Shown here: in pieces, positions 1 through 64,000 of the stretch
Layout of the letters: each line of letters opens with the position of its first letter
How positions within the stretch are numbered: the stretch's first letter is position 1
Origin: a virus
Lineage: Duplodnaviria; Caudoviricetes
DNA length: 64,000 nucleotides
Direction: 5' to 3' (one strand)
Virus record (IMG/VR): IMGVR_UViG_2816332268_000002
Span: 40,465-104,464 of that record
The notes under the pieces: model-generated
Databases searched by the model: none
Seen by the model: the letters and a program-made list of their open reading frames with translations, nothing else
What the model was told of the DNA's origin: nothing
Translations under genes and position numbers: made by a program

Positions 1-359
1 AGGACAACAGCGGTGGGACTGGATTCCCGGTGACCGTGATCGTGTGCTCGGCTGACAACCTGAACGGCACGCCGGAGGTGCAGGAGTATTTCGAAGTCGT
101 CAACGCGACCGCGACCAACTACACGGTGTCGTGGACTCTCGGTGCGGAGAACGGCCTGCAGAAGATGTTCCCGAAGCGGATCCAGCGGCGCGACTTCTGC
201 CAGTGGATCTATCGCGACGGGAGCACCTGCCGCTACAACGGCCCGATGCAGGTATGCGATCGAACGATGGAGGGAACGCTCGGCTGCCGAGCTCACGGCA
301 ATGTGATCAACTTCGGCGGATACCCGAACCTGGTTTCCTCGAATTCTGTTACCCGGTAG
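1..359 (+). CDS. Minor tail tip protein, lambda gpL-like (5'-truncated)
   Basis: Frame is open from the window edge; C-terminal Cys pattern CQWIYR..C.Y...C.......C......FGGYP typical of gpL; followed by K- and J-like genes. Confidence 0.85.
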   Translation, partial: DNSGGTGFPVTVIVCSADNLNGTPEVQEYFEVVNATATNYTVSWTLGAENGLQKMFPKRIQRRDFCQWIYRDGSTCRYNGPMQVCDRTMEGTLGCRAHGNVINFGGYPNLVSSNSVTR

Positions 360-360
360 A

Positions 361-380
361 ATAAGTCACTTATGACTTAT
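361..380. promoter_or_regulatory. Palindromic operator-like site
   Basis: ATAAGTCA-ctta-TGACTTAT, perfect; contains the ATG at 372. Confidence 0.8.
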
Positions 381-758
381 ATTGACCTTCTCGGCGCCCC
401 GTTTGAACTCGGTGGCCGCGGGCCTGATTCGTTTGACTGCTACGGGCTCGTCATGCACCTCACGGAACAGGCGACCGGTAAGCGCCCGCCGGATTACGGG
501 GTGTCAGGGGATGCAGCGCGTATCGGGGCAATGATGGCCTGCGCCCGTGTTTTCTGGAAAAAGCTCGACGGGCCGAAGCCTGGCTGCTGCGTGCTTTTCC
601 GGATGGGGCGCCACATCAACCACTGCGGCTACGTCATCGACGCAAACCGCTTTATCCACGCTTGGGACAAGACCGGCGGCGTGACGATTGAGCGGCTTTC
701 GGATTGGGAAAAGAGCAAGAGGGTTTTCGGGTTCTATGAGTATCAGCATGCAGAGTAG
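372..758 (+). CDS. NlpC/P60 tail assembly protein (gpK-like)
   Basis: GAPFELGGRGPDSFDCYGLV, HCGY and FIHA NlpC/P60 motifs; lies between L and J. Confidence 0.88.
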   Translation: MTYIDLLGAPFELGGRGPDSFDCYGLVMHLTEQATGKRPPDYGVSGDAARIGAMMACARVFWKKLDGPKPGCCVLFRMGRHINHCGYVIDANRFIHAWDKTGGVTIERLSDWEKSKRVFGFYEYQHAE

Positions 759-3700
759 CGAACTGGCGCAGGTCATCAACGTCCGGCGTATCGTCAACCC
801 ACTGGATCCACTCTACGAGATCGAGACGGAGCATTGGGCTTACCGGCCGGGTGCCACGCTTGCCGACTATTTGCCTCTGGTGCTGGTGGAAGAAGTAGTG
901 GTGTCGCGCAACGGCGGCATCGTGGAGAGCAAGGATTTCGGGCTGGTATTCCCGCAGCCGGACGACTTCATCGTGCTCTGCCCGATCCCGCGCGGTGGCG
1001 GCGGCTTCAAGGGCATCTTTCGCATGATTGCGATGGTTGCCGTCGCGATCGTCGCGCCCGAGTTGGCGGGCGCGCTTGTGTCGCTCGGCGGCATTGGCCT
1101 GGCAGCAGCAGTCGGCTCGGCCGGTTTAACCGCGATCACCGCGGCAGTGACGGTTGGCATCGCGGTCGCTGGCTCGCTGTTGATCAACGCGATTATGCCG
1201 CCTCCCACGCCGACGAACAGCTCGAACAACAGTCTGTCTTCGAGCTCGACATACGGTGCCGATGGAGCAAAAAACACCAGCGCCGAGGGACTGCCGGTGC
1301 CGGTTTGCTATGGTGCGTTCCAGATGGCAGGCAACATCATCGGCGCCTACACCGAGAACGTCGACAACAGCCAGATCCTCTACATGCTGATCAACGCCGG
1401 GGAAGGCCCGATCGCGTCGATCTCGAATATTCGCCTCAACGATCGGGACATCAGCGAGTTCAAGGAAGTCGCGGTGCAGACGCGTATGGGCGATCCGACC
1501 CAAGGAGTGATCGACTGGTTCTCCAAGGTCATCGTCCCGCACAGCAAGAGCCAGATTCTCCCGCACGATAGCAGCTACCTGCAGTTTTCCACGTCCGATT
1601 CGGTCGAACAGGTTCGCCTGGACTTCACGTTCCCCGCCGGCTTGTTTGCGCTCGATCGCAATTCGGGCGACATGCAGACCAACACCTGCGTCATTGAGGC
1701 AGATTATCGCCTCGTGGGTGCAACTGATTGGACGCCCTTCAGCGCGACCCAACCGTCCTACAAGAACGTCAAGATCCGACCGAAGATCTACCGAGGCGGC
1801 TTCCTCGGTAACGATTACCCCAGCGACCCCAGCGACAAGATCACCGATTTCGCGATCGTGTATTCGGACACGAATACCGATGTCGATAGTTCGCTCGTCG
1901 CTGCGCTGAAAAACCAATACTGGAACTACGTCGGACGTCCATACTCGACATGGCTGAGCGCCTTCGGCGGAATGTGGATCTCGACGTCGATCTCGATTCC
2001 CGGACGCGGCGGCGCGTTGATCGTGACGGAGAAGATGCGTTCAACGGTGCGCCGATCCTACTTCACGCCGCAGCTGCCGCTCGGGAAGTATGAGGTTCGC
2101 GTTCGGCGCAACGAGAACTACACCGACTGGACCAGCGGCAACCCGCGCGTTATCCGCGGCCAGCCTATCACTGGTGACACGTCGCAATCCGAGTGCTATA
2201 TCACGGACCTGAACGAGATCGTCTACGAGGGTGTCGCCTATAACCACACGGCGCTCGTGGCTCTGCGCGTTCAGATGGACAGTCAGCTGTCGGGCATCCC
2301 GTCGGTCACGTTCACGAACGGTGGTCGGCTTATCACGACGATGACGCGCGACAAGGGTGTCATCCAGACGGCACAGTCGGCAAGCGCGAACCCGGCCTGG
2401 GTCTACTACGACATGGCGACGAACGGTCGCTATGGTCCGGGCTTCAGCCCGGATCGACTAGACATGGACTCGCTGTTCGAGTGGGCTGAGTTCTGCGACT
2501 CCAATGGCCTGACGTTCAACGCGGTTCTCGACCAGACGATGAACTTCTGGGATGCGTCCGCGTATGTGCTGCGCGTTGGTCACGCTCAGGTCATCACGGT
2601 CGGCACGCGCTACTACATCGCGATCGAGCGCGCATCCGATCCCGTGATGATGTTCGGTATGGGCAACATCATGCAGGACACCTTCAAGCAGACGTGGCTG
2701 GGCACGGTCGATCGCGCGACCGAAGTCGATGTGACCTACTTCGACCGGACGGACGGCTACAGGGAAAAGACCGTCAAGGTCACCAACCCGGATTCAGTGC
2801 TTGAAGGGCAAAAGCAGAACGCGAGCGCGATCACGCTGTATGGCGTGGTCGACATCAAGCGCGCCTACATGGAGGGCGCCTTCCAGCTCAACCTGAATCG
2901 CTACCTGCAACTGACGTGCGAGTGGCAGTCCCCGGTCGAGTCCATCGCGTGTGCGCCGGGCGACGTGGTGCTGGTGCAGCACGACATGCCCGCATGGAGC
3001 GAGTCGGGTCGCACGGCCGCTGGCTCGAGCAACAGCGTCATTAAGCTCGACAAGCTCGTCACGATGGAGGCTGGCGGCCGCTATCGCCTGCTGGTTCTGA
3101 GCAACACGGTCACGCGCGGGACGTCGGTAATTCAGGCGATCACCGGGACTTTTGTGCAGGTCGCCAACGGCACGCCGTCGGGACGGCTGATGCGCCTGAC
3201 GAACGGGGCGGGCGCCGACGTCGGCATCACCAACGTGCTGCCGGATGGAGTCTATGTCGAATCCACCGCTGGGCTCTCGGTCGGCCAGCCGGTCACCTTC
3301 ATCGACACCGATGTCGTGGAGGAGCATGACGTCGTCCTGGCGCCGGGGCAAACCGACACCGTCCAGCTGGTGTCGCCGATGTCGTATGCGCCGGGTCCGT
3401 TCATCAACTATATGTTCGGGAAGACGGAGAAGGTCAAGAAGCCGTTCCGCATCAAGGGTGTGACGCTTGGATCGTCCGATTTCCATCGGACGATCACGGC
3501 AATCGAGTATCGGCCGGAAGTCTACGACCTGTCCCAATACGAAGAGGTCTACGGCTCGCTCGAGGTGCCGTCTATCGATCCGTCGCAAGGCGTGATCAGT
3601 GCCGTCCAGAACCTCACGATCTACGAGGAGACGTTCGTCTCCGGCACGCAGATCCTTACGAACGTGCGGGCCGCATGGGCGAACCCGGTGGTTGGGGCGT

Positions 3701-6700
3701 ATGCGGGCGCTGACATTCACCTGTCGATCAATGGGGCGACGCCGGTGCTCGCTGACACGGTCCGCGGGGATACGAGCTATCTCGTCAAAGGGCTGAACAA
3801 GGGTGACACGGTGACCGTGCGCGCGGTTGCGTATGACATCTGGGGCAAGCGCGCGAGCTACGATCAATCGCCCACGGTGACCTACAAGGTGGTCGGCTCC
3901 GTCTCGAACCTAGCGGTCGCCGATGTAACCGGCGTGAACTTCATCTGGGCCGGCAAGGATCTGAAGCTGTTCTGGAACTACAACTCGACCACGCAGTCGT
4001 TCGAGTTTGGCTCCGAGCCGAACGGCGCGGACAGCGGTTCGCTGGACCCGCACTTCCTCGACTACGAGGTGCGCGTCTACGACCACAGCCACAAACTTCT
4101 GCGCGTCGAGCACACACGCGACAACAACTACATCTACACCTACGAGAAGAACGTCGCCGACGGCACGCATCGCCGCGTGACCGTCGAAATCGCCGTGCGC
4201 GACGTCTTCAACAATGTCGGCCGGCCCGCCGTCATGGACGCCTATAACCCGCCCCCGACGGTGGTATCTGCGAACCAGAGCGCCGACTACGATCGCGTGA
4301 CGATCTCCTACACGCACTCGGACGATACGGACTTCGCTGGCGCGGCGATCTATCTGAGTGATGATCCGAACTTTGTCGCGGACTCGACAACCCTGGTTTA
4401 CCAAGGCCCGGACAGCTCTGTGCTGCTGCCGAACCTGATGTTCAACCACGACTACTACTACGTGCTCGTGCCGTTTGATGCGTTCGGAATGGACGAGACG
4501 ATTCCGACGCCGAAGTTCAAGTTCCACACGCCGTTCATGGACGTTAATGCGATTGCGGACGGTGTGCTGAATGGATCGAAGCTCATCCCCGAACTTCAAC
4601 AGCGGATTGACCTCGTTGACGGGAACGGCCTCGGCTCGGTGAACCAGCGTGTGCAGGAGGCGATCGACACCGCGAACAAGGCGATCGCGGCGGCGAGCGC
4701 TACATCTGCGGCAGCGACTAAGGACGCGCTCGATGCGGAGGCGGCAGCCCGCAAGGTCGCAGAGGGCGCACTCACCGCGGCCATCACGACCGAGCAGCAG
4801 ACGCGCCAAGCGGCTGACGATTCGCTCTCGAGCCAGGTCCAGTCGGTGACGGCGCGGGTCGATCAGAACGCGGCGGCCATCCAGACCGAACAGACTGCCC
4901 GTGCGAACGCTGACAGCTCCTTGTCGACCCGAATCGATACCGTTGTCGCCACGACGAGCAACAACACTGCGGCCATTACCAGTGAGCAGAAAGCGCGCAC
5001 CGATGCAGACTCGTCGCTGTCGACCCGAATCGACACCGTGACTGCATCGGTTGCGAGCGCCAACGCCGCAATCGTGAACGAACAGACCGCGCGCGCAAAC
5101 GCCGACAGTGCAAACGCGTCGAGCATCAGCTCAGTGCAAGCGCAGCTGGGCAACGCGCTCCTGTTCCGTGTCTCGAGCAACGGTGCATCGGCAGTGGGTG
5201 CCGCCGCCACGGGCCTTTACAACGCCGTGTCGGGCGTGAAGCTGCAGGGTGGTGCACGCAGCTACAACGTTGCGACGGTCGACGCAACCGGCGCCGTGAC
5301 AGCGCGCGGATCATTCGACGTTTTCAGCAGCACGGCGGCGCGCGACAATCTGGTGACGCTGTTGAACGGCTTGCCGAACACGGTGACGGTGGTTGTGTGG
5401 ACGTTCGACGAGCCACAAGGGAACCTCGCCGGCGCGCTTCAGAATGCGCTGGTGCGCTGCGGCGCGACCAATGCAGTTCTGTCGCAGGTTAAATATCGAT
5501 CCGCCTACATTCTCGTAGGCGTGCCAGGCAGCAACGAGGGTTCTGGCACCGAGCTATACGCCGGCGCGGTCGACAGCGACACGAAGGCGTTCCTGACATA
5601 CACCTTCCAGGTGCTCAACGGGAGGCCCGTGGCAACGGCCGGCGGCCAGCTCCCGATGGTGATCCAGGCGAGTGTGACATCCGAGACGAATGCGCGCGTG
5701 GCGGCCGATGGCGCGCTGGGGTCGCGAATCGACGCGGTTGTGGCAAGTGCGGCCGGCAACACCGCGGCCATCACGACCGAACAGACCGCCCGTGCGAGCG
5801 CCGACTCCGCATTATCGACCCGCATAGACACGCTGTCGTCGACGGTAGGCAGCAACACAGCCGCGATCACGACCGAGCAGAAGACGCGCTCGGACGCTGA
5901 TAGCGCGCTGTCGAGCCGAATCGACACACTCGCGAGCTCTGTGAGCTCGAACACCGCAGCGATTACGACCGAGCAGACGGCACGCGCGAACGGGGATAGT
6001 GCGAACGCGGCGTCGATCACGAACCTGACGACGACGGTCAACGGCCACACGACCACGATTCAGCAGCAGGCAAGCTCGATCAACGGCTTGAATGCGCAAT
6101 ACACCGTCAAGATCGACAACAACGGGTATGTGGCGGGCTTCGGCCTCGCGTCGACGACGGTAAACGGTGTGCCGACGAGTGAGTTCGCTGTCCGCACCGA
6201 TACCTTCTCCGTGAACCTGCCGGGCTACGCGGGCGTGCATCCGTTCACGATCGGTGCAGTCTACGGTCAGCCGAAGGTGATCATCAGCAGTGCGCTGATT
6301 GGTGATGCGTCGATCGACAACGCGAAAATCGGCGACTTGCAGGTGAACACTGCAAAGATTGCGGACGGCTCGATCAACAGCGCCAAGATCGGTTACGCTG
6401 CGATTCAGTCAGCACACATTGGCGAGGCGCAGATCGACACCTTGCGGATCGGCCAGAACGCCGTGACGACCGGTGTGTATTGGGAAACAACAAGTGGATC
6501 CAACTACGGATCGGGCTTCACCTATCGGTCAACGGGCAATCCAGTGTTGTTTATCTTTGCTGGTTTGTCGACAAGCGCCTTTGGTGGCGTTCTCAGCGTC
6601 GACGGTAAGCAGCTTGGTGCATACATTGGCGGGCGAACAAACCAACAAAACAATGTCGCCATGGGCCTCCCTCTGCCGACCTATGGATGCTGTTCGGCCA

Positions 6701-6780
6701 ATCTTGCACCCGGCGATCACTCCGTGTCGATTACCGGTGACATCCATTACGTCATCTACGCAATCGAGTTCAAACGATAA
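748..6780 (+). CDS. Tail tip / host-specificity protein (gpI-gpJ fusion type) with coiled-coil repeats and an inserted ILEI/GG-like domain
   Basis: ATG at 748; N-terminal ..PRGGGG + hydrophobic stretch (gpI-like); VPVCYG, GEGPI and NPAW J motifs; repeated AAITTEQTARAxADSAL; C-terminal YTVKID..GYVAGFGL. Confidence 0.9.
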   Translation: MQSSELAQVINVRRIVNPLDPLYEIETEHWAYRPGATLADYLPLVLVEEVVVSRNGGIVESKDFGLVFPQPDDFIVLCPIPRGGGGFKGIFRMIAMVAVAIVAPELAGALVSLGGIGLAAAVGSAGLTAITAAVTVGIAVAGSLLINAIMPPPTPTNSSNNSLSSSSTYGADGAKNTSAEGLPVPVCYGAFQMAGNIIGAYTENVDNSQILYMLINAGEGPIASISNIRLNDRDISEFKEVAVQTRMGDPTQGVIDWFSKVIVPHSKSQILPHDSSYLQFSTSDSVEQVRLDFTFPAGLFALDRNSGDMQTNTCVIEADYRLVGATDWTPFSATQPSYKNVKIRPKIYRGGFLGNDYPSDPSDKITDFAIVYSDTNTDVDSSLVAALKNQYWNYVGRPYSTWLSAFGGMWISTSISIPGRGGALIVTEKMRSTVRRSYFTPQLPLGKYEVRVRRNENYTDWTSGNPRVIRGQPITGDTSQSECYITDLNEIVYEGVAYNHTALVALRVQMDSQLSGIPSVTFTNGGRLITTMTRDKGVIQTAQSASANPAWVYYDMATNGRYGPGFSPDRLDMDSLFEWAEFCDSNGLTFNAVLDQTMNFWDASAYVLRVGHAQVITVGTRYYIAIERASDPVMMFGMGNIMQDTFKQTWLGTVDRATEVDVTYFDRTDGYREKTVKVTNPDSVLEGQKQNASAITLYGVVDIKRAYMEGAFQLNLNRYLQLTCEWQSPVESIACAPGDVVLVQHDMPAWSESGRTAAGSSNSVIKLDKLVTMEAGGRYRLLVLSNTVTRGTSVIQAITGTFVQVANGTPSGRLMRLTNGAGADVGITNVLPDGVYVESTAGLSVGQPVTFIDTDVVEEHDVVLAPGQTDTVQLVSPMSYAPGPFINYMFGKTEKVKKPFRIKGVTLGSSDFHRTITAIEYRPEVYDLSQYEEVYGSLEVPSIDPSQGVISAVQNLTIYEETFVSGTQILTNVRAAWANPVVGAYAGADIHLSINGATPVLADTVRGDTSYLVKGLNKGDTVTVRAVAYDIWGKRASYDQSPTVTYKVVGSVSNLAVADVTGVNFIWAGKDLKLFWNYNSTTQSFEFGSEPNGADSGSLDPHFLDYEVRVYDHSHKLLRVEHTRDNNYIYTYEKNVADGTHRRVTVEIAVRDVFNNVGRPAVMDAYNPPPTVVSANQSADYDRVTISYTHSDDTDFAGAAIYLSDDPNFVADSTTLVYQGPDSSVLLPNLMFNHDYYYVLVPFDAFGMDETIPTPKFKFHTPFMDVNAIADGVLNGSKLIPELQQRIDLVDGNGLGSVNQRVQEAIDTANKAIAAASATSAAATKDALDAEAAARKVAEGALTAAITTEQQTRQAADDSLSSQVQSVTARVDQNAAAIQTEQTARANADSSLSTRIDTVVATTSNNTAAITSEQKARTDADSSLSTRIDTVTASVASANAAIVNEQTARANADSANASSISSVQAQLGNALLFRVSSNGASAVGAAATGLYNAVSGVKLQGGARSYNVATVDATGAVTARGSFDVFSSTAARDNLVTLLNGLPNTVTVVVWTFDEPQGNLAGALQNALVRCGATNAVLSQVKYRSAYILVGVPGSNEGSGTELYAGAVDSDTKAFLTYTFQVLNGRPVATAGGQLPMVIQASVTSETNARVAADGALGSRIDAVVASAAGNTAAITTEQTARASADSALSTRIDTLSSTVGSNTAAITTEQKTRSDADSALSSRIDTLASSVSSNTAAITTEQTARANGDSANAASITNLTTTVNGHTTTIQQQASSINGLNAQYTVKIDNNGYVAGFGLASTTVNGVPTSEFAVRTDTFSVNLPGYAGVHPFTIGAVYGQPKVIISSALIGDASIDNAKIGDLQVNTAKIADGSINSAKIGYAAIQSAHIGEAQIDTLRIGQNAVTTGVYWETTSGSNYGSGFTYRSTGNPVLFIFAGLSTSAFGGVLSVDGKQLGAYIGGRTNQQNNVAMGLPLPTYGCCSANLAPGDHSVSITGDIHYVIYAIEFKR

Positions 6781-6789
6781 GGAAGCAGC

Positions 6790-7149
6790 ATGCAGGACTA
6801 TTTGATTTACGACAGCGATGGCCGAATCACGACGCGTGCCCGGATGCCGGACGCAATGATCGACATCCAAGTCGTGCCAGAGGGAGGCACGCTGCTGCGT
6901 GCACAGTGTGACATTGCTCTGGACTGGGTCGAGGCAGGCGAAGTTAAGCGTCGCCCGGCCAATCCGGCCACCATTGACGGGATGTCGCTCAAGAACCTGC
7001 CGGCGCGATGCACGATCGTCGTTAATGGCGAAGCGCATGAATGCGCCGACAATAGCGCAACCCTGTCGTTCAGCCAGCCGGGCACCTATCCGGTGATCGT
7101 AAAGGCGTGGCCGATGCTCGATGCAATTTTCGAGGTGACACAAGCATGA
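6790..7149 (+). CDS. Tail-associated hypothetical protein
   Basis: RBS AAGGA; directly after J in the same operon. Confidence 0.7.
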   Translation: MQDYLIYDSDGRITTRARMPDAMIDIQVVPEGGTLLRAQCDIALDWVEAGEVKRRPANPATIDGMSLKNLPARCTIVVNGEAHECADNSATLSFSQPGTYPVIVKAWPMLDAIFEVTQA

Positions 7150-7334
7150 AGATCCATCACGAGGTCGACCCGACCCCACTGCGGCAGGCCGACTACCAGG
7201 ACGTCGGTGAGCAGCTCGACGCCATCATGAAGGGGTTCGACGCGCTGGCGCGGCAGGGCATCCAGCTCCCGGGCGAGACGCTCGAATGGATCCGACACTG
7301 CAACGAGGTGAAGGACCGCTACAAGAAGGAGTGA
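7146..7334 (+). CDS. Small tail-associated protein
   Basis: ATGA overlap with previous gene; R.ADY.DVGEQLDAI motif common in tail-adjacent small proteins. Confidence 0.65.
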   Translation: MKIHHEVDPTPLRQADYQDVGEQLDAIMKGFDALARQGIQLPGETLEWIRHCNEVKDRYKKE

Positions 7335-7352
7335 ACTCGGCTTGTGCGTGCC

Positions 7353-7381
7353 TTGTAGATAAGTCAGCAATGACTTATACT
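7353..7381 (+). promoter_or_regulatory. Promoter TTGTAG-N17-TATACT with the palindromic site filling the spacer
   Basis: ATAAGTCA-gcaa-TGACTTAT at 7359-7378, perfect. Confidence 0.8.
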
Positions 7382-7416
7382 CGCCGGAACTAGAAAGTCG
7401 GCAAGGGCACTCACGG

Positions 7417-10400
7417 ATGGCACAACTCAAGGTCAAATGTTCGATCGACAACGGCGGTCAGACCGTGACGTTGCCCGGTCAGAACGTGGCATACCGCATT
7501 CGGGCGAACAATATTTTCCTGATCGTTGGAGAGTATGTGCCCTATGTGGTTGCCGCCGACGCGACCTTCGATGGCACGAGCACGAAGTTCACGCTCGCTG
7601 GTGCCTATCAAGGGCAGGGTGGTGTCGGTCTTGATTGCGCTGTTGCGACGGACTTCACCGTGCCGGACAACCTCCCGACGCTTTCGCAGGGCGATGTCGG
7701 CACAGCCGCGATCTTCACGAAGGCGATGTATCAGATCCAGGACATGATCAAAGAGGTCAGCCCGGAAGGTTTTGCCGCATCGATCAGTGAGATCCACGCC
7801 AGTCTGAACGGAGCGCAACAGGCACAGGCCGCTGCAGCCGGTTCGGCCGGCGCAGCCGCGGACAGCGCGGCGAACGCAGCCGGCAGTGCGACTGCAGCGG
7901 CAGGCAGCTCAAGCGCGGCTGCAGCGAGCAAGTCTGCCGCTGCAACGAGCGCGGCCAACGCAAAGACAAGTGAGACGAACGCGGCTGCATCAGCGACCGC
8001 GGCCGCGAACTCCGCCACGTCGTCCGCGAACAGCGCTTCGAACTCGGGTTCTTCTGCTTCTGCGTCCGCAGCAAGCTCTATCAGCGCAGCAAACAGCGCG
8101 ACAAATGCGGCAAACTCGGCAAGCGCTGCGGCAGCATCAGCAACGAACGCAAAGGCATCCGAGACAAATTCGAAGACGTCCGAGACGAACGCGAAGACCA
8201 GCGAGACGAATGCAAAGGCGTCGGAAACGAGCGCCGCGTCGTCGAAGGCTGCTGCGGCAACGAGCGCAACCAATGCTGCGAACTCGGCAACCGCTGCTGC
8301 GGGTTCGGCCACGGCCGCTGCCGGCTCGGCGAGCGCGGCGAGTGCATCGGCATCGAGCGCGAGCAGCGCGCTTACGCAGGTTCAGGGCATCCTGACCACA
8401 ATGAACGCCCTGTATCTGGGCAAGCAGTCTGCCGACCCGACCAAGGATAACAACGGTAACCCGCTCGTCGTGGGCTGCGAGTATTTCAACACGACGACGA
8501 ACCAGATGCGGGTCTACACCAGCACTGGCTGGCAAGACCAAGACGCGACTGCCGAAACGATGGCAGCGAACGCGACCGCGAGCGCATCCCAGGCTGCCGG
8601 ATCGGCCACTGCCGCCGACAACAGCGCCGCAGCTGCCGCGAGCAGCGCATCGTCGGCCAGCTCGTCGAAGGCTGCAGCCGCAACCAGTGCCACCAACGCG
8701 GCGAATTCAGCCAGCGCCGCGGCCGCCTCGCAAACCAGCGCGGCGACGAGCGCAACGAATGCGGCAAACAGCGCAACGGCCGCGGCGAATAGTGCTGCGC
8801 AGGCCCAGACTGCAGTGAGCGGCTACGCCAAGCTTGACGGAAGCTCGCCGTTCACGGGGCCGGTCAGTGTCAACAGCGCGCCTACTGCTACGAGCGCGCA
8901 GCTCTCCGTTAAGGGCGCGTCCGGCGCAAACGGCGTCGAAAGCAAGATGCGGTTTTGGGGCACGTTCGGTGGCACCAATACCGATACCGGGTCGCGTCTC
9001 ATCGCCTCAGTTCGGGCAGGCTTCGACGGCGGAGCATGGGGCAAGGAATACCTGGACTTCCTCGTAAACAATTCCGCAAATGATTCTCAGAGCGACGCCA
9101 ATCAAGCGCGCGCGATGCGGCTGACGTTCGGCGGTCGAGTGCTTGTGGGTGATACGTCCGACGACGGTTATTCGGGCCTACAGGTCGCAGGAAGCGGGAC
9201 GTTTGGCGGTGGTGTCACGTCTTCGGGTCTTGATCGCGGCGGTGCGAATTTCCGGCTGATGAACGGCAAGGACGTGCTGCTGCGAAATGATGGTTCGAAC
9301 TTCTACTTCCTGCTTTCCAATGGAAGTGGCACCGGGGCATCGTGGAACAACTATCGGCCGCTTACGATCAATGTTGCCACGGGTGTCGTGTCAATTGACG
9401 ACACGGGAGTAGGGACGTATGTCGGCGGTCAACTGAACGTCAAGGGCATGCTCAACGTGAGCAACGGTCCTGCGGAGGGGCGCGCACTCTTCGGCCCGAG
9501 CGGTGGTTACTACTTCGGAAGCGCGACTCAGGCTGGGTTCTATCTCCCATCTTCCGGGGCGATGTTCGCGTTCGATTTCGCCAAGAAGAATCTGGTTATC
9601 GGCAGTGGGAGCGAGGTGTGGCATGCAGGGAACCTGTCGAGCCCGGCGCAAACGACCGGCATCACTATGTCTGGGCAGTTTCTGGCCGCTGAGGGTTCGG
9701 TAGGGACGCCGGGTATTGCGTTTGCGAACGATGGCGCGCCGGACACTGGCTTTTTTCACGTTGCTGACGGCGTATTTGCAATCACCAATAACAGCCGAGA
9801 AACGATGCGGTTTCTGGCTGCTGACGGAACCTATCAGAATAACCGCGTGCTCATCGGCACGACCGTCGACGACGGCAACATGTTGCAGGTCGGCGGTAAC
9901 GCTGTTACTCGCGGACTCCACCGATTCGGCAGCGGCGCAACCACGGCGTGGGTAAACAGTGATGCCACATGGGGTTACTTTCGCTCCAACGGCAATGTGT
10001 CGGTCGGGAGTGAAGGTGCTACAGGCTCGCTGCAGCTGCTTGCAGGGAAAGCAGAGGCCGCGCGGCTGTATCCGGGCGGCCGGATGACGATCGGCGGAAT
10101 CGCTGACGACGGCACTACGTCTCTCCAATCGAAGGGGGCGATCAAGGCGATAGGGTCGGTTGGCGCGTTCGTGGCGACGAACGGCGGCGGCGATAAGCAG
10201 ACCTCGATCATCCTTCGTCGGGAAGCCGCCCCCACCGATCAAAAACAGTGGGAAGTTCTTCACGGCGGCGATGGCGCGTTCACAATTCGGGCCGTGAACG
10301 ATGCCTATAGCCAGGCGCAGGACGCGTTCTATATTTCTCGAGGCGCTGGCATCGCGGCAGGCAATATCGGCCTGATGCCGAATGGTGGGCGAGTCCTCGT

Positions 10401-11835
10401 CGGCACGACGACTGACGACGGCACGAACCTGCTGCAAGTGGCCGGCACCGGCATGTTCTCGAACGCCGTTTCCGCCTACAGCAGCACGAACGACACGCAG
10501 GTTACGTTGTCGACGTCAAATTACAGCGGCGGCGCAACGCTGGAGGCGTTCAACAAGGCCAACACGTCCAAAAAGAACATCGCATTGGCGCCTTGGGGTG
10601 GACGAGTCCTTATCGGGAGCGCGGCTGACGACGCCACGTCTCTGCTGCAGGTGGGCGGGAAGGCGCGGTTCACCGGCGACGTGCGGACATCCGATTCGAA
10701 CGGCTTCCGGGTTGTGTATGGCAACTACGGCGCTTTTCTGCGAAACGACGGCTCGGACGTTTATCTCCTGCAAACGGCGAGCGGGGATCAGTCTGGGCTG
10801 TGGAATAGCTATCGGCCGTTTGCGTGGAACCTCTCGAGCGGCTATGTCTCGATCGATAGCACGGGCTCGGGGGCTTCGTTCGGGGGCAATGTTGGAGTTT
10901 CGGGAACGCTGACGGTCAGCAAGGACGCCCGTGTCGCGACGACTGGTGGCAATCTGATGGTTGGCGGCCTTTCCTACGCAAGTGGCACGAACGCCACCAT
11001 CGCGCCCGATGGAAACGTCTGGGGAACGCAGTGGGGCAGCCAGTGGCTCCGCACGTTCCTGGATACTACGTTCGTCCATAAGGCCGGAGACACGCTCACG
11101 AGCGATCTGCGTGTGCGCGCGCCGAACAACGCCACTGCCGCCGGCGCAGTGTTCGCTCGTCCGGATAACACCGCACTCGCATGGCTCCACGGCTCGATGA
11201 GCAACGGGGGCGCATACGGTTACTCGTCCTGGGCGACGATGAACCCGGATGGCTCGTGGCGTGCGAACGTCATCACTGTGAATGGCACGGACAACTCCGC
11301 GACCATCATGAACTTGCGCGCCAACGGAGTGACGTATCTCAGCGACCGAATCACTCTCGACCGCGCTGGCTGGCAGGCTGACATCGGGCTGCACAATAAC
11401 CGGCAGGGGCAGGATTCGTGGACATACCTGCGCGCCCGTGACGGTGGCGGCCTCGAAGTCATCAACAGCGCTTACAACGGCGTGCCGTGGAACGTCAGCA
11501 ACGACGGCCAGACGTGGCAAAACGGTAACCTGCACGTCGGCGGATCGACTTTGCAGACGGACGGGAATCTGTGGCAAGGCTATCGTAGCCGCTGGCTTTC
11601 CGACGACATGGGGAAGCTCGATGACGCATGGAATAAAGCGAACGACGCGCAAGTAAACCGGGCTGACCGGGGCGCGCAGTGCCAGATTGTGGCACTCGAA
11701 GAAGTTGGCCCCTACGATATGACCCAAGGCACGCAATTTTGGATTCGTCGGGATAACCCGTGGGTCATGAATGGTATCGGGTTTGCGGGCGGTAACCGCT
11801 GCTGGGTCCGCTTCGCATGGCTCCGTAACAACTAG
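7417..11835 (+). CDS. Long tail fibre protein (Stf-like Ala/Ser shaft plus repeated fibre modules)
   Basis: Ala/Ser-rich SETNAK-type repeats; five GRVLxG..DDG..LQV.G modules; two LRNDGS..Y.L...WN.YRP modules. Confidence 0.9.
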   Translation: MAQLKVKCSIDNGGQTVTLPGQNVAYRIRANNIFLIVGEYVPYVVAADATFDGTSTKFTLAGAYQGQGGVGLDCAVATDFTVPDNLPTLSQGDVGTAAIFTKAMYQIQDMIKEVSPEGFAASISEIHASLNGAQQAQAAAAGSAGAAADSAANAAGSATAAAGSSSAAAASKSAAATSAANAKTSETNAAASATAAANSATSSANSASNSGSSASASAASSISAANSATNAANSASAAAASATNAKASETNSKTSETNAKTSETNAKASETSAASSKAAAATSATNAANSATAAAGSATAAAGSASAASASASSASSALTQVQGILTTMNALYLGKQSADPTKDNNGNPLVVGCEYFNTTTNQMRVYTSTGWQDQDATAETMAANATASASQAAGSATAADNSAAAAASSASSASSSKAAAATSATNAANSASAAAASQTSAATSATNAANSATAAANSAAQAQTAVSGYAKLDGSSPFTGPVSVNSAPTATSAQLSVKGASGANGVESKMRFWGTFGGTNTDTGSRLIASVRAGFDGGAWGKEYLDFLVNNSANDSQSDANQARAMRLTFGGRVLVGDTSDDGYSGLQVAGSGTFGGGVTSSGLDRGGANFRLMNGKDVLLRNDGSNFYFLLSNGSGTGASWNNYRPLTINVATGVVSIDDTGVGTYVGGQLNVKGMLNVSNGPAEGRALFGPSGGYYFGSATQAGFYLPSSGAMFAFDFAKKNLVIGSGSEVWHAGNLSSPAQTTGITMSGQFLAAEGSVGTPGIAFANDGAPDTGFFHVADGVFAITNNSRETMRFLAADGTYQNNRVLIGTTVDDGNMLQVGGNAVTRGLHRFGSGATTAWVNSDATWGYFRSNGNVSVGSEGATGSLQLLAGKAEAARLYPGGRMTIGGIADDGTTSLQSKGAIKAIGSVGAFVATNGGGDKQTSIILRREAAPTDQKQWEVLHGGDGAFTIRAVNDAYSQAQDAFYISRGAGIAAGNIGLMPNGGRVLVGTTTDDGTNLLQVAGTGMFSNAVSAYSSTNDTQVTLSTSNYSGGATLEAFNKANTSKKNIALAPWGGRVLIGSAADDATSLLQVGGKARFTGDVRTSDSNGFRVVYGNYGAFLRNDGSDVYLLQTASGDQSGLWNSYRPFAWNLSSGYVSIDSTGSGASFGGNVGVSGTLTVSKDARVATTGGNLMVGGLSYASGTNATIAPDGNVWGTQWGSQWLRTFLDTTFVHKAGDTLTSDLRVRAPNNATAAGAVFARPDNTALAWLHGSMSNGGAYGYSSWATMNPDGSWRANVITVNGTDNSATIMNLRANGVTYLSDRITLDRAGWQADIGLHNNRQGQDSWTYLRARDGGGLEVINSAYNGVPWNVSNDGQTWQNGNLHVGGSTLQTDGNLWQGYRSRWLSDDMGKLDDAWNKANDAQVNRADRGAQCQIVALEEVGPYDMTQGTQFWIRRDNPWVMNGIGFAGGNRCWVRFAWLRNN

Positions 11836-11846
11836 TAAGGATACCT

Positions 11847-12248
11847 ATGACTGAAGAATTTGTGACGTTGGATGAATTGCTGTTTGCCCTTCAGCAAGAG
11901 TATCCGGATTTGGTCGGAGGCAAGGATTACTTGCTTGCTCGGGCGCTCAATCCGGACGGCACGCCAAAGGAACATGCGCGAGTCCATAAGTGGCCTGACG
12001 GTATCGACAGGCCGGATGCAGACTGGATACAGGCGCATGTCGCTGCGCACCGGAAAGCGTTCCAAGAAGCCCCAGTGCGTAATCAACGAGATCAGCTGTT
12101 GGCGCAGACGGATTGGACACAGGCAGCAGATGTGCCGGCGACCACCGCCGCACGATATGCAGCCTACAGGCAGGCGTTGCGAGATCTGCCGGAGCAGGCC
12201 GGCTGGCCGCTCGATGTTCAGTGGCCAACGCCACCGAATCGCACTTGA
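11847..12248 (+). CDS. Tail fibre assembly chaperone
   Basis: C-terminal RNQRDQLLAQTDWTQ..D...YRQALRDLPEQ.GWP..V.WP.PP chaperone motif; follows the fibre gene. Confidence 0.85.
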   Translation: MTEEFVTLDELLFALQQEYPDLVGGKDYLLARALNPDGTPKEHARVHKWPDGIDRPDADWIQAHVAAHRKAFQEAPVRNQRDQLLAQTDWTQAADVPATTAARYAAYRQALRDLPEQAGWPLDVQWPTPPNRT

Positions 12249-12290
12249 CACCGGGCCAGGCCCGATCACTTTCAACCACAGGAGCCAAAC

Positions 12291-12623
12291 ATGGCGATCA
12301 AGCAAGCAGTTGTTCTCGAATCCACCGGCGCTACTGCCGAGTATCACGTTGTCACTCAGGTGATGATCGATACGCTCAGCAAGACGACGAGCGCGACGAT
12401 CATGAGCTACGTCTCGGCGGACACGCACACGTCGGGGAAGCAGCCGATTCAGGGCGCGACGACCATCTACATGCAGGGTATCCCCGATGCGAACGAGGGC
12501 GCGATTTCGTTCGCTGAAAAGCTGCTGATTATCAGCAAGCCGGAAGACGGTGATCAGACCGCCGGTGTGCTGCCGTATGGCGCGAACCGCTACATGCTCG
12601 CGGGAGGCACGATCGTCGAGTAA
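12291..12623 (+). CDS. Tail-associated hypothetical protein
   Basis: RBS CAGGAG; end of tail operon. Confidence 0.7.
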   Translation: MAIKQAVVLESTGATAEYHVVTQVMIDTLSKTTSATIMSYVSADTHTSGKQPIQGATTIYMQGIPDANEGAISFAEKLLIISKPEDGDQTAGVLPYGANRYMLAGGTIVE

Positions 12624-12647
12624 TAGCCCGTTGATGTAGTCCATATA

Positions 12648-12667
12648 GTAAGTCACTAATGACTATA
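12648..12667. promoter_or_regulatory. Palindromic site before the lysis cassette
   Basis: GTAAGTCA-ctaa-TGACTATA. Confidence 0.8.
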
Positions 12668-12705
12668 CATCGTCGATGTTTGCGGATAACATCGGCGATG
12701 TTTTT
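12667..12705 (+). terminator. Putative intrinsic terminator of the tail operon (has an alternative fold)
   Basis: ACATCGTCGATGTT-7 nt loop-AACATCGGCGATGT followed by TTTT. Confidence 0.6.
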
Positions 12706-12736
12706 ATCCGCTGAGCGAGAGACTGCGAAGGGACTT

Positions 12737-13105
12737 ATGACCGCTGAAAAGGACAACGACGTGTCGGAGCTCGCCGCGCTGGGTAGCCAGATCAGGGACG
12801 TGCAGGGGCACGTCGCCGAAATCAAGACTGGGATGGGCCAAGTTGCGGACGCGATCGTCCGCCTGGCAGTGATCGAAGAGCGCCATCTGGCAACGCGTGC
12901 GCGCGTCGAGAAGCTCGAGGATCGCATGGTCGACGTATCGAGCCGAACAACCGAGCTCGAGAAGTCGCACATCAAGTATGAAGCGCGGTTCGCCGGCGCC
13001 ACATGGACGGCCAAGGCCGTATGGGCGCTGCTTGGAGGCGCTGCTCTGACTATCGCCGGCAAGCTGTTGATGATGGCAATGGCAGCTCCGGCCGCTACGC
13101 ACTAA
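12737..13105 (+). CDS. Coiled-coil protein with a C-terminal TM helix (holin/antiholin or XhlA-like)
   Basis: Heptad-rich N-terminus and one hydrophobic helix; immediately upstream of the endolysin. Confidence 0.65.
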   Translation: MTAEKDNDVSELAALGSQIRDVQGHVAEIKTGMGQVADAIVRLAVIEERHLATRARVEKLEDRMVDVSSRTTELEKSHIKYEARFAGATWTAKAVWALLGGAALTIAGKLLMMAMAAPAATH

Positions 13106-13117
13106 GGGGGCCGCGCC

Positions 13118-13660
13118 ATGAACATGACTTATTCCAAGACCGGACTGCAACTGACGGAGCACTTCGAGGGCTGCGTGCTTTACGCCTACCCGGATCCGAA
13201 GTCTCCGCTGGGGGTAGAGCTCCAACGCCGCGGGCTCTGGAAGAAAACGCTCGCCGGTGCGCCGATCGCTGCCGACCTACTCAACAAGTTGAGCGCGCGG
13301 CCGTGGACGATCGGCTACGGCCATACCGGGCCGGAAGTGCGTTACGGGCTGGTATGGACGCAAGCGCAAGCGGAGGCGGCACTGATGAAGGATGTGCAGG
13401 CTGCGGTCGACGCAGTCAACCGTCTCGTGAAGGTGCCGCTGAGCCAATGCCAGTTCGATGCGCTCGTCGATTTTGTCTTCAACCTCGGCGAAACGCGATT
13501 TGCGGGCTCCACCATGCTGCGTCTGCTGAACGCCGGTCTGTATGAGGCCGCCGCCAACGAATTCCAAAGGTGGGATATGGCAGGCGGCGTTCACGTTGCG
13601 GGCCTGCTGCGGCGCCGGCAAGCCGAAGCGCGGGAATTCCGCTGCGAGGAGCCGGCATGA
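13118..13660 (+). CDS. Endolysin, GH24 lysozyme
   Basis: FEG...AY.D...WTIGYGHT...QFDALVDFVFNLG...GLLRRRQAE motifs. Confidence 0.93.
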   Translation: MNMTYSKTGLQLTEHFEGCVLYAYPDPKSPLGVELQRRGLWKKTLAGAPIAADLLNKLSARPWTIGYGHTGPEVRYGLVWTQAQAEAALMKDVQAAVDAVNRLVKVPLSQCQFDALVDFVFNLGETRFAGSTMLRLLNAGLYEAAANEFQRWDMAGGVHVAGLLRRRQAEAREFRCEEPA

Positions 13661-13926
13661 GCCTGCTTAAGCTGAAGATCTTCTTCCACCACTTGTTCAC
13701 GGAAGTCGATAACGCGACGCCGGATCTGGCGAAATACATGGCCGCGATCACGTCGCTGGACTTTGTGTTCACGCAGACGTGGGACACCGTCGTCAACAAG
13801 GTTCCGTTCAATGCTACGGCATTCGGCACAGGCGGCGCGGCTTTGTTCGCCGGCATCGGTGTGTGGATGGCTGTGAAGAAGGACTCCCCGATGAAGACCG
13901 ACGATGAGACGAAGGAGGCAGGCTGA
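13657..13926 (+). CDS. Putative holin
   Basis: ATGA overlap with the endolysin; 89 aa, hydrophobic segments, charged C-terminus. Confidence 0.6.
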   Translation: MSLLKLKIFFHHLFTEVDNATPDLAKYMAAITSLDFVFTQTWDTVVNKVPFNATAFGTGGAALFAGIGVWMAVKKDSPMKTDDETKEAG

Positions 13927-14510
13927 TGAATCCGCTCGCGAAGATTGGTGTGCTTGCGCTTGCCTGCGCCATCGCCTTCGGCGCAGGCGCCTACGTCGAC
14001 CGCCAGTTCGTGCTGGCATCGCGGGCAAAGCAGGAGGTGAAGGTTGTTGCGGGTGTAGCGACCGGCGTCGCAGTGGCGCAGACGAAGAGCAAGACGGTCG
14101 AGGCGGCAGTGACTGTCACTGCCGACAACATCGATCAGAACAAGGTCGCTATCCGTCATCGGGTTGCGGCGCAGATCAAGCGGGCCGTCGCGCCCGCGCC
14201 CACTCCCAGTGAGGAAGCACATGAAACGATGCGCGCTGCTTGCGGCGGCTTTTATCTTGATGTCGGCACTGTCCGCATGCTCAACGCAAGCCGCGCCGGA
14301 GTCGCTTTTCATTCCACCGCAAGCGGCGATGAAGCGGGCGACGCCGCTCCGGCCCTTTGCTTTACCGACTTCGTCGACGCCGACCAAGAACTGACGAAGC
14401 TCTACTTGGACCTGGCGCAGCGCCACGACGCGCTCGTCGATTCGGTGGAACAGTTTCAGAAGGAGCAGCGCGCGCGACTCGGTGTCGATGACACGCCGCT
14501 CGGCAAGTAG
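13926..14510 (+). CDS. Inner-membrane spanin (Rz-like)
   Basis: N-terminal TM helix and periplasmic coiled region; last gene of the lysis cassette. Confidence 0.75.
   Translation: MNPLAKIGVLALACAIAFGAGAYVDRQFVLASRAKQEVKVVAGVATGVAVAQTKSKTVEAAVTVTADNIDQNKVAIRHRVAAQIKRAVAPAPTPSEEAHETMRAACGGFYLDVGTVRMLNASRAGVAFHSTASGDEAGDAAPALCFTDFVDADQELTKLYLDLAQRHDALVDSVEQFQKEQRARLGVDDTPLGK
14221..14394 (+). CDS. Outer-membrane lipoprotein spanin (Rz1-like), embedded in Rz
   Basis: RBS GAGGA at 14211; MKRCALLAAAFILMSALSAC signal peptide with lipobox LSAC; Pro-rich mature part; +1 frame inside Rz. Confidence 0.75.
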   Translation: MKRCALLAAAFILMSALSACSTQAAPESLFIPPQAAMKRATPLRPFALPTSSTPTKN

Positions 14511-14514
14511 GAAG

Positions 14515-14543
14515 CCTCCCCGAGCCGCATCTTCTCGGGGAGG
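14515..14543 (+). terminator. Hairpin after the lysis cassette
   Basis: CCTCCCCGAG ... CTCGGGGAGG perfect 10-bp stem; no clear U-tract. Confidence 0.45.
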
Positions 14544-14664
14544 ATCTAGGATTGCTTGGGGCCAGGACCGCGCTCCCTCAATTTCTAACCTTTCTAAATT
14601 CCATGAACCTATACCTATAATTAATCTGAAACTTATCAATAATGGAAATGAGAGGAAGCCCCAA

Positions 14665-15351
14665 GTGCTCCATGAATTTTTCGGCCAGTCGTTGACACCG
14701 GCGGATTGCGAAATGCTTGCGTTGTCTCGTATCGCGCCGTCGTCGCGGGCGGTGGAGGCGCTGCTATTTCTGCGTAAGTGGTTCGACTACCGCCATCTGC
14801 ATCCCGTGCAAGCGACGTATCTATTCGCTCACGAGTATCACGATGCAATCAAGCGGGCATACGCACGGCAGAAGGACATCCGCACTGTCGAGAAGATCAA
14901 GCCGATCGACGTAGCGGGGTTGTTCGATAGCCGGGAGCTGGCCGCCGTATGGCGAGCGAGGCAGGCGTTCGACGCGGTCGGATGCCGGTATGAGTTCGGC
15001 CTCGACTTCGTCGTGCGCCGGGCATGCGATCGCGGTTGGCGGACATTTCCCCGGCCCAACCAGCTCTATGCAGAAGAGGTGGCGCTGGATCTGCGCGACG
15101 CATGGATTGCCGAATGCAAGAAGTCAATCCAGCTGGCGCGTGACGAGCGTTTTCTGATTGAGAACTACCGCGGCCACCCTGACCAAATTGCATACCAAGC
15201 GTGGCAGATCGACCAGATCAAGAGCCGCGGTGGTAACCGGGCAATGCTGCTTTCGCGGCTGCTGAGCGAGCGGGCCGTCTCTGAATCGGTGGCACGCGCG
15301 GCGTTCGGCGAGGTGACACTGCAGCAAGCGAAGCGTTTTTTTCTCAATTAG
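14665..15351 (+). CDS. Hypothetical phage protein upstream of the replication operon
   Basis: GTG start with RBS GAGG at 14652, after an AT-rich promoter region; KWFDYRHLHP motif. Confidence 0.7.
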   Translation: MLHEFFGQSLTPADCEMLALSRIAPSSRAVEALLFLRKWFDYRHLHPVQATYLFAHEYHDAIKRAYARQKDIRTVEKIKPIDVAGLFDSRELAAVWRARQAFDAVGCRYEFGLDFVVRRACDRGWRTFPRPNQLYAEEVALDLRDAWIAECKKSIQLARDERFLIENYRGHPDQIAYQAWQIDQIKSRGGNRAMLLSRLLSERAVSESVARAAFGEVTLQQAKRFFLN

Positions 15352-15352
15352 A

Positions 15353-15374
15353 GTAAGTAAGCAATGACTATAAT
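15353..15374. promoter_or_regulatory. Palindromic site plus TATAAT before hfq-dnaB
   Basis: GTAAGTAA-gcaa-TGACTATAAT; 15352-15375 identical to 18302-18325. Confidence 0.8.
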
Positions 15375-15416
15375 TAAGTCATCGCTAATTTTTCATCAAC
15401 TCACTGGAGTTCCAGC

Positions 15417-15800
15417 ATGACCCCCGAGCAAGCTCGCCAAGAACAGATCAACGCCGGCCGCCGAATGATTACGCTCGAGCATCGCACGCTCGAAAGCCGC
15501 ACGGGCAGTGTCGCTCGTCCGCAGTATGGGGAACAGCGCCCGCGTGCCACCGCACGCCCGCCGAAGGGTCACGATGCCATCCTCAAGGCGATGCAGGAAG
15601 AACGTCAGCTCGCCACGATCATCACTACGGGTGACGTCACGTTCGAAGGGCTGGTGACCGGCCGCGACAAATATACGATCACGCTGCTGACCAAGCATCC
15701 GAAGGACTCGACGCGTCTGATTCGTCGCGTGTTCTACAAGCATGCGATCGAACAGTTCTTCGGCGTGCCCCAGGACAGCGATACGTCGGCGGTGCAGTGA
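15417..15800 (+). CDS. hfq: Hfq/LSm-like protein
   Basis: Gapless Sm1 match (D.IL.A...ER....I.........G.....D.Y.I.L) and Sm2 YKHAI signature of Hfq. Confidence 0.8.
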   Translation: MTPEQARQEQINAGRRMITLEHRTLESRTGSVARPQYGEQRPRATARPPKGHDAILKAMQEERQLATIITTGDVTFEGLVTGRDKYTITLLTKHPKDSTRLIRRVFYKHAIEQFFGVPQDSDTSAVQ

Positions 15801-17197
15801 TGAGCGTGGTGGCATTGTCAGCAGTGCCGTCGACGACGCCGGCCGCAGAAGCGGCCGAGCCGCCGATGAGCAAGTTCCAGTTCGACGGTGACTTTCAGTC
15901 GCGTATTGCGGCCCTTACCCTGCGTGACACGTCCTTCAACCAGATGGTCGATGGGCTGGTCGAGCCGGGGCATTTCGAGTCTGAGATCGAGTCCTATCTT
16001 GTCAGCGTCGCGCTGCGCTACTGGAGCAAGTATCGCAAGGCACCGGCAAACATCGGCATCTACGCAATGCTATTGCGGGAAGACCTGGACGCCAAAGTGC
16101 TACCGAAAGCGCTCGGCGTTGCGGCGATCGCTCACCTGAAGAATCTGTTCGAGACGGACATTTCCGACCGCGACTTCGTGGTCGATCAGGTTGCGACGTT
16201 CGCTCGGCATCAGGCCATGCAGGCTGCGATGTTCAAGGCGATCCCGAAGCTCGACCGCAACGATTTCGACGGCATTTCGAAGCTCATGCAGACGGCGCTG
16301 AACGTCGGCGCGAACGCAGAGGGGGACACCTACGATTTTGCGGCGTCGATTGACAACCGCACCGGCATCCGTCTGGAGCGCGCGTCGGGCAAGCTGCCGC
16401 CGCAAGGCATCACGACCGGCTACCGGGTGATCGACGATCTGCTCTATCACCGCGGCTGGGGCCGCAAAGAGCTGTCGGTGCTACTGGGCGCTGCGAAGGC
16501 GGGCAAGACGACCGCGCTGATCGACTTCGGCATCGGTGCTTGGGCCGCCGGCCACAACGTCTACTACGCGTCGTGTGAAGTCTCGCGGGAGGTGATCTCC
16601 GACCGGATGGACGCCAACATCGCCGAGCAGGCAATGATGGAGCTCGGGGCGCACACGCACGAAGTCCGCGACAAGGTTCGCCTGTTCGCAGACCGCGCGC
16701 GGCGCGCCGACGGCACGAACGCGAAGTTCATGATCGACGAGTTCCCGACCGGCTCGCTGAAGGTGTCGGAGCTTCGTCGGCGTCTCGAGCGGTTCAAGCA
16801 GCAGGGCATCGTTTTCGATCTGGTCATCGTCGACTACGCCGACATCATGTCGCCGGAGCGAGTCACGGACTCCGCGATCGAGAATTCCAAGTCGGTCTAC
16901 GTTGACCTGCGCGGGTTGGCGATTCGAGAAGGGCTCGCAGTGCTGACCGCAACGCAGTCGAACCGGATCGGCGCGAACGCGAACGTCATCAAGGCCGAGC
17001 ACGTCGCTGAAGACTTCAACAAGGTCCGTATCGCAGACATCATCATTTCGATCAACCGCACCGAAGAAGAGCGCGCAGCGGGCCGGGCTCGGCTGTATTT
17101 CGCAGCGTCGCGAAACCAAGGCGGGGAATTCACGATTGAGATCGAGCAGGCGATGGACCGGATGAAGTTCATTACCAAGGTGCTCGGCTTCGCATAA
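15797..17197 (+). CDS. dnaB: Replicative DNA helicase (DnaB/gp41 family)
   Basis: Walker A GAAKAGKT; VIVDYAD; TATQSNR; AEDF.K. Confidence 0.92.
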   Translation: MMSVVALSAVPSTTPAAEAAEPPMSKFQFDGDFQSRIAALTLRDTSFNQMVDGLVEPGHFESEIESYLVSVALRYWSKYRKAPANIGIYAMLLREDLDAKVLPKALGVAAIAHLKNLFETDISDRDFVVDQVATFARHQAMQAAMFKAIPKLDRNDFDGISKLMQTALNVGANAEGDTYDFAASIDNRTGIRLERASGKLPPQGITTGYRVIDDLLYHRGWGRKELSVLLGAAKAGKTTALIDFGIGAWAAGHNVYYASCEVSREVISDRMDANIAEQAMMELGAHTHEVRDKVRLFADRARRADGTNAKFMIDEFPTGSLKVSELRRRLERFKQQGIVFDLVIVDYADIMSPERVTDSAIENSKSVYVDLRGLAIREGLAVLTATQSNRIGANANVIKAEHVAEDFNKVRIADIIISINRTEEERAAGRARLYFAASRNQGGEFTIEIEQAMDRMKFITKVLGFA

Positions 17198-17206
17198 GGA
17201 GCAACA

Positions 17207-18310
17207 ATGGCGACTGACGATCTGTCAGAGCTGCTGGATACCATCGATATGCCCTCGTGGATGGATCGCGAGGGCATTTCTTATCGGCTCACGCACGGCC
17301 GATCGGGCCAGCAAATCAACGTGCGGGAATGCCCGACGTGCGGCAACTCCGACTGGAAGGTCTACGTCAACGCCGACACCGGCGTCGGCAACTGCTTCGC
17401 CGGCTCGCACCCGGTCGAAGAGCGGATCTTCACCAAATACCGGTTCATTCGCGACCATCTGGGTCGGCCGCACGGTTCGAAAGTCATCGAGCACATCAGG
17501 GCATACGCGCGCGAACAGGGCTGGCGGCCGGCGCGACGTCAATCCGTCGAGGTCGAGAAGCATGTCGGCTGGGAGCTGCCGCAGCACATCGACCTACCTC
17601 ATGAGGGGCGCAACCTCGCCTATCTCGAGAACCGCGGCATCACTGCGGACCTGTCTGCGTATTTTCACCTCGCCTACTGCCCGCGCGGTGCGCACTTCCG
17701 GTATCCGGCCGAGCGTGGTTGGGCCTACCAGGACTACAGCGCACGCGTGCTGATCCCGGTGTTCGACATGGATGGGAAGCTCGCGACATTTCAGGGGCGC
17801 GACGTGACCGGCCATGCCGAGAAGAAGTATCTCTTCCCGCCGGGCATCGATGGATCGGGCGTGCATCTGTTCAACGGGCTCAACGTCCACGACACGAAGC
17901 GCATAGCGGTAGGTGAGGGCGCGTTCGACGTAGCGGCGATCAAGATCGCGCTCGACGCGGATCCGCAACTGCGCGACGTGGTTCCGGTGGGCACGTTCGG
18001 CAAGCACCTGTCGTCGGGCAGCGATAACAGTCAGCTCGCGAAGTTCATGTTGCTCAGGGAGCGCGGCGTCGAGGAGGTGACCTTCATGTGGGATGGGGAA
18101 GTTCAGGCGACCGACGACGCGGTCGAGGCCGGATTGATGCTGCGCCAGCACGGGTTTCGCGTGCGTATCGCAATGCTTCCGCCCGAGAAAGATCCGAACG
18201 AGGTGCCTGCCGAGGTGGTGCGGCGCGCGTTCTATGGGGCGACGCTGCTGAACGGGGTGTCAGCGATGCAGCTCCGAATGAGTCGTCGTATTATGAATTC
18301 AAGTAAGTAA
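17207..18310 (+). CDS. DNA primase (Zn finger plus TOPRIM)
   Basis: CPTC...C..H zinc finger; FQGR; VGEGAFD; WDGE; KDPNE; follows the helicase. Confidence 0.88.
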   Translation: MATDDLSELLDTIDMPSWMDREGISYRLTHGRSGQQINVRECPTCGNSDWKVYVNADTGVGNCFAGSHPVEERIFTKYRFIRDHLGRPHGSKVIEHIRAYAREQGWRPARRQSVEVEKHVGWELPQHIDLPHEGRNLAYLENRGITADLSAYFHLAYCPRGAHFRYPAERGWAYQDYSARVLIPVFDMDGKLATFQGRDVTGHAEKKYLFPPGIDGSGVHLFNGLNVHDTKRIAVGEGAFDVAAIKIALDADPQLRDVVPVGTFGKHLSSGSDNSQLAKFMLLRERGVEEVTFMWDGEVQATDDAVEAGLMLRQHGFRVRIAMLPPEKDPNEVPAEVVRRAFYGATLLNGVSAMQLRMSRRIMNSSK

Positions 18311-18324
18311 GCAATGACTATAAT
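18303..18324. promoter_or_regulatory. Palindromic site plus TATAAT
   Basis: GTAAGTAA-gcaa-TGACTATAAT. Confidence 0.8.
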
Positions 18325-18351
18325 TCAGGTATCAGCAATTTCGGAGGTGTC

Positions 18352-18819
18352 ATGAAGCTACGGCGCAGCTTTTCCCAGCACGAGCTCGGCACGAAGGCAT
18401 ATCAGGTCATCGAGGTGGAGATCGATGACAAGTTCGCCGTCGTCAATCAATACGGCAAATTCAATCCTGGCGACTCGATAGAGGGGTGGAGCGCGAAGGT
18501 AGATCTGAGTGGGCCGTATTCGTGGACTAAGTCGCGCGATCTGCAGGACAAGAAGATCAACGAGAAGCGGCGGCGCGGCTACAAGGAGTGGGATGCGTCC
18601 GAATTGTCGTTTGGTTCGGAGCGCGAGCTGATGGACGCGTTGAAGCGCCTCATCGGGCCATTCAAGGCCGAAGCAGTCCGGCAGCTTCTCGTCGGCGGGG
18701 CTTCCCGCGCGGTTTCCGATGACTCGCCAGTGGGCGCTCCCGAAAATGACACCAAGGGCAGCAAGAAAGTGCCCGCACCGCGAACCGAAGAATCGACGCC
18801 CGAATGGGCCACTTGGTAG
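18352..18819 (+). CDS. WGR-like domain protein
   Basis: K.Y.V......V..QYGK......KKINEKRRRGY pattern matches the WGR fold. Confidence 0.6.
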   Translation: MKLRRSFSQHELGTKAYQVIEVEIDDKFAVVNQYGKFNPGDSIEGWSAKVDLSGPYSWTKSRDLQDKKINEKRRRGYKEWDASELSFGSERELMDALKRLIGPFKAEAVRQLLVGGASRAVSDDSPVGAPENDTKGSKKVPAPRTEESTPEWATW

Positions 18820-18828
18820 GAGAAGGTA

Positions 18829-19482
18829 ATGACCGAACAAGCAACGGCGCCCGCAGTCATGCCGCCGGCCACCTCTGCTGACGGCAAGCGCAATGCGTTC
18901 TACACGGACTGTCTGAGCCTGAAGGTGAAGAAGCCGTATGCGGCGTGTCAGCACATCGCGGATCACGCGAATGACGCGTCGATTCAGGCGATCTACGGCG
19001 ACTGCCTGACCGAGATTCGCCAGTGCCGCTGCACTGCGCTCGACATGCGTCAGAAGGAGCAGCTGGAGGGGCGCGCGATCTACTTCATTGAGCGAGTGAA
19101 GGGCGAAGCGATCGTCGCGCATCAGCAGCAGGCATGGGTGTCGCCGCTGTCGACAAAGCGCTCCCGCACGCAGCGAAGCGCTGTGCCGGCGCCCGTATCG
19201 AAGCCCGCTGACATCCTGACTCAGCCGGCGATCGGCATCGACATTCATGCGGCCGTGCTCAACCGGATGGTGGCGCAACGCTCGCAGCCGATTGCCGAAG
19301 CAGTAAACGCAACTAACGGTCAGATTGCGCCGACCCATACACCCGCCGCTATCGCGGCGGCCGAAACCCCTGCCGCCACGAACGGGGCGCTTCCCAAGCT
19401 CGTTATCCGAGCAGGCGAGTCGCCGTTCGAGGCGATCCAGCGCATGAAGCGCGAGCGTCAAAACCAACAGGCCCACGCATGA
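18829..19482 (+). CDS. Cys-containing hypothetical protein
   Basis: RBS AGGAG; coding-like codon usage. Confidence 0.7.
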   Translation: MTEQATAPAVMPPATSADGKRNAFYTDCLSLKVKKPYAACQHIADHANDASIQAIYGDCLTEIRQCRCTALDMRQKEQLEGRAIYFIERVKGEAIVAHQQQAWVSPLSTKRSRTQRSAVPAPVSKPADILTQPAIGIDIHAAVLNRMVAQRSQPIAEAVNATNGQIAPTHTPAAIAAAETPAATNGALPKLVIRAGESPFEAIQRMKRERQNQQAHA

Positions 19483-19759
19483 GCGACCCATCTACAAGCC
19501 GATCGAGCAGGTTGCGATCGGCCAGCAATTCATCGACCTCGATACGCGCGCTCGCATGCTGCGCATCGGCAACATCATGTCGGGCCACCGGCCGTCGCTC
19601 GCTGAAGAATTCCAGCGTCAGGAGCTGCACAGCGTCGCGCTCGAGCCCGGAAAGCTGCTGGATGGCCGGCCGTTCCCGGCCGGCCAGGTCTTCACGATGC
19701 GTCGCAACGAGGCGGTGGAGGTCATCAACATCGAACCCGAACATCACACAAAAGGATAA
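19479..19759 (+). pseudogene. Small gene with an apparent 1-bp deletion near 19487 (frameshift or sequence error)
   Basis: ATG AGC GAC CC[C] ATC TAC AAG would join the ATGA-overlap start to the open frame that ends at TAA 19759. Confidence 0.55.
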
Positions 19760-19775
19760 GTCACGAATGACTCAC
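19756..19775. promoter_or_regulatory. Palindromic site spanning a stop codon and the ligase ATG
   Basis: ATAAGTCA-cgaa-TGACTCAC. Confidence 0.7.
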
Positions 19776-21167
19776 ATGAACTCCGACCAAGCTTTCGCGG
19801 CGATCGAGAACATCGCAGCCACCTCCAGCAAGAACGACAAGCAGGCGATGGTGAAGCAGTTCCTCGCGTTCGACACGTTCAAGCGCGTGCTCGTCGCAGC
19901 GCTCGACCCGCTGACCACCTACGGCATGACGCAGGTTCCCGGCCCGATCGAGAACGCGGCGCCCGGTGCGAACACGTTCGAGAACGCGCCGGTCTGGGAC
20001 TGCCTGGACAAGATGGCGAAGCGCGAGCTCACCGGCAACGCGGCCCGCGACGAGGTGCAACGCCTCATGACGTTCCTGACGCCCAGCTCGGCCGAACTGT
20101 TCAAGCGGATCATTCGCAAGGATCTGCGCGCCGGCTTCTCCGAGTCGACGGTCAACAAGGCATGGAAGGGGCTGATTCCCGAATTCCCCTACATGCGTTG
20201 CGCGCTGCTGAAGGACGCGAAGCTCGATGCGTGGACGTGGGGCGAGGGCGTTATCTCGCAGGAGAAGGCAGACGGCATGTTCATGAATGTCGACCACGAG
20301 ACGGGCGGGGTGGTTCGCATCACCAGTCGCCAGGGCTCGCCGTTCCCTCTCGAGGCATTCGGTGGTTTCGTTGACCACGTCCGCGCCTTGTTCCCGGCCG
20401 GCACGCAGACGCACGGTGAAATGCTGGTGCTCGTCGACGGCGCGATCGCCCCGCGCGAAATCAGCAACGGCATCCTGAACCGCATTTCCGCGGGCGGCGA
20501 GTTCGAAGCCAACGAAGTGCCCCGGTTCTTCGCATGGGATCAAATCCCGCTGAGCGTCGTCGCGCCGAAGGGCAAATACGAAGTCGGCTACTGCGAACGC
20601 ATCAAGGCGCTGCTGCTCGGGCTGGCGGCCGGCGCACGCGCGCTGCCGGGAATCGACCCGATGATTCAGCATATTCCGACTCGCATCGTGCATTCGCTCG
20701 AGGAGGCGCTCGCCCACTACCGCGAGCTCCTGGCGCAAGGCAAGGAAGGCACGATCATCAAGAACGGCAACGCGATCTGGAAGGACGGCACGAGCAAGGA
20801 GCAGATCAAGCTCAAGCTTGAGGTGGACGTCGACCTTAAGTGCATCGCGATCGTGGACGGCCGCACCGGCACGAAGAACGAGGGCCGTGCCGGTTCGCTG
20901 ACCTGCACGTCGTCCTGCGGTCAGCTTCAAGTCGACGTGACCGTGAAGAACGAGGCGCTGCGCGACTCGATCGACGCGAACCCGAACGACTTCATCGGCC
21001 GCATCTTCGCGGTGCGCGCGAACTCGATCATGAAGCCGTCCGAGAGCAACGCGTTGCACTCGCTGTTCCTCCCGCGCATGGTCGAGGCGAGCTATCGGAT
21101 CGACAAGACCGAAGCCGACGACCTGGCCCGCGTCGAGCATCAGTTCGCATCGGCGGTGGCGGCATGA
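19767..21167 (+). CDS. ATP-dependent DNA ligase (T4-like)
   Basis: Motif I QEKADG; HGE; WD; EG.IIK; KLK; SLFLPR; start re-assigned to ATG 19767 behind RBS AAGGA. Confidence 0.92.
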   Translation: MTHMNSDQAFAAIENIAATSSKNDKQAMVKQFLAFDTFKRVLVAALDPLTTYGMTQVPGPIENAAPGANTFENAPVWDCLDKMAKRELTGNAARDEVQRLMTFLTPSSAELFKRIIRKDLRAGFSESTVNKAWKGLIPEFPYMRCALLKDAKLDAWTWGEGVISQEKADGMFMNVDHETGGVVRITSRQGSPFPLEAFGGFVDHVRALFPAGTQTHGEMLVLVDGAIAPREISNGILNRISAGGEFEANEVPRFFAWDQIPLSVVAPKGKYEVGYCERIKALLLGLAAGARALPGIDPMIQHIPTRIVHSLEEALAHYRELLAQGKEGTIIKNGNAIWKDGTSKEQIKLKLEVDVDLKCIAIVDGRTGTKNEGRAGSLTCTSSCGQLQVDVTVKNEALRDSIDANPNDFIGRIFAVRANSIMKPSESNALHSLFLPRMVEASYRIDKTEADDLARVEHQFASAVAA

Positions 21168-21370
21168 GCGCGCAACTAACCGGAAAGCTGTTGAGCACCG
21201 TCGCTGAGCTGAAGGAGGCGATCAAGGACTTGCCGGACGACATGCAGGTCGCGACGGTGATGTCGTCCGGCGTCATCATCCCGATCGGGCTTTCGATCGC
21301 TCGGCGAGGGAAGAGCAACAAGAACTACACCGTGACGCGCGGCGGCGTCGAAATCCTCTGCATCCGGTAA
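21164..21370 (+). CDS. Hypothetical protein
   Basis: ATGA overlap; TVAELKEAIKDLPDDMQV motif common in small phage proteins. Confidence 0.65.
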   Translation: MSAQLTGKLLSTVAELKEAIKDLPDDMQVATVMSSGVIIPIGLSIARRGKSNKNYTVTRGGVEILCIR

Positions 21371-21379
21371 AGGCCCGAC

Positions 21380-21586
21380 ATGAAAACCATCACGCTCAAC
21401 GAGATCCGCGCGGCGTCGCCGTTCCCGTGGGTCACGCAGGTCAACTTCAACGGCATGGGTGGCGTTCGCATGCTCGATGCAACCGGCAAGGAAGTCCCGC
21501 TGCTGAACATCACGGCGCTGGCTGGAATTCTGACCACAACGCTCGCGGCCGCGCCAGCGACCGCCCAAGCGGAGGGCGTCTCATGA
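21380..21586 (+). CDS. Hypothetical protein
   Basis: Operon spacing and codon usage. Confidence 0.6.
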   Translation: MKTITLNEIRAASPFPWVTQVNFNGMGGVRMLDATGKEVPLLNITALAGILTTTLAAAPATAQAEGVS

Positions 21587-21927
21587 GGATGATCGAGCAG
21601 TGGCTCGTGCGGCTGGGGTTGATCGACCCGACGGTTAAAGCCCTCGCCGACCTGATGCGCGACGACCCCGACACGTTCACCGAGCATCACGAGCATGACT
21701 GGCGAACCGCGTGGCTGCTGCACCGATCGCGCGTGTTCTCGGTGATCTGCCATGCCCCGCGCGGGCGCAGTCCGCTTCCGCAATTCCGGGTGGCGAGCAA
21801 GAGAGGGTGGGAGTTCGCTGCCCACCTCAGCATCCTGAATCGCGTGCTCTTGACGCTGTCGTGGCCGAAGCACCTCAGGCCGAAGCGCATCAAGCATGAC
21901 GAGCAGCACGGGCAGCGATTCGCGTAA
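21583..21927 (+). CDS. Hypothetical protein
   Basis: ATGA overlap; RBS GGAGG; followed by a terminator. Confidence 0.6.
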   Translation: MRMIEQWLVRLGLIDPTVKALADLMRDDPDTFTEHHEHDWRTAWLLHRSRVFSVICHAPRGRSPLPQFRVASKRGWEFAAHLSILNRVLLTLSWPKHLRPKRIKHDEQHGQRFA

Positions 21928-21948
21928 CACCGCCTTACCTGTCATAAC

Positions 21949-21972
21949 AAAGCCCGCAATTGCGGGCTTTTT
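21949..21972 (+). terminator. Intrinsic terminator
   Basis: AAAGCCCGCA-AT-TGCGGGCTTT-TT. Confidence 0.85.
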
Positions 21973-22036
21973 CATGCAGGCGATCGACACCGGGTAAACC
22001 ACGCCCGTATCATGTGCGGAATTTTTGGAGAAGCAC

Positions 22037-22432
22037 ATGAACAACAAGCACTTCACTCTCGGCGATCTGCGCGTCATGCTCGCCCCGCTCAGCATCGCGC
22101 GCCGCAGCGCTGTTCTTTTCGCGCTCGATACTCACACCTCGATCGAAGACTCCGTCCTGCTCGGATGGAAAGAAGCGCTCCGCAGGAACTACAGCGAGTT
22201 CGCCAAGGAGATCGTGCGTGCGCAACCGCGTCACCTGCACTTGGACTACGTGTTTTGGGAATACCTCGACAATGGTGTCGCAGCGCCGTTGTTCGCGCTA
22301 GAAGATAGTGTGAAGTCGGTAGCGCTTGGTCGCAACTTCGCTGAGTTACAGGCGCTCTACGATCGCATGGTGTGGATCGATACGCGCGCCGAAGCCGACG
22401 ACTTCAAACGAGTTCTAAGCGAGGTGATGTGA
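22037..22432 (+). CDS. Hypothetical protein resembling a truncated tyrosine-recombinase catalytic fragment
   Basis: FT..DL..ML..L...RR.AVLFALDT..SI.D...L.W resembles box I but lacks the catalytic Arg. Confidence 0.55.
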   Translation: MNNKHFTLGDLRVMLAPLSIARRSAVLFALDTHTSIEDSVLLGWKEALRRNYSEFAKEIVRAQPRHLHLDYVFWEYLDNGVAAPLFALEDSVKSVALGRNFAELQALYDRMVWIDTRAEADDFKRVLSEVM

Positions 22433-22887
22433 GCGAGAGATTTGTGTTCTGGATCGATTGGGGAGGGTGGTTCCTATCGAATGTAATTGTCGGTGCCTTT
22501 GCGCCACTTATCCTTCTCTGGGTCATCAAGTTCGGTCGCGCCATTGTGCACTCGACAACGTCGACCGACACCTTCGCGCCGTTTCGCGACGGTCAGTTGG
22601 GGTTCGTTGCGCTGGGTTGGGCCGCTGGCGCAGAAGCTGAAATCTTTAAATGGGCTGCGAGCGGACACTTGGCATTCTGGGAGCTTTGGGTCGGTCTGCT
22701 GATTCTGATCCCGGCCGGTGTCGGCGCGCTCGTCGCAGGCCTGGGTTCGATCGCAACATCCCACACGCCACCGCCGGCAGCTTCGGTGTGGGCTTGGATG
22801 CGGACCTACCTGGCGTTCACCGCGTCGGTGGTCGCGTGCGTGGTAGTATTAGTGATGGCTGCCGCAGTGCATTACGCTGCGAACTGA
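22429..22887 (+). CDS. Multi-pass membrane protein (about 4 TM)
   Basis: GTG start, RBS GAGG; four hydrophobic segments. Confidence 0.7.
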   Translation: MSERFVFWIDWGGWFLSNVIVGAFAPLILLWVIKFGRAIVHSTTSTDTFAPFRDGQLGFVALGWAAGAEAEIFKWAASGHLAFWELWVGLLILIPAGVGALVAGLGSIATSHTPPPAASVWAWMRTYLAFTASVVACVVVLVMAAAVHYAAN

Positions 22888-22896
22888 GGAGGGAGT

Positions 22897-23043
22897 ATGC
22901 AATTCCTGCAACAACATCGTCTGGACGATCCGCATACGCTTCAGGCAAACCAGGAGCTTCTGCGTAAGGTCGCGAAGTTCGGCAGTGCCGTCTCATTGCT
23001 CGCCATGTTCGCGGCTGTGGCAATCATCCTGTTTGCGCGTTGA
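22897..23043 (+). CDS. 48-aa membrane peptide (absent from the ORF track)
   Basis: RBS GAGGAGGGAG; MQFLQQHRLDDPHTLQANQELLRKVAKFGSAVSLLAMFAAVAIILFAR. Confidence 0.6.
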   Translation: MQFLQQHRLDDPHTLQANQELLRKVAKFGSAVSLLAMFAAVAIILFAR

Positions 23044-23068
23044 TAGTTTAAGCCGCTACGTCGTATCG

Positions 23069-23103
23069 AAAAAAGCCCGCCACTGTGCGGGCTTTTTTGT
23101 TTT
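23069..23103. terminator. Bidirectional intrinsic terminator
   Basis: AAAAAAGCCCGC-loop-GCGGGCTTTTTT between convergent genes. Confidence 0.85.
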
Positions 23104-23174
23104 CGTTAGGCGATCGACGAAGGCGAGGACACAGCGCAAAAGAAACCCCGCGCTCGGCGGGGGCTCGGCGGGGC

Positions 23175-23669
23175 TTACGAAGTCGTCTTCTGTGTCGAGC
23201 CCGGAGCCTTCTTCGGGACAGGTCCGCGTTTCACTTCTTTGCTCGCTAGATCAAGGCGCTCCTTGTTGCGTTCCGCGAACGAGCGAAACGCCTTGCCAAG
23301 ATCATCGATAAGTTCTTGGTCAGCGAAATCAAGGTTCATCACGCCAAGTTCCGAGCGAGCATACTCAACAAGGGCAAATTCCGAACGTGTGATCGTCGAA
23401 TTCCTGCCGATGATGTCTTCCAGGATCTCCCAAACTTCCGGAGTCTTTTCAATCATCACCATGCGGAGCAGGTGGACGGGATCGATGCCCAACGACTTTG
23501 CAAGCAGCTTGACCTTGTTGAGCGGAACCTGCGTGCGGCCCTGCTTGAGCATCGTAATCATGTTCGGGTTTTCGTAACCGATCTCCGCCGCGATCTGTCG
23601 CTGCGGTTTGCCCGACAGTCCGATCACGCCAGAAATGTAGTCGGCTACTGAAATTTGTTTGGTTGCCAT
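23175..23669 (-). CDS. XRE-family HTH transcriptional regulator (candidate phage repressor)
   Basis: QRQIAAEIGY.NPNMITMLKQG...PL..V..LAK.LG.DP HTH; divergent from the early operon; palindromic site in its own promoter. Confidence 0.8.
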   Translation of the reverse strand: MATKQISVADYISGVIGLSGKPQRQIAAEIGYENPNMITMLKQGRTQVPLNKVKLLAKSLGIDPVHLLRMVMIEKTPEVWEILEDIIGRNSTITRSEFALVEYARSELGVMNLDFADQELIDDLGKAFRSFAERNKERLDLASKEVKRGPVPKKAPGSTQKTTS

Positions 23670-23722
23670 TGATGAGCCTCCCCAAAAATTCTTGAATGTT
23701 CGGTGATTCTAGCACCGAAGAA

Positions 23723-23747
23723 ATTAGTTACAGATGACTTTATTATA
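23723..23747 (-). promoter_or_regulatory. Repressor promoter -10 (TATAAT, minus strand) followed by a palindromic site
   Basis: Minus strand reads TATAAT-AAAGTCA-tctg-TAACTAAT. Confidence 0.6.
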
Positions 23748-23924
23748 GTGGGTCTAGTAGCGCCCAACGAAGGAACTATCGGCAGTCGTTTCGGTGCCCT
23801 GGCTTCCCATGTAACTGGAGCGTCACAAAACTTGTCTGATCCTGACTGTATCGGTCTATAATATAAGTAACCGCTTATCAACATACGGACGATACAAAGA
23901 ACTCAATCATTCAAGGAACGCTTC

Positions 23925-24152
23925 ATGTTGGAGAACCTCACCCTCATCCGTGCACCGTATTCGGCCATGATCGACCTCAAGGTCGACTTGCGTTTGATTG
24001 CAAGCATGGACGCGGGTTCCACGCAAACGGAGATCGGCGAGCACCCGGACTTCGGGCATCTGATCCTGATCGATTCGTCGATTGGCGACTCCACAATCGC
24101 GGTGGCCAGCAATGGCGCGGAAAAGCTCAACAAATGGTTATCCGCAAGATGA
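23925..24152 (+). CDS. Small hypothetical protein divergent from the repressor
   Basis: RBS AAGGA; TATAAT at 23857. Confidence 0.6.
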   Translation: MLENLTLIRAPYSAMIDLKVDLRLIASMDAGSTQTEIGEHPDFGHLILIDSSIGDSTIAVASNGAEKLNKWLSAR

Positions 24153-24234
24153 TGTGCTGACTTGCCATAAGTGCGTGCTGATAATTGAAATTCGATGAGT
24201 TGATAGCCCAAATTGTGGGTCTGAGGGAAGCCTG

Positions 24235-26409
24235 ATGCGCGTAAACAACAACGTTCTGATACTGCGGGAAGCGATCACCAAGATCGTTCCGATGTTAACT
24301 CAGCGTTCAGTGAAGGTTACACAACAGGGGACGCGTGCTTACGTGGCATACAGCCGCAAGACGCACGCGATCGAGCGCGTGAACCTTCCCTATATTCCTG
24401 ACGACGCGGACGATCAGTTGCTCGCTGCGACGCAGGGCTTTCTCGATCATGAAGTCGGCCACATCCTCTTTACGGACCAGAAGGCGGTCGTGAAGGCAGA
24501 GAAGCTGGGGATCCACTGGCTGCACAACTTGGTCGAGGACACCTACGTTGAGCGCAAGATGGGCGAGCGCTTTCCGGGCTCGGGCGGCCACCTCAGTCGG
24601 ATGCATAGCTTCTTCTTGCGCGAATACATCGATAGCCAGCTCCGCGAGGCGCCAGAGCAGGCGAAGAACATCCTGCTGGTCCCCGCGTTCCGCGCCCTGG
24701 CAGGGCAGCCGGCGTTCATCGACTACATGGCAGGCAAGTGGGATCAAGTCGGCGATGTCGTCGACAAGCTCGGCAAGGACTTCGGGAAGCTGTTGAGGGG
24801 CATCAACAGCTCGTGGGACAGCCTGAAGGTTGCGGAGGAGGCGAAGAAGCGCCTGTCGGCCCCGACGCCGAAACCCAAAGCGCCGCCGCCGCCCGCTGCG
24901 CCACCCGAGCCGCCGGAGCCCGGCATGTCGGGCGACGAAAGCGAACCGGATGAAGCGGCTGCGGGCGATCCCAGCGGCGGTAGCGAGCCGCTGTCAGAAG
25001 CAGAGCCGCTGCCAGAAGCAGGGCTGGTGGAAGAGCAAGACCTGGAGCCGACGGCCGAGTCCGAGAGTGGGTCGAGCGGCGCACCCGAAGGTGAGGATAT
25101 TCGGGATGAGCCCGCGCCGGAAGGTGATGGCGAACAGGGCGACACTGACGCAAGCGCAGAGGCGGGAGAGGGCGCCGACTCGGCGGCCGACGAAGACCAG
25201 GACGACCCGAGCGACGAGCAGGGCGACGGCATGCTGGGTGGCGATGCCGCTCAGGGCGATCAGCCGTCCGAAGACGGCGAAGAGCAGGAGCAAACCGAGA
25301 ATAGCTCTGGCGAGACGGGCGCGTCTGGTGCAGAAGGCGAAGACGAGGGCGATGCCGGCGAGCAGGGCACGATGCCAGCTGGTGGCGCCCCTGCAGAGAA
25401 CGAAGAGTCGACGACGTCGCTGTTCGATGAGTTGAACGAGTCGCCGGCGCCTGACTTCGACGAGGCAGCTGCAGAGGCGCTGTCGAAGAATGCGCGCACC
25501 GCCACGAAGGGTTCGCAGTATTCCCTGTTCTCGCGGGACTATGACGACGTGTCGCTTCTGGAGGTCGATGAGGGGTTCAACCAGGATCTCGTGACTCGTA
25601 TGCAGAAGGAAGTCGATCACATGATCGGGCCGCTCCAGAAGACGCTCGAGCGTGCAGTTGCTGCGCGTTCGGCCGCGGTATGGACTGGCGGTCACAAGAC
25701 GGGCCGGCTGCATGGACCGTCGCTCGCGCGGATCAGCGTCGGACGCTCGGACGTGTTTCGACGCAAGCAGACCAATAAGACGAAGGACGTCGCGGTCGAG
25801 CTGCTCGTGGACTGCTCCGGGTCGATGTGGTCGCATCGCAAGATGGTGATCGCCGCGTATTCGGCATATGCGCTGTCTTCGGTCCTGGATCAGCTGAGCA
25901 TCCCGAACGAAGTGCTTGCCTTCACGACGAAGGATTATCCGCGCGAGGCGCTCGAGCAGTTGGTCCGCGAAGAGCAGGAGGGCGGTTTCGTCTACACGCG
26001 CCGCTCAGCCCTGCGTCTCGCAATCGTGAAGGGGTTCAACGAGCGCATGACGCCCGACATTCGTCGCCGATTCGCGCAGTTGGCGCACTGCGACGACATG
26101 ATGGCCGAGAACGTCGACGGTGAATCAGTGCAGATCGCCGCCCGCCGCCTGATGCAGCAGCGCGCAGAGCGGAAGATCCTCAAGGTGCTGTCGGATGGCA
26201 TGCCGGCGTGCAACGGGATGAGCGCCGCACTGAACGAGCACCTGAAGGAGGTCGTTCGCAAGGTCGAGGCATCCGGCGTCGACGTCATCGGCTTGGGGAT
26301 CGTCTCGGATGCGGTGGAGGCGTTCTACCGCTCGCACGTCGTGCTGAACGACGTCAAGGATCTGCCGACCACTGTCATGAAGGAGTTGCACCGACTCCTC
26401 TTGAAGTGA
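24235..26409 (+). CDS. CobT-like VWA protein with an N-terminal HExxH domain and an acidic linker
   Basis: LDHEVGH..HNLVED; MIDAS DCSGSM; LSDG.P; paired with a MoxR-type ATPase. Confidence 0.85.
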   Translation: MRVNNNVLILREAITKIVPMLTQRSVKVTQQGTRAYVAYSRKTHAIERVNLPYIPDDADDQLLAATQGFLDHEVGHILFTDQKAVVKAEKLGIHWLHNLVEDTYVERKMGERFPGSGGHLSRMHSFFLREYIDSQLREAPEQAKNILLVPAFRALAGQPAFIDYMAGKWDQVGDVVDKLGKDFGKLLRGINSSWDSLKVAEEAKKRLSAPTPKPKAPPPPAAPPEPPEPGMSGDESEPDEAAAGDPSGGSEPLSEAEPLPEAGLVEEQDLEPTAESESGSSGAPEGEDIRDEPAPEGDGEQGDTDASAEAGEGADSAADEDQDDPSDEQGDGMLGGDAAQGDQPSEDGEEQEQTENSSGETGASGAEGEDEGDAGEQGTMPAGGAPAENEESTTSLFDELNESPAPDFDEAAAEALSKNARTATKGSQYSLFSRDYDDVSLLEVDEGFNQDLVTRMQKEVDHMIGPLQKTLERAVAARSAAVWTGGHKTGRLHGPSLARISVGRSDVFRRKQTNKTKDVAVELLVDCSGSMWSHRKMVIAAYSAYALSSVLDQLSIPNEVLAFTTKDYPREALEQLVREEQEGGFVYTRRSALRLAIVKGFNERMTPDIRRRFAQLAHCDDMMAENVDGESVQIAARRLMQQRAERKILKVLSDGMPACNGMSAALNEHLKEVVRKVEASGVDVIGLGIVSDAVEAFYRSHVVLNDVKDLPTTVMKELHRLLLK

Positions 26410-26428
26410 TTTTTTTACGCCCGAAAGG

Positions 26429-26448
26429 ATAAGTAAAAAGTGACTTTA
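26429..26448. promoter_or_regulatory. Palindromic site overlapping a TTTACA -35 box
   Basis: ATAAGTAA-aaag-TGACTTTA. Confidence 0.75.
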
Positions 26449-26525
26449 CAAAGCCAAGCGGGCACCTCTATTATTCACCAATCGCTTAATTTCTTGAATT
26501 TTTCGTGTTGAACACGGGGGAACGA

Positions 26526-27716
26526 ATGAACGAGTCCAACGGCAAGATCGCGTGCGCCATCTGCGGCGCGATGATCCATTCGGTTGAGCTGCACCTGAAG
26601 GACAAGCATGAAGACATGACGCTTCACCAATATCAGGCTCAGTATCCGAATGCGCCGGTTCTGTCTGAGGTCGCAAAGTCTGCGATCGCAAAGCGCCTGG
26701 CAGAGCAGGGCAGCGCCGCGCCGGCGGTCGCTATGGCCGGCAGCGCAATGCCGGCGAATGTCACCGCGCTCAATCCGAACGGGGAGACGACAGGCGCTCT
26801 GCATGAAGTCTTTGGGCTCGGTGACGCGCCGGCCGGCAAGAATGGACGCGGTCAGCCGATCCCCGTGACGGTCTTTGCCAACCCGTCGAATCCCGAATTT
26901 GTGCCCGCTGTCGACAGCGGCTTCATCTTCGACGTGGACAACCTCAAGAACGCCTTGATGGCGATCGAACTCGGAAAGAACCTGTTTGTCTGGGGCCACG
27001 CTGGGACGGGCAAGACGACGCTCGTCGAGCAGATCGCGGCACGCACCGGGCGTCCCGTCGTTCGCATTCAGCACTCGATCGGCACCGAAGAAGCGCATGT
27101 GCTCGGCCAGTGGGTCGTGCGTAACGGTGAAACCGTCTTCGAGCCCGGCCTGCTGCCGCTCGCGATGCGTCATGGCTGGATCTATCTCGCCGACGAATAC
27201 GACTTCGGGTTGCCGGCCGTCCTCGCCGTGTATCAGCCTATTCTCGAATATGGTAAGTCACTAATTATTAAAGATGCGTCGCCGGAGTGGCGCGTCGTGA
27301 AGCCACACCCGAACTTCCGATTCGTTGCGACAGGCAACACGAACGGCTCCGGTGACGACACGGGCCTGTATCAGGGCACGCAGATTCAGAACGCTGCGAA
27401 CTTCGACCGGTTTGGCATGGTCATTGAGGCGACCTACATGAAGCCTGAGCTCGAGCAATTGATCCTCGTGAACCGGTCGAAGATCAAGTCGGACCAGGCA
27501 CAAAAACTGGTGCAGTTCGCGAACATGGTGCGCGATTCGTATCGGTCGAAGGAAATCAGCAACACGATCTCGCCGCGCTGCCTGATCGATGCGGCCGATA
27601 TCGGGCTGCGCAAGGGCAGCTGGCGCGCAGGCCTGACGCTCGCCTTCATCAACAAACTTTCGCCCGTTGATCGTCAAGTCGTCGACGGCGTCGCATCGCG
27701 CATCTTCACCAGCTAA
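26526..27716 (+). CDS. CobS/MoxR-like AAA+ ATPase with an N-terminal C2H2 zinc finger
   Basis: CAIC...H...H; GHAGTGKT; LADEYD; HPNFRFVATGNT; DRF; ISPR. Confidence 0.88.
   Translation: MNESNGKIACAICGAMIHSVELHLKDKHEDMTLHQYQAQYPNAPVLSEVAKSAIAKRLAEQGSAAPAVAMAGSAMPANVTALNPNGETTGALHEVFGLGDAPAGKNGRGQPIPVTVFANPSNPEFVPAVDSGFIFDVDNLKNALMAIELGKNLFVWGHAGTGKTTLVEQIAARTGRPVVRIQHSIGTEEAHVLGQWVVRNGETVFEPGLLPLAMRHGWIYLADEYDFGLPAVLAVYQPILEYGKSLIIKDASPEWRVVKPHPNFRFVATGNTNGSGDDTGLYQGTQIQNAANFDRFGMVIEATYMKPELEQLILVNRSKIKSDQAQKLVQFANMVRDSYRSKEISNTISPRCLIDAADIGLRKGSWRAGLTLAFINKLSPVDRQVVDGVASRIFTS
27253..27272. promoter_or_regulatory. Intragenic degenerate site
   Basis: GTAAGTCA-ctaa-TTATTAAA, an AT-rich patch in a GC-rich CDS. 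Confidence 0.55.
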
Positions 27717-27725
27717 GGACCGGCC

Positions 27726-28382
27726 ATGCTTGCCCACGCAGAAACGGGGGCGGCTACGGCCGCCCGCAGTGCCTACTACACCGACAACATCGGTCTTCTC
27801 CATAAGTTCGCGAAGAAGGGGTTCGGCCGACTCGCGGAAGCAGGTGTCTCGGTTGATTACGAGGACGTCTATCAGCAGATGACCGAAAGCCTCGTGCGCT
27901 GTATCTCCACCTTTGATCCGACCAAGGGCTGGAAATTCTCTGCCTACTTCGGTCAGTCGTGCTGGAACAACTTCAACAAGTGGGCCGAGCGCATGATCGA
28001 AGAGCGAACGAGACTCGGTCTGGTGAGCACCGAGGCGCTGGCAGGCGACGGGCTCGACGAGGGCGGTAGCGGCGACAGCTACGAGTTCCTCTCGTCCCAG
28101 GATGAAGAGGAAGACGCAGACACGCCCGAGAGCCTGCTCGAGCGTCGCCAGTCGCGGTTGGCAAACATTGCGATGCTCACCCCGAATGCGAAGCGCGTTG
28201 TGGCGTTGCTGCTGCACCAGACGCCCGAATTCATGGCGTTCTTCGAAGAGACGTGCGAGCGCATGGTGCTGCCGCCGAAGGACATCACGCTGCGCATGAT
28301 CTTTCGGTTCCTGAGCCTGAAGAAGTCGGAGTGCGATCGCGTCCGGGCCGAGCTCGAGCGCGTCTATGGGGTTGCGCTGTAA
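27726..28382 (+). CDS. Sigma-70-like factor (region 2)
   Basis: NIGLLHKFAKK...EDVYQ....LVRCISTFDPTKGWKFSAY matches sigma regions 2.1-2.3. Confidence 0.75.
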   Translation: MLAHAETGAATAARSAYYTDNIGLLHKFAKKGFGRLAEAGVSVDYEDVYQQMTESLVRCISTFDPTKGWKFSAYFGQSCWNNFNKWAERMIEERTRLGLVSTEALAGDGLDEGGSGDSYEFLSSQDEEEDADTPESLLERRQSRLANIAMLTPNAKRVVALLLHQTPEFMAFFEETCERMVLPPKDITLRMIFRFLSLKKSECDRVRAELERVYGVAL

Positions 28383-29005
28383 TGGCTTCGCCGAGCTGCT
28401 ACGGTTTGCCGTCGGTTTTCGTCGCTGAATCCAAGACGTGTTCCGCATGCGGTGAGAAGGGCGGTTGCGTGTCCGCTTGTCACGGGATGCTCATGTCCCT
28501 GGCGAAGAAGATGGACGTCACGACGAACCTCGCATACCTGGAACGCACGGCAAAAGTCGTAACTGCTCAGTCGACACCCGCATCGAACCCGATGACAACG
28601 ATCGCGGCGCCCGCGATGGCGTCGCTCAAAGTCAATCTCACGATGGGTGCACGGGAAGAAGCTCTGCTCGCCTCTGTCCCGGTGCGCGTCGCCAAGGTGT
28701 TGAAGCCGATGCTCAAGCGCGGCTTGGACGCGCGGGCGCGCTACCGGGTCGCGAACGGCGAGAACCCCTTCGGCAACGGGAGCGCACCGTGGCTGCGGCT
28801 CGCGGGCGACATGCTGCTCGCCGGCGGGTTCACCAAAGCAAAGCTGCGCGCGGAGTATGTCCGCGTTTATGGTTGGTCCGAGGGCACCGCGTTTTCGCGC
28901 GTGTCGATTGTGGTGGCGCTTTTCCCTGCGCTCGGTATCGCGCGACTGGCGGGTGACCGCATCGTGTGCGCGCCGGGCGCGGTCGGGAAAACTGCTGTTT
29001 GTTAA
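28382..29005 (+). CDS. Hypothetical protein with a Cys-rich N-terminus
   Basis: TAATG overlap; CYG...C..C....C motif. Confidence 0.65.
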   Translation: MASPSCYGLPSVFVAESKTCSACGEKGGCVSACHGMLMSLAKKMDVTTNLAYLERTAKVVTAQSTPASNPMTTIAAPAMASLKVNLTMGAREEALLASVPVRVAKVLKPMLKRGLDARARYRVANGENPFGNGSAPWLRLAGDMLLAGGFTKAKLRAEYVRVYGWSEGTAFSRVSIVVALFPALGIARLAGDRIVCAPGAVGKTAVC

Positions 29006-29020
29006 CCAGGAACCCTTTAT

Positions 29021-32000
29021 ATGAGTGTATCAACGAGTCTGCAACGGCACTTTCTGAATGCGCGATCCGACTTCTCGATGGGGCAGTCGATCCTGCAGGT
29101 CGACAAGATGGTGGATCGCGCAAAGGAGCTGGGCTACGCCTCGCTCGCGCTGGTCGACACCATGACCGTTTCCAACATGGTCACCTTCGCCGGCAAGGCG
29201 CAGAAAGCGGGAGTCAAGCCGATCATCGGCTGCACGCTGCGCGTCTACGAGGATCCGACCTACCGCAAGCCCGCGAAGTCGAGCGGTGAGGCTGAAAAGC
29301 CCAACCCGTTCTTCATGGTGAAAGCCTATGTGAAGAACGACAACGGCATGCGCAGCCTCATGAAGCTGCTGTCGAAGGCCAACAGCGCGGAATACTTCTA
29401 CTACCACTCGCGTATCGGCTTGCACGAGCTCTACGAGCTCGAGGACTGCATCATTTCGACTGGCGACTTCTACGGGCTGTTCCATTACCCGAAATACGAG
29501 GAAGTGTTGGTCGACCTGTTTCGCCGCATGCCGGTGTTCGTGGAGCTCGTGCCGCTCAACACGCCGCTGTATCGCACGATCAACCAGCGCGCGACGGAAA
29601 TGATCAACAAGCACGGGATGAGCGCGATTCTGTCTTGGCCCGCGCTCTACCCGAACGAAGAGCACGCCGACACGCTCGATGTTATGCGAGTCATCATCGA
29701 GGCGCGGGACGTCAAGATGGGCGATCGCCGCGTCATGCGGCCGCATGCCCGTGACTTCTGCATGAAGCCGATGACGGATATCGTCGTTGCCGCGCGGGAT
29801 CTGGACCTTCCGGTGATGCACGCGATGAAGGGCAACCAGGAGCTCGCCGATGCCTGCACTTACGAGTTCAAGAAGCTGGATCCGTGTCTGCCCAAGATGG
29901 CCGACGACGAGTTCAAGGCGCTGATGGAGGCATGCGCGGTGGGCTGGCGGCAGCGATTCTCTGCGCCGGTGCTGGGCCACAAGCCCGACGCGTCCGAGCT
30001 GCCAGCATACAAGCAACGGCTCGCGTATGAGCTCGATACCTTGCGCAAGCTGGGTTTTTCCGGCTACTTCTTGCTGACGCAGCATATCGTCCAGTGGGCG
30101 AAGCAGGCCGGCATCATCGTCGGGCCAGGCCGCGGTTCGGTGGGTGGCTCGCTCGTCGCGTATCTGATGGGTATCACCGACGTCGATCCTATTCGGTTCG
30201 ATCTGCTGTTCGAGCGCTTTATCAACCCGGAGCGTCTCGATTTGCCCGACGCCGACCTGGACTTCATGTCGAAGCGCCGTCACGAGGTCATTGAATACAT
30301 CGTGGAGCACTTCGGGCGAGAGAACGTCGCAGGCATTTCCAACTACAACACGCTGGGCGCAGCATCGTCGCTTCGTGATTGCGGGCGTGTCCATGACCTG
30401 TCGCCGTTCGACTATGCCTGCTCGAAGCAGATGGAAAGCACGCATGGAGTGTCCGCGTCGCTCGAAGAGTCGGCCGCGGTGGTCCCCGAGATCGACAAAT
30501 TCCGAAACAAGTTCCCCGAGGTCTGGAAGCACGCTGTGAACCTTGAGGGCGCAGCGCGCGGCCTCGGTCAGCACGCAGCGGGCGTCGTTGTGGCCGGTGA
30601 GCCGATCGTGAACCGCGCGGTCGTCGAAACCCGCACGGGCGGCCCGGTGTGCAATTGGGACAAGCGATCGGTCGAGGATTGGGGGTTGATCAAAATGGAC
30701 ATCTTGGGTTTGACGAACCTCGACGTCCTGAAGCTCGCGTCCGACTACATCAAGGAGCGTCACGGCAAGGCCATTGACCTGCTGAAGCTGTCGCTCGACG
30801 ACGCCAAGGTTATGAAGGCGTTCGGGCAGGGCGACACGACTGGCGTGTTCCAGTTCGAATCGCCCGGTATGCGTCGCATTCTGCGCGAAATGGCACTCGC
30901 CGGCGACGTCACGTTCGATGACTTGGTCGCAGCAGTCGCGCTGTATCGTCCGGGTCCGCTCGATGCCGGCCTGTGCGACGACTATATCGCCATCAAGCAG
31001 GGGAAGAAGCATCCGTATTACGAGCATCCGAACATGGCGCCCGCGCTGAAGGACACGTTCGGCGTGATCGTGTATCAGGAACAGGTGATGCAGGTCGCCC
31101 GCGACGTTGCCGGCTTCACGCTTGCCCAAGCAGACCACCTGCGGAAAGCAATGGGCAAGAAGGACAAGGAGAAGATGGCCGAAATGCGCGAGAAATTCGT
31201 GTCGGGCTGCGTCTCCGTGTCCGGCATGGACGAGCGCGCCGCAGGAATGCTCTGGGACAAAATCGAGGTCTTCGCCGGCTATGCCTTCAACAAATCGCAC
31301 TCCGTAGAGTATGCGGTGATCTCGTTCTGGACGATGTGGCTCAAGGTCTACTTCCCGGCGGAGTTCTTCGCCGCGTCGCTGACGGAGCTCGACAAGGAAG
31401 AAAAGCGCGAGTTGCTGGTGACCGAGGCCCGCCGGATGAACATTCACGTCCTGCCGCCGGATATCAATCATTCGAGCGCGCGTGTCGAGATCGTCGGAGA
31501 AGACAAGCTGTATGCGCCGTTTCAGGCGCTCAAGGGCATGTCGGAGAATGCAGCAGGCTATGTCGTCGACGCGCGCGCGAAGTGGGGGCGGCCGTTCGAG
31601 AACCGCACCGACTTTGATGCGGCGCTGAAGTCTGCCGGCTATACCGGCCGGCACATCAACTCCGCGGTGAAGGAGAAGCTCGCGCGCATCGGTGCGTTCG
31701 CTGAGTGCGAAGGCGATCGCGTAACGGCTATGCACCCTGACCGGCAGAAAGACCGAATTGAGCTCTTGCCGGGTTTTGCGGTCGAAACTGTGAAAGCTGA
31801 CCGCGCGCTGAACGCCGAGAAGCTCGCCCTGCTGCAAATCGTGCGGCTCGCTGAGGAAACACGCAGCTGCGATAAATGCTCGCTGTCGGGCGGTTGCCAC
31901 CCGATGCCGCGCGTGGGTAAGACGCCGAAGTTCATGGTGGTCGCCGACAACCCGAACTGGCAGGAGGAAAAGGCGGGCAAGTTGCTCGAGGGCGACAACG

Positions 32001-32380
32001 CGGCGATGCTCATCAACGCACTGAAGGAGGCAGGGCTGTCGCCGCAGGACGGCTACTTCACGGCGCTGGTGAAGAGCGGCAAGCCGAAGGACCACAAGAC
32101 GCTCAAGAACGAGCAGATCAATGCCTGCAGTGAATTCCTGCAGCGTGAGCTCGACATCCTGAAACCGCCCGTTATCGTGACGCTCGGGAGCAATTCAGCG
32201 CGATTCTTCGCGCCGAGCGTGAAGGGGGCAACCGCCGAGCTCGCAGGGAAGGTCGTGTATGACCCGAAGCGCGATGCGTCGATCGTGTTCGGCATCAACC
32301 CGGCGCAGATCTATCACGATCCGGGCAAGTATTCCGTATTGCAAACCGTGGCGGCGAAAACCGCCGAACTTATCTCGTAA
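29021..32380 (+). CDS. dnaE: DNA polymerase III alpha subunit with a C-terminal UDG family-4-like domain
   Basis: GPGRGS; FERFINPER..LPDADLDF; KMDILGL; FAGYAFNKSH; LPPDIN; C-terminal CxxC...UDG-like fold. Confidence 0.95.
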   Translation: MSVSTSLQRHFLNARSDFSMGQSILQVDKMVDRAKELGYASLALVDTMTVSNMVTFAGKAQKAGVKPIIGCTLRVYEDPTYRKPAKSSGEAEKPNPFFMVKAYVKNDNGMRSLMKLLSKANSAEYFYYHSRIGLHELYELEDCIISTGDFYGLFHYPKYEEVLVDLFRRMPVFVELVPLNTPLYRTINQRATEMINKHGMSAILSWPALYPNEEHADTLDVMRVIIEARDVKMGDRRVMRPHARDFCMKPMTDIVVAARDLDLPVMHAMKGNQELADACTYEFKKLDPCLPKMADDEFKALMEACAVGWRQRFSAPVLGHKPDASELPAYKQRLAYELDTLRKLGFSGYFLLTQHIVQWAKQAGIIVGPGRGSVGGSLVAYLMGITDVDPIRFDLLFERFINPERLDLPDADLDFMSKRRHEVIEYIVEHFGRENVAGISNYNTLGAASSLRDCGRVHDLSPFDYACSKQMESTHGVSASLEESAAVVPEIDKFRNKFPEVWKHAVNLEGAARGLGQHAAGVVVAGEPIVNRAVVETRTGGPVCNWDKRSVEDWGLIKMDILGLTNLDVLKLASDYIKERHGKAIDLLKLSLDDAKVMKAFGQGDTTGVFQFESPGMRRILREMALAGDVTFDDLVAAVALYRPGPLDAGLCDDYIAIKQGKKHPYYEHPNMAPALKDTFGVIVYQEQVMQVARDVAGFTLAQADHLRKAMGKKDKEKMAEMREKFVSGCVSVSGMDERAAGMLWDKIEVFAGYAFNKSHSVEYAVISFWTMWLKVYFPAEFFAASLTELDKEEKRELLVTEARRMNIHVLPPDINHSSARVEIVGEDKLYAPFQALKGMSENAAGYVVDARAKWGRPFENRTDFDAALKSAGYTGRHINSAVKEKLARIGAFAECEGDRVTAMHPDRQKDRIELLPGFAVETVKADRALNAEKLALLQIVRLAEETRSCDKCSLSGGCHPMPRVGKTPKFMVVADNPNWQEEKAGKLLEGDNAAMLINALKEAGLSPQDGYFTALVKSGKPKDHKTLKNEQINACSEFLQRELDILKPPVIVTLGSNSARFFAPSVKGATAELAGKVVYDPKRDASIVFGINPAQIYHDPGKYSVLQTVAAKTAELIS

Positions 32381-32394
32381 CAGAAGGAACGATC

Positions 32395-33036
32395 ATGACT
32401 CAGACCGCCGCAATGACCGTCAATCAGATGGCGCAGATGGTGGGCAATATCGACAAGCCGGCCGTCGAAGGTGCTGTCGAACAACTGGCTCCGGCTGCGC
32501 CCGTGCCGGCAGACCAACCGAACGAACATGGACTGCGCGTGTTCGTCGACGCGGGTCAGCTCAAGAAGGACCTTCAGGTCAACCCTAACGACCTGGACGA
32601 TGCCGTCACCAGTCAGGCGCCGATGTTCGTGCATTACGCGCAGCAGGCAGCGTTGGCGAGGCGCCAGTGGGAGAAGTGCAAGTTGGCAGCCGACGTGATG
32701 GAGTCGACGCTCGATTCCGCGTGGCGCAAGAAGTTCGTTCTGGACGGCCAGAAGGCGACCGAGAAGATGGTCGAGAACGCGGTGAAGTCCGATCCGCGCA
32801 TGATTGCGGCCCAAACCAAGGTGATCGAGGCCCGCGCGCTCTACGACATAGCGAACGATGCCCGAGAAGCCTACATGCAGCGCAAGGACATGATCGTGCA
32901 GGTATCGGTGGATCGCCGGCGCGAGCGCGAGGGCCAGCTGCGGATCATGCAGGCGCGTGAAGCCGACAACGCGACGACCAGCGCTCGCGACCGCGCGCTC
33001 GCCGCAGAGCAGGCTCGGATGCAGCAAGCATCCTAA
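32395..33036 (+). CDS. UvsY-like recombination mediator (putative)
   Basis: LKKDLQVN..DLD...VKSDP....A.EA..QR..MI pattern parallels T4 UvsY; adjacent to the SSB. Confidence 0.55.
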   Translation: MTQTAAMTVNQMAQMVGNIDKPAVEGAVEQLAPAAPVPADQPNEHGLRVFVDAGQLKKDLQVNPNDLDDAVTSQAPMFVHYAQQAALARRQWEKCKLAADVMESTLDSAWRKKFVLDGQKATEKMVENAVKSDPRMIAAQTKVIEARALYDIANDAREAYMQRKDMIVQVSVDRRREREGQLRIMQAREADNATTSARDRALAAEQARMQQAS

Positions 33037-33062
33037 TGGATGTCTTCGTTTTAACCTCTAAA

Positions 33063-33084
33063 GTAAGTCACAACTGACTATAAT
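33063..33084. promoter_or_regulatory. Palindromic site plus TATAAT before ssb
   Basis: GTAAGTCA-caac-TGACTATAAT. Confidence 0.8.
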
Positions 33085-33180
33085 TGTGATGTGAGATGGG
33101 CAGATTAAAACTCCGCCCGTCAATCAAACTGTTCGTAACTTCCGACTTAACTGTCACTGAAACTGTTCAAGGAAACTTGC

Positions 33181-34143
33181 ATGAGCACCGCAGCACTGAT
33201 GGAACTCCTCCAAAAGCGTAAGGCCGAGACGGGTGGTCAAAAGACCATCAAGCCGAAGGCCGGTCGCAACCGTTACCGCATCCTGCCCGGTTGGCGCGGG
33301 AACGGTGATCCGCTCTTCTATCACGACTTCGGTCAGCACTTCATCAAGGATGCTGCGGGCCAGGTGAAGGCGGTTTACATCTGCACGGATCGCACGTTCG
33401 GTCGCCCGTGCGAGGTGTGCGATGCAGTCGCGACCGCGATGGCGTCGACGACGGACGACGTGACGAAGAAGCGCATCGAAGAATCGAAGGCAAGCGGCCG
33501 CGTGCTGCTGAACGTCCTCGAACTCGACGGCACGAACGCCGGCGTGCCGCAGATCCTCGAAATCCCGCCGACCGTGTTCAACGGCAACAAGGGCGTGGGC
33601 GGCATCATCAGCCTGTTCGACGAGTGGCCGAACCTGCTGGATCCGAACACGGGCTGCGACATCATCATCGAGAAGTCGGGCGCCGGTAAGGACACCCGCT
33701 ACGGTGTGCAGGTTGCGGGCGGTTCGAAGCCGGTTCCGGCAGACGCGCTGACGAAGCTGAACAACCTGGACGACTTCGTGAAGCAGGAAAGCGAAGCGGC
33801 CGCACAGCGCGCACTGACGCAGGTTCGTGCGATCGCTGGTCTGCCGGCCCCGACGGGTGCGGCGCTGGGCTACTCGCCGGCCGCCATCGCGGCGAACCCG
33901 TATGCGGCACAGCCGGCACCGGCTGCGTGGGAGGTCGACGAGACGCAACTGATCGGCGGTGTGGGCGCTGCGGCCGCTCAACCGGCTGTCGCAGCCGTTG
34001 CGCAGCCCGCAGTCGCAGCAGCGGTGGTCCAGCCGGCAGTCGTCCAGCCGGCTGCAGCGGTTGCTCAACCGGCAGCACCGGCTGTTGCGGGCGCCTCGAC
34101 GGGCGACGCTGAGCTGGACGCACTTCTCGCCGGTCTGCAGTAA
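33181..34143 (+). CDS. T4 gp32-like single-stranded DNA-binding protein
   Basis: RILP...H...C......CEVC Zn motif; DP..G.DI.I.K; acidic tail DAELDALLAGL like the gp32 tail. Confidence 0.8.
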   Translation: MSTAALMELLQKRKAETGGQKTIKPKAGRNRYRILPGWRGNGDPLFYHDFGQHFIKDAAGQVKAVYICTDRTFGRPCEVCDAVATAMASTTDDVTKKRIEESKASGRVLLNVLELDGTNAGVPQILEIPPTVFNGNKGVGGIISLFDEWPNLLDPNTGCDIIIEKSGAGKDTRYGVQVAGGSKPVPADALTKLNNLDDFVKQESEAAAQRALTQVRAIAGLPAPTGAALGYSPAAIAANPYAAQPAPAAWEVDETQLIGGVGAAAAQPAVAAVAQPAVAAAVVQPAVVQPAAAVAQPAAPAVAGASTGDAELDALLAGLQ

Positions 34144-34164
34144 GCGGTAGGTAGGTCGAAACTT

Positions 34165-34192
34165 GCGGCGGGTCACAAGCCCGCCGCTTTTT
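34165..34192 (+). terminator. Intrinsic terminator
   Basis: GCGGCGGG..CCCGCCGC-TTTTT. Confidence 0.85.
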
Positions 34193-34208
34193 CATTCAGG
34201 GGTGAGAA

Positions 34209-35255
34209 GTGGCGAACACTGTTCTTATCGACGCCAACTCGATCGGTCGTGCTGCGCATGCAGCGACCAAGCTGACAATCGGGCGGTTCCAGACCCAGGC
34301 GATTTACAACTTCCTGCGCACGATGTCGGCAGTGGGGCGTGAATACCGCGGCTGGAACTTGCTGGTTCTGTGGGACGGTCGCGCCGACCATCGATACGCG
34401 ATCTATCCCGACTACAAGGGCAAGCGCAAGGACGCCCTTGCCGACCCCGAGAAAGCAGCAGACCGCGCGGCCTATGACGCGCAAGTCCCGTTCATCAAGA
34501 AGTCGCTGGAGTATCTGGCGATCCCCCAAATGACGAATTCTGCGCTCGAGGCCGACGACCTGGCCGGCTACTTCGTGCCGCGCCTCACCGCGCGTGGGCA
34601 TGTCCAGCTCATCACGGGTGACTCGGACTGGCTTCAGCTGGTGAACGAGCGCTGCGCATGGTTCGATCCACGCAATGATGGGAAGCGCGTGACGCACCTG
34701 GACTTCTTCGAGAAAACAGGGTTCTTCAGCCCGCGCGAATACCTCGAAGGGAAGGCGCTGATCGGGGATACGTCCGACAGCATCACGCCGGCGGGTGGCA
34801 TCGGTGAGAAGGGCGCACCGGAGTTCATGGCTCAGTTCCGATCGATGGCCGAATTCTGGCGCCAGTGCGATGAGGGCGAGTTCGTTCCGCGCCTGAAGTC
34901 TCACAAGCGGCTCTGGCAGGGCACTTGCCCTTACACGAAGGAAGAGTGGGACGCGCAGTTTCAGGTCGATCCGGAATGGGACGAGAAGGCACTGAACCGG
35001 GCGCAGAAGAAGCATGCGGACGCCTGGCCCGGCCAAGCTCGGGCGAACTGGATTCGGAATATGCGTCTCATGAACCTCCTTGAGCAGCCGCATCCCGATC
35101 CGACGAAGACAACGATCACGCAGGGCGCGCTGAATGAAGAAGCGTTCCAAGCCCTGTGCGACAGGTTGGTGTTCGCGTCGATTCGACGTGAATACGGGCA
35201 TTTCATCGAACCGTTCCGCGAACGCTGGGCGGCACGACAGCAGCGGGCGGCGTAA
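34209..35255 (+). CDS. 5'-3' exonuclease / flap endonuclease (T4 RNase H-like)
   Basis: LIDAN; WDG; YPDYKGKR; EADD; TGDSD; LIGDTSD.I...GGIGEKGA. Confidence 0.92.
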   Translation: MANTVLIDANSIGRAAHAATKLTIGRFQTQAIYNFLRTMSAVGREYRGWNLLVLWDGRADHRYAIYPDYKGKRKDALADPEKAADRAAYDAQVPFIKKSLEYLAIPQMTNSALEADDLAGYFVPRLTARGHVQLITGDSDWLQLVNERCAWFDPRNDGKRVTHLDFFEKTGFFSPREYLEGKALIGDTSDSITPAGGIGEKGAPEFMAQFRSMAEFWRQCDEGEFVPRLKSHKRLWQGTCPYTKEEWDAQFQVDPEWDEKALNRAQKKHADAWPGQARANWIRNMRLMNLLEQPHPDPTKTTITQGALNEEAFQALCDRLVFASIRREYGHFIEPFRERWAARQQRAA

Positions 35256-35268
35256 AGGGGTTTCGACA

Positions 35269-35508
35269 GTGGAAGAGATTGTGATTCGAAAGGATGTTCC
35301 GATGCCGCAGCGAAAGGTGGTGTGGTCGAACTACCTGAAGCAGCTCGACGTGGGGCATTCGTTCCTGATACCCGACGACGTTGACTTCGAGAGGGCGAGC
35401 AGCGCGATCCGCGTAGCAGCACATCGCCTCGGTATCAGGGTGTCAATCCGAAAAGACGAAGAAGGCCGCACCGGAGTGTGGCGTGTTAAAGACGACAGCA
35501 AGGAGTAA
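35269..35508 (+). CDS. Small putative DNA-binding protein
   Basis: GTG start; I.KDVPMP....L.VG.SF....R.....GVWRV motif common in phages. Confidence 0.65.
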   Translation: MEEIVIRKDVPMPQRKVVWSNYLKQLDVGHSFLIPDDVDFERASSAIRVAAHRLGIRVSIRKDEEGRTGVWRVKDDSKE

Positions 35509-35511
35509 GAC

Positions 35512-36579
35512 ATGAGTTTGGCAGACGATCTGGCGAAGGCAATTCTGGGCGCGGTTGGCGAGAACGACGAAGAGCTGGAGGTTCCCGGCTACATCGACAC
35601 CGGCTATGAGCCGCTGAACGAGATCCTCTCGGGTAATCCGAAGGACGGCGGTATTCCGATGGGTCGCATCATCGAAATTTTCGGGCCGTCGAGCTCGGGC
35701 AAGACCTGGCTCGCCACGCAGATCATGCGCCGCTCGCAGGAAATGGGCGGCGTCGCGCTGTTCATGGATCACGAGCTCACGTTCCAGGTTCCGTTTGCGG
35801 TGCGCAGCGGCCTGAACGATCAGTTCCCGTTCTTCATCTACAAGCGTCCGGATACGTGGGAAGCGTCGAATACGATGGCGTTGCAAGCTGCTGAAGCGAT
35901 CCGCAAGAGCAAGAAGCTCGACCCGCTCGCGCCGATCGTGGTTGTGTTCGATTCGGTCGCCGCGATGATCCCGCAGTCCGTGTTCGAGAAGGGCATCACG
36001 GACTACAACATGAACGACACGACTGCGCTCGCCCGCGTGTCGTCCACGACGCTGAAGGCGATCAACCAGCAGGCGGCGAAGATGAACATCACGATCATCT
36101 ACCTGAACCAAATCCGCACGACGCCGGGTGTGGTGTATGGCGACCCGACGCGCACGCCGGGTGGTTCGGCGTTCGAGTTCTACGCGACCCACCGCCTCGC
36201 GCTCGGGAAGAAGTTCATCTATCAAAAGGTGGGCGGCAAGAACGAGATCGTCGGACAGCTGATGGGCATCGAAACCAAGAAGAACAAGCTGGCGCGTCCG
36301 CGTCAGGAGGTCGATCTTCGCCTGCAGTTCGAGGATGACGGCATGACGACGGTGAATCTGACGCTCTCCCTGATCGAGCACGCAATCGCGGTCGGAAAGC
36401 TCAAGAAGCTCACCACCGGTCGTGTCGAATGGGTCAACGGCAATAGCTACCCGCCGAAGCAGCTCGCCGAAATTATCGATACGGGCGGCCTGAAGCCGGT
36501 TCTGCTGCACATGCTGTATCCGAGCCACTACCCGGCGCCGGCCGCAGCACCGGCGGTTCCTGCACCGGCAGCAGCGTAA
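35512..36579 (+). CDS. recA: RecA/UvsX recombinase
   Basis: GRIIEIFGPSSSGKT; DSVAAM; NQIR; TPGG..F.FYA; KNK. Confidence 0.93.
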   Translation: MSLADDLAKAILGAVGENDEELEVPGYIDTGYEPLNEILSGNPKDGGIPMGRIIEIFGPSSSGKTWLATQIMRRSQEMGGVALFMDHELTFQVPFAVRSGLNDQFPFFIYKRPDTWEASNTMALQAAEAIRKSKKLDPLAPIVVVFDSVAAMIPQSVFEKGITDYNMNDTTALARVSSTTLKAINQQAAKMNITIIYLNQIRTTPGVVYGDPTRTPGGSAFEFYATHRLALGKKFIYQKVGGKNEIVGQLMGIETKKNKLARPRQEVDLRLQFEDDGMTTVNLTLSLIEHAIAVGKLKKLTTGRVEWVNGNSYPPKQLAEIIDTGGLKPVLLHMLYPSHYPAPAAAPAVPAPAAA

Positions 36580-36635
36580 AGCGCGGAGCGCCTCACTACA
36601 TTCAAGGTATCTCGAACCTGAATGAGTGAGGCGCT

Positions 36636-37040
36636 ATGAACCACCACGTAATCGAATTTGCGCCGCCGGCCGAAGGGCTCGACGGCGTTTTGCCGTTCAA
36701 CACCTTCCGCATCGGCAAGGTGTGGGCGACGCGCGTGAAGGACGGCGACACCGTCTACCTGATGGACAAAAGGAAGATGCTGATCTTCGGAAGCGCCATA
36801 GTCGGCGCCGTCTTCACGGGCAAGCTGCGCGAGCTCGCCGAAACGCACGCGGTATTCAACCACAACCAGATCGACAACCCCGACGTGGAGAGCGCACCCG
36901 CGCGTCTGATCGCGAACATGCAGAAGCGCTACGGGCCGCACATCGCCCACGACAATAAGCTCACCACCGTCATTTACCTGAGACGAATCGCTGATGAAAC
37001 CGAATATTCCGATCGCCCTTCCCGAAGGCTGGACTGCTGA
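36636..37040 (+). CDS. ASCH/PUA-like domain protein
   Basis: T.R.......GD.V.L......FG.A.V..V....L.E...HA....Y......TVI.L pattern. Confidence 0.55.
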   Translation: MNHHVIEFAPPAEGLDGVLPFNTFRIGKVWATRVKDGDTVYLMDKRKMLIFGSAIVGAVFTGKLRELAETHAVFNHNQIDNPDVESAPARLIANMQKRYGPHIAHDNKLTTVIYLRRIADETEYSDRPSRRLDC

Positions 37041-37290
37041 GCCTTACGGCACTGAGGACGCGATCATTCTTGTCGCGCCTGGCCGTGCCGGCTATGTCAC
37101 CGTGTCCGAAAAGCGTCGCAACTATATTCTCGGGATGGGCCTGCCGCGTCGCAGTGCGCTCGGCCCTGTCGCTTACGGTGGTCGCGGCTGGAGGCAGAAG
37201 CTGTTCACCACGGCAGTCGAGGCTCTGAAGCGAGGGCTCCAGAGCGCTGGCGAGAATGACGAAACGCGCCGAGCGCTGTATGGCGGGTGA
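36994..37290 (+). CDS. Hypothetical protein
   Basis: ORF in operon. Confidence 0.55.
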   Translation: MKPNIPIALPEGWTAEPYGTEDAIILVAPGRAGYVTVSEKRRNYILGMGLPRRSALGPVAYGGRGWRQKLFTTAVEALKRGLQSAGENDETRRALYGG

Positions 37291-37726
37291 AACGAAGGTC
37301 AAAGACTACGCGCCGTCGCCCTGCGGCACGTATCAGGCTGCCAAGGTGAAAAAGGGCAGGGCGCTCTTCGGCGAGATCCGCAAGTATCCGAACGGGATGA
37401 CGATCTATTGGGCATTCCGTAAGCCCGACGAGGTCTTCCTCGAGCTCGACGCGTGGGCGATCGACACCGAGACGATTCGTGTCATCAAGTCGAAAGGCTG
37501 CACGCACGTCGGTGTCCTCGTCACGAACGGGGATCGATATCTGACCACCATCGAGCGCATGACCGACAAAGACGCGGGCGCTGTCGTTCTCAACTACAGC
37601 AACCACGTAGGGCGACAAGGCAAGGTCGGTGCGCGGCAGTGGTATTTGCCGCGCTCTCAGTTCGTCCAATCACTCGCGCCGGCGGAGGCAACGATCGACC
37701 TAATGCGGATTCGCGGGCGACGGTAG
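37280..37726 (+). CDS. Hypothetical protein
   Basis: ORF in operon; coding-like codon usage. Confidence 0.65.
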   Translation: MAGETKVKDYAPSPCGTYQAAKVKKGRALFGEIRKYPNGMTIYWAFRKPDEVFLELDAWAIDTETIRVIKSKGCTHVGVLVTNGDRYLTTIERMTDKDAGAVVLNYSNHVGRQGKVGARQWYLPRSQFVQSLAPAEATIDLMRIRGRR

Positions 37727-37746
37727 ATAAGTCGCCAGTGATCTAT
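37727..37746. promoter_or_regulatory. Degenerate palindromic site
   Basis: ATAAGTCG-ccag-TGATCTAT; TACAAT at 37751. Confidence 0.6.
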
Positions 37747-37788
37747 TTGATACAATTCACCATTGTCAATCAACACAAGGGAACGCGA

Positions 37789-38196
37789 ATGGTTTTAGCG
37801 TCCGCACTTTTGTGCCTGGCACTCAATGTGTATTACGAGAGCCGCTCTGAACCCATCCTGGGCCAATACGCCGTTGCTGCGGTCACAATGAACCGCGCGG
37901 ATGGCGACAAGAGCAAGGTATGTGAGGTCGTCACGAAGCCGCACCAGTTCAGCTGGACCACGCGCCGTGTTCGTCGCAAGGGCGATAGCTATACGCTGGT
38001 CAGGTCGGCTGCTCCGAAGGATGAGGAGGCTTGGGAAGTAGCGAAGAAGGTTGCGTGGCAGACCCTGCACGGTCACAAGATCGACGTCACGCATGGCGCC
38101 ACCTTTTACCACGCGAACTATGTGCGCCCAGCTTGGAGGAAGGGGGTCAAGCGCTCAGCTGTCATCGGGAAGCATATTTTTTATACCCAAACATAA
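37789..38196 (+). CDS. Cell wall hydrolase, SleB/Hydrolase_2 family
   Basis: CLALNVYYESRSE...GQ.AVA.V.MNR...CEVV....QFSW...GATFYH..YV.P.W...IG.HIFY. Confidence 0.9.
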   Translation: MVLASALLCLALNVYYESRSEPILGQYAVAAVTMNRADGDKSKVCEVVTKPHQFSWTTRRVRRKGDSYTLVRSAAPKDEEAWEVAKKVAWQTLHGHKIDVTHGATFYHANYVRPAWRKGVKRSAVIGKHIFYTQT

Positions 38197-38214
38197 GTCA
38201 GTAGTGACTATAAT
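38193..38214. promoter_or_regulatory. Palindromic site plus TATAAT
   Basis: ATAAGTCA-gtag-TGACTATAAT. Confidence 0.8.
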
Positions 38215-38260
38215 AAATTCGCAGCACCCGTATTCAACCTACCAATACTCCAGGAACACC

Positions 38261-38767
38261 ATGAAGGCAACTTCGTTTCTCTCCTTTCTCTTCTGCATCG
38301 TGATGCTGCTCGCGTTTCCGTTTGCTCCGCTGATCGGGGCACATCAGGCAGGCGCCGAGAGCTTCGCCGCGTATCTCTGCGGCTGCGTCGCGGTTCTGTC
38401 GATCGTCCGCATGTTCGCCCGCGGTGGCGTCAAGGCGATCGAAGTTCCCGCGCCGGGCTTCCGCAGATATCTGTCGGTCCTGTATCGAATGCTCGATGCG
38501 GTGCTGTTCCTGACGCTCGCCTACCACGGTCACTTCGTTGTCGCCTCGCTCGTCGGGATCGTCTTGACGATGCAGTTGAGTGCGCTGTTCGTTGTGATCG
38601 GTATCGAGACGGACATCAAGGAATCGTTCCGAAAGGGCATTCCGGAATTCAACGACGTGCAGGGTGAATCCGGCCTGACCGTGACCGGCCAGAACCCGAT
38701 TACCGGTGCGGATACGCGCATTTCGACGGTGAATCCGGGCTCGATACCGCAAGCCCAGCCGGCATAA
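38261..38767 (+). CDS. Membrane protein (about 4 TM)
   Basis: RBS CAGGA; own promoter site and terminator. Confidence 0.7.
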   Translation: MKATSFLSFLFCIVMLLAFPFAPLIGAHQAGAESFAAYLCGCVAVLSIVRMFARGGVKAIEVPAPGFRRYLSVLYRMLDAVLFLTLAYHGHFVVASLVGIVLTMQLSALFVVIGIETDIKESFRKGIPEFNDVQGESGLTVTGQNPITGADTRISTVNPGSIPQAQPA

Positions 38768-38782
38768 GCCAGCACGACTGAG

Positions 38783-38808
38783 AACCGGGGCCGAGCGCCC
38801 CGGTTTTG
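38783..38808 (+). terminator. Intrinsic terminator
   Basis: AACCGGGGC..GCCCCGGTT-TT. Confidence 0.7.
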
Positions 38809-38862
38809 TATCCGCGTATCGAAATTCAGAATGCCCGCATGGGCGCAATCAACGAGGTAAAA

Positions 38863-39930
38863 ATGAAGCCATACGGCGTCATCAGCGATACACACAACCA
38901 CAACTGGAACGCCTTCTCGCACGTCGACGGGGATCTGGTGAACAACCGCCTGAAGATGATCCTGGACGACACCGAGCGCTGCGCCCGTGAAGTGGCCGCT
39001 GCGGGCGGTGACACGGTCTACCACGGGGGCGATCTGTTCCACGTTCGCGGCTCGATCGAGCCGAGCGTGCTGAACCCGACGCGTGATCGCTATCAAGCGA
39101 TTCGCGAGCAATACGGCGTGAAGTTCCGCCTGCTGCCCGGTAACCACGACCTCGAGCACCGCCATTCGAACCGCGTCGGGAACGCGGTCGAGGCGATGCG
39201 AAGCGATTGGGTCGAGGTTGACCATGAGGCGCAGGTCTATCACGAGCACAACGTCCTCATGGTGCCCTGGATCGAGCGGGTCGAAGACCTGAAGGCGGCA
39301 CTGTTGACGCAGCGTGACAACCTGCTGATTGCCGGCCACGGTGACCCGTCGAACTTCGACCTCATCATCCACGCGCCGATCGACGGCGTCATCGCCGGGC
39401 TGCCGGATCACGGGCTGACGGGCGAATGGCTCGCGGATCTGGGATTCAAGCGCGTGTTCTCCGGCCACTATCACAACCACAAGGAAATCGTGCCGGGCAA
39501 GGTCTGGTCGATCGGCGCGCTGACACACCAGACGTGGGGCGATGTCGGCTCGAAGGCCGGCTTCCTCGTCGTGACCGAAAACGAGGTGAAGTGGCACAGC
39601 ACCAATGCACCGGAGTTCGTCGACATCGAAGCGGGCATGGACCCTGTCGAAGTGCAGCTGCGGTGTGACGGCAATTACGTCCGCGTGAAGGTCGTCGACG
39701 CGAAGCCGTCCGAGGTGTCGGCGATCCGTGATGCGCTCATGAAAGCGGGCGCGCTGGGCGTGCAGGTCAACGTGGTGAAGTCGGCCAGCACGACTCGCGC
39801 TACGGCAAGCACCGTGAAAGCGGGCGCGTCGGTCGAGGTGTCGGTGACGAGCTACATCAAGGGCGGCAGCTTCGAGCACGCCGATCTGGTGGCTCAGGAA
39901 GCAATCAAGGTTCTGGCGGAGGCTCTCTAA
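38863..39930 (+). CDS. sbcD: SbcD/Mre11/gp47-like nuclease
   Basis: SDTH; GGDLFH; PGNHD; SGHYH metallophosphoesterase motifs. Confidence 0.88.
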   Translation: MKPYGVISDTHNHNWNAFSHVDGDLVNNRLKMILDDTERCAREVAAAGGDTVYHGGDLFHVRGSIEPSVLNPTRDRYQAIREQYGVKFRLLPGNHDLEHRHSNRVGNAVEAMRSDWVEVDHEAQVYHEHNVLMVPWIERVEDLKAALLTQRDNLLIAGHGDPSNFDLIIHAPIDGVIAGLPDHGLTGEWLADLGFKRVFSGHYHNHKEIVPGKVWSIGALTHQTWGDVGSKAGFLVVTENEVKWHSTNAPEFVDIEAGMDPVEVQLRCDGNYVRVKVVDAKPSEVSAIRDALMKAGALGVQVNVVKSASTTRATASTVKAGASVEVSVTSYIKGGSFEHADLVAQEAIKVLAEAL

Positions 39931-41895
39931 ATGGATTTTCTGAAACTGCGTGCGGTCAACTTCCTGACGCTGGGCGACACAGGTGACATGCCGCTCAAGG
40001 ACCGCGGTCTGATCGCGATCATGGGCGAGAACAAGGACGACTCGTCGGCGAAATCGAACGGTTCGGGCAAGTCCTCGATCGCTGACGCGTTGTGCTGGGC
40101 GCTCTTCGGGACGACGGCCCGTGGCGAGTCTGGGGACTCGATCATCAACCGGAAGGCTAAGAAGAACACCTACGCCGCGGTGACCGTGCAGGATGGCGAG
40201 TCCATCTACGAGATCCGTCGCCACCGCAAGGATAAGCAGTTCAAGAACGGGACGACCATCACGGTCTGGAACCCGGCCGATCACTACTTCAACAGCGGCG
40301 CAGGCGAGCGGATCGAGAAGGGCACCGAGAAGGAGATCCAGGCTCAGATCAACGAAATCGTCGGCTGCACCTACGAGGTGTTCAAGGCGGCGATCTATGC
40401 CGGGCAGGAGGATATGCCTGATTTGCCGAAGATGACCGACAAACCGCTCAAGATGCTGATCGAGAAGGCGGCCGGCATCGAGCGTCTCGAGAAAGCCTAC
40501 GAGATTGCGGGCAAGAAGCGGGATGCCGCGGTGGCGGCTGTCGAGTCGTCGAAGAAGCAGATCGAGAACGCCGAAGCCCACATCATCAACTGGAAGGTGT
40601 CGCTTCAGCAGGCGGAACAGCAGCACGCTCAGTTCGAGGCCGCGCGGCCGGACGTGCAGAAGGGGTGGGTCGAGCGTCAGGATGCGATCGCAGATGCGAT
40701 GCGCAAGAACTTTACGACCTATCAGAACATGAAGGAGCCGGAGCTGATAGCGGAGCGTGATTCGCTCCAAGCGCAGCTGGCCGACCACAACAAGCTCCTT
40801 CAGCAGCGTGACGCGCTGATCCGCGACGAGAACAACGCGCGATCCGAGCTGCGAGTGGCGCAGGCAGAGTTGGGTGCGATGCGGACCAAGGTTGTCACGT
40901 TGACCGATGCGATCAAGAACGCGCCGGAAGCGATGTCGAAACCGTGCGGCGAGTGCGGCAAGCCTCACACGCCGGACGAGCTGGACACCTTCATCACGCA
41001 TCAGAAGACGAAGGCAGCCGAGGTCGCGACGGAATACCAGGCAAAGCGCGCTGAGGTCGATGCGCTGGAAGCAAAGGTCACGGCGGCCAGCAAGGCGGTG
41101 ACGGACTTCGCAGCGACGATCCCGGACGTGTCCGCGGTGTCGGCGCGCGTCGCGGACCTCAATTCGCACATCGGCTCGGCGCAGCACCTGAAGAGTGTCC
41201 TGCAGCAACAGAAGACCGAGCACGACCGTTGCTCGACCCAAGCTGCGGCTGCGCTGACGGCGGTCAATCCCCACCAGTCGGCCGTCGACATGGGCAAGCA
41301 GCAGATCGAAGCGCTCGAGAAACAGGTGGCAGACGTCAAGGCGGCGCAGGCACCGCTTCTGCAGGCGGCCGAGGTCGCGGAGAGCGTCGTGAAGGTGTTC
41401 GGGCCGGCGGGCGTGCGCGCTCAGATCCTCGATACGGTGACGCCGTTCCTGAACGACCGCACGTCCGATTACCTGTCGGCTCTGTCGGACGGGAACATCA
41501 GCGCGGTCTGGTCGACGCTCGCGAGCACGACGAAGGGCGAGGCCCGCGAGAAGTTCCACATCGACGTGGAGAACGCAGAGGGAGCGGACAACTTCGGCGG
41601 GCTGTCGGGCGGTGAGAAGCGCAAGGTTCGACTCGCGACCATGCTCGCGCTGCAAGACCTCGTGGCATCCCGCGCTGCCAAGCCCATTTCCCTGTGGGTT
41701 GGTGACGAAATCGACGACGCGCTCGACAACTCGGGCCTCGAACGCCTCATGACCGTGCTGGAGCAGAAGGCGCGGGAGAAGGGCACGGTCCTCATCATCA
41801 GTCACGAATCACTGTCGGATTGGTGTGACCAGACTGCGACCGTCACGAAAAGCGGAGGCGTATCGACGGTATCGGGGGCGCTGTGTCACGCGTGA
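39931..41895 (+). CDS. sbcC: SbcC/Rad50/gp46-like ATPase
   Basis: NGSGKSS; coiled coil with CGECG hook; LSGGE; DE..D.LD; IISH. Confidence 0.92.
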   Translation: MDFLKLRAVNFLTLGDTGDMPLKDRGLIAIMGENKDDSSAKSNGSGKSSIADALCWALFGTTARGESGDSIINRKAKKNTYAAVTVQDGESIYEIRRHRKDKQFKNGTTITVWNPADHYFNSGAGERIEKGTEKEIQAQINEIVGCTYEVFKAAIYAGQEDMPDLPKMTDKPLKMLIEKAAGIERLEKAYEIAGKKRDAAVAAVESSKKQIENAEAHIINWKVSLQQAEQQHAQFEAARPDVQKGWVERQDAIADAMRKNFTTYQNMKEPELIAERDSLQAQLADHNKLLQQRDALIRDENNARSELRVAQAELGAMRTKVVTLTDAIKNAPEAMSKPCGECGKPHTPDELDTFITHQKTKAAEVATEYQAKRAEVDALEAKVTAASKAVTDFAATIPDVSAVSARVADLNSHIGSAQHLKSVLQQQKTEHDRCSTQAAAALTAVNPHQSAVDMGKQQIEALEKQVADVKAAQAPLLQAAEVAESVVKVFGPAGVRAQILDTVTPFLNDRTSDYLSALSDGNISAVWSTLASTTKGEAREKFHIDVENAEGADNFGGLSGGEKRKVRLATMLALQDLVASRAAKPISLWVGDEIDDALDNSGLERLMTVLEQKAREKGTVLIISHESLSDWCDQTATVTKSGGVSTVSGALCHA

Positions 41896-42464
41896 TCCCG
41901 TTCGGCGCGACGGCGCCGACTGCGCCCACCCATTCAACGAAGGCTCCGACGCTCGACGGGATTGTTGCGGCGATGGAGAAGCTGAAAGCCACTAGACACG
42001 ATGGTGTAGAGCTTGCAGCTAAGGAGAAGCAACAGATGGAAGACAAGCAAGCACAGGCAGTGAAATTGGCCGCGATGTTTTGTGACGAGGCTCGACGGGT
42101 ATTCCAACCCGCAGACGGCTTCAAGCTATCCGGGCCGGCGACGCTGACGATCAAGACGCGTCAGGGGCAATACAAGAAGAAGGCATTCATTGGCGACGAG
42201 GCGTTCTCGTTCTCGTCGGCCTACGCGGGAAAGCGTGGCGACGTGATTGGGGTGTTCAAGTCACGTGTGCCGGTCGACTGGTCGTTTATGGAAATGCCGA
42301 TCAACGAAGCGTGCGACAGCCTGAATGGCTTCAGGGCGTTCGCCGACTCATGCGCGGGCGGCAGCATCGGCGAGGCAATCGAAAACATGGACGCAGCGGT
42401 CGTTGCCGCGAAGGCGGCTGAGCGCAGTGCTCAGATGGCCGACCCTGCGTTCGCAAGCTGGTAA
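41883..42464 (+). CDS. Hypothetical protein
   Basis: Overlaps the end of sbcC; ends in PAFASW. Confidence 0.6.
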   Translation: MSRVIPFGATAPTAPTHSTKAPTLDGIVAAMEKLKATRHDGVELAAKEKQQMEDKQAQAVKLAAMFCDEARRVFQPADGFKLSGPATLTIKTRQGQYKKKAFIGDEAFSFSSAYAGKRGDVIGVFKSRVPVDWSFMEMPINEACDSLNGFRAFADSCAGGSIGEAIENMDAAVVAAKAAERSAQMADPAFASW

Positions 42465-42484
42465 CTCACTCAGAAGGAATCACC

Positions 42485-43066
42485 ATGAGCAGCATCATCA
42501 AGGTGGCGGGACTGGACCCGTCAATGAGCAACTTCGGGGTCGCCCTTGCGGACCTTGACGTCGACAGCATGGAGCTGAAGGTCATCGACCTGATCCTGAT
42601 CGAGACGGAACCCGACCAGACCAAGCAGGTCAAGAAGGTGTCGGACGACCTGCGGCGGGCGTATGAGGTGCGTGAGGGCATGCTCAAAGCACTGCAAGGG
42701 CGCGCGCACGTCGCGTTTTCTGAAATCCCGCTTGGCAGCGCCGCCAAATACAACAACGCGATCTTCAACGCCGGCTTCGTCATCGGCGTGCTCGCGAGCT
42801 GTCCGATCCCGATCATCGAGGTCTTCCCGATGGACGTGAAAATGGCTGCAGTGGGGCACCGGCAAGCCGCGAAGGAGGAAATGATCGAGTGGGCGGTCAC
42901 GAAGTATCCGACTGCACCCTGGAAGACCCGCACGCTGCGCGGTAAGCCCGTGCTCACGAAGAGCAACGAGCACCTGGCGGACGCGGTTGCCGCGATTCAT
43001 GCGGGCATCGAGACGCGGGACTTCGAACAGATGATCGCGATGCGTCGCTCGTTACTCGCCGCTTAG
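42485..43066 (+). CDS. ruvC: RuvC-like Holliday junction resolvase
   Basis: GLDPS..NFG; E; VK.A..G...AAKEEM; HLADAVA. Confidence 0.85.
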   Translation: MSSIIKVAGLDPSMSNFGVALADLDVDSMELKVIDLILIETEPDQTKQVKKVSDDLRRAYEVREGMLKALQGRAHVAFSEIPLGSAAKYNNAIFNAGFVIGVLASCPIPIIEVFPMDVKMAAVGHRQAAKEEMIEWAVTKYPTAPWKTRTLRGKPVLTKSNEHLADAVAAIHAGIETRDFEQMIAMRRSLLAA

Positions 43067-44250
43067 AGCAGGTCGTGACCGTCGGCGTATGGGTCGTCGT
43101 CTTTGGGGTCTGGTGATAGCCCGAGCAGGTCGATCGCTTCATCCATGAGATCAGGATCGACCTGCGATACATATCGCGAGAACAGGAACATGTAAAACTC
43201 GTTTACATCGTTGTCTGAAATAATCCAGCCGACCTGACTGTTATCGATAGCTGCTCGAAACAGCTTGGTCACTTCATCAGCGGTGAAGCTATCCCTAAAT
43301 TTATTGAGTGTTGGAATCAGTGAATGTGTTGTGGCAAACGAACCGCTTGCTTGAAGCGCCGCAATCGCTGCAATCTTTGCGGCCTGTTGCTCTGGACTAA
43401 GCGCCACCAACTCCGGCTGAATGTAGTCATTCCTTGCCTGCTCCGCAGGCTGGTCTACTTCGACTTGAACGGGTTGGTTTGCTTCTCGATTCTCAGGTTG
43501 TGCGAGCTCTTCCGCAGGCTGCTCGGCCGGTGCTTGCTGCGCAGCCTGATTCGCCAGTGTTTTCTTGTAGTGCTTCAGTAACGCCTTGATGCTGTCGAAT
43601 GTATAAAGGTTCGATTTGCCCTTAAAATGTGCCCATTCTCGCTTCAAGAACGGATTTGGATAGGGCATGCCGCGTTCGTCTTTTCCATCGAGCGCAGACA
43701 CGAAATCGCCATCTTTTGTGACGACGTAGAGGTCCTCATCGGGCAATCTGCTGAGAAGCATTTCCCAATTGTATTGATCTCCGACGCTTCCGGGCTTGCC
43801 CGGTGGGTTGCCCAACTCCGCGCGCAATCGTCCTTTTGCGAGGATGGCCGGATCATGATTGTGATATTTCGCAGCGTCAAAAATCAGCTCGAGCTTCCTG
43901 TCGACGTCAAGCTGGAACGAGCGAGCCTTTGCTAGTGACTCTGCAATCAAATGGTCGCGCGCTCGCTTCGCTTCATTTGTGGCATCGATGTATGACTTAG
44001 CCATCGCTAGACCCTGCATGTGACGCGGAATCTCGCTCGAAAAGAAATTCTTCTGGAACTCCTTGGCTGCTGCGCTGAGGCGAGCCTCGCGATTGCGTTC
44101 CAATTCGTCGTCAACTTGTTCCGGGATGTGCAGAATAATTCTGTCGTAGAACACCTCTTCGAGCAGCTCGTCAAGATCACGAACGTCATCTTTGGAGTGC
44201 TGGTAGAAGCTCAGATAGATATTGGTGTCGATGAATAATTGCATCGCCAT
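43063..44250 (-). CDS. PIN-like domain protein (accessory, lower GC)
   Basis: LFIDTN; P.QV..E; PPG....GD...WE.LL; VTKDGDF. Confidence 0.85.
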   Translation of the reverse strand: MAMQLFIDTNIYLSFYQHSKDDVRDLDELLEEVFYDRIILHIPEQVDDELERNREARLSAAAKEFQKNFFSSEIPRHMQGLAMAKSYIDATNEAKRARDHLIAESLAKARSFQLDVDRKLELIFDAAKYHNHDPAILAKGRLRAELGNPPGKPGSVGDQYNWEMLLSRLPDEDLYVVTKDGDFVSALDGKDERGMPYPNPFLKREWAHFKGKSNLYTFDSIKALLKHYKKTLANQAAQQAPAEQPAEELAQPENREANQPVQVEVDQPAEQARNDYIQPELVALSPEQQAAKIAAIAALQASGSFATTHSLIPTLNKFRDSFTADEVTKLFRAAIDNSQVGWIISDNDVNEFYMFLFSRYVSQVDPDLMDEAIDLLGLSPDPKDDDPYADGHDLL

Positions 44251-44330
44251 GGTTGTTCCATTCCCATTGTCAGCGATCGCCACTATTTTGCGGGAAGTGG
44301 TCGAGTGTTGGTCTAGCCTGACTATACTTC

Positions 44331-44363
44331 AAAATGGGCGTCGAGCAGGGCGCTCATTTTTTT
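44331..44363 (+). terminator. Intrinsic terminator upstream of nrdA
   Basis: AAAATGGGCG..CGCTCATTTT-TTT. Confidence 0.65.
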
Positions 44364-44373
44364 GCTCTGGATG

Positions 44374-44396
44374 ATAAGTTGGTAGTTACTTATCAT
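44374..44396. promoter_or_regulatory. Palindromic site before nrdA
   Basis: ATAAGTTG-gtag-TTACTTAT inside the longer IR GATGATAAGT..ACTTATCATC; TATCAT as -10. Confidence 0.75.
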
Positions 44397-44429
44397 CAGG
44401 ACCTTCCTTCACCACCAAACAGATACAGC

Positions 44430-46691
<2,262 letters not shown>

Positions 46692-46737
46692 CCCAGAAGG
46701 GCCGGGCAACCGGCCCTGTTCGACTCCCAAAGTGAAC

Positions 46738-47730
46738 ATGAGCAACCACGCACAAATCATCAACGATCGCCGACTGGCGTTCGGTCCCCGCAGTGACCTG
46801 ATGGCGATCTCGCCCGCAAAGCACAAGTGGGCGCGCGACCTCTGGCGGAAGATGAAAGCCAACAATTGGGATTTGCACGAAACCGACCTCACCGATGACG
46901 GTCCGTGCTATCGCAATCGACTGACCGAGGGCGAGCGGTTCGCTTACGACAGCGCGTTGTCGTTTGCGTCGAACCTCGACGGCATTCAGCTGCACAACCT
47001 CGCGAACATCGAGGCGTGCATCACTAGCCCGGAAGTCGAAATGTGCATCAAGCGCCAGATGTATGAGGAGGCCCTGCACGTCGACGCCTACAGCGAAATG
47101 GTGGAGACGGTGTCGGCTGACCCGATGTCGGTCTACATGCGCTTCGAACGTGACGGGATGTTGGCAGCCAAGAACGAGCACATTCTGCGTCAGGCCCGCA
47201 TCCTCGCCGGCGAGAAGACGCCCGCGCAGTTCGCCCGATCGATCGTCGCCAACGTCGCGCTCGAGGGCATTTACTTCTACAGCGCGTTCCTCGTCTTCTA
47301 CGCACTCGCACGCAACGGGAAGATGATCGGCTCGGCCGACAGCGTGAAGCTGATTCACCGCGACGAGCGGACGCACCTGGACCTGTTCGCGAAGATGCAC
47401 GAAACGATGAAGCAGGAACGCCCGGAGCTCTACGACGCTCAGTTCTACCGCGATGCCGAGCTGCTGCTGCGCGACGCGGTAGAGCTCGAATCGAAGTGGG
47501 GCGCCTACATCACGAGCAAGGGCGTGCTGGGCCTCACCGCGCCGATCGTGGCCGGCTTTCTTCAGGAGCGCGCGAATGAGTGCGCGAAGCTCATCGGCAT
47601 GCCGGAACTGTATCCGGGCGTGAAAACGCCGGTGCCGTGGTTCGTGCCGTTCTCCCAAGGCGAGGAGGTCAACTTCTTTGAGGGGAAGGTGGCCGACTAC
47701 GCGGTGGGGACGCTGACGGATTGGGACTGA
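46738..47730 (+). CDS. nrdB: Ribonucleotide reductase beta subunit
   Basis: EEALHVDAY; LEGIYFYSAF; RDERTH; NFFE. Confidence 0.95.
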   Translation: MSNHAQIINDRRLAFGPRSDLMAISPAKHKWARDLWRKMKANNWDLHETDLTDDGPCYRNRLTEGERFAYDSALSFASNLDGIQLHNLANIEACITSPEVEMCIKRQMYEEALHVDAYSEMVETVSADPMSVYMRFERDGMLAAKNEHILRQARILAGEKTPAQFARSIVANVALEGIYFYSAFLVFYALARNGKMIGSADSVKLIHRDERTHLDLFAKMHETMKQERPELYDAQFYRDAELLLRDAVELESKWGAYITSKGVLGLTAPIVAGFLQERANECAKLIGMPELYPGVKTPVPWFVPFSQGEEVNFFEGKVADYAVGTLTDWD

Positions 47731-47752
47731 ATCCCTCATTTTGTCGCTAAAA

Positions 47753-47774
47753 ATAAGTAAGCACCGACTATACT
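47753..47774. promoter_or_regulatory. Palindromic site plus TATACT
   Basis: ATAAGTAA-gcac-CGACTATACT. Confidence 0.75.
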
Positions 47775-47965
47775 AGATCGTGTAACTCTCGCCCTAACAG
47801 CGGGATTCGCCGCCGATAGTCGGTCCATCGACGCGAATTGAGAATCAAGGTCGGGCGCTATGCCCGACCCAACCTGAAGTCATTGAAACCGTTTCGATAT
47901 CGAGTAGCGCACCGGCGCCCGTCTCCGGTAGCGGCCTCAATGCCTTCACCACACAGGAGAAACAC

Positions 47966-48151
47966 ATGCCGAAGGGGCGAATCACCGTCACGTTCGACTA
48001 CGACATCCACCCGCAGCACTATGACGGGTGCAACACGCCGCAAGAAATGGTCGCGATGGACGCTGCCGGCTACGACCAGCAGCCGGACATGCTTCTCGAG
48101 GCGATCGCATCGTCGAGCTACGCGGTCACCGGCACGGTCGTCGAAGAGTAA
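47966..48151 (+). CDS. Small acidic hypothetical protein
   Basis: RBS CAGGAG. Confidence 0.6.
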   Translation: MPKGRITVTFDYDIHPQHYDGCNTPQEMVAMDAAGYDQQPDMLLEAIASSSYAVTGTVVEE

Positions 48152-48161
48152 GGAGGGGCGA

Positions 48162-49115
48162 ATGATCGAATTGAACGGAAAGGGCTGCCGCGTGCGCGTG
48201 ATCGCGGACAGCGTCGCGAATATGATGAACAACCGCTCGCGCATCACTACGCTGGAGCTGCGCTACTGGCGGGCTATTCACGCCGAGTTCATGACACATC
48301 GCGTGTTCAGCCGCAACGCCGGCTCTTCCCGCGCCATCCCGGTCGCGAAGATCATCGAGCAGGTGCGCAACGATCCGGCCGGCCCGATTCATTGGGGAGC
48401 GAACCAGCGCGGCATGCAGGCCGGCGCCGAAATCGACTCGCCGGTTCTGGTTGGCGTATACGACGAATTCGACAACCCGTCCGACGAGCCGCTGTTTCGC
48501 TTCGGCACGGCCGAAGTCTCCCCGCAGGAAGCGTGGCGTCTTGCCGCTCTCGACGCTGCGGCAAACGCGGAAGCCTTCATGAAGGCTGGCTATCACAAGC
48601 AGCTGGTGAACCGCCTGCTCGAGCCGTTCCAATACATCAACGTGCTGGTCACCGCGACCGACTGGCACAACTTCTTCGAGCTGCGCGACCACGCGGACGC
48701 ACAACCGGAGATTCAAGACCTCGCTCGCACGATGAAGGCGGCGATGGATCAGTCGACTCCCATCGTTCGCTCGGGCAATGCGGGCGATCCCGATGCGTGG
48801 CACCTGCCGTATGTGCTCGATTCGGAGCGTGAACTGATCCGACTCGACGTGCTGAAGAAAATCTCGACCGCGCGCTGCGCCCGCGTGTCCTACGAGCCGT
48901 TCGACGGCAACGCAGCACTCGAGAAGGAGCTGGAGCGCTACGACCTGCTCGTCGGCAGCAAGCCGCTGCATGCGAGTCCGACCGAGCACCAGGCGCACCC
49001 GATGGCAAATGGCTCCGATCGCAACCGCAACTTCCGGGGCTGGAAGCAGTATCGGGAAGACGTCGAGGTCCGCATGGCCCGCGAATCGGCGCAAGCATTG
49101 GCACGCAAGGCATGA
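48162..49115 (+). CDS. thyX: Flavin-dependent thymidylate synthase (phage type)
   Basis: EFMTHRVFSRNAGSSRAIP; HKQ..NRLLEPF; FF.LR...AQPEI; ARCARVSY; HASPTEH. Confidence 0.85.
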   Translation: MIELNGKGCRVRVIADSVANMMNNRSRITTLELRYWRAIHAEFMTHRVFSRNAGSSRAIPVAKIIEQVRNDPAGPIHWGANQRGMQAGAEIDSPVLVGVYDEFDNPSDEPLFRFGTAEVSPQEAWRLAALDAAANAEAFMKAGYHKQLVNRLLEPFQYINVLVTATDWHNFFELRDHADAQPEIQDLARTMKAAMDQSTPIVRSGNAGDPDAWHLPYVLDSERELIRLDVLKKISTARCARVSYEPFDGNAALEKELERYDLLVGSKPLHASPTEHQAHPMANGSDRNRNFRGWKQYREDVEVRMARESAQALARKA

Positions 49116-49432
49116 GCAACTTCCTGAAGTGGATCAAAGGCGCGCGGTGGCGAATGTCGCTGTCGCACTGCTTCGAGGGGCTGCTGATCCAGGCCCCGGT
49201 CACGCTGCTGGCCGGCAACGAATGGTTCGGTGCGCTCGGCGTGGTCATTTGGTATTGGTCGCGCAAGAAGCTGGAAGCTGAGACTCGCATTGAGAAGGAC
49301 GGACAGACCCATGTCGATACGTGGGCGGCCGGCTGGTTCCCGTGGCAGTGGGATGCCTGCATGGTCCTCGACGTCGTGCTGCCCGCGATGACTTCCTTCC
49401 TGATCGCTTACCTGATAGCGATCTGGGCCTGA
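49112..49432 (+). CDS. Membrane hypothetical protein
   Basis: ATGA overlap; hydrophobic segments. Confidence 0.6.
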   Translation: MSNFLKWIKGARWRMSLSHCFEGLLIQAPVTLLAGNEWFGALGVVIWYWSRKKLEAETRIEKDGQTHVDTWAAGWFPWQWDACMVLDVVLPAMTSFLIAYLIAIWA

Positions 49433-49474
49433 CTACAAACAAGTAACACCTTTCTCTGACACAAGGAGCAACAC

Positions 49475-50113
49475 ATGGACAACACGACCTACCGTAGCCG
49501 CGTTCTCGAAACCGAATCGAAGCCGCGCTCGCTCGACTTCGGCCCGGCAACGCTGCTGGTCGCCCTGAACATGGCCGTCGCGGCGACGATGGTGCTGGAT
49601 CAGGTCAAGCGCGCGATCTACTACGGCAAGGAAATGGACCCGAACAAAACGCTCGATTCGCTCGGAGTCATGCAGAGCGCGGGGGAGTCGCTGAAGTTCA
49701 CGATCGGCACCGGCCGCTACCGCGACCCGATGGACGTCCACTTCTTCATGGACAAGCTGCCGAAGGAGGTCGTCCAGCAGATCAACCCGCAAAACGTCGA
49801 CATGCGCCTGCTGCATGCGGCGCTGGGCAGCTTCACCGAGTCGGGCGAACTGATCGAAGCGCTGCTGCCGACGCTGCTGGGCAAGCCGGTCGACCGCGTG
49901 AACGTCGCGGAAGAGCTGGGTGACGCGAACTGGTATGGCGAAATCGCGCTCGACGCGCTGGGCCTGACCCGCGAGGAGGTCAACGCGGCGAACATCAAGA
50001 AGCTGCAGGACAAGAAGGCGGGCCGCTACAAGGCCGGCACTTTCCTCTCGGACGACGCGGTGAACCGCGACACGGGCGCCGAACGCGCGGTGCTGGAGGC
50101 AGCGGTTGCATGA
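49475..50113 (+). CDS. MazG-like NTP pyrophosphohydrolase with an internal duplication
   Basis: LLHAALG..TESGEL...EELGD..WY...NI.KL...Y. Confidence 0.8.
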   Translation: MDNTTYRSRVLETESKPRSLDFGPATLLVALNMAVAATMVLDQVKRAIYYGKEMDPNKTLDSLGVMQSAGESLKFTIGTGRYRDPMDVHFFMDKLPKEVVQQINPQNVDMRLLHAALGSFTESGELIEALLPTLLGKPVDRVNVAEELGDANWYGEIALDALGLTREEVNAANIKKLQDKKAGRYKAGTFLSDDAVNRDTGAERAVLEAAVA

Positions 50114-50295
50114 AACGTAAGGCCCTGTTCGACATAGTTTTCTATGTCGTCATGGTCATCGCGCTCCTGGTCGCTATCGCGGCTGGGAGCGTTTTTGTTC
50201 GTGTCATCGCGAAGTGGTGGCAAACCGACTTCCCGACCAACGGCACCTACACCGTGACGATCCAGCACTACAGCACCAACAAGGAGGTGGAATGA
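50110..50295 (+). CDS. Small membrane protein
   Basis: ATGA overlap; one TM helix. Confidence 0.55.
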   Translation: MKRKALFDIVFYVVMVIALLVAIAAGSVFVRVIAKWWQTDFPTNGTYTVTIQHYSTNKEVE

Positions 50296-50918
50296 TCAGT
50301 TTGCTCGGGGCGCAACGAACCGGAAAGACCACGCTGGCAAAGGCCTATGCGGAGGCGGCCGGTATCAAGTTCGTGCCCACCAGTGCCTCGGCGACGTTCG
50401 AGCGACTCGGTTACAGCCCGAAAGCCGACTACCCGTTCGAGGCGCGGCTCATGATCCAGCGGGAGATCCTGCGCGACGTGAACCGCCTCTACGAGCGCAG
50501 CGGCGTGAAGTTCATCACCGACCGCTCGCCCATCGACCTGCTGGGCTACACGCTCGCCGACGTGCAGCGCAATAACGTTCCCTACGAACTCGCTGCGGAG
50601 GTCGAGCGGTATGCAAACGACTGCTACGAGTGCGCCAACCGACACTTCACTGCGCTGATTCTGGTGCAGCCGGGCATCCGACCGGTTGAAGAGGAAGGGA
50701 AGGCTCCGGCCAATCCGTCCTACATGGAGCACCTGAACGCGCTGATGCTCGGCCTGCTGACCGACGACCGGCTACAGGCCGACCACTTCCTGATCCCGCG
50801 CCGCTACACGAGCGTCGAGAAGCGGATCGAGGCGATCACGTATGCGCTCGGGAAGTCGACGGAGCGGCACCAGGCGAAGATGGATTCAATGCTGGATCGG
50901 GGGATGATGATTCACTAG
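50292..50918 (+). CDS. P-loop nucleotide kinase (dNMP kinase/NadR-like)
   Basis: GAQRTGKTT; ITDRSPID. Confidence 0.8.
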   Translation: MISLLGAQRTGKTTLAKAYAEAAGIKFVPTSASATFERLGYSPKADYPFEARLMIQREILRDVNRLYERSGVKFITDRSPIDLLGYTLADVQRNNVPYELAAEVERYANDCYECANRHFTALILVQPGIRPVEEEGKAPANPSYMEHLNALMLGLLTDDRLQADHFLIPRRYTSVEKRIEAITYALGKSTERHQAKMDSMLDRGMMIH

Positions 50919-50921
50919 TAA

Positions 50922-50941
50922 GTAAGTAAATAGTGATCGAA
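50922..50941. promoter_or_regulatory. Degenerate site
   Basis: GTAAGTAA-atag-TGATCGAA. Confidence 0.5.
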
Positions 50942-51012
50942 ATCCGAGAGGTGAACACTATACTTCACTGCATAGAGGTTCACTTCTCAATCAACCAATT
51001 TTGGGGATCGCA

Positions 51013-51636
51013 ATGTCGACCAACGTCAAGCTGAGCAACCACGTCCGTGATCAGATCATTTCGAATGCAATGAAGGGCGCTTTCGAGAAAGAGAAGAAGG
51101 CGGTGGCGAAGCAACTTCAGGATCTCGCGATGGCGTGCTACCGCTCGCAAGTGAGCGCGGAAGAAGAGGCAGCGGCACGTCGCGCCCCGGAAGAGTTTCT
51201 CACGCTGTCGAACACGATCACGCTGGCTTTCCGTGACGAGAATGGTAGCCGCACTGCCTACTATAGCAGCGTCGACCTGCCGAAAATCGTTCCGTTCAAG
51301 CGCGGTGGCGGCACCTATCTGACTATCTCGGACAAGAAGCTCAACGCGAAGAAGGACGCCTACGAGAAGGCACATGCTGAGCTCGAAGGGAAATTCGACG
51401 AACTCCGGAATTCGATCCGCGGGATGGTCTACTCCGCAACCACGGTCAAGAAGCTGCTTGATATCTGGCCGGAGTCGGTGAACTTCCTGCCGGATAACTT
51501 GGAGAAGCCTGCGCCGGCTCTCCCGGCGGTCATCGCAACTGACCTGAACAACGCGCTGAAGAAAGCCGGCGTGAAGGTCGGTGTCATCAAGCGGGCCGCA
51601 CAACCGACGGGCGGCCTCGTTGCCGTTGCGGCATGA
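51013..51636 (+). CDS. Nmad5-like protein (putative)
   Basis: KL...RDQI..NA N-terminus and SATTVKKLLDIWPE...LP C-terminus recalled as typical of Nmad5. Confidence 0.6.
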   Translation: MSTNVKLSNHVRDQIISNAMKGAFEKEKKAVAKQLQDLAMACYRSQVSAEEEAAARRAPEEFLTLSNTITLAFRDENGSRTAYYSSVDLPKIVPFKRGGGTYLTISDKKLNAKKDAYEKAHAELEGKFDELRNSIRGMVYSATTVKKLLDIWPESVNFLPDNLEKPAPALPAVIATDLNNALKKAGVKVGVIKRAAQPTGGLVAVAA

Positions 51637-52049
51637 GCGCGCCGAGTGAGTTTCCGACGCTCCGCGACGAGCTGGAGCGCAAGGTCACGGAAGAAGTCGA
51701 GCGCTTGGTCTTGGCCGTGCAGCAGGGCAAGCTGAGCGCGTATGGCTATCAGATGGCGCTGGACGGGCTCTGGGGCGGCGTAGCGGGCATCGTGAGCAAG
51801 GAATCGATGGAACTGCTGACTGCGGCCAAGCAAAGCTACCAAGGAGAGCATGTGCTGGTGCGCGTGTTTAAGCGAGGCGAGGCCGTTGTCAAGCTGACGT
51901 GGGCTTTCGGTGCCGCGTTCTTCACGATAACCGGTGCGACACGCTCACAGCAGCGACGGAGCGCGGCGGACGGCATGGCAAGCACGTCGATGCGCGAGTT
52001 CTCGGCTTTCGCGGCCGGGATGCTCAAACAAGGCTGGGAGGCGGTATGA
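51633..52049 (+). CDS. Hypothetical protein
   Basis: ATGA overlap. Confidence 0.6.
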   Translation: MSAPSEFPTLRDELERKVTEEVERLVLAVQQGKLSAYGYQMALDGLWGGVAGIVSKESMELLTAAKQSYQGEHVLVRVFKRGEAVVKLTWAFGAAFFTITGATRSQQRRSAADGMASTSMREFSAFAAGMLKQGWEAV

Positions 52050-52112
52050 CCTATTCGAAAGTAGACATGTCGCAGACGGGCTGAAGTCCGAAGATTTTCT
52101 GTAACCATAGCA

Positions 52113-52132
52113 ATAAGTCACCAACGACTTAT
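52113..52132. promoter_or_regulatory. Palindromic site
   Basis: ATAAGTCA-ccaa-CGACTTAT. Confidence 0.8.
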
Positions 52133-52146
52133 CACAAGGGGAAGCA

Positions 52147-52611
52147 ATGCAACGAAACGAAGTGATCCGCGCCGACGTTCAGGCTCTGCTGAATCGCACC
52201 GACGAGATTCGCCTCAAGAGCGACGAGGACAAGCTCTTCACGATTCTCGGTGAAATCGAGAAGCTGTCGGACGCCGAGAAGGCACCGTTCTTCGCGCAGT
52301 CGCGAAAGGGCGGTGGCGTGTTCCTGTTCGAGAGCCGCCACTTCCCCGGCCACATCGTCGAATACATCCCCGGCGTGATGGTGAACGACTCGATCTCCTG
52401 CATGTTCGAGCCGCATCCCGTGTTCGCCAGTCCGTCGACGCTGCTGAAGCTCCGCGAGGAACTTGTCGGCGAGCTCGAGCGTATCCACCACGCGATTCCG
52501 GGCGCGCTCCACAAGGCCGATCCGGCACGCCACAGGCCGGTGATGCTGATCGAAATGTCGACGCTTCAGCTCGCCGACACCCTGCGCGAAACCGCTCGCG
52601 TGAAGCTGTAA
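52147..52611 (+). CDS. Hypothetical protein
   Basis: RBS AAGGGG downstream of a palindromic site. Confidence 0.7.
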   Translation: MQRNEVIRADVQALLNRTDEIRLKSDEDKLFTILGEIEKLSDAEKAPFFAQSRKGGGVFLFESRHFPGHIVEYIPGVMVNDSISCMFEPHPVFASPSTLLKLREELVGELERIHHAIPGALHKADPARHRPVMLIEMSTLQLADTLRETARVKL

Positions 52612-52686
52612 CGAATCCAGCGGGGCGCCGTAGGGCGCTCTGCACACTGTCTGTCACACCAACATCACCACTGAAAGGAACACACC

Positions 52687-53082
52687 ATGACGAACCTCAA
52701 GCGTATCGCTGCATACCAGACCACCGACGGCCAAACCTTCGACGACAAGGACGTGGCGAAGAAGCACCAGGCGGAGCTGGATCGTATGGCGAAGGTGAAG
52801 GAACTCGTCGCGAATGGCATGGGCACCGTCGACATGACGGAAGGCGATGACCTCTACACCGTGATCGCGAACATGATCGTCACGAACGCAGACGCGCTGC
52901 GCGAGATTCTGCCGAAAAAGGCGAAGGCTGCGAAGGCACAAGATCCGGTGAAGCCGGAAGTCGAACAGGGCGCGGCACCCACCGCCGCGGTCGAGCCGCC
53001 GGTGATCGAGTCGCCGGCGGCGGAGTTCGCGTGGCCCGCTGGCCTGTCTGCTTCGCTCAACACGACGCAAGCAGCAGCGTAA
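52687..53082 (+). CDS. Hypothetical protein
   Basis: RBS AAGGA; Y.T.DG.TF.D...A..H motif. Confidence 0.7.
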   Translation: MTNLKRIAAYQTTDGQTFDDKDVAKKHQAELDRMAKVKELVANGMGTVDMTEGDDLYTVIANMIVTNADALREILPKKAKAAKAQDPVKPEVEQGAAPTAAVEPPVIESPAAEFAWPAGLSASLNTTQAAA

Positions 53083-53100
53083 CGCCATCAGGTGAGCACG

Positions 53101-53130
53101 GCCCGGTTACGCACGTAACCGGGCTTTTTC
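53101..53130 (+). terminator. Intrinsic terminator
   Basis: GCCCGGTTACG-CA-CGTAACCGGGC-TTTTT. Confidence 0.88.
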
Positions 53131-53227
53131 TTGGCTGCCTGGATCGCGATTGGATGCGTTACGCATCCGAGAGAGCGCCACTCCCCGATTGGGAGAATGA
53201 CTACATCACAACAGAGAAGCAAAGACC

Positions 53228-53683
53228 ATGAAACCGAACTTCGAATTGCTCCGCGACGCGTTCGCGATTCTCGACGGGATTCCGGAACACATCTTCAACC
53301 TCGACGCATGGACCGTGCAGCAAGGAGAGAGCCTGAGCTGCGGGACGATCGCATGTGCCGGCGGCTGGCTTGCGCGCCATCCCAAGTTTGCAGAGCTCGG
53401 GCTCGGTATCTCCAGGGGCGGCGATGTATGCCTGCGAACCGATGCGAATGAATCGTCCTTCGGCGCACTGTCGAAAATCTTCTCGCTGCGTGGCGACGAG
53501 GACGAAATCTTCATGCCAAGCGGTGCCGGCTACAGCGATCACGAGCTGAGTTTTGAAGTGCGCCAGGCAATGACCGACAAGCAGCTTTGGAAGCGCCGTG
53601 TGCTTCGTCTGTTCCAGGAATACGACGAGCCCTTCGATCCGAAAGTCGCGGATGGTCTTCACCTCGACGCAAGGAGACAGTGA
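53228..53683 (+). CDS. Hypothetical protein (CGTxACxxGW motif)
   Basis: Motif frequent in small phage proteins. Confidence 0.65.
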   Translation: MKPNFELLRDAFAILDGIPEHIFNLDAWTVQQGESLSCGTIACAGGWLARHPKFAELGLGISRGGDVCLRTDANESSFGALSKIFSLRGDEDEIFMPSGAGYSDHELSFEVRQAMTDKQLWKRRVLRLFQEYDEPFDPKVADGLHLDARRQ

Positions 53684-53684
53684 C

Positions 53685-54149
53685 ATGCCGAAACTCCACA
53701 TTCCGCGCTTGGGTGCGGACCTCGTCCTCTTGAGCGACTGGTCGTTCCGCCTGTTTCACGAGCACCGCAACTCCGGTCTGCAATCGGCGGTTGGGCTGGC
53801 GAACCCCTTCAGCGGCCTTCAGGACTTCTGGGGCGCGAAGCCGGCAGAGCGATTCGCCGCGCTCGAGAAGTCGCAGTGGCGTGAGGCAGACGGGTCGCTG
53901 AGCACGGTGAAGGAGCGCTACTTCAATGGCGAGCTCCAGCACCCGCTGACGATCCCGACCGGCGCACTCCTGACGATTGATCGCATCTTCATTCGTAGGG
54001 GCGCCGCTGATTACGACAGCGTGACCTTCTGGCTTAAGGCGTCGAAGGTGCCGGTAACGATCAACAGTCGACAGGTGAAGAAGAGCGTTCGCTTCTGGGC
54101 AAAGCTGGACGACGTGAACCACATCGAATTCGAGGAACAGAGCGTATGA
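53685..54149 (+). CDS. Hypothetical protein
   Basis: RBS AAGGAG; overlaps the rtcB start. Confidence 0.65.
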   Translation: MPKLHIPRLGADLVLLSDWSFRLFHEHRNSGLQSAVGLANPFSGLQDFWGAKPAERFAALEKSQWREADGSLSTVKERYFNGELQHPLTIPTGALLTIDRIFIRRGAADYDSVTFWLKASKVPVTINSRQVKKSVRFWAKLDDVNHIEFEEQSV

Positions 54150-55357
54150 AGCAAGTCATCAGCGAGCAGGGTTCGCGCCCGATCAAAATCTGGACGAACG
54201 ATATCGAGGACGAGGCACTGACGCAGGCGAAGAATCTCGCGCGCCTCCCGTTCATCGCCAGCAACGGCGTCGCTCTCATGCCCGACGTGCATGCCGGAAA
54301 GGGTTCGACGATCGGCTCGGTCATCGCGACCGAGAAGGCGATCATCCCCGCCGCGGTTGGTGTGGACATAGGCTGCGGCATGAACGCAGTGCGCCTGTCG
54401 TTGAAGGCGAGCGACCTCCCGGAAAGTCTCACCTCGATTCGCCATCAGATCGAGCGGGACGTGCCGCTGGGTGCCGGCGGCCGGCATCAACGGGACAGTG
54501 ACGTCCACGCGAACACCATGCGCCTGCCGGCGATGCCGAGCGATCGCGTTGAGGCCGTGCTCGCTGACGAGATCGTCGGCTCCAGGCACAAGGTCTACGA
54601 GAAGGCAGCCAACCAACTCGGCACGCTCGGCTCGGGCAACCACTTCATCGAGCTTTGCATCGACGAGAATCAGGACGTGTGGGTGATGCTCCACTCCGGC
54701 TCGCGCGGCATCGGCAACATGATCGGCAGCTACTTCATCGAGAAGGCGAAGAAGCGCATGGAGCTGCACTTCATCAACCTGCCCGATGGTGACCTCGCCT
54801 ATATCCCGGAGGACACCGACGACTTCCGTGATTACATGGCCGCGGTCCAGTGGGCGCAGGACTACGCGCTCGAAAACCGCAAGGTGATGATGCAGTCCGT
54901 CATCGCGGCGCTGCGCCGACACATTCCGATCGAGTTCGCGATCACGCAGGAGGCGATCAACTGTCACCACAACTACGTCGCGCGCGAGAACCACTTCGGC
55001 CGCAACCTGTGGGTGACGCGCAAGGGGGCTATTCGCGCCCGCGAAGGTGACCTCGGCATCATCCCCGGTTCGATGGGCCAGCGCAGCTACATCGTGCGCG
55101 GGAAGGGCAACCCGCAGTCCTACTGCTCGTGCTCGCACGGTGCCGGCCGCGTGATGAGCCGCGCCAAAGCGAAACGGATGTTCAACCTCGACGACCTCGC
55201 GGCCCAGACCGAGGGCGTGGAGTGCCGCAAGGACGCAGACGTGCTGGACGAGATTCCGGGCGCCTACAAAAACCTGGACGTCGTCATGGGCAACCAGACG
55301 GATCTGGTCGAAGTCGTCCACACGCTGAAAGCGATCATGTGCGTGAAGGGGGCGTGA
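54146..55357 (+). CDS. rtcB: RtcB RNA ligase
   Basis: MPDVH.G.G..IG; VGVDIGCG; GTLGSGNHF; HSGSRG; HHNY; PGSMG; SHGAGR; DEIPGAYK. Confidence 0.96.
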   Translation: MKQVISEQGSRPIKIWTNDIEDEALTQAKNLARLPFIASNGVALMPDVHAGKGSTIGSVIATEKAIIPAAVGVDIGCGMNAVRLSLKASDLPESLTSIRHQIERDVPLGAGGRHQRDSDVHANTMRLPAMPSDRVEAVLADEIVGSRHKVYEKAANQLGTLGSGNHFIELCIDENQDVWVMLHSGSRGIGNMIGSYFIEKAKKRMELHFINLPDGDLAYIPEDTDDFRDYMAAVQWAQDYALENRKVMMQSVIAALRRHIPIEFAITQEAINCHHNYVARENHFGRNLWVTRKGAIRAREGDLGIIPGSMGQRSYIVRGKGNPQSYCSCSHGAGRVMSRAKAKRMFNLDDLAAQTEGVECRKDADVLDEIPGAYKNLDVVMGNQTDLVEVVHTLKAIMCVKGA

Positions 55358-55659
55358 TGGCAAAGAAAGTCGGAACCTACGATATCCCGTTCGACAACGT
55401 TGGCAACCAACTCGACTATCCGGGGCACGCGTCCGAAATGAAAGCGAACCACGAATTCGAGGATACGTTGACGTATCACTCGTGTGGACGTGGGCGCAGT
55501 TCCGTTGGTTTCACGTTCAAGCGTTCGGACGGCCGCAAGGTGAACGTCTTCTTGACGGACATGGATGACTGGATACCGCAACTCAACGGCGGAAAGATCA
55601 GCGGACGTTTCACGTTCGTCAAGCGCGGCCAGAACTACGGGTGCACGAAGCTCGGCTGA
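55357..55659 (+). CDS. Hypothetical protein
   Basis: TGATG overlap with rtcB. Confidence 0.65.
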   Translation: MAKKVGTYDIPFDNVGNQLDYPGHASEMKANHEFEDTLTYHSCGRGRSSVGFTFKRSDGRKVNVFLTDMDDWIPQLNGGKISGRFTFVKRGQNYGCTKLG

Positions 55660-55669
55660 CTCCGCTCGC

Positions 55670-56128
55670 TTAGTCTTCGACGGGCTCTTTGGCGATGTAT
55701 TCCTTTTCCAAGCGATTCTTCGCCGAGAGCTCGACGACTGGAGTTTTCGCCAGTTTCCGGAACGAACCTTGGGCGTTCAGCAATTGCGCATCTGGGTCGA
55801 ACCGGTAGATGTGTCTGAGAATGCCCTCCAGTTCGCGAATTTCCTCCTCGCGGACATTCGGCCAGACAACGAATATCGAGCAGCAGTCCCAAAAGCCCTC
55901 CTTGTGCCTTTTATGCGCTCGAAGGCGCCCCTTGATACCTGACGCAGACATACCAACGTAGACAACTGCCCTGAAGGGACGCTTTGGGTCGTCCGACTTT
56001 GCGGTTCGGTAAAGGACGTAGATGCCGCGAAGTCCTTTGGGTATTTGGTCAATGTCCTCGAGGGCAATAAATTCGTGGCGCTTTTCAATTAGGCGCAGCG
56101 GTTCAGGTGGTCGCGATCTGGTAGCCAT
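55670..56128 (-). CDS. Stand-alone GIY-YIG nuclease
   Basis: RGIYVLY...VYVGMS...RL..H...E...N. Confidence 0.8.
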   Translation of the reverse strand: MATRSRPPEPLRLIEKRHEFIALEDIDQIPKGLRGIYVLYRTAKSDDPKRPFRAVVYVGMSASGIKGRLRAHKRHKEGFWDCCSIFVVWPNVREEEIRELEGILRHIYRFDPDAQLLNAQGSFRKLAKTPVVELSAKNRLEKEYIAKEPVED

Positions 56129-56283
56129 TGACGGTTCGTAAGACTGTTACTGTTTTGACATGGCGTGCCGTCTATGCGCTCAACACCATGTAACCCCGTA
56201 TTCGTGATTTGCCCACTGATATTGCCGCGCACCACAGCGGGCGTCAACCGACCCAAATTTGACGGTCATGCTCCAGATTGGTG

Positions 56284-56311
56284 TGACTATAATAAGTAAA
56301 TGATGAACTAA
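56284..56311. promoter_or_regulatory. Half-site plus TATAAT plus site before dnaQ
   Basis: TGACTATA-ATAAGTAA-atga-TGAACTAA. Confidence 0.65.
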
Positions 56312-56325
56312 ATCTGGAGCGCGCA

Positions 56326-56886
56326 ATGCGAATCATCACCGGGTTCGACCTGGAAACGACGGGACTCGACTGGAACGACGGGCACCGGATTATCGAAGTC
56401 GCCGCAGTTCTCTATGACCTCGACGTGGGCACGCGCCTGGGTCAATACGTGCAGCGGGTAAATCCGCAGCGCCCGATCGACGAGAAGGCGCAGGCAGTCC
56501 ACAAGATCACCTTCGACATGCTCACCGCCGAACCGACGTGGGAACAGGTCGCGCCGAACGTTTCGACGATTCTGGCGCGCACCAATTACGTCGTGGCCCA
56601 CAACGGCTTCGGGTTCGACTTCCCCTTCGTCACGCATGAGCTGCAGCGCGTCGGCATTGCCGTCCCGGAGATCACCGGGATCGACACGATGCTGGAAGCG
56701 CGGTGGGCGACGCCGTTCGGGAAGCTGCCCAACCTCGGTGAGCTCTGCTTCGCCTGCGGTGTTCACTACGACCCGTCGCAGGCCCACGCGGCGCTGTATG
56801 ACGTCGAGCGAATGATGGAAGCGTATTTCGCGGCTCGGAAGATGGGTGACTTCTTCGGCCCGCGGGCAATCGAGGCGGCTGCTTAA
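56326..56886 (+). CDS. dnaQ: DEDDh 3'-5' exonuclease (DnaQ/epsilon-like)
   Basis: DLETTG; AHN..FD; AHAALYD. Confidence 0.9.
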   Translation: MRIITGFDLETTGLDWNDGHRIIEVAAVLYDLDVGTRLGQYVQRVNPQRPIDEKAQAVHKITFDMLTAEPTWEQVAPNVSTILARTNYVVAHNGFGFDFPFVTHELQRVGIAVPEITGIDTMLEARWATPFGKLPNLGELCFACGVHYDPSQAHAALYDVERMMEAYFAARKMGDFFGPRAIEAAA

Positions 56887-56902
56887 ATTTGTGCCTGATG
56901 GA

Positions 56903-56922
56903 GTAAGTCAGTAATGACCAAA
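56903..56922. promoter_or_regulatory. Palindromic site containing the ATG at 56914
   Basis: GTAAGTCA-gtaa-TGACCAAA. Confidence 0.7.
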
Positions 56923-57234
56923 TATACAGAAGGAAAACTCGAACTCGGCAGGTTCGGCGTGGTCAGGGGCGGCCCGGTCCATCACTACACGAACGGTAGT
57001 GGACGGTCGCAGCTGTTCCTAGCGACCGCCGGCCAGGACATGAGCCACGAGGAGATTTACGCGAATGCCGCCCGTCTCGTGAAGTGCTGGAACCTTCACG
57101 ACGAACTCGTGGCGGCGCTGAAGGCGCTGCGCAGTGAGGCCGCCTTCTCCGAAGAGTTCGGGAACTCGACCGAGGCCGAGTTTGACGCCATCTGCGCGAG
57201 GGCTGACGCCGTGCTCGCGCAAGCGGAGGCGTGA
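56914..57234 (+). CDS. Hypothetical protein
   Basis: RBS GGAG; ANAARLVKCWN.HDELV.AL phage motif. Confidence 0.65.
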   Translation: MTKYTEGKLELGRFGVVRGGPVHHYTNGSGRSQLFLATAGQDMSHEEIYANAARLVKCWNLHDELVAALKALRSEAAFSEEFGNSTEAEFDAICARADAVLAQAEA

Positions 57235-57938
57235 TGCTGGTGACGATCATCGCCGATGCGTCGTGGGATCCGGAGACGGGCGCGGGCGGCTATGGCTACT
57301 GGTCTGTCTCGCAGCGCGGACGACGTTCTGGCGGCGGGGCGCTCAGATCGCTCGCGCGGAACAACAACGTCGCCGAAATGATGGCTGTCGTGAACGGAGT
57401 GCACATGGCGTTCGCCCACGAGATAGCGATGCCCGGCGATTCACTGCTTGCTCAGACGGACTGTCAGGCGGCGATTCTCGCGTTCGAGGGCAAGCGTGTC
57501 CTGAGCGTCGACGAAAGAATGATCGTCGAAGGGCTGAACAGACTGATCGCCGCGAATCGGGCAGACATCCGCTTCAAGCACGTCAAAGGCCACACGCGGG
57601 GAGAGGTTCCCCGGTTCTGGGTGAACAACCACTGCGACGGGCTGGCGAAGACGGGCATGCGTGAGGCACGCGCCCGTGTGAAAAGCGGTGCGCCCCCGGT
57701 CGCGGTCGAGAAACCGAGCCCACCAAAAAAGACACCCGAGCAACGCGCGGCGCAGCGGCGAAAGCGAGCCGCTGCCGAGCTCAGGAACAAGACGAACCTG
57801 CGCAAATTTGCGTTCGAAGAAACAGGAATTACAAGCGATGTGGACACCGGCGTTTTACCAATACCGCCTTGGGAAGAACAGCAAATACCTGAACAGCGTC
57901 TGGTTGGGGACGGTGTGGGCGTTTCTGTCGCTGCCTGA
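57231..57938 (+). CDS. rnhA: Ribonuclease HI-like protein
   Basis: ADAS; NNVAEMMA; TDCQ; HVKGH; N..CD.LAK. Confidence 0.85.
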   Translation: MMLVTIIADASWDPETGAGGYGYWSVSQRGRRSGGGALRSLARNNNVAEMMAVVNGVHMAFAHEIAMPGDSLLAQTDCQAAILAFEGKRVLSVDERMIVEGLNRLIAANRADIRFKHVKGHTRGEVPRFWVNNHCDGLAKTGMREARARVKSGAPPVAVEKPSPPKKTPEQRAAQRRKRAAAELRNKTNLRKFAFEETGITSDVDTGVLPIPPWEEQQIPEQRLVGDGVGVSVAA

Positions 57939-58116
57939 GCTACTGCTCTTCATGTGGCTGTTGCCCATATTTGACCGGCCGAGCACGTTCTTCGGCCGGA
58001 CGCGGGTGACGCTGCTCCTGATCCTCAAGCTGCCCATTCTCGGGTTGCTGGGTGGCGTGACCACCGAGGACGTGTCCGTCGAGGAAGTGCTGCGTCGCCT
58101 GCAGTCTGTCCAGTGA
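57838..58116 (+). CDS. Putative membrane protein overlapping the RNase H tail
   Basis: RBS CAGGA at about 57823; two hydrophobic segments. Confidence 0.45.
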   Translation: MWTPAFYQYRLGKNSKYLNSVWLGTVWAFLSLPELLLFMWLLPIFDRPSTFFGRTRVTLLLILKLPILGLLGGVTTEDVSVEEVLRRLQSVQ

Positions 58117-58154
58117 CGGGTTCTTAGACTGAAACCAGAGAAGGGAAGTGACGT

Positions 58155-58349
58155 ATGGCTACTTTTGCGTGTGACTGCGGTGAAGAACTGGACGAGGGCG
58201 CGGTTTCGTGCAGCGCAATCATCCCGCCGGCGACTGGCGAATCGGGTGATGTGCCTGCCGGGCACTCGCTTGTCATCACCGCGACGTGTCCCGAGTGCGG
58301 TGTCCAGCGCGCGGGCGTGTTCTCCGCAGACGACCTGACCGCCATCTGA
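58155..58349 (+). CDS. Small Cys-rich (Zn-ribbon) protein
   Basis: C.CG ... CPECG. Confidence 0.6.
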   Translation: MATFACDCGEELDEGAVSCSAIIPPATGESGDVPAGHSLVITATCPECGVQRAGVFSADDLTAI

Positions 58350-58391
58350 AGCAATGGGCCGGTTCGCCGGCCCACAACCACACTGACGACC

Positions 58392-58802
58392 ATGAAACGA
58401 GAATTCCAAACTGAAGAATTGACGGGCGCCGAGCTCGACTACTTCGTCGCTGTCGGGGCCGGCATCACGCACGAGAAGCCGCTGGGCGAAATGCGGCCGG
58501 GCCGCACGTTGATCCGTGAAGAGGACCAAGACGCCGACGGTCCGATCTCTTACTTCCGCGCATTTCAGCCGTCCTCCAACCCGACCGATGGCCACCCGCT
58601 GATCCAGGACGAGCGGATCAATCTGAACGCGCCTGGCCCGATGGGTGCCCCGGACCCGAAGAAGCTCTGGTTTGCGTTCATCGACACCGGTTCGTTTGCA
58701 GGCTCGAAGGCATGGTTCGGCGCTACGCCGCTCGAGGCAGCCTGCCACGCATATGTCGCCCTGAAGCTGGGTGACGTTGTCTCCTACACGCCGAGCGAGT
58801 GA
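58392..58802 (+). CDS. NinX/DUF2591-like protein
   Basis: EL.G.ELDY.VA...F.PS.N...G.PLI....I.L...G.TPL.AA...V...LG. Confidence 0.7.
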   Translation: MKREFQTEELTGAELDYFVAVGAGITHEKPLGEMRPGRTLIREEDQDADGPISYFRAFQPSSNPTDGHPLIQDERINLNAPGPMGAPDPKKLWFAFIDTGSFAGSKAWFGATPLEAACHAYVALKLGDVVSYTPSE

Positions 58803-58805
58803 CCC

Positions 58806-59099
58806 ATGAAAAAGCAGAACACCAACCCGCTGGATACGCTCGTTCTCGGCGACCGTGTCGGCAATTTCCAGCACATTGACACCTGCGATCACGGCAGCAT
58901 TGCAGAGGTCGTGGTGGCCTTCGGGGACGGCGATCCGTGCGAAGAAGGCATCGAACTCGCCAACCGCATCGTGGCACTTCCGAAGCTGATCGGCGCTCTC
59001 CAGAGCATCGGTGACGCGCTCGAAGAAGGTAGCGCCAGCATTTTCGACGCCATGACGGCCGCGCGTGAAGCGCTCGACGCTGCGGGGATCAAGCGATGA
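58806..59099 (+). CDS. Hypothetical protein
   Basis: Operon spacing. Confidence 0.6.
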   Translation: MKKQNTNPLDTLVLGDRVGNFQHIDTCDHGSIAEVVVAFGDGDPCEEGIELANRIVALPKLIGALQSIGDALEEGSASIFDAMTAAREALDAAGIKR

Positions 59100-59290
59100 C
59101 GCCCGAACACCGTGAGCAGCTGGAACTGGTGGTCCGCTGCGATCCGTCTCTGCTGATCTACTACATCAAGAAGTCCACCGGATTCGATCCGAAATTGGTC
59201 GAGCGTGTCTTCGAGCTCGCAAAGGACCAGGCGCGCACGCTGCTCGCCGCGGGCCAGAATGAAGTCAGCCACAAGGAAAACGCATCATGA
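59096..59290 (+). CDS. Hypothetical protein
   Basis: ATGA overlaps at both ends. Confidence 0.55.
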   Translation: MTPEHREQLELVVRCDPSLLIYYIKKSTGFDPKLVERVFELAKDQARTLLAAGQNEVSHKENAS

Positions 59291-59721
59291 TGTCTGTCGT
59301 TCAACACTGCCTGACCAAGATTGCTGAGGAAGCAAGCGAGATCGCACAGATCGCGCTGAAGGCGCAGCAGTTTGGGCTCAGCGAGGTCCAGCCCGGTCGT
59401 GAAGAATCGAACGCGCAGCGGATGTATGCGGAGCTCAACGACCTGCTGGCAATGGTGCACCGGTTGAGGAGCGTGTCAGGTGGCGAATTCCATTTCGTTC
59501 CTGACGAAGGCGCGATGGACCAGAAACGCGCGAGGGTAGCCAGCTATCTCGACTATTCGCAGCGGCTCGGGCTGGTAGCCGCGGGTGGAGCACCGACATT
59601 GAGCGCGGACGTGCGGGTCACGCTCGAAATGTTCATGTCGATCTACCGCTGCAAAGGGTGGGAAGGCGACGTCGCATATCAGCGCGCACAAGCAATCCTC
59701 GAAGGGGCGAGCAAATCGTGA
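59287..59721 (+). CDS. MazG-like helical protein
   Basis: L..IAEEASEIAQ...K...FG...ELNDL. Confidence 0.6.
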   Translation: MMSVVQHCLTKIAEEASEIAQIALKAQQFGLSEVQPGREESNAQRMYAELNDLLAMVHRLRSVSGGEFHFVPDEGAMDQKRARVASYLDYSQRLGLVAAGGAPTLSADVRVTLEMFMSIYRCKGWEGDVAYQRAQAILEGASKS

Positions 59722-60437
59722 GCACTGAAGATATCTTGGCGCGCGTCCACGCGTATGTGAGTCTTGATCGGCAGGTTCACTCGCGTGCCGGAAACGGTGC
59801 CCCGATCGCTGCCCGCGGTGAGGCATACAACCTGATGCGCGAGGCGATCGAAGCGGTCTGCAAGGAGCGCGACCACTGGAAGGCAAACCATGACGCGCAG
59901 GTGCAGCGTGCCCGTGTGCTGGTCGACCGCCCGGACATGCCGCTCGAGCGTGTGCGGGCATACCAGCAGATTGGCGAGCTCCAGCGTCAGGTCGAGGTGC
60001 AGCGCATGCTGCTTCAGGCGTTCTCCGGGCAGTTGCAGTGTCCGGAGAACGAAGATCCGATGGCAGACGACCAACGTAGCCGTGATCAGTCGATCGAACG
60101 GCTGACTGCCGCCTATGTTCGCCAGCAACCGCTGCCGGTCCCCGACCAGATGGCGCTCGTGTGGCGGGCCGACATCGGGCGTCTGCGAAATGACTGGATC
60201 CACAAGAACGCCTGTTTCGAGGAGCATGTCCCGATGATTCGCGCCATTCGCAAAGCGATCGCGGATTACCACTACGCGCTCGACAACCGACAGCATGGCG
60301 GCGTCGCGGTGAGCAACGCATTCGACGCGATCTGCAAAGCGATGGGCATGCAGTGGGAGCGGGGCAAAGAAGCCGCGCGTCGTGCCGAAGATCAGTCGCG
60401 AGAATTGAACCAGACGAACAACGGGGGCACCCCATGA
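59718..60437 (+). CDS. Hypothetical mosaic phage protein
   Basis: GTGA overlap. Confidence 0.6.
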   Translation: MSTEDILARVHAYVSLDRQVHSRAGNGAPIAARGEAYNLMREAIEAVCKERDHWKANHDAQVQRARVLVDRPDMPLERVRAYQQIGELQRQVEVQRMLLQAFSGQLQCPENEDPMADDQRSRDQSIERLTAAYVRQQPLPVPDQMALVWRADIGRLRNDWIHKNACFEEHVPMIRAIRKAIADYHYALDNRQHGGVAVSNAFDAICKAMGMQWERGKEAARRAEDQSRELNQTNNGGTP

Positions 60438-61147
60438 GCAAGACCAATGCGAGCAGTGCCGGCGCGCTGACGAAAGAAGTGGTAATGCGGGAGGCGCAGG
60501 AGCGCGTCTATCGAGACTCCGGCGACGACCGAACCGGTGACGTTATCGGCTTTGGCGAGTGGATCTGCGACAAGCTCGCCGCGCAGGGCGAAGACGATGT
60601 CCCGGAATGCAATGGCTCGCATTGCCATCGAGAGATCGCCGAGGGCGCCCCGGAATGCACCGCGTGTGCCGGTTCGCTGACGGATGAGCAGACGCTCGCC
60701 CGAGCCGCTGAACTGTTGGACACGCAGGGGCTGTCACCCGCACGTGACTACGCGGCGGACAACATTCGCAAGCTCCTCGCGGTATATCCTGTTGCCCGGC
60801 CTGCAGCAGCGCCGGAGATCTCGCCGGATGAATGTGCGCAGGACGTGTATAGCCACGGTCTGTCCATCGGACTTTTCGATATCCCGAAGGAGACTGCCAA
60901 TGCGATTTGTGCGCAGATCACGGCTGTCACGGGTGTCCGCGTCGACTGGCATTACTTCGCTGGGCGAGTCCATATGAAAGCACTCGTCGCCAATTCCGTC
61001 GCAAGCGAGCAGGCGGCATTCGTGAAGTTCTGGCGCGAAGTGGACGAAATGGACGCAGAGAAAACAGCTCAAGCGGCGTTCACCGCGGGTGTGACGTTCG
61101 CCCGCGCTGCACCTGCCGAAGCTACTTCCCGGTCTGTCGAAGGATAA
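60434..61147 (+). CDS. Hypothetical mosaic phage protein
   Basis: ATGA overlap; VDWHYFAGR module. Confidence 0.6.
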   Translation: MSKTNASSAGALTKEVVMREAQERVYRDSGDDRTGDVIGFGEWICDKLAAQGEDDVPECNGSHCHREIAEGAPECTACAGSLTDEQTLARAAELLDTQGLSPARDYAADNIRKLLAVYPVARPAAAPEISPDECAQDVYSHGLSIGLFDIPKETANAICAQITAVTGVRVDWHYFAGRVHMKALVANSVASEQAAFVKFWREVDEMDAEKTAQAAFTAGVTFARAAPAEATSRSVEG

Positions 61148-61295
61148 GGGAGCCGCCCCGATGACCCAGGCTCTCTAGCTGGTTCCTTCGGCCACAGTGG
61201 GGACAGAAGACGTAGATGCCGAAAGAGTCGATTCCGATCTTCTCGGCGTCGAAGTCCCATACCTTATGGCACTTGATGCACAACCAAGTATTCAC
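61122..61295 (-). CDS. 57-aa Zn-ribbon protein
   Basis: RBS GGAGG then GTG; CIKC ... CPHC. Confidence 0.6.
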   Translation of the reverse strand: MNTWLCIKCHKVWDFDAEKIGIDSFGIYVFCPHCGRRNQLESLGHRGGSLILRQTGK

Positions 61296-61326
61296 GGCGA
61301 CCTCCGACCGGTCGAAAGGACGAGAA

Positions 61327-61575
61327 ATGAACGATAGGGTAAATCCGTCAGAAAGCAAGGTCGCGCAGGCGGTAGATCAGGTAGACGATGTCCGCGAATG
61401 CCTGATGGATGTTGTTAGCCATAACCGCGACTTCGTGAACGCCTGCGAAGTGATGGGCGCCGAAGCGACGAACGCTGACGACGCCGCATATTGGAAAAAG
61501 CAGGTTGATGTGCTCCAGCGCATGAAGGCGCAGGCGGAACGTGCGCTGGCCCTCACCAACACGGGCAACTTATGA
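61327..61575 (+). CDS. Hypothetical protein
   Basis: RBS AAGGA. Confidence 0.55.
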   Translation: MNDRVNPSESKVAQAVDQVDDVRECLMDVVSHNRDFVNACEVMGAEATNADDAAYWKKQVDVLQRMKAQAERALALTNTGNL

Positions 61576-61766
61576 ACTGGACATTCCGCAGCGAGATTGA
61601 GCAGCGCGCCAAGGGCATTGTGTTCCACGAGGGCGGCACTGTTGACGATCGCGTTATCCAACGCGCACGTCAGGAAGTCATCGACGAAAAGATCGATAAC
61701 CTTTCGACGAAGGAGGAGCTGCGCGACATCCTGCGGTTTTTGGCGAAGGAAGCCGGCGTCATTTGA
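61572..61766 (+). CDS. Hypothetical protein
   Basis: ATGA overlap. Confidence 0.55.
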   Translation: MNWTFRSEIEQRAKGIVFHEGGTVDDRVIQRARQEVIDEKIDNLSTKEELRDILRFLAKEAGVI

Positions 61767-61820
61767 GATGTAAAGGCGATCCTGCGGGAGAGAAAATCGA
61801 CCGTTGCGCTGCGTTCATTC

Positions 61821-62351
61821 TTACGCCTCGTTGGGTCTGTCGGAGTCGTAGACAACCGTGTGATTGCCGTCCTCGTCGACGCTCTGGATCAGAACGTGTT
61901 CAGAGAGCCGCACACTGGCGTCTTCGTTGAGCCCTACGTGCAGCTTCCCTAGCCACTCGCCGAAGTAGGCTGCTGTCGTCGATTTCGGGTCGAGCTTTAT
62001 CTCATGAATGTTGTGCGCGGCTGCGACCTTCTTGGCACCGGATTGCAGCCCGCGAGGAGACACGAGGAACCCTCCGGCGGCATCGGTGTCCTGGATCTGG
62101 AAGACAAGCGAACCGGTAATGGCTTGGCTTATCGCGGTCTTCGAATGCTTCTTGCACTCCACCAGGAAGTGCGCAGTATTGCCCTCAGTCCAGCCGCGAG
62201 CGTCTACCTCCCATTCGGTCCCACTCTTCCCCGCGACATCCTGCTTTCCCTCGAACCTTGATAGACCGAATTCCGCCGCGCATTGATCTAGCACGAATGC
62301 CGCGATTTGCTCGTAAGTCTTCCATGTGGGATCGGTCTTCTTCTTCGCCAT
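61821..62351 (-). CDS. PD-(D/E)xK restriction-endonuclease-like protein (Mrr_cat type)
   Basis: YE...A....G.SG..WEVD......VECK.......G.LVS..GLQSGA...A. Confidence 0.8.
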   Translation of the reverse strand: MAKKKTDPTWKTYEQIAAFVLDQCAAEFGLSRFEGKQDVAGKSGTEWEVDARGWTEGNTAHFLVECKKHSKTAISQAITGSLVFQIQDTDAAGGFLVSPRGLQSGAKKVAAAHNIHEIKLDPKSTTAAYFGEWLGKLHVGLNEDASVRLSEHVLIQSVDEDGNHTVVYDSDRPNEA

Positions 62352-62433
62352 CTCTTCTCCTCGGTGGATCAGGTCAAGATTTAAACATATGAGGCGATGG
62401 ATTCCGGAACGGGAAGTCCTGCCGTTCCCCGAA

Positions 62434-62673
62434 CTACTCGCCGCGAGCCCAGCCCTCGACGTCAGGATCGAAGCGTGCGCCGGCCTCCATCTGCGCGCGA
62501 AACCATGCTTTTTCAGCTTCTTCCTCTTCCTCGATCGTGGGCCGGCCCTCGGCCTTACGCATTGCGTTCATACGATCGATGTCCGCTTGAAGGTCTGAAG
62601 CGAGCGCGGCAATATGAGTGGCCGCCCCATAGCCGATCGCATCGGCCAATTCCTTATCGAAAAATTTTGTCAT
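62434..62673 (-). CDS. Small hypothetical protein
   Basis: ORF between the integrase and the REase gene, same strand. Confidence 0.5.
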   Translation of the reverse strand: MTKFFDKELADAIGYGAATHIAALASDLQADIDRMNAMRKAEGRPTIEEEEEAEKAWFRAQMEAGARFDPDVEGWARGE

Positions 62674-62725
62674 AACCCGTTTACGACATATCGCGAGTAA
62701 GGTTTAGGGGCTGCCAAGAACTGTG

Positions 62726-64000
62726 TTATGCCGCGGCCTTGATTTCGGGTTCCCCTGCGTGCTCGACCGAGGCGGCCGCCAACTGCTCAAGATGAACATC
62801 GAGCTTGGAGATCCATTCCCGACGTTCCTTATCGTAGGTATGGCGGTTGTAGGCGCCTTCGACGCCACCTAGAACGTGTCCCAGCATCACCTCGCCCACG
62901 TCCCGAGGGCAGCCGAGTGACGCCAAGATCGTGCGAACGGTGCGCCGCAAATCATGCGGTGACCAGTGCGTTACGGTCAGTCTAGGGTGAAAGCCTCGGC
63001 TCTTGCTATAGGGCTGCCAGTGGTAGACGGCGGTCTGAACGATCAACTGGCTCGTAGCTTCTCCCTTCTTGTTGGGAAAGAGGGAGCCGTTTCCGAACCG
63101 TAGCATGCGAGCCAATACTATCTCTTTGGAGCGGCCCACCAGAGGAACTCGCATGTCGGTAGCGCTATCGACGTTGTGATTCTTGGTTTTGGCTTTCGGT
63201 ATGGTCCACCACCAACCGTCCGATTCCTCAGAGATTTCCGCTCCTTCCATCGAGCAGATTTCGCCGCCGCGTGTTCCGGTCCACAGGTAGAGAGTCAGGG
63301 CATCGTGGAGCAAGGTGGAGCAGCGGGGGAACCACCGGAACAATTCGATGAGTTCCGACGAGGACAGGACGCGCTTCTCTTTTCGTAAGGCGCCACCTTG
63401 TCGCTTCCCTTTGCTCCGTAGCTTGCCACGCATGATGTTTTGCCACCAGTTTGGCGTTGATTCTGGAATGCGGCCGGCGTCCATCGCGTGAATCCAGGCT
63501 AGGTTCAGTTCGCAGCGAAGCTTGCTTGCCATCGCAGGGATGTGCGCAAGGGATTGGAGCAGATCGAAGCATTCGGCGCGCTTCAGGTTCTTGATCTCGA
63601 TGTTCTCAATACTCGAGAGATACTGATCGAACATATATTGGACGAGGTCGGCGCCCTTGATCTTCCGTGCCTTGAGGACGTGCTCGTTGTAGTAGTCGGT
63701 GCACGCCATCCTGACCGTGTAGGGCGGTCTTGAGGCTTCCAGCTGCTGGTCGAGCAGGCGCTGCCTTTCGAGCTTTCGGTTAAGGGCGACGTCGAGCCCT
63801 GAGCTTCGAATGCGGCGTTGTTCTTCCCAAGCGGCGATAGCCGCGGCAAAGGGCAGGGCCGGCCACTCCCCGAGCTTGATCTGCTTCATCTTGCCGTCTA
63901 GGGGAGACTTGTATCGGTAGATCCAAGTCCTGCGTTTGGTGGTCGCAGCGATCCGAAGTCCGACGAAGCCGTCGATTGCTTCGTCAGTTCCCGGAGTCAT
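62726..64000 (-). CDS. int: Tyrosine integrase with arm-DNA-binding domain (probably 5'-truncated by the window)
   Basis: GLR....R.WIYRY...G.WP arm domain; TGTRGGE; KTK; HDLRRT; LGH; Y. Confidence 0.93.
   Translation of the reverse strand: MTPGTDEAIDGFVGLRIAATTKRRTWIYRYKSPLDGKMKQIKLGEWPALPFAAAIAAWEEQRRIRSSGLDVALNRKLERQRLLDQQLEASRPPYTVRMACTDYYNEHVLKARKIKGADLVQYMFDQYLSSIENIEIKNLKRAECFDLLQSLAHIPAMASKLRCELNLAWIHAMDAGRIPESTPNWWQNIMRGKLRSKGKRQGGALRKEKRVLSSSELIELFRWFPRCSTLLHDALTLYLWTGTRGGEICSMEGAEISEESDGWWWTIPKAKTKNHNVDSATDMRVPLVGRSKEIVLARMLRFGNGSLFPNKKGEATSQLIVQTAVYHWQPYSKSRGFHPRLTVTHWSPHDLRRTVRTILASLGCPRDVGEVMLGHVLGGVEGAYNRHTYDKERREWISKLDVHLEQLAAASVEHAGEPEIKAAA

Follow-up and report, generated by a model that had tools for sequence, protein, structure and literature searches.

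The DNA analysed here (the window) is 64,000 nucleotides long and forms the final 64 kb of the 104,464 bp record IMGVR_UViG_2816332268_000002 (G000). Coordinates are counted from the first base of the window. The record belongs to a temperate phage of the SSU5 / nickie / RHEph10 group; its temperate nature follows from its last gene (62726–64000, minus strand), which encodes a tyrosine integrase. Megablast of 20 kb of the record against GenBank phages gave a single match, to the tail-fibre of Burkholderia phage AP3. An inverted repeat of 18 bp, with two 7-bp arms around a 4-bp centre and arm centres 11 bp apart, recurs along the window. A gene for an XRE / Cro-CI-type HTH protein of 164 aa (23175–23669, minus strand) and, near it, a gene for a protein with sigma-70 region 2 (27726–28382) are also present.

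Copies of the repeat are given as 20-bp intervals, with strand where one was assigned. The first (ATAAGTCA-CTTA-TGACTTAT, 361–380) is operator-like and lies between a minor tail gene (ending at 359) and an NlpC/P60 tail gene, whose ATG (372) is within the site. A perfect palindrome (7359–7378) is located 39 nt 5′ of the 1472-aa tail-fibre gene (7417). The lysis region, with lysozyme at 13118–13660, is preceded by a plus-strand site (12648–12667), directly 3′ of which is a hairpin with a 14-bp stem and a T run (12667–12701). Upstream of an Hfq-like gene and the DnaB helicase gene, the right arm of a plus-strand site (15353–15372) continues into TATAAT, and a weak tandem second site (15374–15393, plus strand) lies 21 bp from it. 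The plus-strand site at 18303–18322 shares 24 identical bases with that at 15353, carries the stop codon of a primase-region gene in its left arm (18308–18310) and also runs into TATAAT. The plus-strand site at 19756–19775 contains both the upstream TAA (19757–19759) and the ATG (19767) with which the ATP-dependent DNA ligase gene begins. Between the CobT-like and CobS-like (AAA) genes a plus-strand site was found at 26429–26448; of six relatives compared, five have sites ahead of their homologue of the CobS-like gene. The sole intragenic copy within the window (27253–27272, plus strand), with a degenerate right arm, is inside the AAA/CbbQ gene. TATAAT is fused to the right arm of two plus-strand sites, one 5′ of the gp32-like SSB gene (33063–33082) and one 5′ of the SbcD/SbcC-like nuclease genes (38193–38212), the latter with the upstream TAA in its left arm (38194–38196). 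Degenerate sites were located immediately 3′ of the stop of gene 37256–37726 (37727–37746), after a terminator-like hairpin and 5′ of ribonucleotide reductase (44374–44393), and 5′ of the Nmad5 gene (50922–50941, plus strand). The thyX region is preceded by a plus-strand site (47753–47772), and gene 52147 by a near-perfect palindrome 15 nt away (52113–52132). The plus-strand site at 56292–56311, 5′ of a DnaQ-like exonuclease gene, comes right after TATAA (gactataA followed by TAAGT), and the last (56903–56922, plus strand) contains the ATG (56914) of gene 56914–57234.

Exact matches to RTAAGTMA-N4-TGACTWWW numbered 10, against 0 in 100 shuffles, and matches with up to three mismatches numbered 33, against 1.0 ± 1.1 expected. 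At up to two mismatches, 33 sites were obtained record-wide. Thirty of the 33 are intergenic, in a record of which 10.4% is non-coding; shuffles yielded 0–3. A preliminary description had listed 18 copies, placed nearly all of them at gene junctions and proposed a network spanning the element. The motif was present at all 18 positions, its placement at junctions was borne out, and the shuffled controls separate it from chance. The start codons noted within three copies, and the stop codons in left arms, are where they were described. The extent of the network had been set too small: the element extends beyond the window, and about 15 further sites with the same motif lie upstream of it. In seven genomes the median distance from the motif to the next start codon was 21–54 nt.

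The repeat has the geometry of a twofold-symmetric operator: its half-sites are spaced by roughly one helical turn, and its centre tolerates change. In comparison with a relative of 91–97% identity, 0 of 126 arm positions were changed and all five changes fell in centres, while other intergenic DNA had diverged by 6.1%. The repeat could also be read as an RNA or DNA hairpin (5′ stabiliser, processing site, attenuator or cruciform), given a potential 7-bp stem with a 4-nt loop, the proximity of sites to start codons and the symmetric, hence pairing-preserving, changes between genomes. Within genomes, deviations affected one arm in 343 cases and both arms in 32 (about 44 expected under independence). 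The arms thus vary independently, which is not the behaviour of a hairpin, and G-T (38) and A-C (36) mispairs on the sense strand were about equally common, with no preference for wobble pairs. Twelve of the 33 sites in the element retain at most four of seven pairs, the stem sequence is kept across genomes of 44–61% GC, and upstream −10 hexamers, if functional, would place the start site within the left arm. As compensation was seen in only 13 double changes and 343 single-arm changes were uncompensated, a structured RNA or hairpin was rejected as highly improbable.

The position of promoter-like sequence relative to the sites was variable. In about 45% of sites, TAnnnT begins at core position +15 or +16; in 24% its last base is the first T of the core. 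The earlier observation that sites are often fused to −10 boxes is only partly general. The −10 hexamer can lie on either side: it is upstream in B1VFA, G002, Cyrano and the XRE region of the present element, and in SSU5 and another part of the present element it is downstream. In keeping with the absence of a sigma70 −35 box noted earlier, −35/−10 pairs showed no enrichment, and canonical sigma-70 promoters were rejected on this ground. No conserved −35 or downstream element was detected around the sites of the element, only an A-rich stretch immediately 5′ and a T run whose end lies about 11 nt upstream, in some cases part of terminator-like hairpins. Asymmetric arm variants were strongly biased to the plus strand (TGACTAT 9:1, TGATTTA 8:1, TAAGTAA 10:1), and the right-arm variant differed by region (TGATTTA in the structural and TGACTATAAT in the replication region). 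The arm asymmetry, strand bias and regional variants suggest that the sites also carry promoter-class information, which a pure operator model leaves unexplained.

The XRE protein is the candidate repressor for the palindromes. Its match to Pfam HTH_3 (E 7e-4, 20 bits) was below the gathering cut-off of 23, and its PHROG matches were transcriptional regulators. In a PDB profile search, the only structure under the default cut-off was the pLS20 repressor Rco (8bny, E 1.7e-6), a plasmid-borne protein that bears the annotation immunity repressor; weaker matches were to 434 repressor and Cro. Rco consists of an N-terminal XRE domain and a C-terminal helical oligomerisation region (PMC9986798). Among solved structures it is the closest in sequence to the HTH region, but the similarity spans only ~67 residues and Rco controls a single conjugation promoter via DNA looping. 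An AF2 model of the XRE protein had pLDDT >90 for residues 10–80, and the modelled HTH domain superposed on P22 c2 and 434 Cro with an rmsd of 1.8 Å, as would be expected of an HTH_3-type five-helix DNA-binding domain. Foldseek with the model returned no match at E 0.001; this and the sub-threshold Pfam score were counted against the repressor reading. The C-terminal half was predicted to be helical. No match to Peptidase_S24 (the RecA-stimulated autocleavage domain of CI / LexA type) was found in the protein, so any induction would proceed by another route.

The 255-bp gap (23670–23924) that precedes the XRE gene contains two sites. The first (23723–23742, minus strand), in the gene's own promoter, adjoins a perfect minus-strand TATAAT (23743–23748) and is 54 nt from the XRE start codon. 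The second (23863–23882, plus strand), half-degenerate and, like that at 15374, additional to the preliminary list, starts one base past a perfect TATAAT (23857–23862) in what is predicted to be the rightward promoter of a 75-aa gene and CobT/CobS. By this layout, the gap would be a divergent switch region with operators in the promoter of the repressor. The XRE gene is also flanked by sites in G002, G003, B1VFA, RHEph10 and Cyrano; none were found near it in G001. The repressor promoter of Cyrano is similarly arranged, with TAATAT immediately before a degenerate site. The XRE homologue of this phage-plasmid, CYRAN_45, is annotated as a putative repressor, and its transcription in the lysogen was reported to be 10 times the local background (PMC9928086). 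The 75-aa gene was considered as a Cro and rejected, as it gave no HTH match. An iterative profile search with its product found no homologue, and manual alignment showed only a weak resemblance to the small genes that occupy the corresponding place in B1VFA, RHEph10, G002 and Cyrano.

Relatives of 44–61% GC carry the same 18-bp dyad in 18–56 copies per genome, in symmetric lineage variants (TAAGTCA, TAAGTAA, TAGGTAG, ATAGTCA and AATCAAT; no variant was assigned to G017, at 66% GC). Of the genes of the element, the XRE gene alone tracked the presence of the motif across the nine relatives surveyed by tblastn. It is missing from the motif-less lytic relatives nickie, ANB28 and JGB6 (0–0.1 sites per 10 kb) and present in 23 of 24 further family genomes selected by TerL; in the remaining one, G021, the sequence is cut <300 bp from the locus. 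IMG/VR loci were scored by a degenerate-pattern count, because de novo dyad calling is unreliable on high-GC loci of 10–20 kb. All 25 loci with an XRE homologue had 2.3–9 sites per 10 kb. In four element-bearing bacterial genomes, 67 of 69 matches were on the element, a contig of ~110 kb (Chitinibacter 22/24, Faunimonas 14/14, Massilia 24/24, Magnetospirillum 7/7). Recognition helices were paired with operators as follows: PNIITMFK with TAAGTCA, NANNLS(N/L)IK with TAGGTAG / TARGTAA, and PNMLSMIR with ATAGTCA. Changes in the putative recognition helix thus appear to go with symmetric operator variants, a relation confounded by phylogeny and based on few independent switches. SSU5 has no XRE gene and yet has 19 sites, two of them at near-matching coordinates in Cyrano, and this was counted against the XRE protein as binder. 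The distance from the SSU5 CobT gene to the next shared block is ~1 kb, compared to ~8 kb in the XRE-bearing G023. Sites without the gene fit a repressor-less lytic derivative and also a different binder. The name nickie prompted the idea of nick sites of the kind known from Pseudomonas phage tf; the motif is absent from nickie and the idea found no further support.

From sequence comparison, the palindromes are probably a dispersed operator network of the XRE protein acting as a dimeric repressor of Cro/CI type. The preliminary description had proposed that one dimeric regulator, most likely this protein, whose own promoter carries a site, controls both early and late operons. The promoter site is present, and the proposal is favoured comparatively, this being the only gene that tracked the motif in the nine-genome survey. 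The XRE product would bind the palindromes as a dimer, with each recognition helix reading one arm (TAAGTMA / TKAYTTA) and the centre uncontacted. The proposed operators adjoin or overlie the −10 hexamer or transcription start in most transcription units (those for tail, lysis, replication, recombination and nucleotide metabolism, and the repressor gene itself). Their occupancy in the prophage would thus repress, not activate, and so silence nearly the whole genome until the repressor is lost. Sites without a recognisable promoter may serve as roadblocks. The start codons in three sites, and the terminator-like hairpin right after one, were counted against an operator function.

Another phage protein, an activator or a second switch protein, might bind the palindrome, with XRE merely co-travelling in the same immunity region. 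SSU5 keeps its sites without an XRE homologue, and 12 of 18 have TAnnnT starting from the last TA of the right arm. At 11 of the 33 sites of the present element, a −10-like hexamer is joined to the right arm or directly follows it, and there is no −35; this layout recalls the activator-dependent Lpa promoters of P1 (PMC10695390). Such late promoters combine a −10 hexamer with an inverted repeat replacing the −35 (PMC10695390), much as the right arm runs into TAnnnT here and in SSU5. P1, however, has 11 of them, all late and with a 9-bp repeat, whereas here early, late, replication, nucleotide and regulator genes are all preceded by sites and the −10 is on either side. Variable spacing to the −10 is tolerated by repressors and not by activators, and no other gene of the element followed the motif in the nine-genome survey. 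A different binder is considered unlikely.

The preliminary description had offered, as an alternative, composite promoters read with the phage sigma factor; the reader would be host RNA polymerase carrying the sigma-like protein (27726–28382). The proximity of this gene, the lack of enrichment of canonical promoters and the co-orientation of arm variants with transcription are in its favour. Its distribution speaks against it: homologues were found only in the present element, G002, B1VFA, RHEph10, ANB28 and JGB6, hence in two motif-less genomes (ANB28, JGB6) and not in the motif-rich G001, G003 and SSU5, so the gene does not track the motif. The perfect twofold symmetry in G001 and B1VFA would be unexpected for such promoters, and a separate bipartite promoter-like motif occurs 5′ of some palindromes in B1VFA (gcgcaTCCC-N13-gcgcTATAA) and G002 (GCAAACC-N12-cgCTATATT). 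This motif also occurs alone; a palindrome arm follows only 9 of 16 copies in B1VFA and, by a restricted arm pattern, only 4 of 12 in G002. Sigma-factor promoters were rejected on gene distribution and are given little probability. KorB acts via palindromic sites at many promoters, and the sites could likewise be centromere-like or silencing sites of phage ParB-family proteins, as KorB sites are on RK2. ParB/Srx-like genes and an ABC ATPase are located 5′ of the terminase gene (nickie annotation), but nickie, ANB28 and JGB6, all without the motif, have kept the ParB-like gene together with its neighbours. This reading was rejected and is the least probable of those considered.

The putative operator network was compared with known repressor systems. 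In P1 the operators are asymmetric 17-mers, and C1, the protein that reads them, is not known to be of XRE type. P1 itself is a temperate phage-plasmid of ~100 kb with one immunity repressor, many scattered operators and dozens of transcription units (PMC10695390). The sites described here would share with them dispersal, overlap with promoters and a single repressor, but are symmetric with 7-bp arms rather than asymmetric 17-mers, have a Cro/CI-type HTH candidate, are twice as numerous and reach through the late structural operon. Stoperators of Cluster A mycobacteriophages (L5 gp71) are ~20–35 short repressor sites that occupy narrow intergenic gaps in both early and late regions. They are asymmetric, 13–14 bp long, oriented with transcription and block elongation, and their variants co-evolve with the repressor, defining immunity groups. 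In contrast, the present sites are palindromic (symmetric in most relatives), many adjoin −10 hexamers, and orientation bias is confined to the arm variants of the present element. The lambdoid repressors (CI/Cro, 434, P22 c2) offer the same HTH fold, a divergent autoregulated switch region, heteroimmune operator/repressor variants and dyad operators of 14–18 bp with an uncontacted centre. They differ in having two or three operator clusters, in the immunity region only, compared to some 30 transcription units here, and in the S24 domain.

A wider reading is possible and is put forward tentatively. The palindrome and XRE protein may form a hitherto uncharacterised immunity system shared by the entire SSU5 / pHCM2 / pMT1-like phage-plasmid supercluster together with its integrative relatives (Alpha-, Beta- and Gammaproteobacteria), with symmetric operators at nearly every transcription unit that diversified with the repressor into heteroimmune types (the five lineage variants above). 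In the present element the operators would have merged with class-specific promoter cores, one protein gating early and late promoters differently. Searches of the literature for the motif strings and for an SSU5 repressor or operator returned nothing, and lysogeny control in this group is apparently undescribed. The network would be a third, symmetric example of genome-wide repressor sites, beside P1 and the Cluster A mycobacteriophages, and a defined operator with a candidate repressor would permit sequence-based prediction of immunity groups. For annotation, the motif can mark transcription-unit boundaries and separate element from host DNA. Phage-plasmids of the SSU5-like group are frequently found in Klebsiella, E. 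coli, Salmonella, Enterobacter and Yersinia, and resistance genes are present on some of them (10.1101/2022.06.24.497495). A search for XRE homologues gave 870 plasmid records; among those listed, most are non-mobilizable and ~105–115 kb in size.

The 18-bp palindrome, two 7-bp arms (TAAGTMA / TKAYTTA) around a 4-bp centre, was present at each of the 18 window positions given for it in the preliminary description. In the window, 10 exact matches were found against none in shuffled sequence, and 33 matches at ≤3 mismatches against 1.0 expected. The packaging, head and tail region, upstream of the window, adds about 15 copies, mostly with TGATTTA as the right arm. The position weight matrix reads as an a-rich stretch followed by AR-TAAGTMA-SYAR-TGAYTWAA. 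The placement at gene junctions also held record-wide, with 30 of 33 sites (≤2 mismatches) intergenic in a genome whose non-coding DNA amounts to only 10.4%; the start codons at 372, 19767 and 56914 lie inside sites and stop codons lie in left arms, as described. Asymmetric arm variants were found almost exclusively on the + strand, and the sites of this record thus have a polarity that follows transcription. The network is real, and its main interpretation, an XRE-type repressor with putative operators, is supported in silico by the comparisons described here.

Four bacterial genomes in which an element of this kind forms a contig of its own (~110 kb) were searched at ≤1 mismatch. In these hosts, which are those of relatives and not of the record itself, matches were nearly all confined to the element: 22 of 24 in Chitinibacter tainanensis (3.4 Mb), 14 of 14 in Faunimonas pinastri, 24 of 24 in Massilia sp. 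and 7 of 7 in Magnetospirillum molischianum.

IMG/VR was scanned with the exact pattern, yielding many contigs of 100-120 kb with several copies apiece, and whole-genome counts were then made for relatives. Relatives G001 (44% GC), G002 (60% GC) and G003 (54% GC) contained 39, 35 and 37 sites, Rhizobium phages B1VFA and RHEph10 contained 41 and 56, and Salmonella phage-plasmid SSU5 contained 18-19; nickie had none, and ANB28 and JGB6 had 0-1. Intergenic DNA holds more than 90% of these sites. The relatives have almost no nucleotide similarity to the window, and in genomes without DNA similarity sites recur at the same places, for example in the helicase/ParB divergent gap and ahead of the portal, major capsid, major tail, CobT, CobS and DnaB genes. 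Twenty-four further genomes were picked by TerL similarity alone; 13 had 20-52 canonical sites, and of six others that were examined (G009, G012, G017, G018, G021 and G023) most had variant dyads instead, with a weak signal in G009 and no operator variant assigned to G017. Geometry was constant across lineages and the arm sequences varied symmetrically by lineage: TAAGTCA in the record, G001-G003 and many others, TAAGTAA in B1VFA and G021 and, alongside TAGGTAA, also in SSU5 and Cyrano, TAGGTAG in G023, ATAGTCA in G012, and AATCAAT-type arms in RHEph10 and G018. SSU5 and G023 also contain 10-14 copies of another palindrome, unrelated to this one (AAACA-N3-TGTTT / AACAA-N1-TTGTT).

All proteins of the record were compared with nine relatives by tblastn, and one gene tracked motif presence, the minus-strand XRE gene at 23175-23669. 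A homologue was present in G001, G002, G003, B1VFA and RHEph10, and none was detected in nickie, ANB28 or JGB6, even by profile search at --max sensitivity. A search of IMG/VR by XRE similarity gave 25 loci, each with 2.3-9 sites per 10 kb, and 23 of the 24 TerL-selected genomes encode a homologue. The exception, G021, starts 296 nt before CobT, a few hundred bases from the expected XRE position, so that its record ends close to the XRE locus. SSU5 is a second exception, lacking an XRE homologue yet keeping 19 sites, two of them shown at near-matching Cyrano coordinates. There, ~1 kb (about 41776-42761) separates CobT from the next block that it has in common with G023, compared with ~8 kb in XRE-bearing G023 (1-7162). 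Sites without XRE are as expected of a repressor-less lytic derivative, which would explain the behaviour of SSU5 as a lytic isolate. This co-occurrence supports in silico the proposal of one dimeric regulator, the XRE protein. The other proposal, composite promoters read with the sigma-like protein (27726-28382), fails the same comparison: ANB28 and JGB6 encode a sigma-like homologue, and G001, G003, SSU5 and nickie lack one. A separate bipartite promoter-like motif occurs in 12-16 copies per genome, as gcgcaTCCC-N13-gcgcTATAA in B1VFA and GCAAACC-N12-cgCTATATT in G002, and is plausible as a candidate promoter of the phage sigma-like protein. Many B1VFA and G002 sites lie 1-8 nt 3' of it, and it is also found without the palindrome.

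Arm deviations were used to weigh a protein-binding site against a nucleic-acid hairpin. In seven genomes, 343 single-arm and 32 double-arm deviations were counted; independent arms would give ~44 of the latter, and only 13 of the 32 were compensated. G-T (38) and A-C (36) mispairs were equally common, and in the record 12 of 33 sites retain ≤4 of 7 pairs. The hairpin reading was rejected on the 13 compensated double changes against 343 single-arm ones and the lack of a G-T excess over A-C. Nine sites were also compared with provirus L185 (91-97% identical), giving 0 changes in 126 arm positions and 5 of 5 changes in the 4-bp centre, while other intergenic DNA had diverged by 6.1%. Arms that are independent of each other and conserved, on either side of a free centre, are what would be expected of a dimeric protein site and not of a structure.

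No enrichment of canonical -35/-10 pairs was found. -10-like hexamers have two mirror-image placements: in one they end on the first T of the core, in the other they begin on its last TA. Fusion of sites to -10 boxes had been reported as frequent; the -10 follows the right arm in SSU5 and in about one third of the sites in the record (TGACTATAAT at 15353, 18303, 33063 and 38193), and elsewhere it can precede the site. At the XRE promoter of the record a perfect TATAAT adjoins the site, at the divergent promoter another perfect TATAAT stands one base before the site there, and the Cyrano repressor promoter is similar, with TAATAT just ahead of a degenerate site. A palindrome that may lie over the spacer or over the start site, ahead of several promoter classes, has the placement of a repressor operator rather than that of an activator site. 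At some sites no promoter was recognisable, and others contain a start codon or are followed by a terminator-like hairpin; these might act as roadblocks or in other roles. The hairpin at 12667-12701 (+), 5' of the lysis genes, has a 14-bp stem followed by TTTTAT; its first base is the final one of site 12648-12667, and it may be an attenuator or terminator positioned after the operator.

The XRE protein (164 aa) matched Pfam HTH_3 weakly, below the gathering score, and had no S24 domain. A profile of 21 homologues retrieved, among solved structures, the pLS20 repressor Rco (8bny, 1.7e-6) and, more weakly, 434 repressor and Cro. The AF2 model was confident at residues 10-80 (five helices, with more helices after); its HTH domain superposed on P22 c2, 434 Cro, C-proteins and DdrO with an rmsd of about 1.5-3.2 Å, and a Foldseek search with the model gave no match reaching E 0.001. 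The putative recognition helix reads PN(I/M)ITM(F/L)K in genomes with TAAGTCA and TAAGTAA, NANNLS(N/L)IK in those with TAGGTAG and TARGTAA, and PNMLSMIR in the ATAGTCA genome. These changes are consistent with co-evolution of helix and operator, with few independent events behind them. In Cyrano, the LF82 phage-plasmid, the homologue is CYRAN_45, annotated as a putative repressor and, as in the record, divergent from a small gene and CobT. CYRAN_45 is listed among the genes whose transcription in the lysogen is reported at 10 times the local background, and ciprofloxacin induces Cyrano (PMC9928086). Functionally, the proposed system would resemble the immunity systems with dispersed operators in P1 and Cluster A mycobacteriophages, and it would share with lambdoid phages a Cro/CI-type protein and symmetric operators; no description of it was found in the part of the literature that could be searched. 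XRE homologues were found on 870 plasmid records from Klebsiella, Escherichia, Enterobacter, Yersinia and Salmonella, those listed being mostly non-mobilizable and about 105-115 kb, and the operator network may be traceable on these plasmids as well. Among the plasmids with XRE-family homologues are 63 records from Yersinia (96-113 kb for the two listed from Y. pestis) and hundreds of phage-plasmids from Klebsiella and E. coli.

The window is the final 64 kb of the 104,464-bp record (60.6% GC), whose + strand holds nearly every gene. Its replication and recombination genes (DnaE with a C-terminal UDG domain, gp32-like SSB, RecA, FEN-type exonuclease, SbcCD-like nucleases and ATP-dependent ligase) and its CobT/CobS-like, sigma-70 region-2, ribonucleotide reductase, ThyX, lysozyme and NlpC/P60 tail proteins together identify a large siphovirus. 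Its DnaE shares 37-45% identity with those of RHEph10, B1VFA, Stenotrophomonas phage ANB28, Pseudomonas phage nickie, Xanthomonas phage JGB6 and SSU5; gene order in nickie and SSU5 is syntenic with the record. A terminal tyrosine integrase (62726-64000, -; PHROG 1, E 1e-43), its ATG at the very end of the record, indicates a temperate element. The record is probably a provirus excised in silico and cut at the integrase, and so lacks the att site and the host flank. The leftmost 14 kb resemble cargo or host DNA and contain weak palindrome matches only. Two LexA-box-like CTGT-N8-ACAG sequences lie in this region, upstream of the window, at 3727-3742 (CTGTATATCCATACAG) and 4302-4317 of the record; they are a possible connection between the element and the SOS response, given that the XRE protein is without an autocleavage domain. 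An Hfq-like protein with a long N-terminal extension (15417-15800, +; Pfam Hfq 26.6 bits against a cut-off of 27) is encoded immediately 5' of DnaB, and no homologue was detected among nine relatives. The UDG-superfamily domain of DnaE (29021-32380, +) together with an Nmad5 (nucleotide-modification-associated) protein (51013-51636, +) hints at modified DNA bases. In a search of the window's first 20 kb against deposited phages, the only near-nucleotide match was at 9218-10113, 74% identical to a tail-fibre gene of Burkholderia phage AP3, which suggests a Burkholderia-like host.

Follow-up and report, generated by a model that had tools for sequence, protein, structure and literature searches.

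A divergent Hfq/Sm-family protein encoded directly before the dnaB gene of a temperate Burkholderia phage

Hfq is the textbook sRNA chaperone of bacteria, and the links to DNA reported for it are so far marginal. Its proximal face binds U-rich RNA, and in E. coli Hfq represses its own translation by way of its own leader. Hfq-like proteins are also encoded on archaeal plasmids: in Thermococcus and Methanocaldococcus plasmids, the gene for a Zn-finger-Hfq-like protein adjoins a helicase gene within one transcription unit, and the authors who described these proteins proposed for them a role in replication of the element (PMC3543421). Folds of the Sm/Hfq type are common among uncharacterized phage proteins, Adephagia gp39 being a further example (PMC11373665). 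For the Burkholderia cepacia complex, a survey of RNA-binding proteins reports Hfq and Hfq2 only (PMC7074383). It is already known that automatic pipelines label relatives of the phage protein treated here as "Hfq"; searches of the literature turned up neither functional work on a phage protein of the Hfq type adjoining dnaB nor any account of the subfamily or of its coupling to dnaB. The original prediction for this locus saw in the protein either a dominant-negative subunit or sRNA sponge that rewires host regulation, or an Sm ring co-opted for replication.

The DNA analyzed here (the window, 64,000 nucleotides) makes up the right-hand 64 kb of an IMG/VR provirus record that is 104,464 bp long and has an estimated completeness of 94%. 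The host element is a temperate Burkholderia phage, an integrase-bearing provirus of ∼104 kb: the record ends on the right with a tyrosine integrase gene (window 62726-64000, minus strand), two genes with ParB_N domains lie left of the window (record positions 19937-21517), and the record also carries a lysis cassette, a family-A-like DNA polymerase, and an ATP-dependent ligase. Judged by DnaB (38-43% identity), the relatives of the element are ∼110-kb Nickievirus siphophages, Rhizobium RHEph10-like and Stenotrophomonas phages, and SSU5-like phage-plasmids (PMC7969092). The window also holds a gene pair (24235-27716, plus strand) for a CobT-like protein (phrog_1576, 724 aa) and a CobS/MoxR-like AAA+ protein (phrog_249, 403 aa), as in SSU5-type and T5-related phages. 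Some members of the lineage may be episomal, since the B. cepacia contig with an 84%-identical relative of the Hfq-like protein measures 105,092 bp, close to the length of the complete element.

Table 1. Features of the Hfq-like/dnaB/primase region and copies of the recurrent motif (window coordinates)
Feature	Position	Strand	Evidence or remarks
Motif copies AGTAAGT-N4-A-N-TGACTATAAT	12647-12670, 15352-15375, 18302-18325, 33062-33085, 38192-38215	+	
Conserved 228-aa all-alpha protein, phrog_2500	14665..15351	+	phrog_2500 E 5.7e-45
Promoter-like motif AGTAAGTAAGCAATGACTATAATT	15352..15382	+	begins immediately past the stop codon of the upstream gene; 3' part is a palindrome, ATGACT-ATAATTA-AGTCAT
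Short leader with U5 tract (AAUUUUUCA) and GGAG ribosome-binding site	15383..15416	+	sequence read; GGAG 9 nt 5' of the ATG
Hfq-like (Sm-fold) gene	15417..15800	+	127 aa; Pfam, HMM, AF2, Foldseek, and alignment evidence
DnaB-like replicative helicase	15800..17197	+	PF03796 E 1.2e-13; phrog_19 E 2.8e-71
DnaG-type primase, last gene of the unit	17207..18310	+	phrog_47 E 3e-47; PF08275

The ORF at 15417-15800 encodes a genuine but divergent member of the Hfq/Sm family, and the original prediction of a phage-encoded Hfq was to this extent correct. Its likeness to Hfq is real and far beyond chance, as several lines of evidence indicate. The Pfam Hfq model PF17209, whose use had been proposed as a check, matches residues 53-114 (E = 4.5e-6) with 26.6 bits against a gathering threshold of 27, and a six-frame search of the element with the same model gave 27.1 bits. 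BLASTP with E. coli K-12 Hfq gave an E value of 7e-6; hhalign matched a profile of 60 diverse relatives to residues 8-68 of E. coli Hfq (96.4% probability, E = 1.3e-9); and a profile search of PDB sequences reached B. subtilis and S. aureus Hfq at E values of 5.8e-5 to 8e-5. An AlphaFold2 (AF2) model, computed for the monomer from an input alignment of 23 sequences, has a core (residues 52-116; pLDDT >90) of one helix and five strands (H52-61, E65-70, E75-83, E87-93, E101-107, E111-116), that is, the Sm fold of the Hfq family with its N-terminal α-helix and five bent β-strands. Outside this core the model shows an N-terminal helix (residues 3-18) and a basic disordered linker (19-50). Foldseek against the PDB returned >150 matches at E ≤ 1e-3; all those listed are Hfq, with a probability of 1.0 and TM(target) of 0.71-0.83, so that the core resembles solved Hfq structures with a TM score of ∼0.8. 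The Sm fold, on which the original prediction hinged, is thus what the model shows.

Set against these matches are the NCBIfam Hfq equivalog models TIGR02383 and NF001602, which gave 21.3 and 14.3 bits versus cut-offs of 61.7 and 95; with such scores, far under the cut-off, the protein belongs to a paralogous subfamily and is not an Hfq orthologue. This distance, together with an identity to Hfq of only ∼25%, also speaks against the idea that the protein interferes with host Hfq. Neither a frame open by chance nor a shadow of the antisense ORF at 15396-15815 is a tenable reading of the ORF, because homology, conservation, and synteny all follow the plus strand.

An exhaustive HMMER search found at least 165 clusters (50% identity) at E ≤ 1e-3, nearly all of those listed being 80-150 aa long; a few long repetitive proteins among the matches were taken as spurious. 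A word-indexed search gave 23 relatives, including proteins of B. cepacia (84% identity) and B. vietnamiensis (63%), both named "RNA chaperone Hfq" at NCBI. When Pfam was run on the 60 diverse relatives, 56 matched Hfq (E ≤ 0.01, best 7e-13), 7 matched Hfq_1, and 3 matched LSM. In PHROGs, the window protein had only weak matches, to phrog_5258 and phrog_19781, which are families of unknown function. Searches of 50,697 phage records by megablast of the region, tblastn of the window protein, and tblastn of a more central family member yielded no match; gp117 of Pseudomonas phage nickie was the only tblastn query to find any, in six Nickievirus records. Fold matches in BFVD include nickie gp117 (the second best), "Hfq-like domain" proteins of mycobacteriophages, and "RNA binding proteins" of actinophages. 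The family is a distinct phage subfamily of the Hfq/Sm superfamily, one that is large and, with a pocket and core that are invariant or nearly so across the 60 relatives, under selection; the automatic label "RNA chaperone Hfq" carried by its members is probably misleading.

Residue by residue, hhalign and BLASTP agree on the correspondence with E. coli Hfq and reproduce the substitutions that had been read from the sequence. On the proximal face, which was said to be largely kept, D9, D40, and Y55-K56-H57 are retained (as D53, D84, and Y107-K108-H109) and F42 becomes Y86; Q8 and Q41 are replaced by H52 and K85. The Sm1 residue G34 is retained as G78. The rim residues R16 and R17 become Q60 and E61, with R19 retained as R63, and the distal-face residues Y25, G29, and K31 become I69, D73, and T75. 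The claim of a gapless alignment needs amendment: it holds up to L46, after which a lengthened β3-β4 loop, adjoining distal position 25, precedes the YKHAI motif and opens an 8-residue gap in the BLASTP alignment.

Conservation was counted across 60 clusters with mutual identity of <50%. The Sm1 residues G34 and D40 are each present in 60/60. The Sm2 motif, [YF]KHAI, reads Y107-K108-H109-A110-I111 in the window protein, with K in 60/60 clusters, H in 54/60, and Y/F in 60/60. The proximal uridine pocket of Hfq (Q8, Q41, F42, K56, H57) keeps its aromatic residue, Lys, and His, and the two substitutions in it, Q8 to His and Q41 to Lys, are invariant or nearly so: besides the Lys and His just counted, the pocket has H in 60/60 (at the position of Q8), D/E in 60/60, K/R in 59/60, and F/Y in 60/60. 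The rim patch of the E. coli matchmaker (Arg16/Arg17/Arg19), whose basic residues catalyze annealing, has become neutral or acidic in the family: Q replaces R16 in 51/60 clusters, D/E replaces R17 in 36/60, and the third position is a mixture of G, K, and R. Nor is the distal A-R-N site with its aromatic residue 25 retained; that position is aromatic in just 2 of the 60 clusters. The change of G29 to D is peculiar to the window protein, as Gly is kept in 51/60. The β3-β4 stretch varies from 5 to 24 residues across the family versus 6 in Hfq; we consider that this lengthened loop and the altered rim would make mixed rings with host Hfq unlikely.

The Arg-rich N-terminal extension of ∼50 aa in the original prediction is borne out: the first 50 residues contain 9 Arg and 1 Lys versus 5 acidic residues. 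Across the family this arm is 43 residues long at the median and carries a net charge of 0 to +7, against an approximately neutral core. A helix motif, R..Q...R, occurs in the arm of 32/60 clusters; the N-terminal helix is missing from one sub-clade, in which synteny is still kept. The subfamily can be recognized by the motifs PKGHDAILKALQ, GRDK[YF]TIT, and YKHAIExF, by the basic N-terminal arm, and by a variable, extended β3-β4 hairpin. On the sequence evidence, this pattern says that what matters is the ring core together with the pore-side nucleotide pocket, that neither the rim used in annealing nor the A-rich site on the distal face does, and that a basic arm has been added.

The Hfq-like gene opens a unit of three genes, in which those for the DnaB helicase and the DnaG primase follow it. 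These genes look like one transcription unit, because a copy of the recurrent motif lies before the Hfq-like gene and the next copy (18302) follows only after the primase. The Hfq-like gene is also translationally coupled to dnaB. At their junction the window reads GTGATGA, in which TGATG is a stop codon overlapping an ATG. We read 20 such junctions, and each has a TGATG, TAATG, or ATGA overlap or a gap of ≤8 nt; moreover, in the 84%-identical relative the GTG of the window is replaced by GTA. Given these junctions, dnaB most likely starts at ATG 15800 (1-nt overlap) and not at GTG 15797: the overlap reported in the original prediction is real, although not in the form of GTGA.

A survey of synteny, also proposed as a check, covered 26 other loci with a relative, namely four loci from assemblies, 21 IMG/VR contigs, two weak representative matches (one of them at E = 2e-4), and phage nickie. 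A DnaB homologue lies directly 3' of the Hfq-like gene in all 26; a phrog_2500-like gene (215-250 aa) lies directly 5' in 25, the remaining locus starting 48 bases before the gene; and a primase gene follows wherever the locus extends far enough. Unlike the fixed Hfq-like/DnaB junction, the interval between DnaB and primase holds 0 to 3 small ORFs that are variable and unrelated. Because the 26 loci come from a single phage lineage whose gene order is generally conserved, their synteny amounts to about one evolutionary observation, not 26. Tight gene overlaps are common in phage operons and are no proof of protein-protein interaction. The helicase-primase arrangement, kept in all 26, points to a putative role in phage DNA replication rather than in classic sRNA regulation. 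In Rhizobium phages RHEph10 and B1VFA and in SSU5-like Cyrano the same slot has only a short gap and no Hfq-like gene, which is thus dispensable for this type of replisome.

Stenotrophomonas phage ANB28 has in the same slot a 69-aa "hypothetical" ORF that overlaps the DnaB start (1778-1987 of the locus); we left it out of the family count. Its hhalign probability of matching the family is 0.8%, it has no Pfam match, and its six PDB sequence matches are non-significant (E = 0.8-1.4), five of them being Sm/LSm proteins. It is possibly a very divergent Sm-like protein before DnaB.

The motif AGTAAGTnnnnAnTGACTATAAT that precedes the unit occurs at five positions in the window (Table 1), all on the plus strand and intergenic, versus 0 expected by chance, and distant relatives have related TAAGTCA-N-CTATAMT motifs 5' of their Hfq-like genes. 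The spacing within the motif is not that of a σ70 −35/−10 pair, and a simple promoter scan did not pick it up. We regard it as a putative promoter of the unit, typical of the lineage. The original prediction gave the gene an operator/−10 of its own; a promoter-like motif is indeed present upstream, but it is one of five copies, and only the right arm of its palindrome is site specific. The motif starts on, or just past, the stop codon of the gene before it, and TAAGTAAG also gives stops in two frames. Site-specific inverted repeats, such as TCACAA...TTGTGA at 33068, often surround it. A σ-like gene lies at 27726-28382.

Upstream of the Hfq-like gene, the phrog_2500 gene likely starts at GTG 14665, which is preceded by the ribosome-binding site GAGAGGAAG, and not as a longer ORF from 14482. 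The AF2 model of its product is confident (pLDDT 92.2, pTM 0.88); Foldseek of this model against the PDB found nothing at E ≤ 0.001 (E > 0.8), and the best VIA-align Z score was 4.2. A phrog_2500 gene also lies 5' of DnaB in relatives that lack the Hfq-like gene; we list its product as a candidate initiator or loader. Just after the last ORF of the lysis cassette (13926-14510), there is a perfect 10-bp GC-rich hairpin (CCTCCCCGAG N9 CTCGGGGAGG; 14515-14543, plus strand); an AT-rich stretch containing CCTATAATTAAT comes next, before the phrog_2500 gene. This region is likely a module boundary; the hairpin has no T-run, and for this reason a terminator scan made no call there.

The reading that we favor, with about even confidence, is that the Hfq-like protein is a non-essential accessory of the replication module, one that keeps hold of single-stranded nucleic acid in the vicinity of DnaB and primase. 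We infer that it would assemble as an Sm-type ring and hold single-stranded, U/T-rich nucleic acid in the proximal pocket (His52, Asp53, Lys85, Tyr86, Lys108, His109), with help from the basic arms. Its site of action would be where helicase and primase begin, with origin transcripts, R-loops, primer RNA, or exposed ssDNA as its substrate or through direct contact with DnaB, and it would have no role as a global sRNA-mRNA matchmaker. We prefer this reading because of the conservation pattern, the presumed co-production with helicase and primase, the archaeal plasmid precedent, and the lack of an SSB or a recognized loader: a canonical SSB (PF00436) had no match anywhere in the 104,464-bp record, and no helicase loader was recognized among the neighbors scanned. 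Of the two ideas in the original prediction, an Sm ring co-opted for replication appears to fit better than a dominant-negative subunit or sRNA sponge, given the invariant synteny and coupling with DnaB, a helicase-primase unit that is not moron-like, presence of the gene in plaque-isolated Nickievirus phages, and again the archaeal precedent. Counting against a replication role is that the best-conserved surface is the classical uridine pocket of an RNA chaperone, which fits RNA regulation equally well.

RNA regulation is accordingly the main rival, one that we regard as possible although on the unlikely side: the protein would be a phage RNA chaperone or translational regulator whose ring binds U-rich leaders or phage transcripts and tunes the helicase-primase mRNA (autoregulation) and possibly other phage messages, its position before dnaB reflecting co-regulation only. 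Besides the uridine pocket and Hfq family membership, the leader itself is in keeping with such a role. A T-run of ≥4 is present in 13/21 leaders of Hfq-like genes versus 4/18 leaders of neighboring genes with equal T content (Fisher p = 0.02); because the leaders compared are related sequences, this weak statistic is a hint only. Loss of the rim arginines and of the distal A-rich site throughout the family argues against annealing and matchmaking, although not against simple binding. Rfam and tRNA scans of the window returned nothing, and a fixed, coupled position before dnaB, maintained at 30% identity, is unexpected for a general regulator.

A stronger form of the accessory reading makes the protein a dedicated helicase loader, the hexameric Sm ring or its N-terminal helices docking on the DnaB hexamer to open or deliver it, in place of a loader of the DnaC, λ P, or DciA type. 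We know of no Sm ring for which helicase loading has been demonstrated. Start/stop coupling to dnaB, which would give roughly equimolar synthesis of two presumed hexamers, is consistent with such a loader, as are the conserved R..Q...R helix on its flexible linker, reminiscent of loader "hooks," and the failure to recognize a known loader nearby. We nevertheless consider a dedicated loader less likely, and in fact improbable: the helix is missing from a whole sub-clade that keeps the synteny, related phages with a homologous DnaB (38-42% identity) do without the gene, and the product of the conserved phrog_2500 gene upstream has just as strong a claim to be the loader.

Least supported, and in our view very improbable, is a takeover of host regulation through mixed, inactive rings with host Hfq/Hfq2 or through sponging of host sRNAs: the modeled Sm fold with a β4/β5 interface of the type common to Hfq would allow it, and Burkholderia hosts do rely on two Hfq proteins (PMC7074383), but the gene lies in a replication operon and not where lysogeny genes or morons are located, the family retains a signature of its own across hosts whose Hfq proteins differ greatly, and the dominant-negative or sponge idea, for a protein with a neutral or acidic rim, has no positive support.

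A broader and more speculative proposal, which we hold to be rather unlikely as it stands, is that Sm/Hfq rings form a recurrent, unrecognized class of replisome accessories in mobile elements; in this lineage the ring, produced in step with DnaB, would enable DnaB and primase to begin work by docking on the helicase or by holding the primer strand or the transcript of the origin, and the archaeal plasmids would have arrived at the same solution convergently. What we describe is a large phage subfamily that has kept the pocket, lacks the annealing rim and A-rich site, and is locked to a replicative helicase gene. It offers a clean natural system for asking what an Sm ring does at a replication fork or origin, and suggests a candidate function for an unnamed gene of Nickievirus biocontrol phages and large Burkholderia prophages.

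Compared with bacterial Hfq (E. coli; B. subtilis, 3HSB/3AHU; S. aureus, 1KQ1), the phage protein shares the Sm fold, the Sm1 Gly/Asp, the Sm2 YKHAI, and aromatic 42 and Lys56/His57 of the proximal uridine pocket. It differs in having His for Q8, Lys for Q41, Gln and acidic residues on the rim, no distal Tyr25, and a longer β3-β4 segment. Bacterial Hfq carries a C-terminal tail, whereas the phage protein has a basic N-terminal arm (∼50 aa here), and the miaA-hfq-hflX context of the bacterial gene contrasts with the helicase-primase operon of the phage gene. Burkholderia Hfq2 (∼189 aa) is likewise an extra Hfq-family protein with an appended basic/disordered region (PMC7074383); it is, however, chromosomal and conserved in the genus, with its extension at the C terminus, so that the phage protein represents a third type, unmentioned in that survey. 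With helicase loaders and partners (λ P, DnaC/DnaI, DciA, T4 gp59), the common feature is a gene that adjoins and is co-expressed with the helicase gene, which suggests at most a functional analogy, as these proteins have no sequence or fold similarity to the Hfq-like protein.

On archaeal plasmids pP12-1, pCIR10, pIRI48, and pMETVU01, an Hfq-like domain is similarly joined to an extra N-terminal nucleic-acid-binding module on a mobile element (PMC3543421); there the module is a C2H2 zinc finger instead of a basic arm, and the gene lies 3' of a helicase gene of a different type. Pseudomonas phage nickie gp117 (YP_009620715, "hypothetical") occupies the same slot between a phrog_2500-like gene and DnaB, overlaps the DnaB start, matches Pfam Hfq (E = 4.4e-5), and shares 30% identity with the window protein; in Nickievirus Nican01, a protein of this type is labeled "hfq." Unlike the window protein, gp117 is only 89 aa long, with a short N-terminal arm, and the gp117 type comes from plaque-isolated 112-kb phages of Pseudomonas syringae, whereas the protein described here is encoded by a Burkholderia provirus.
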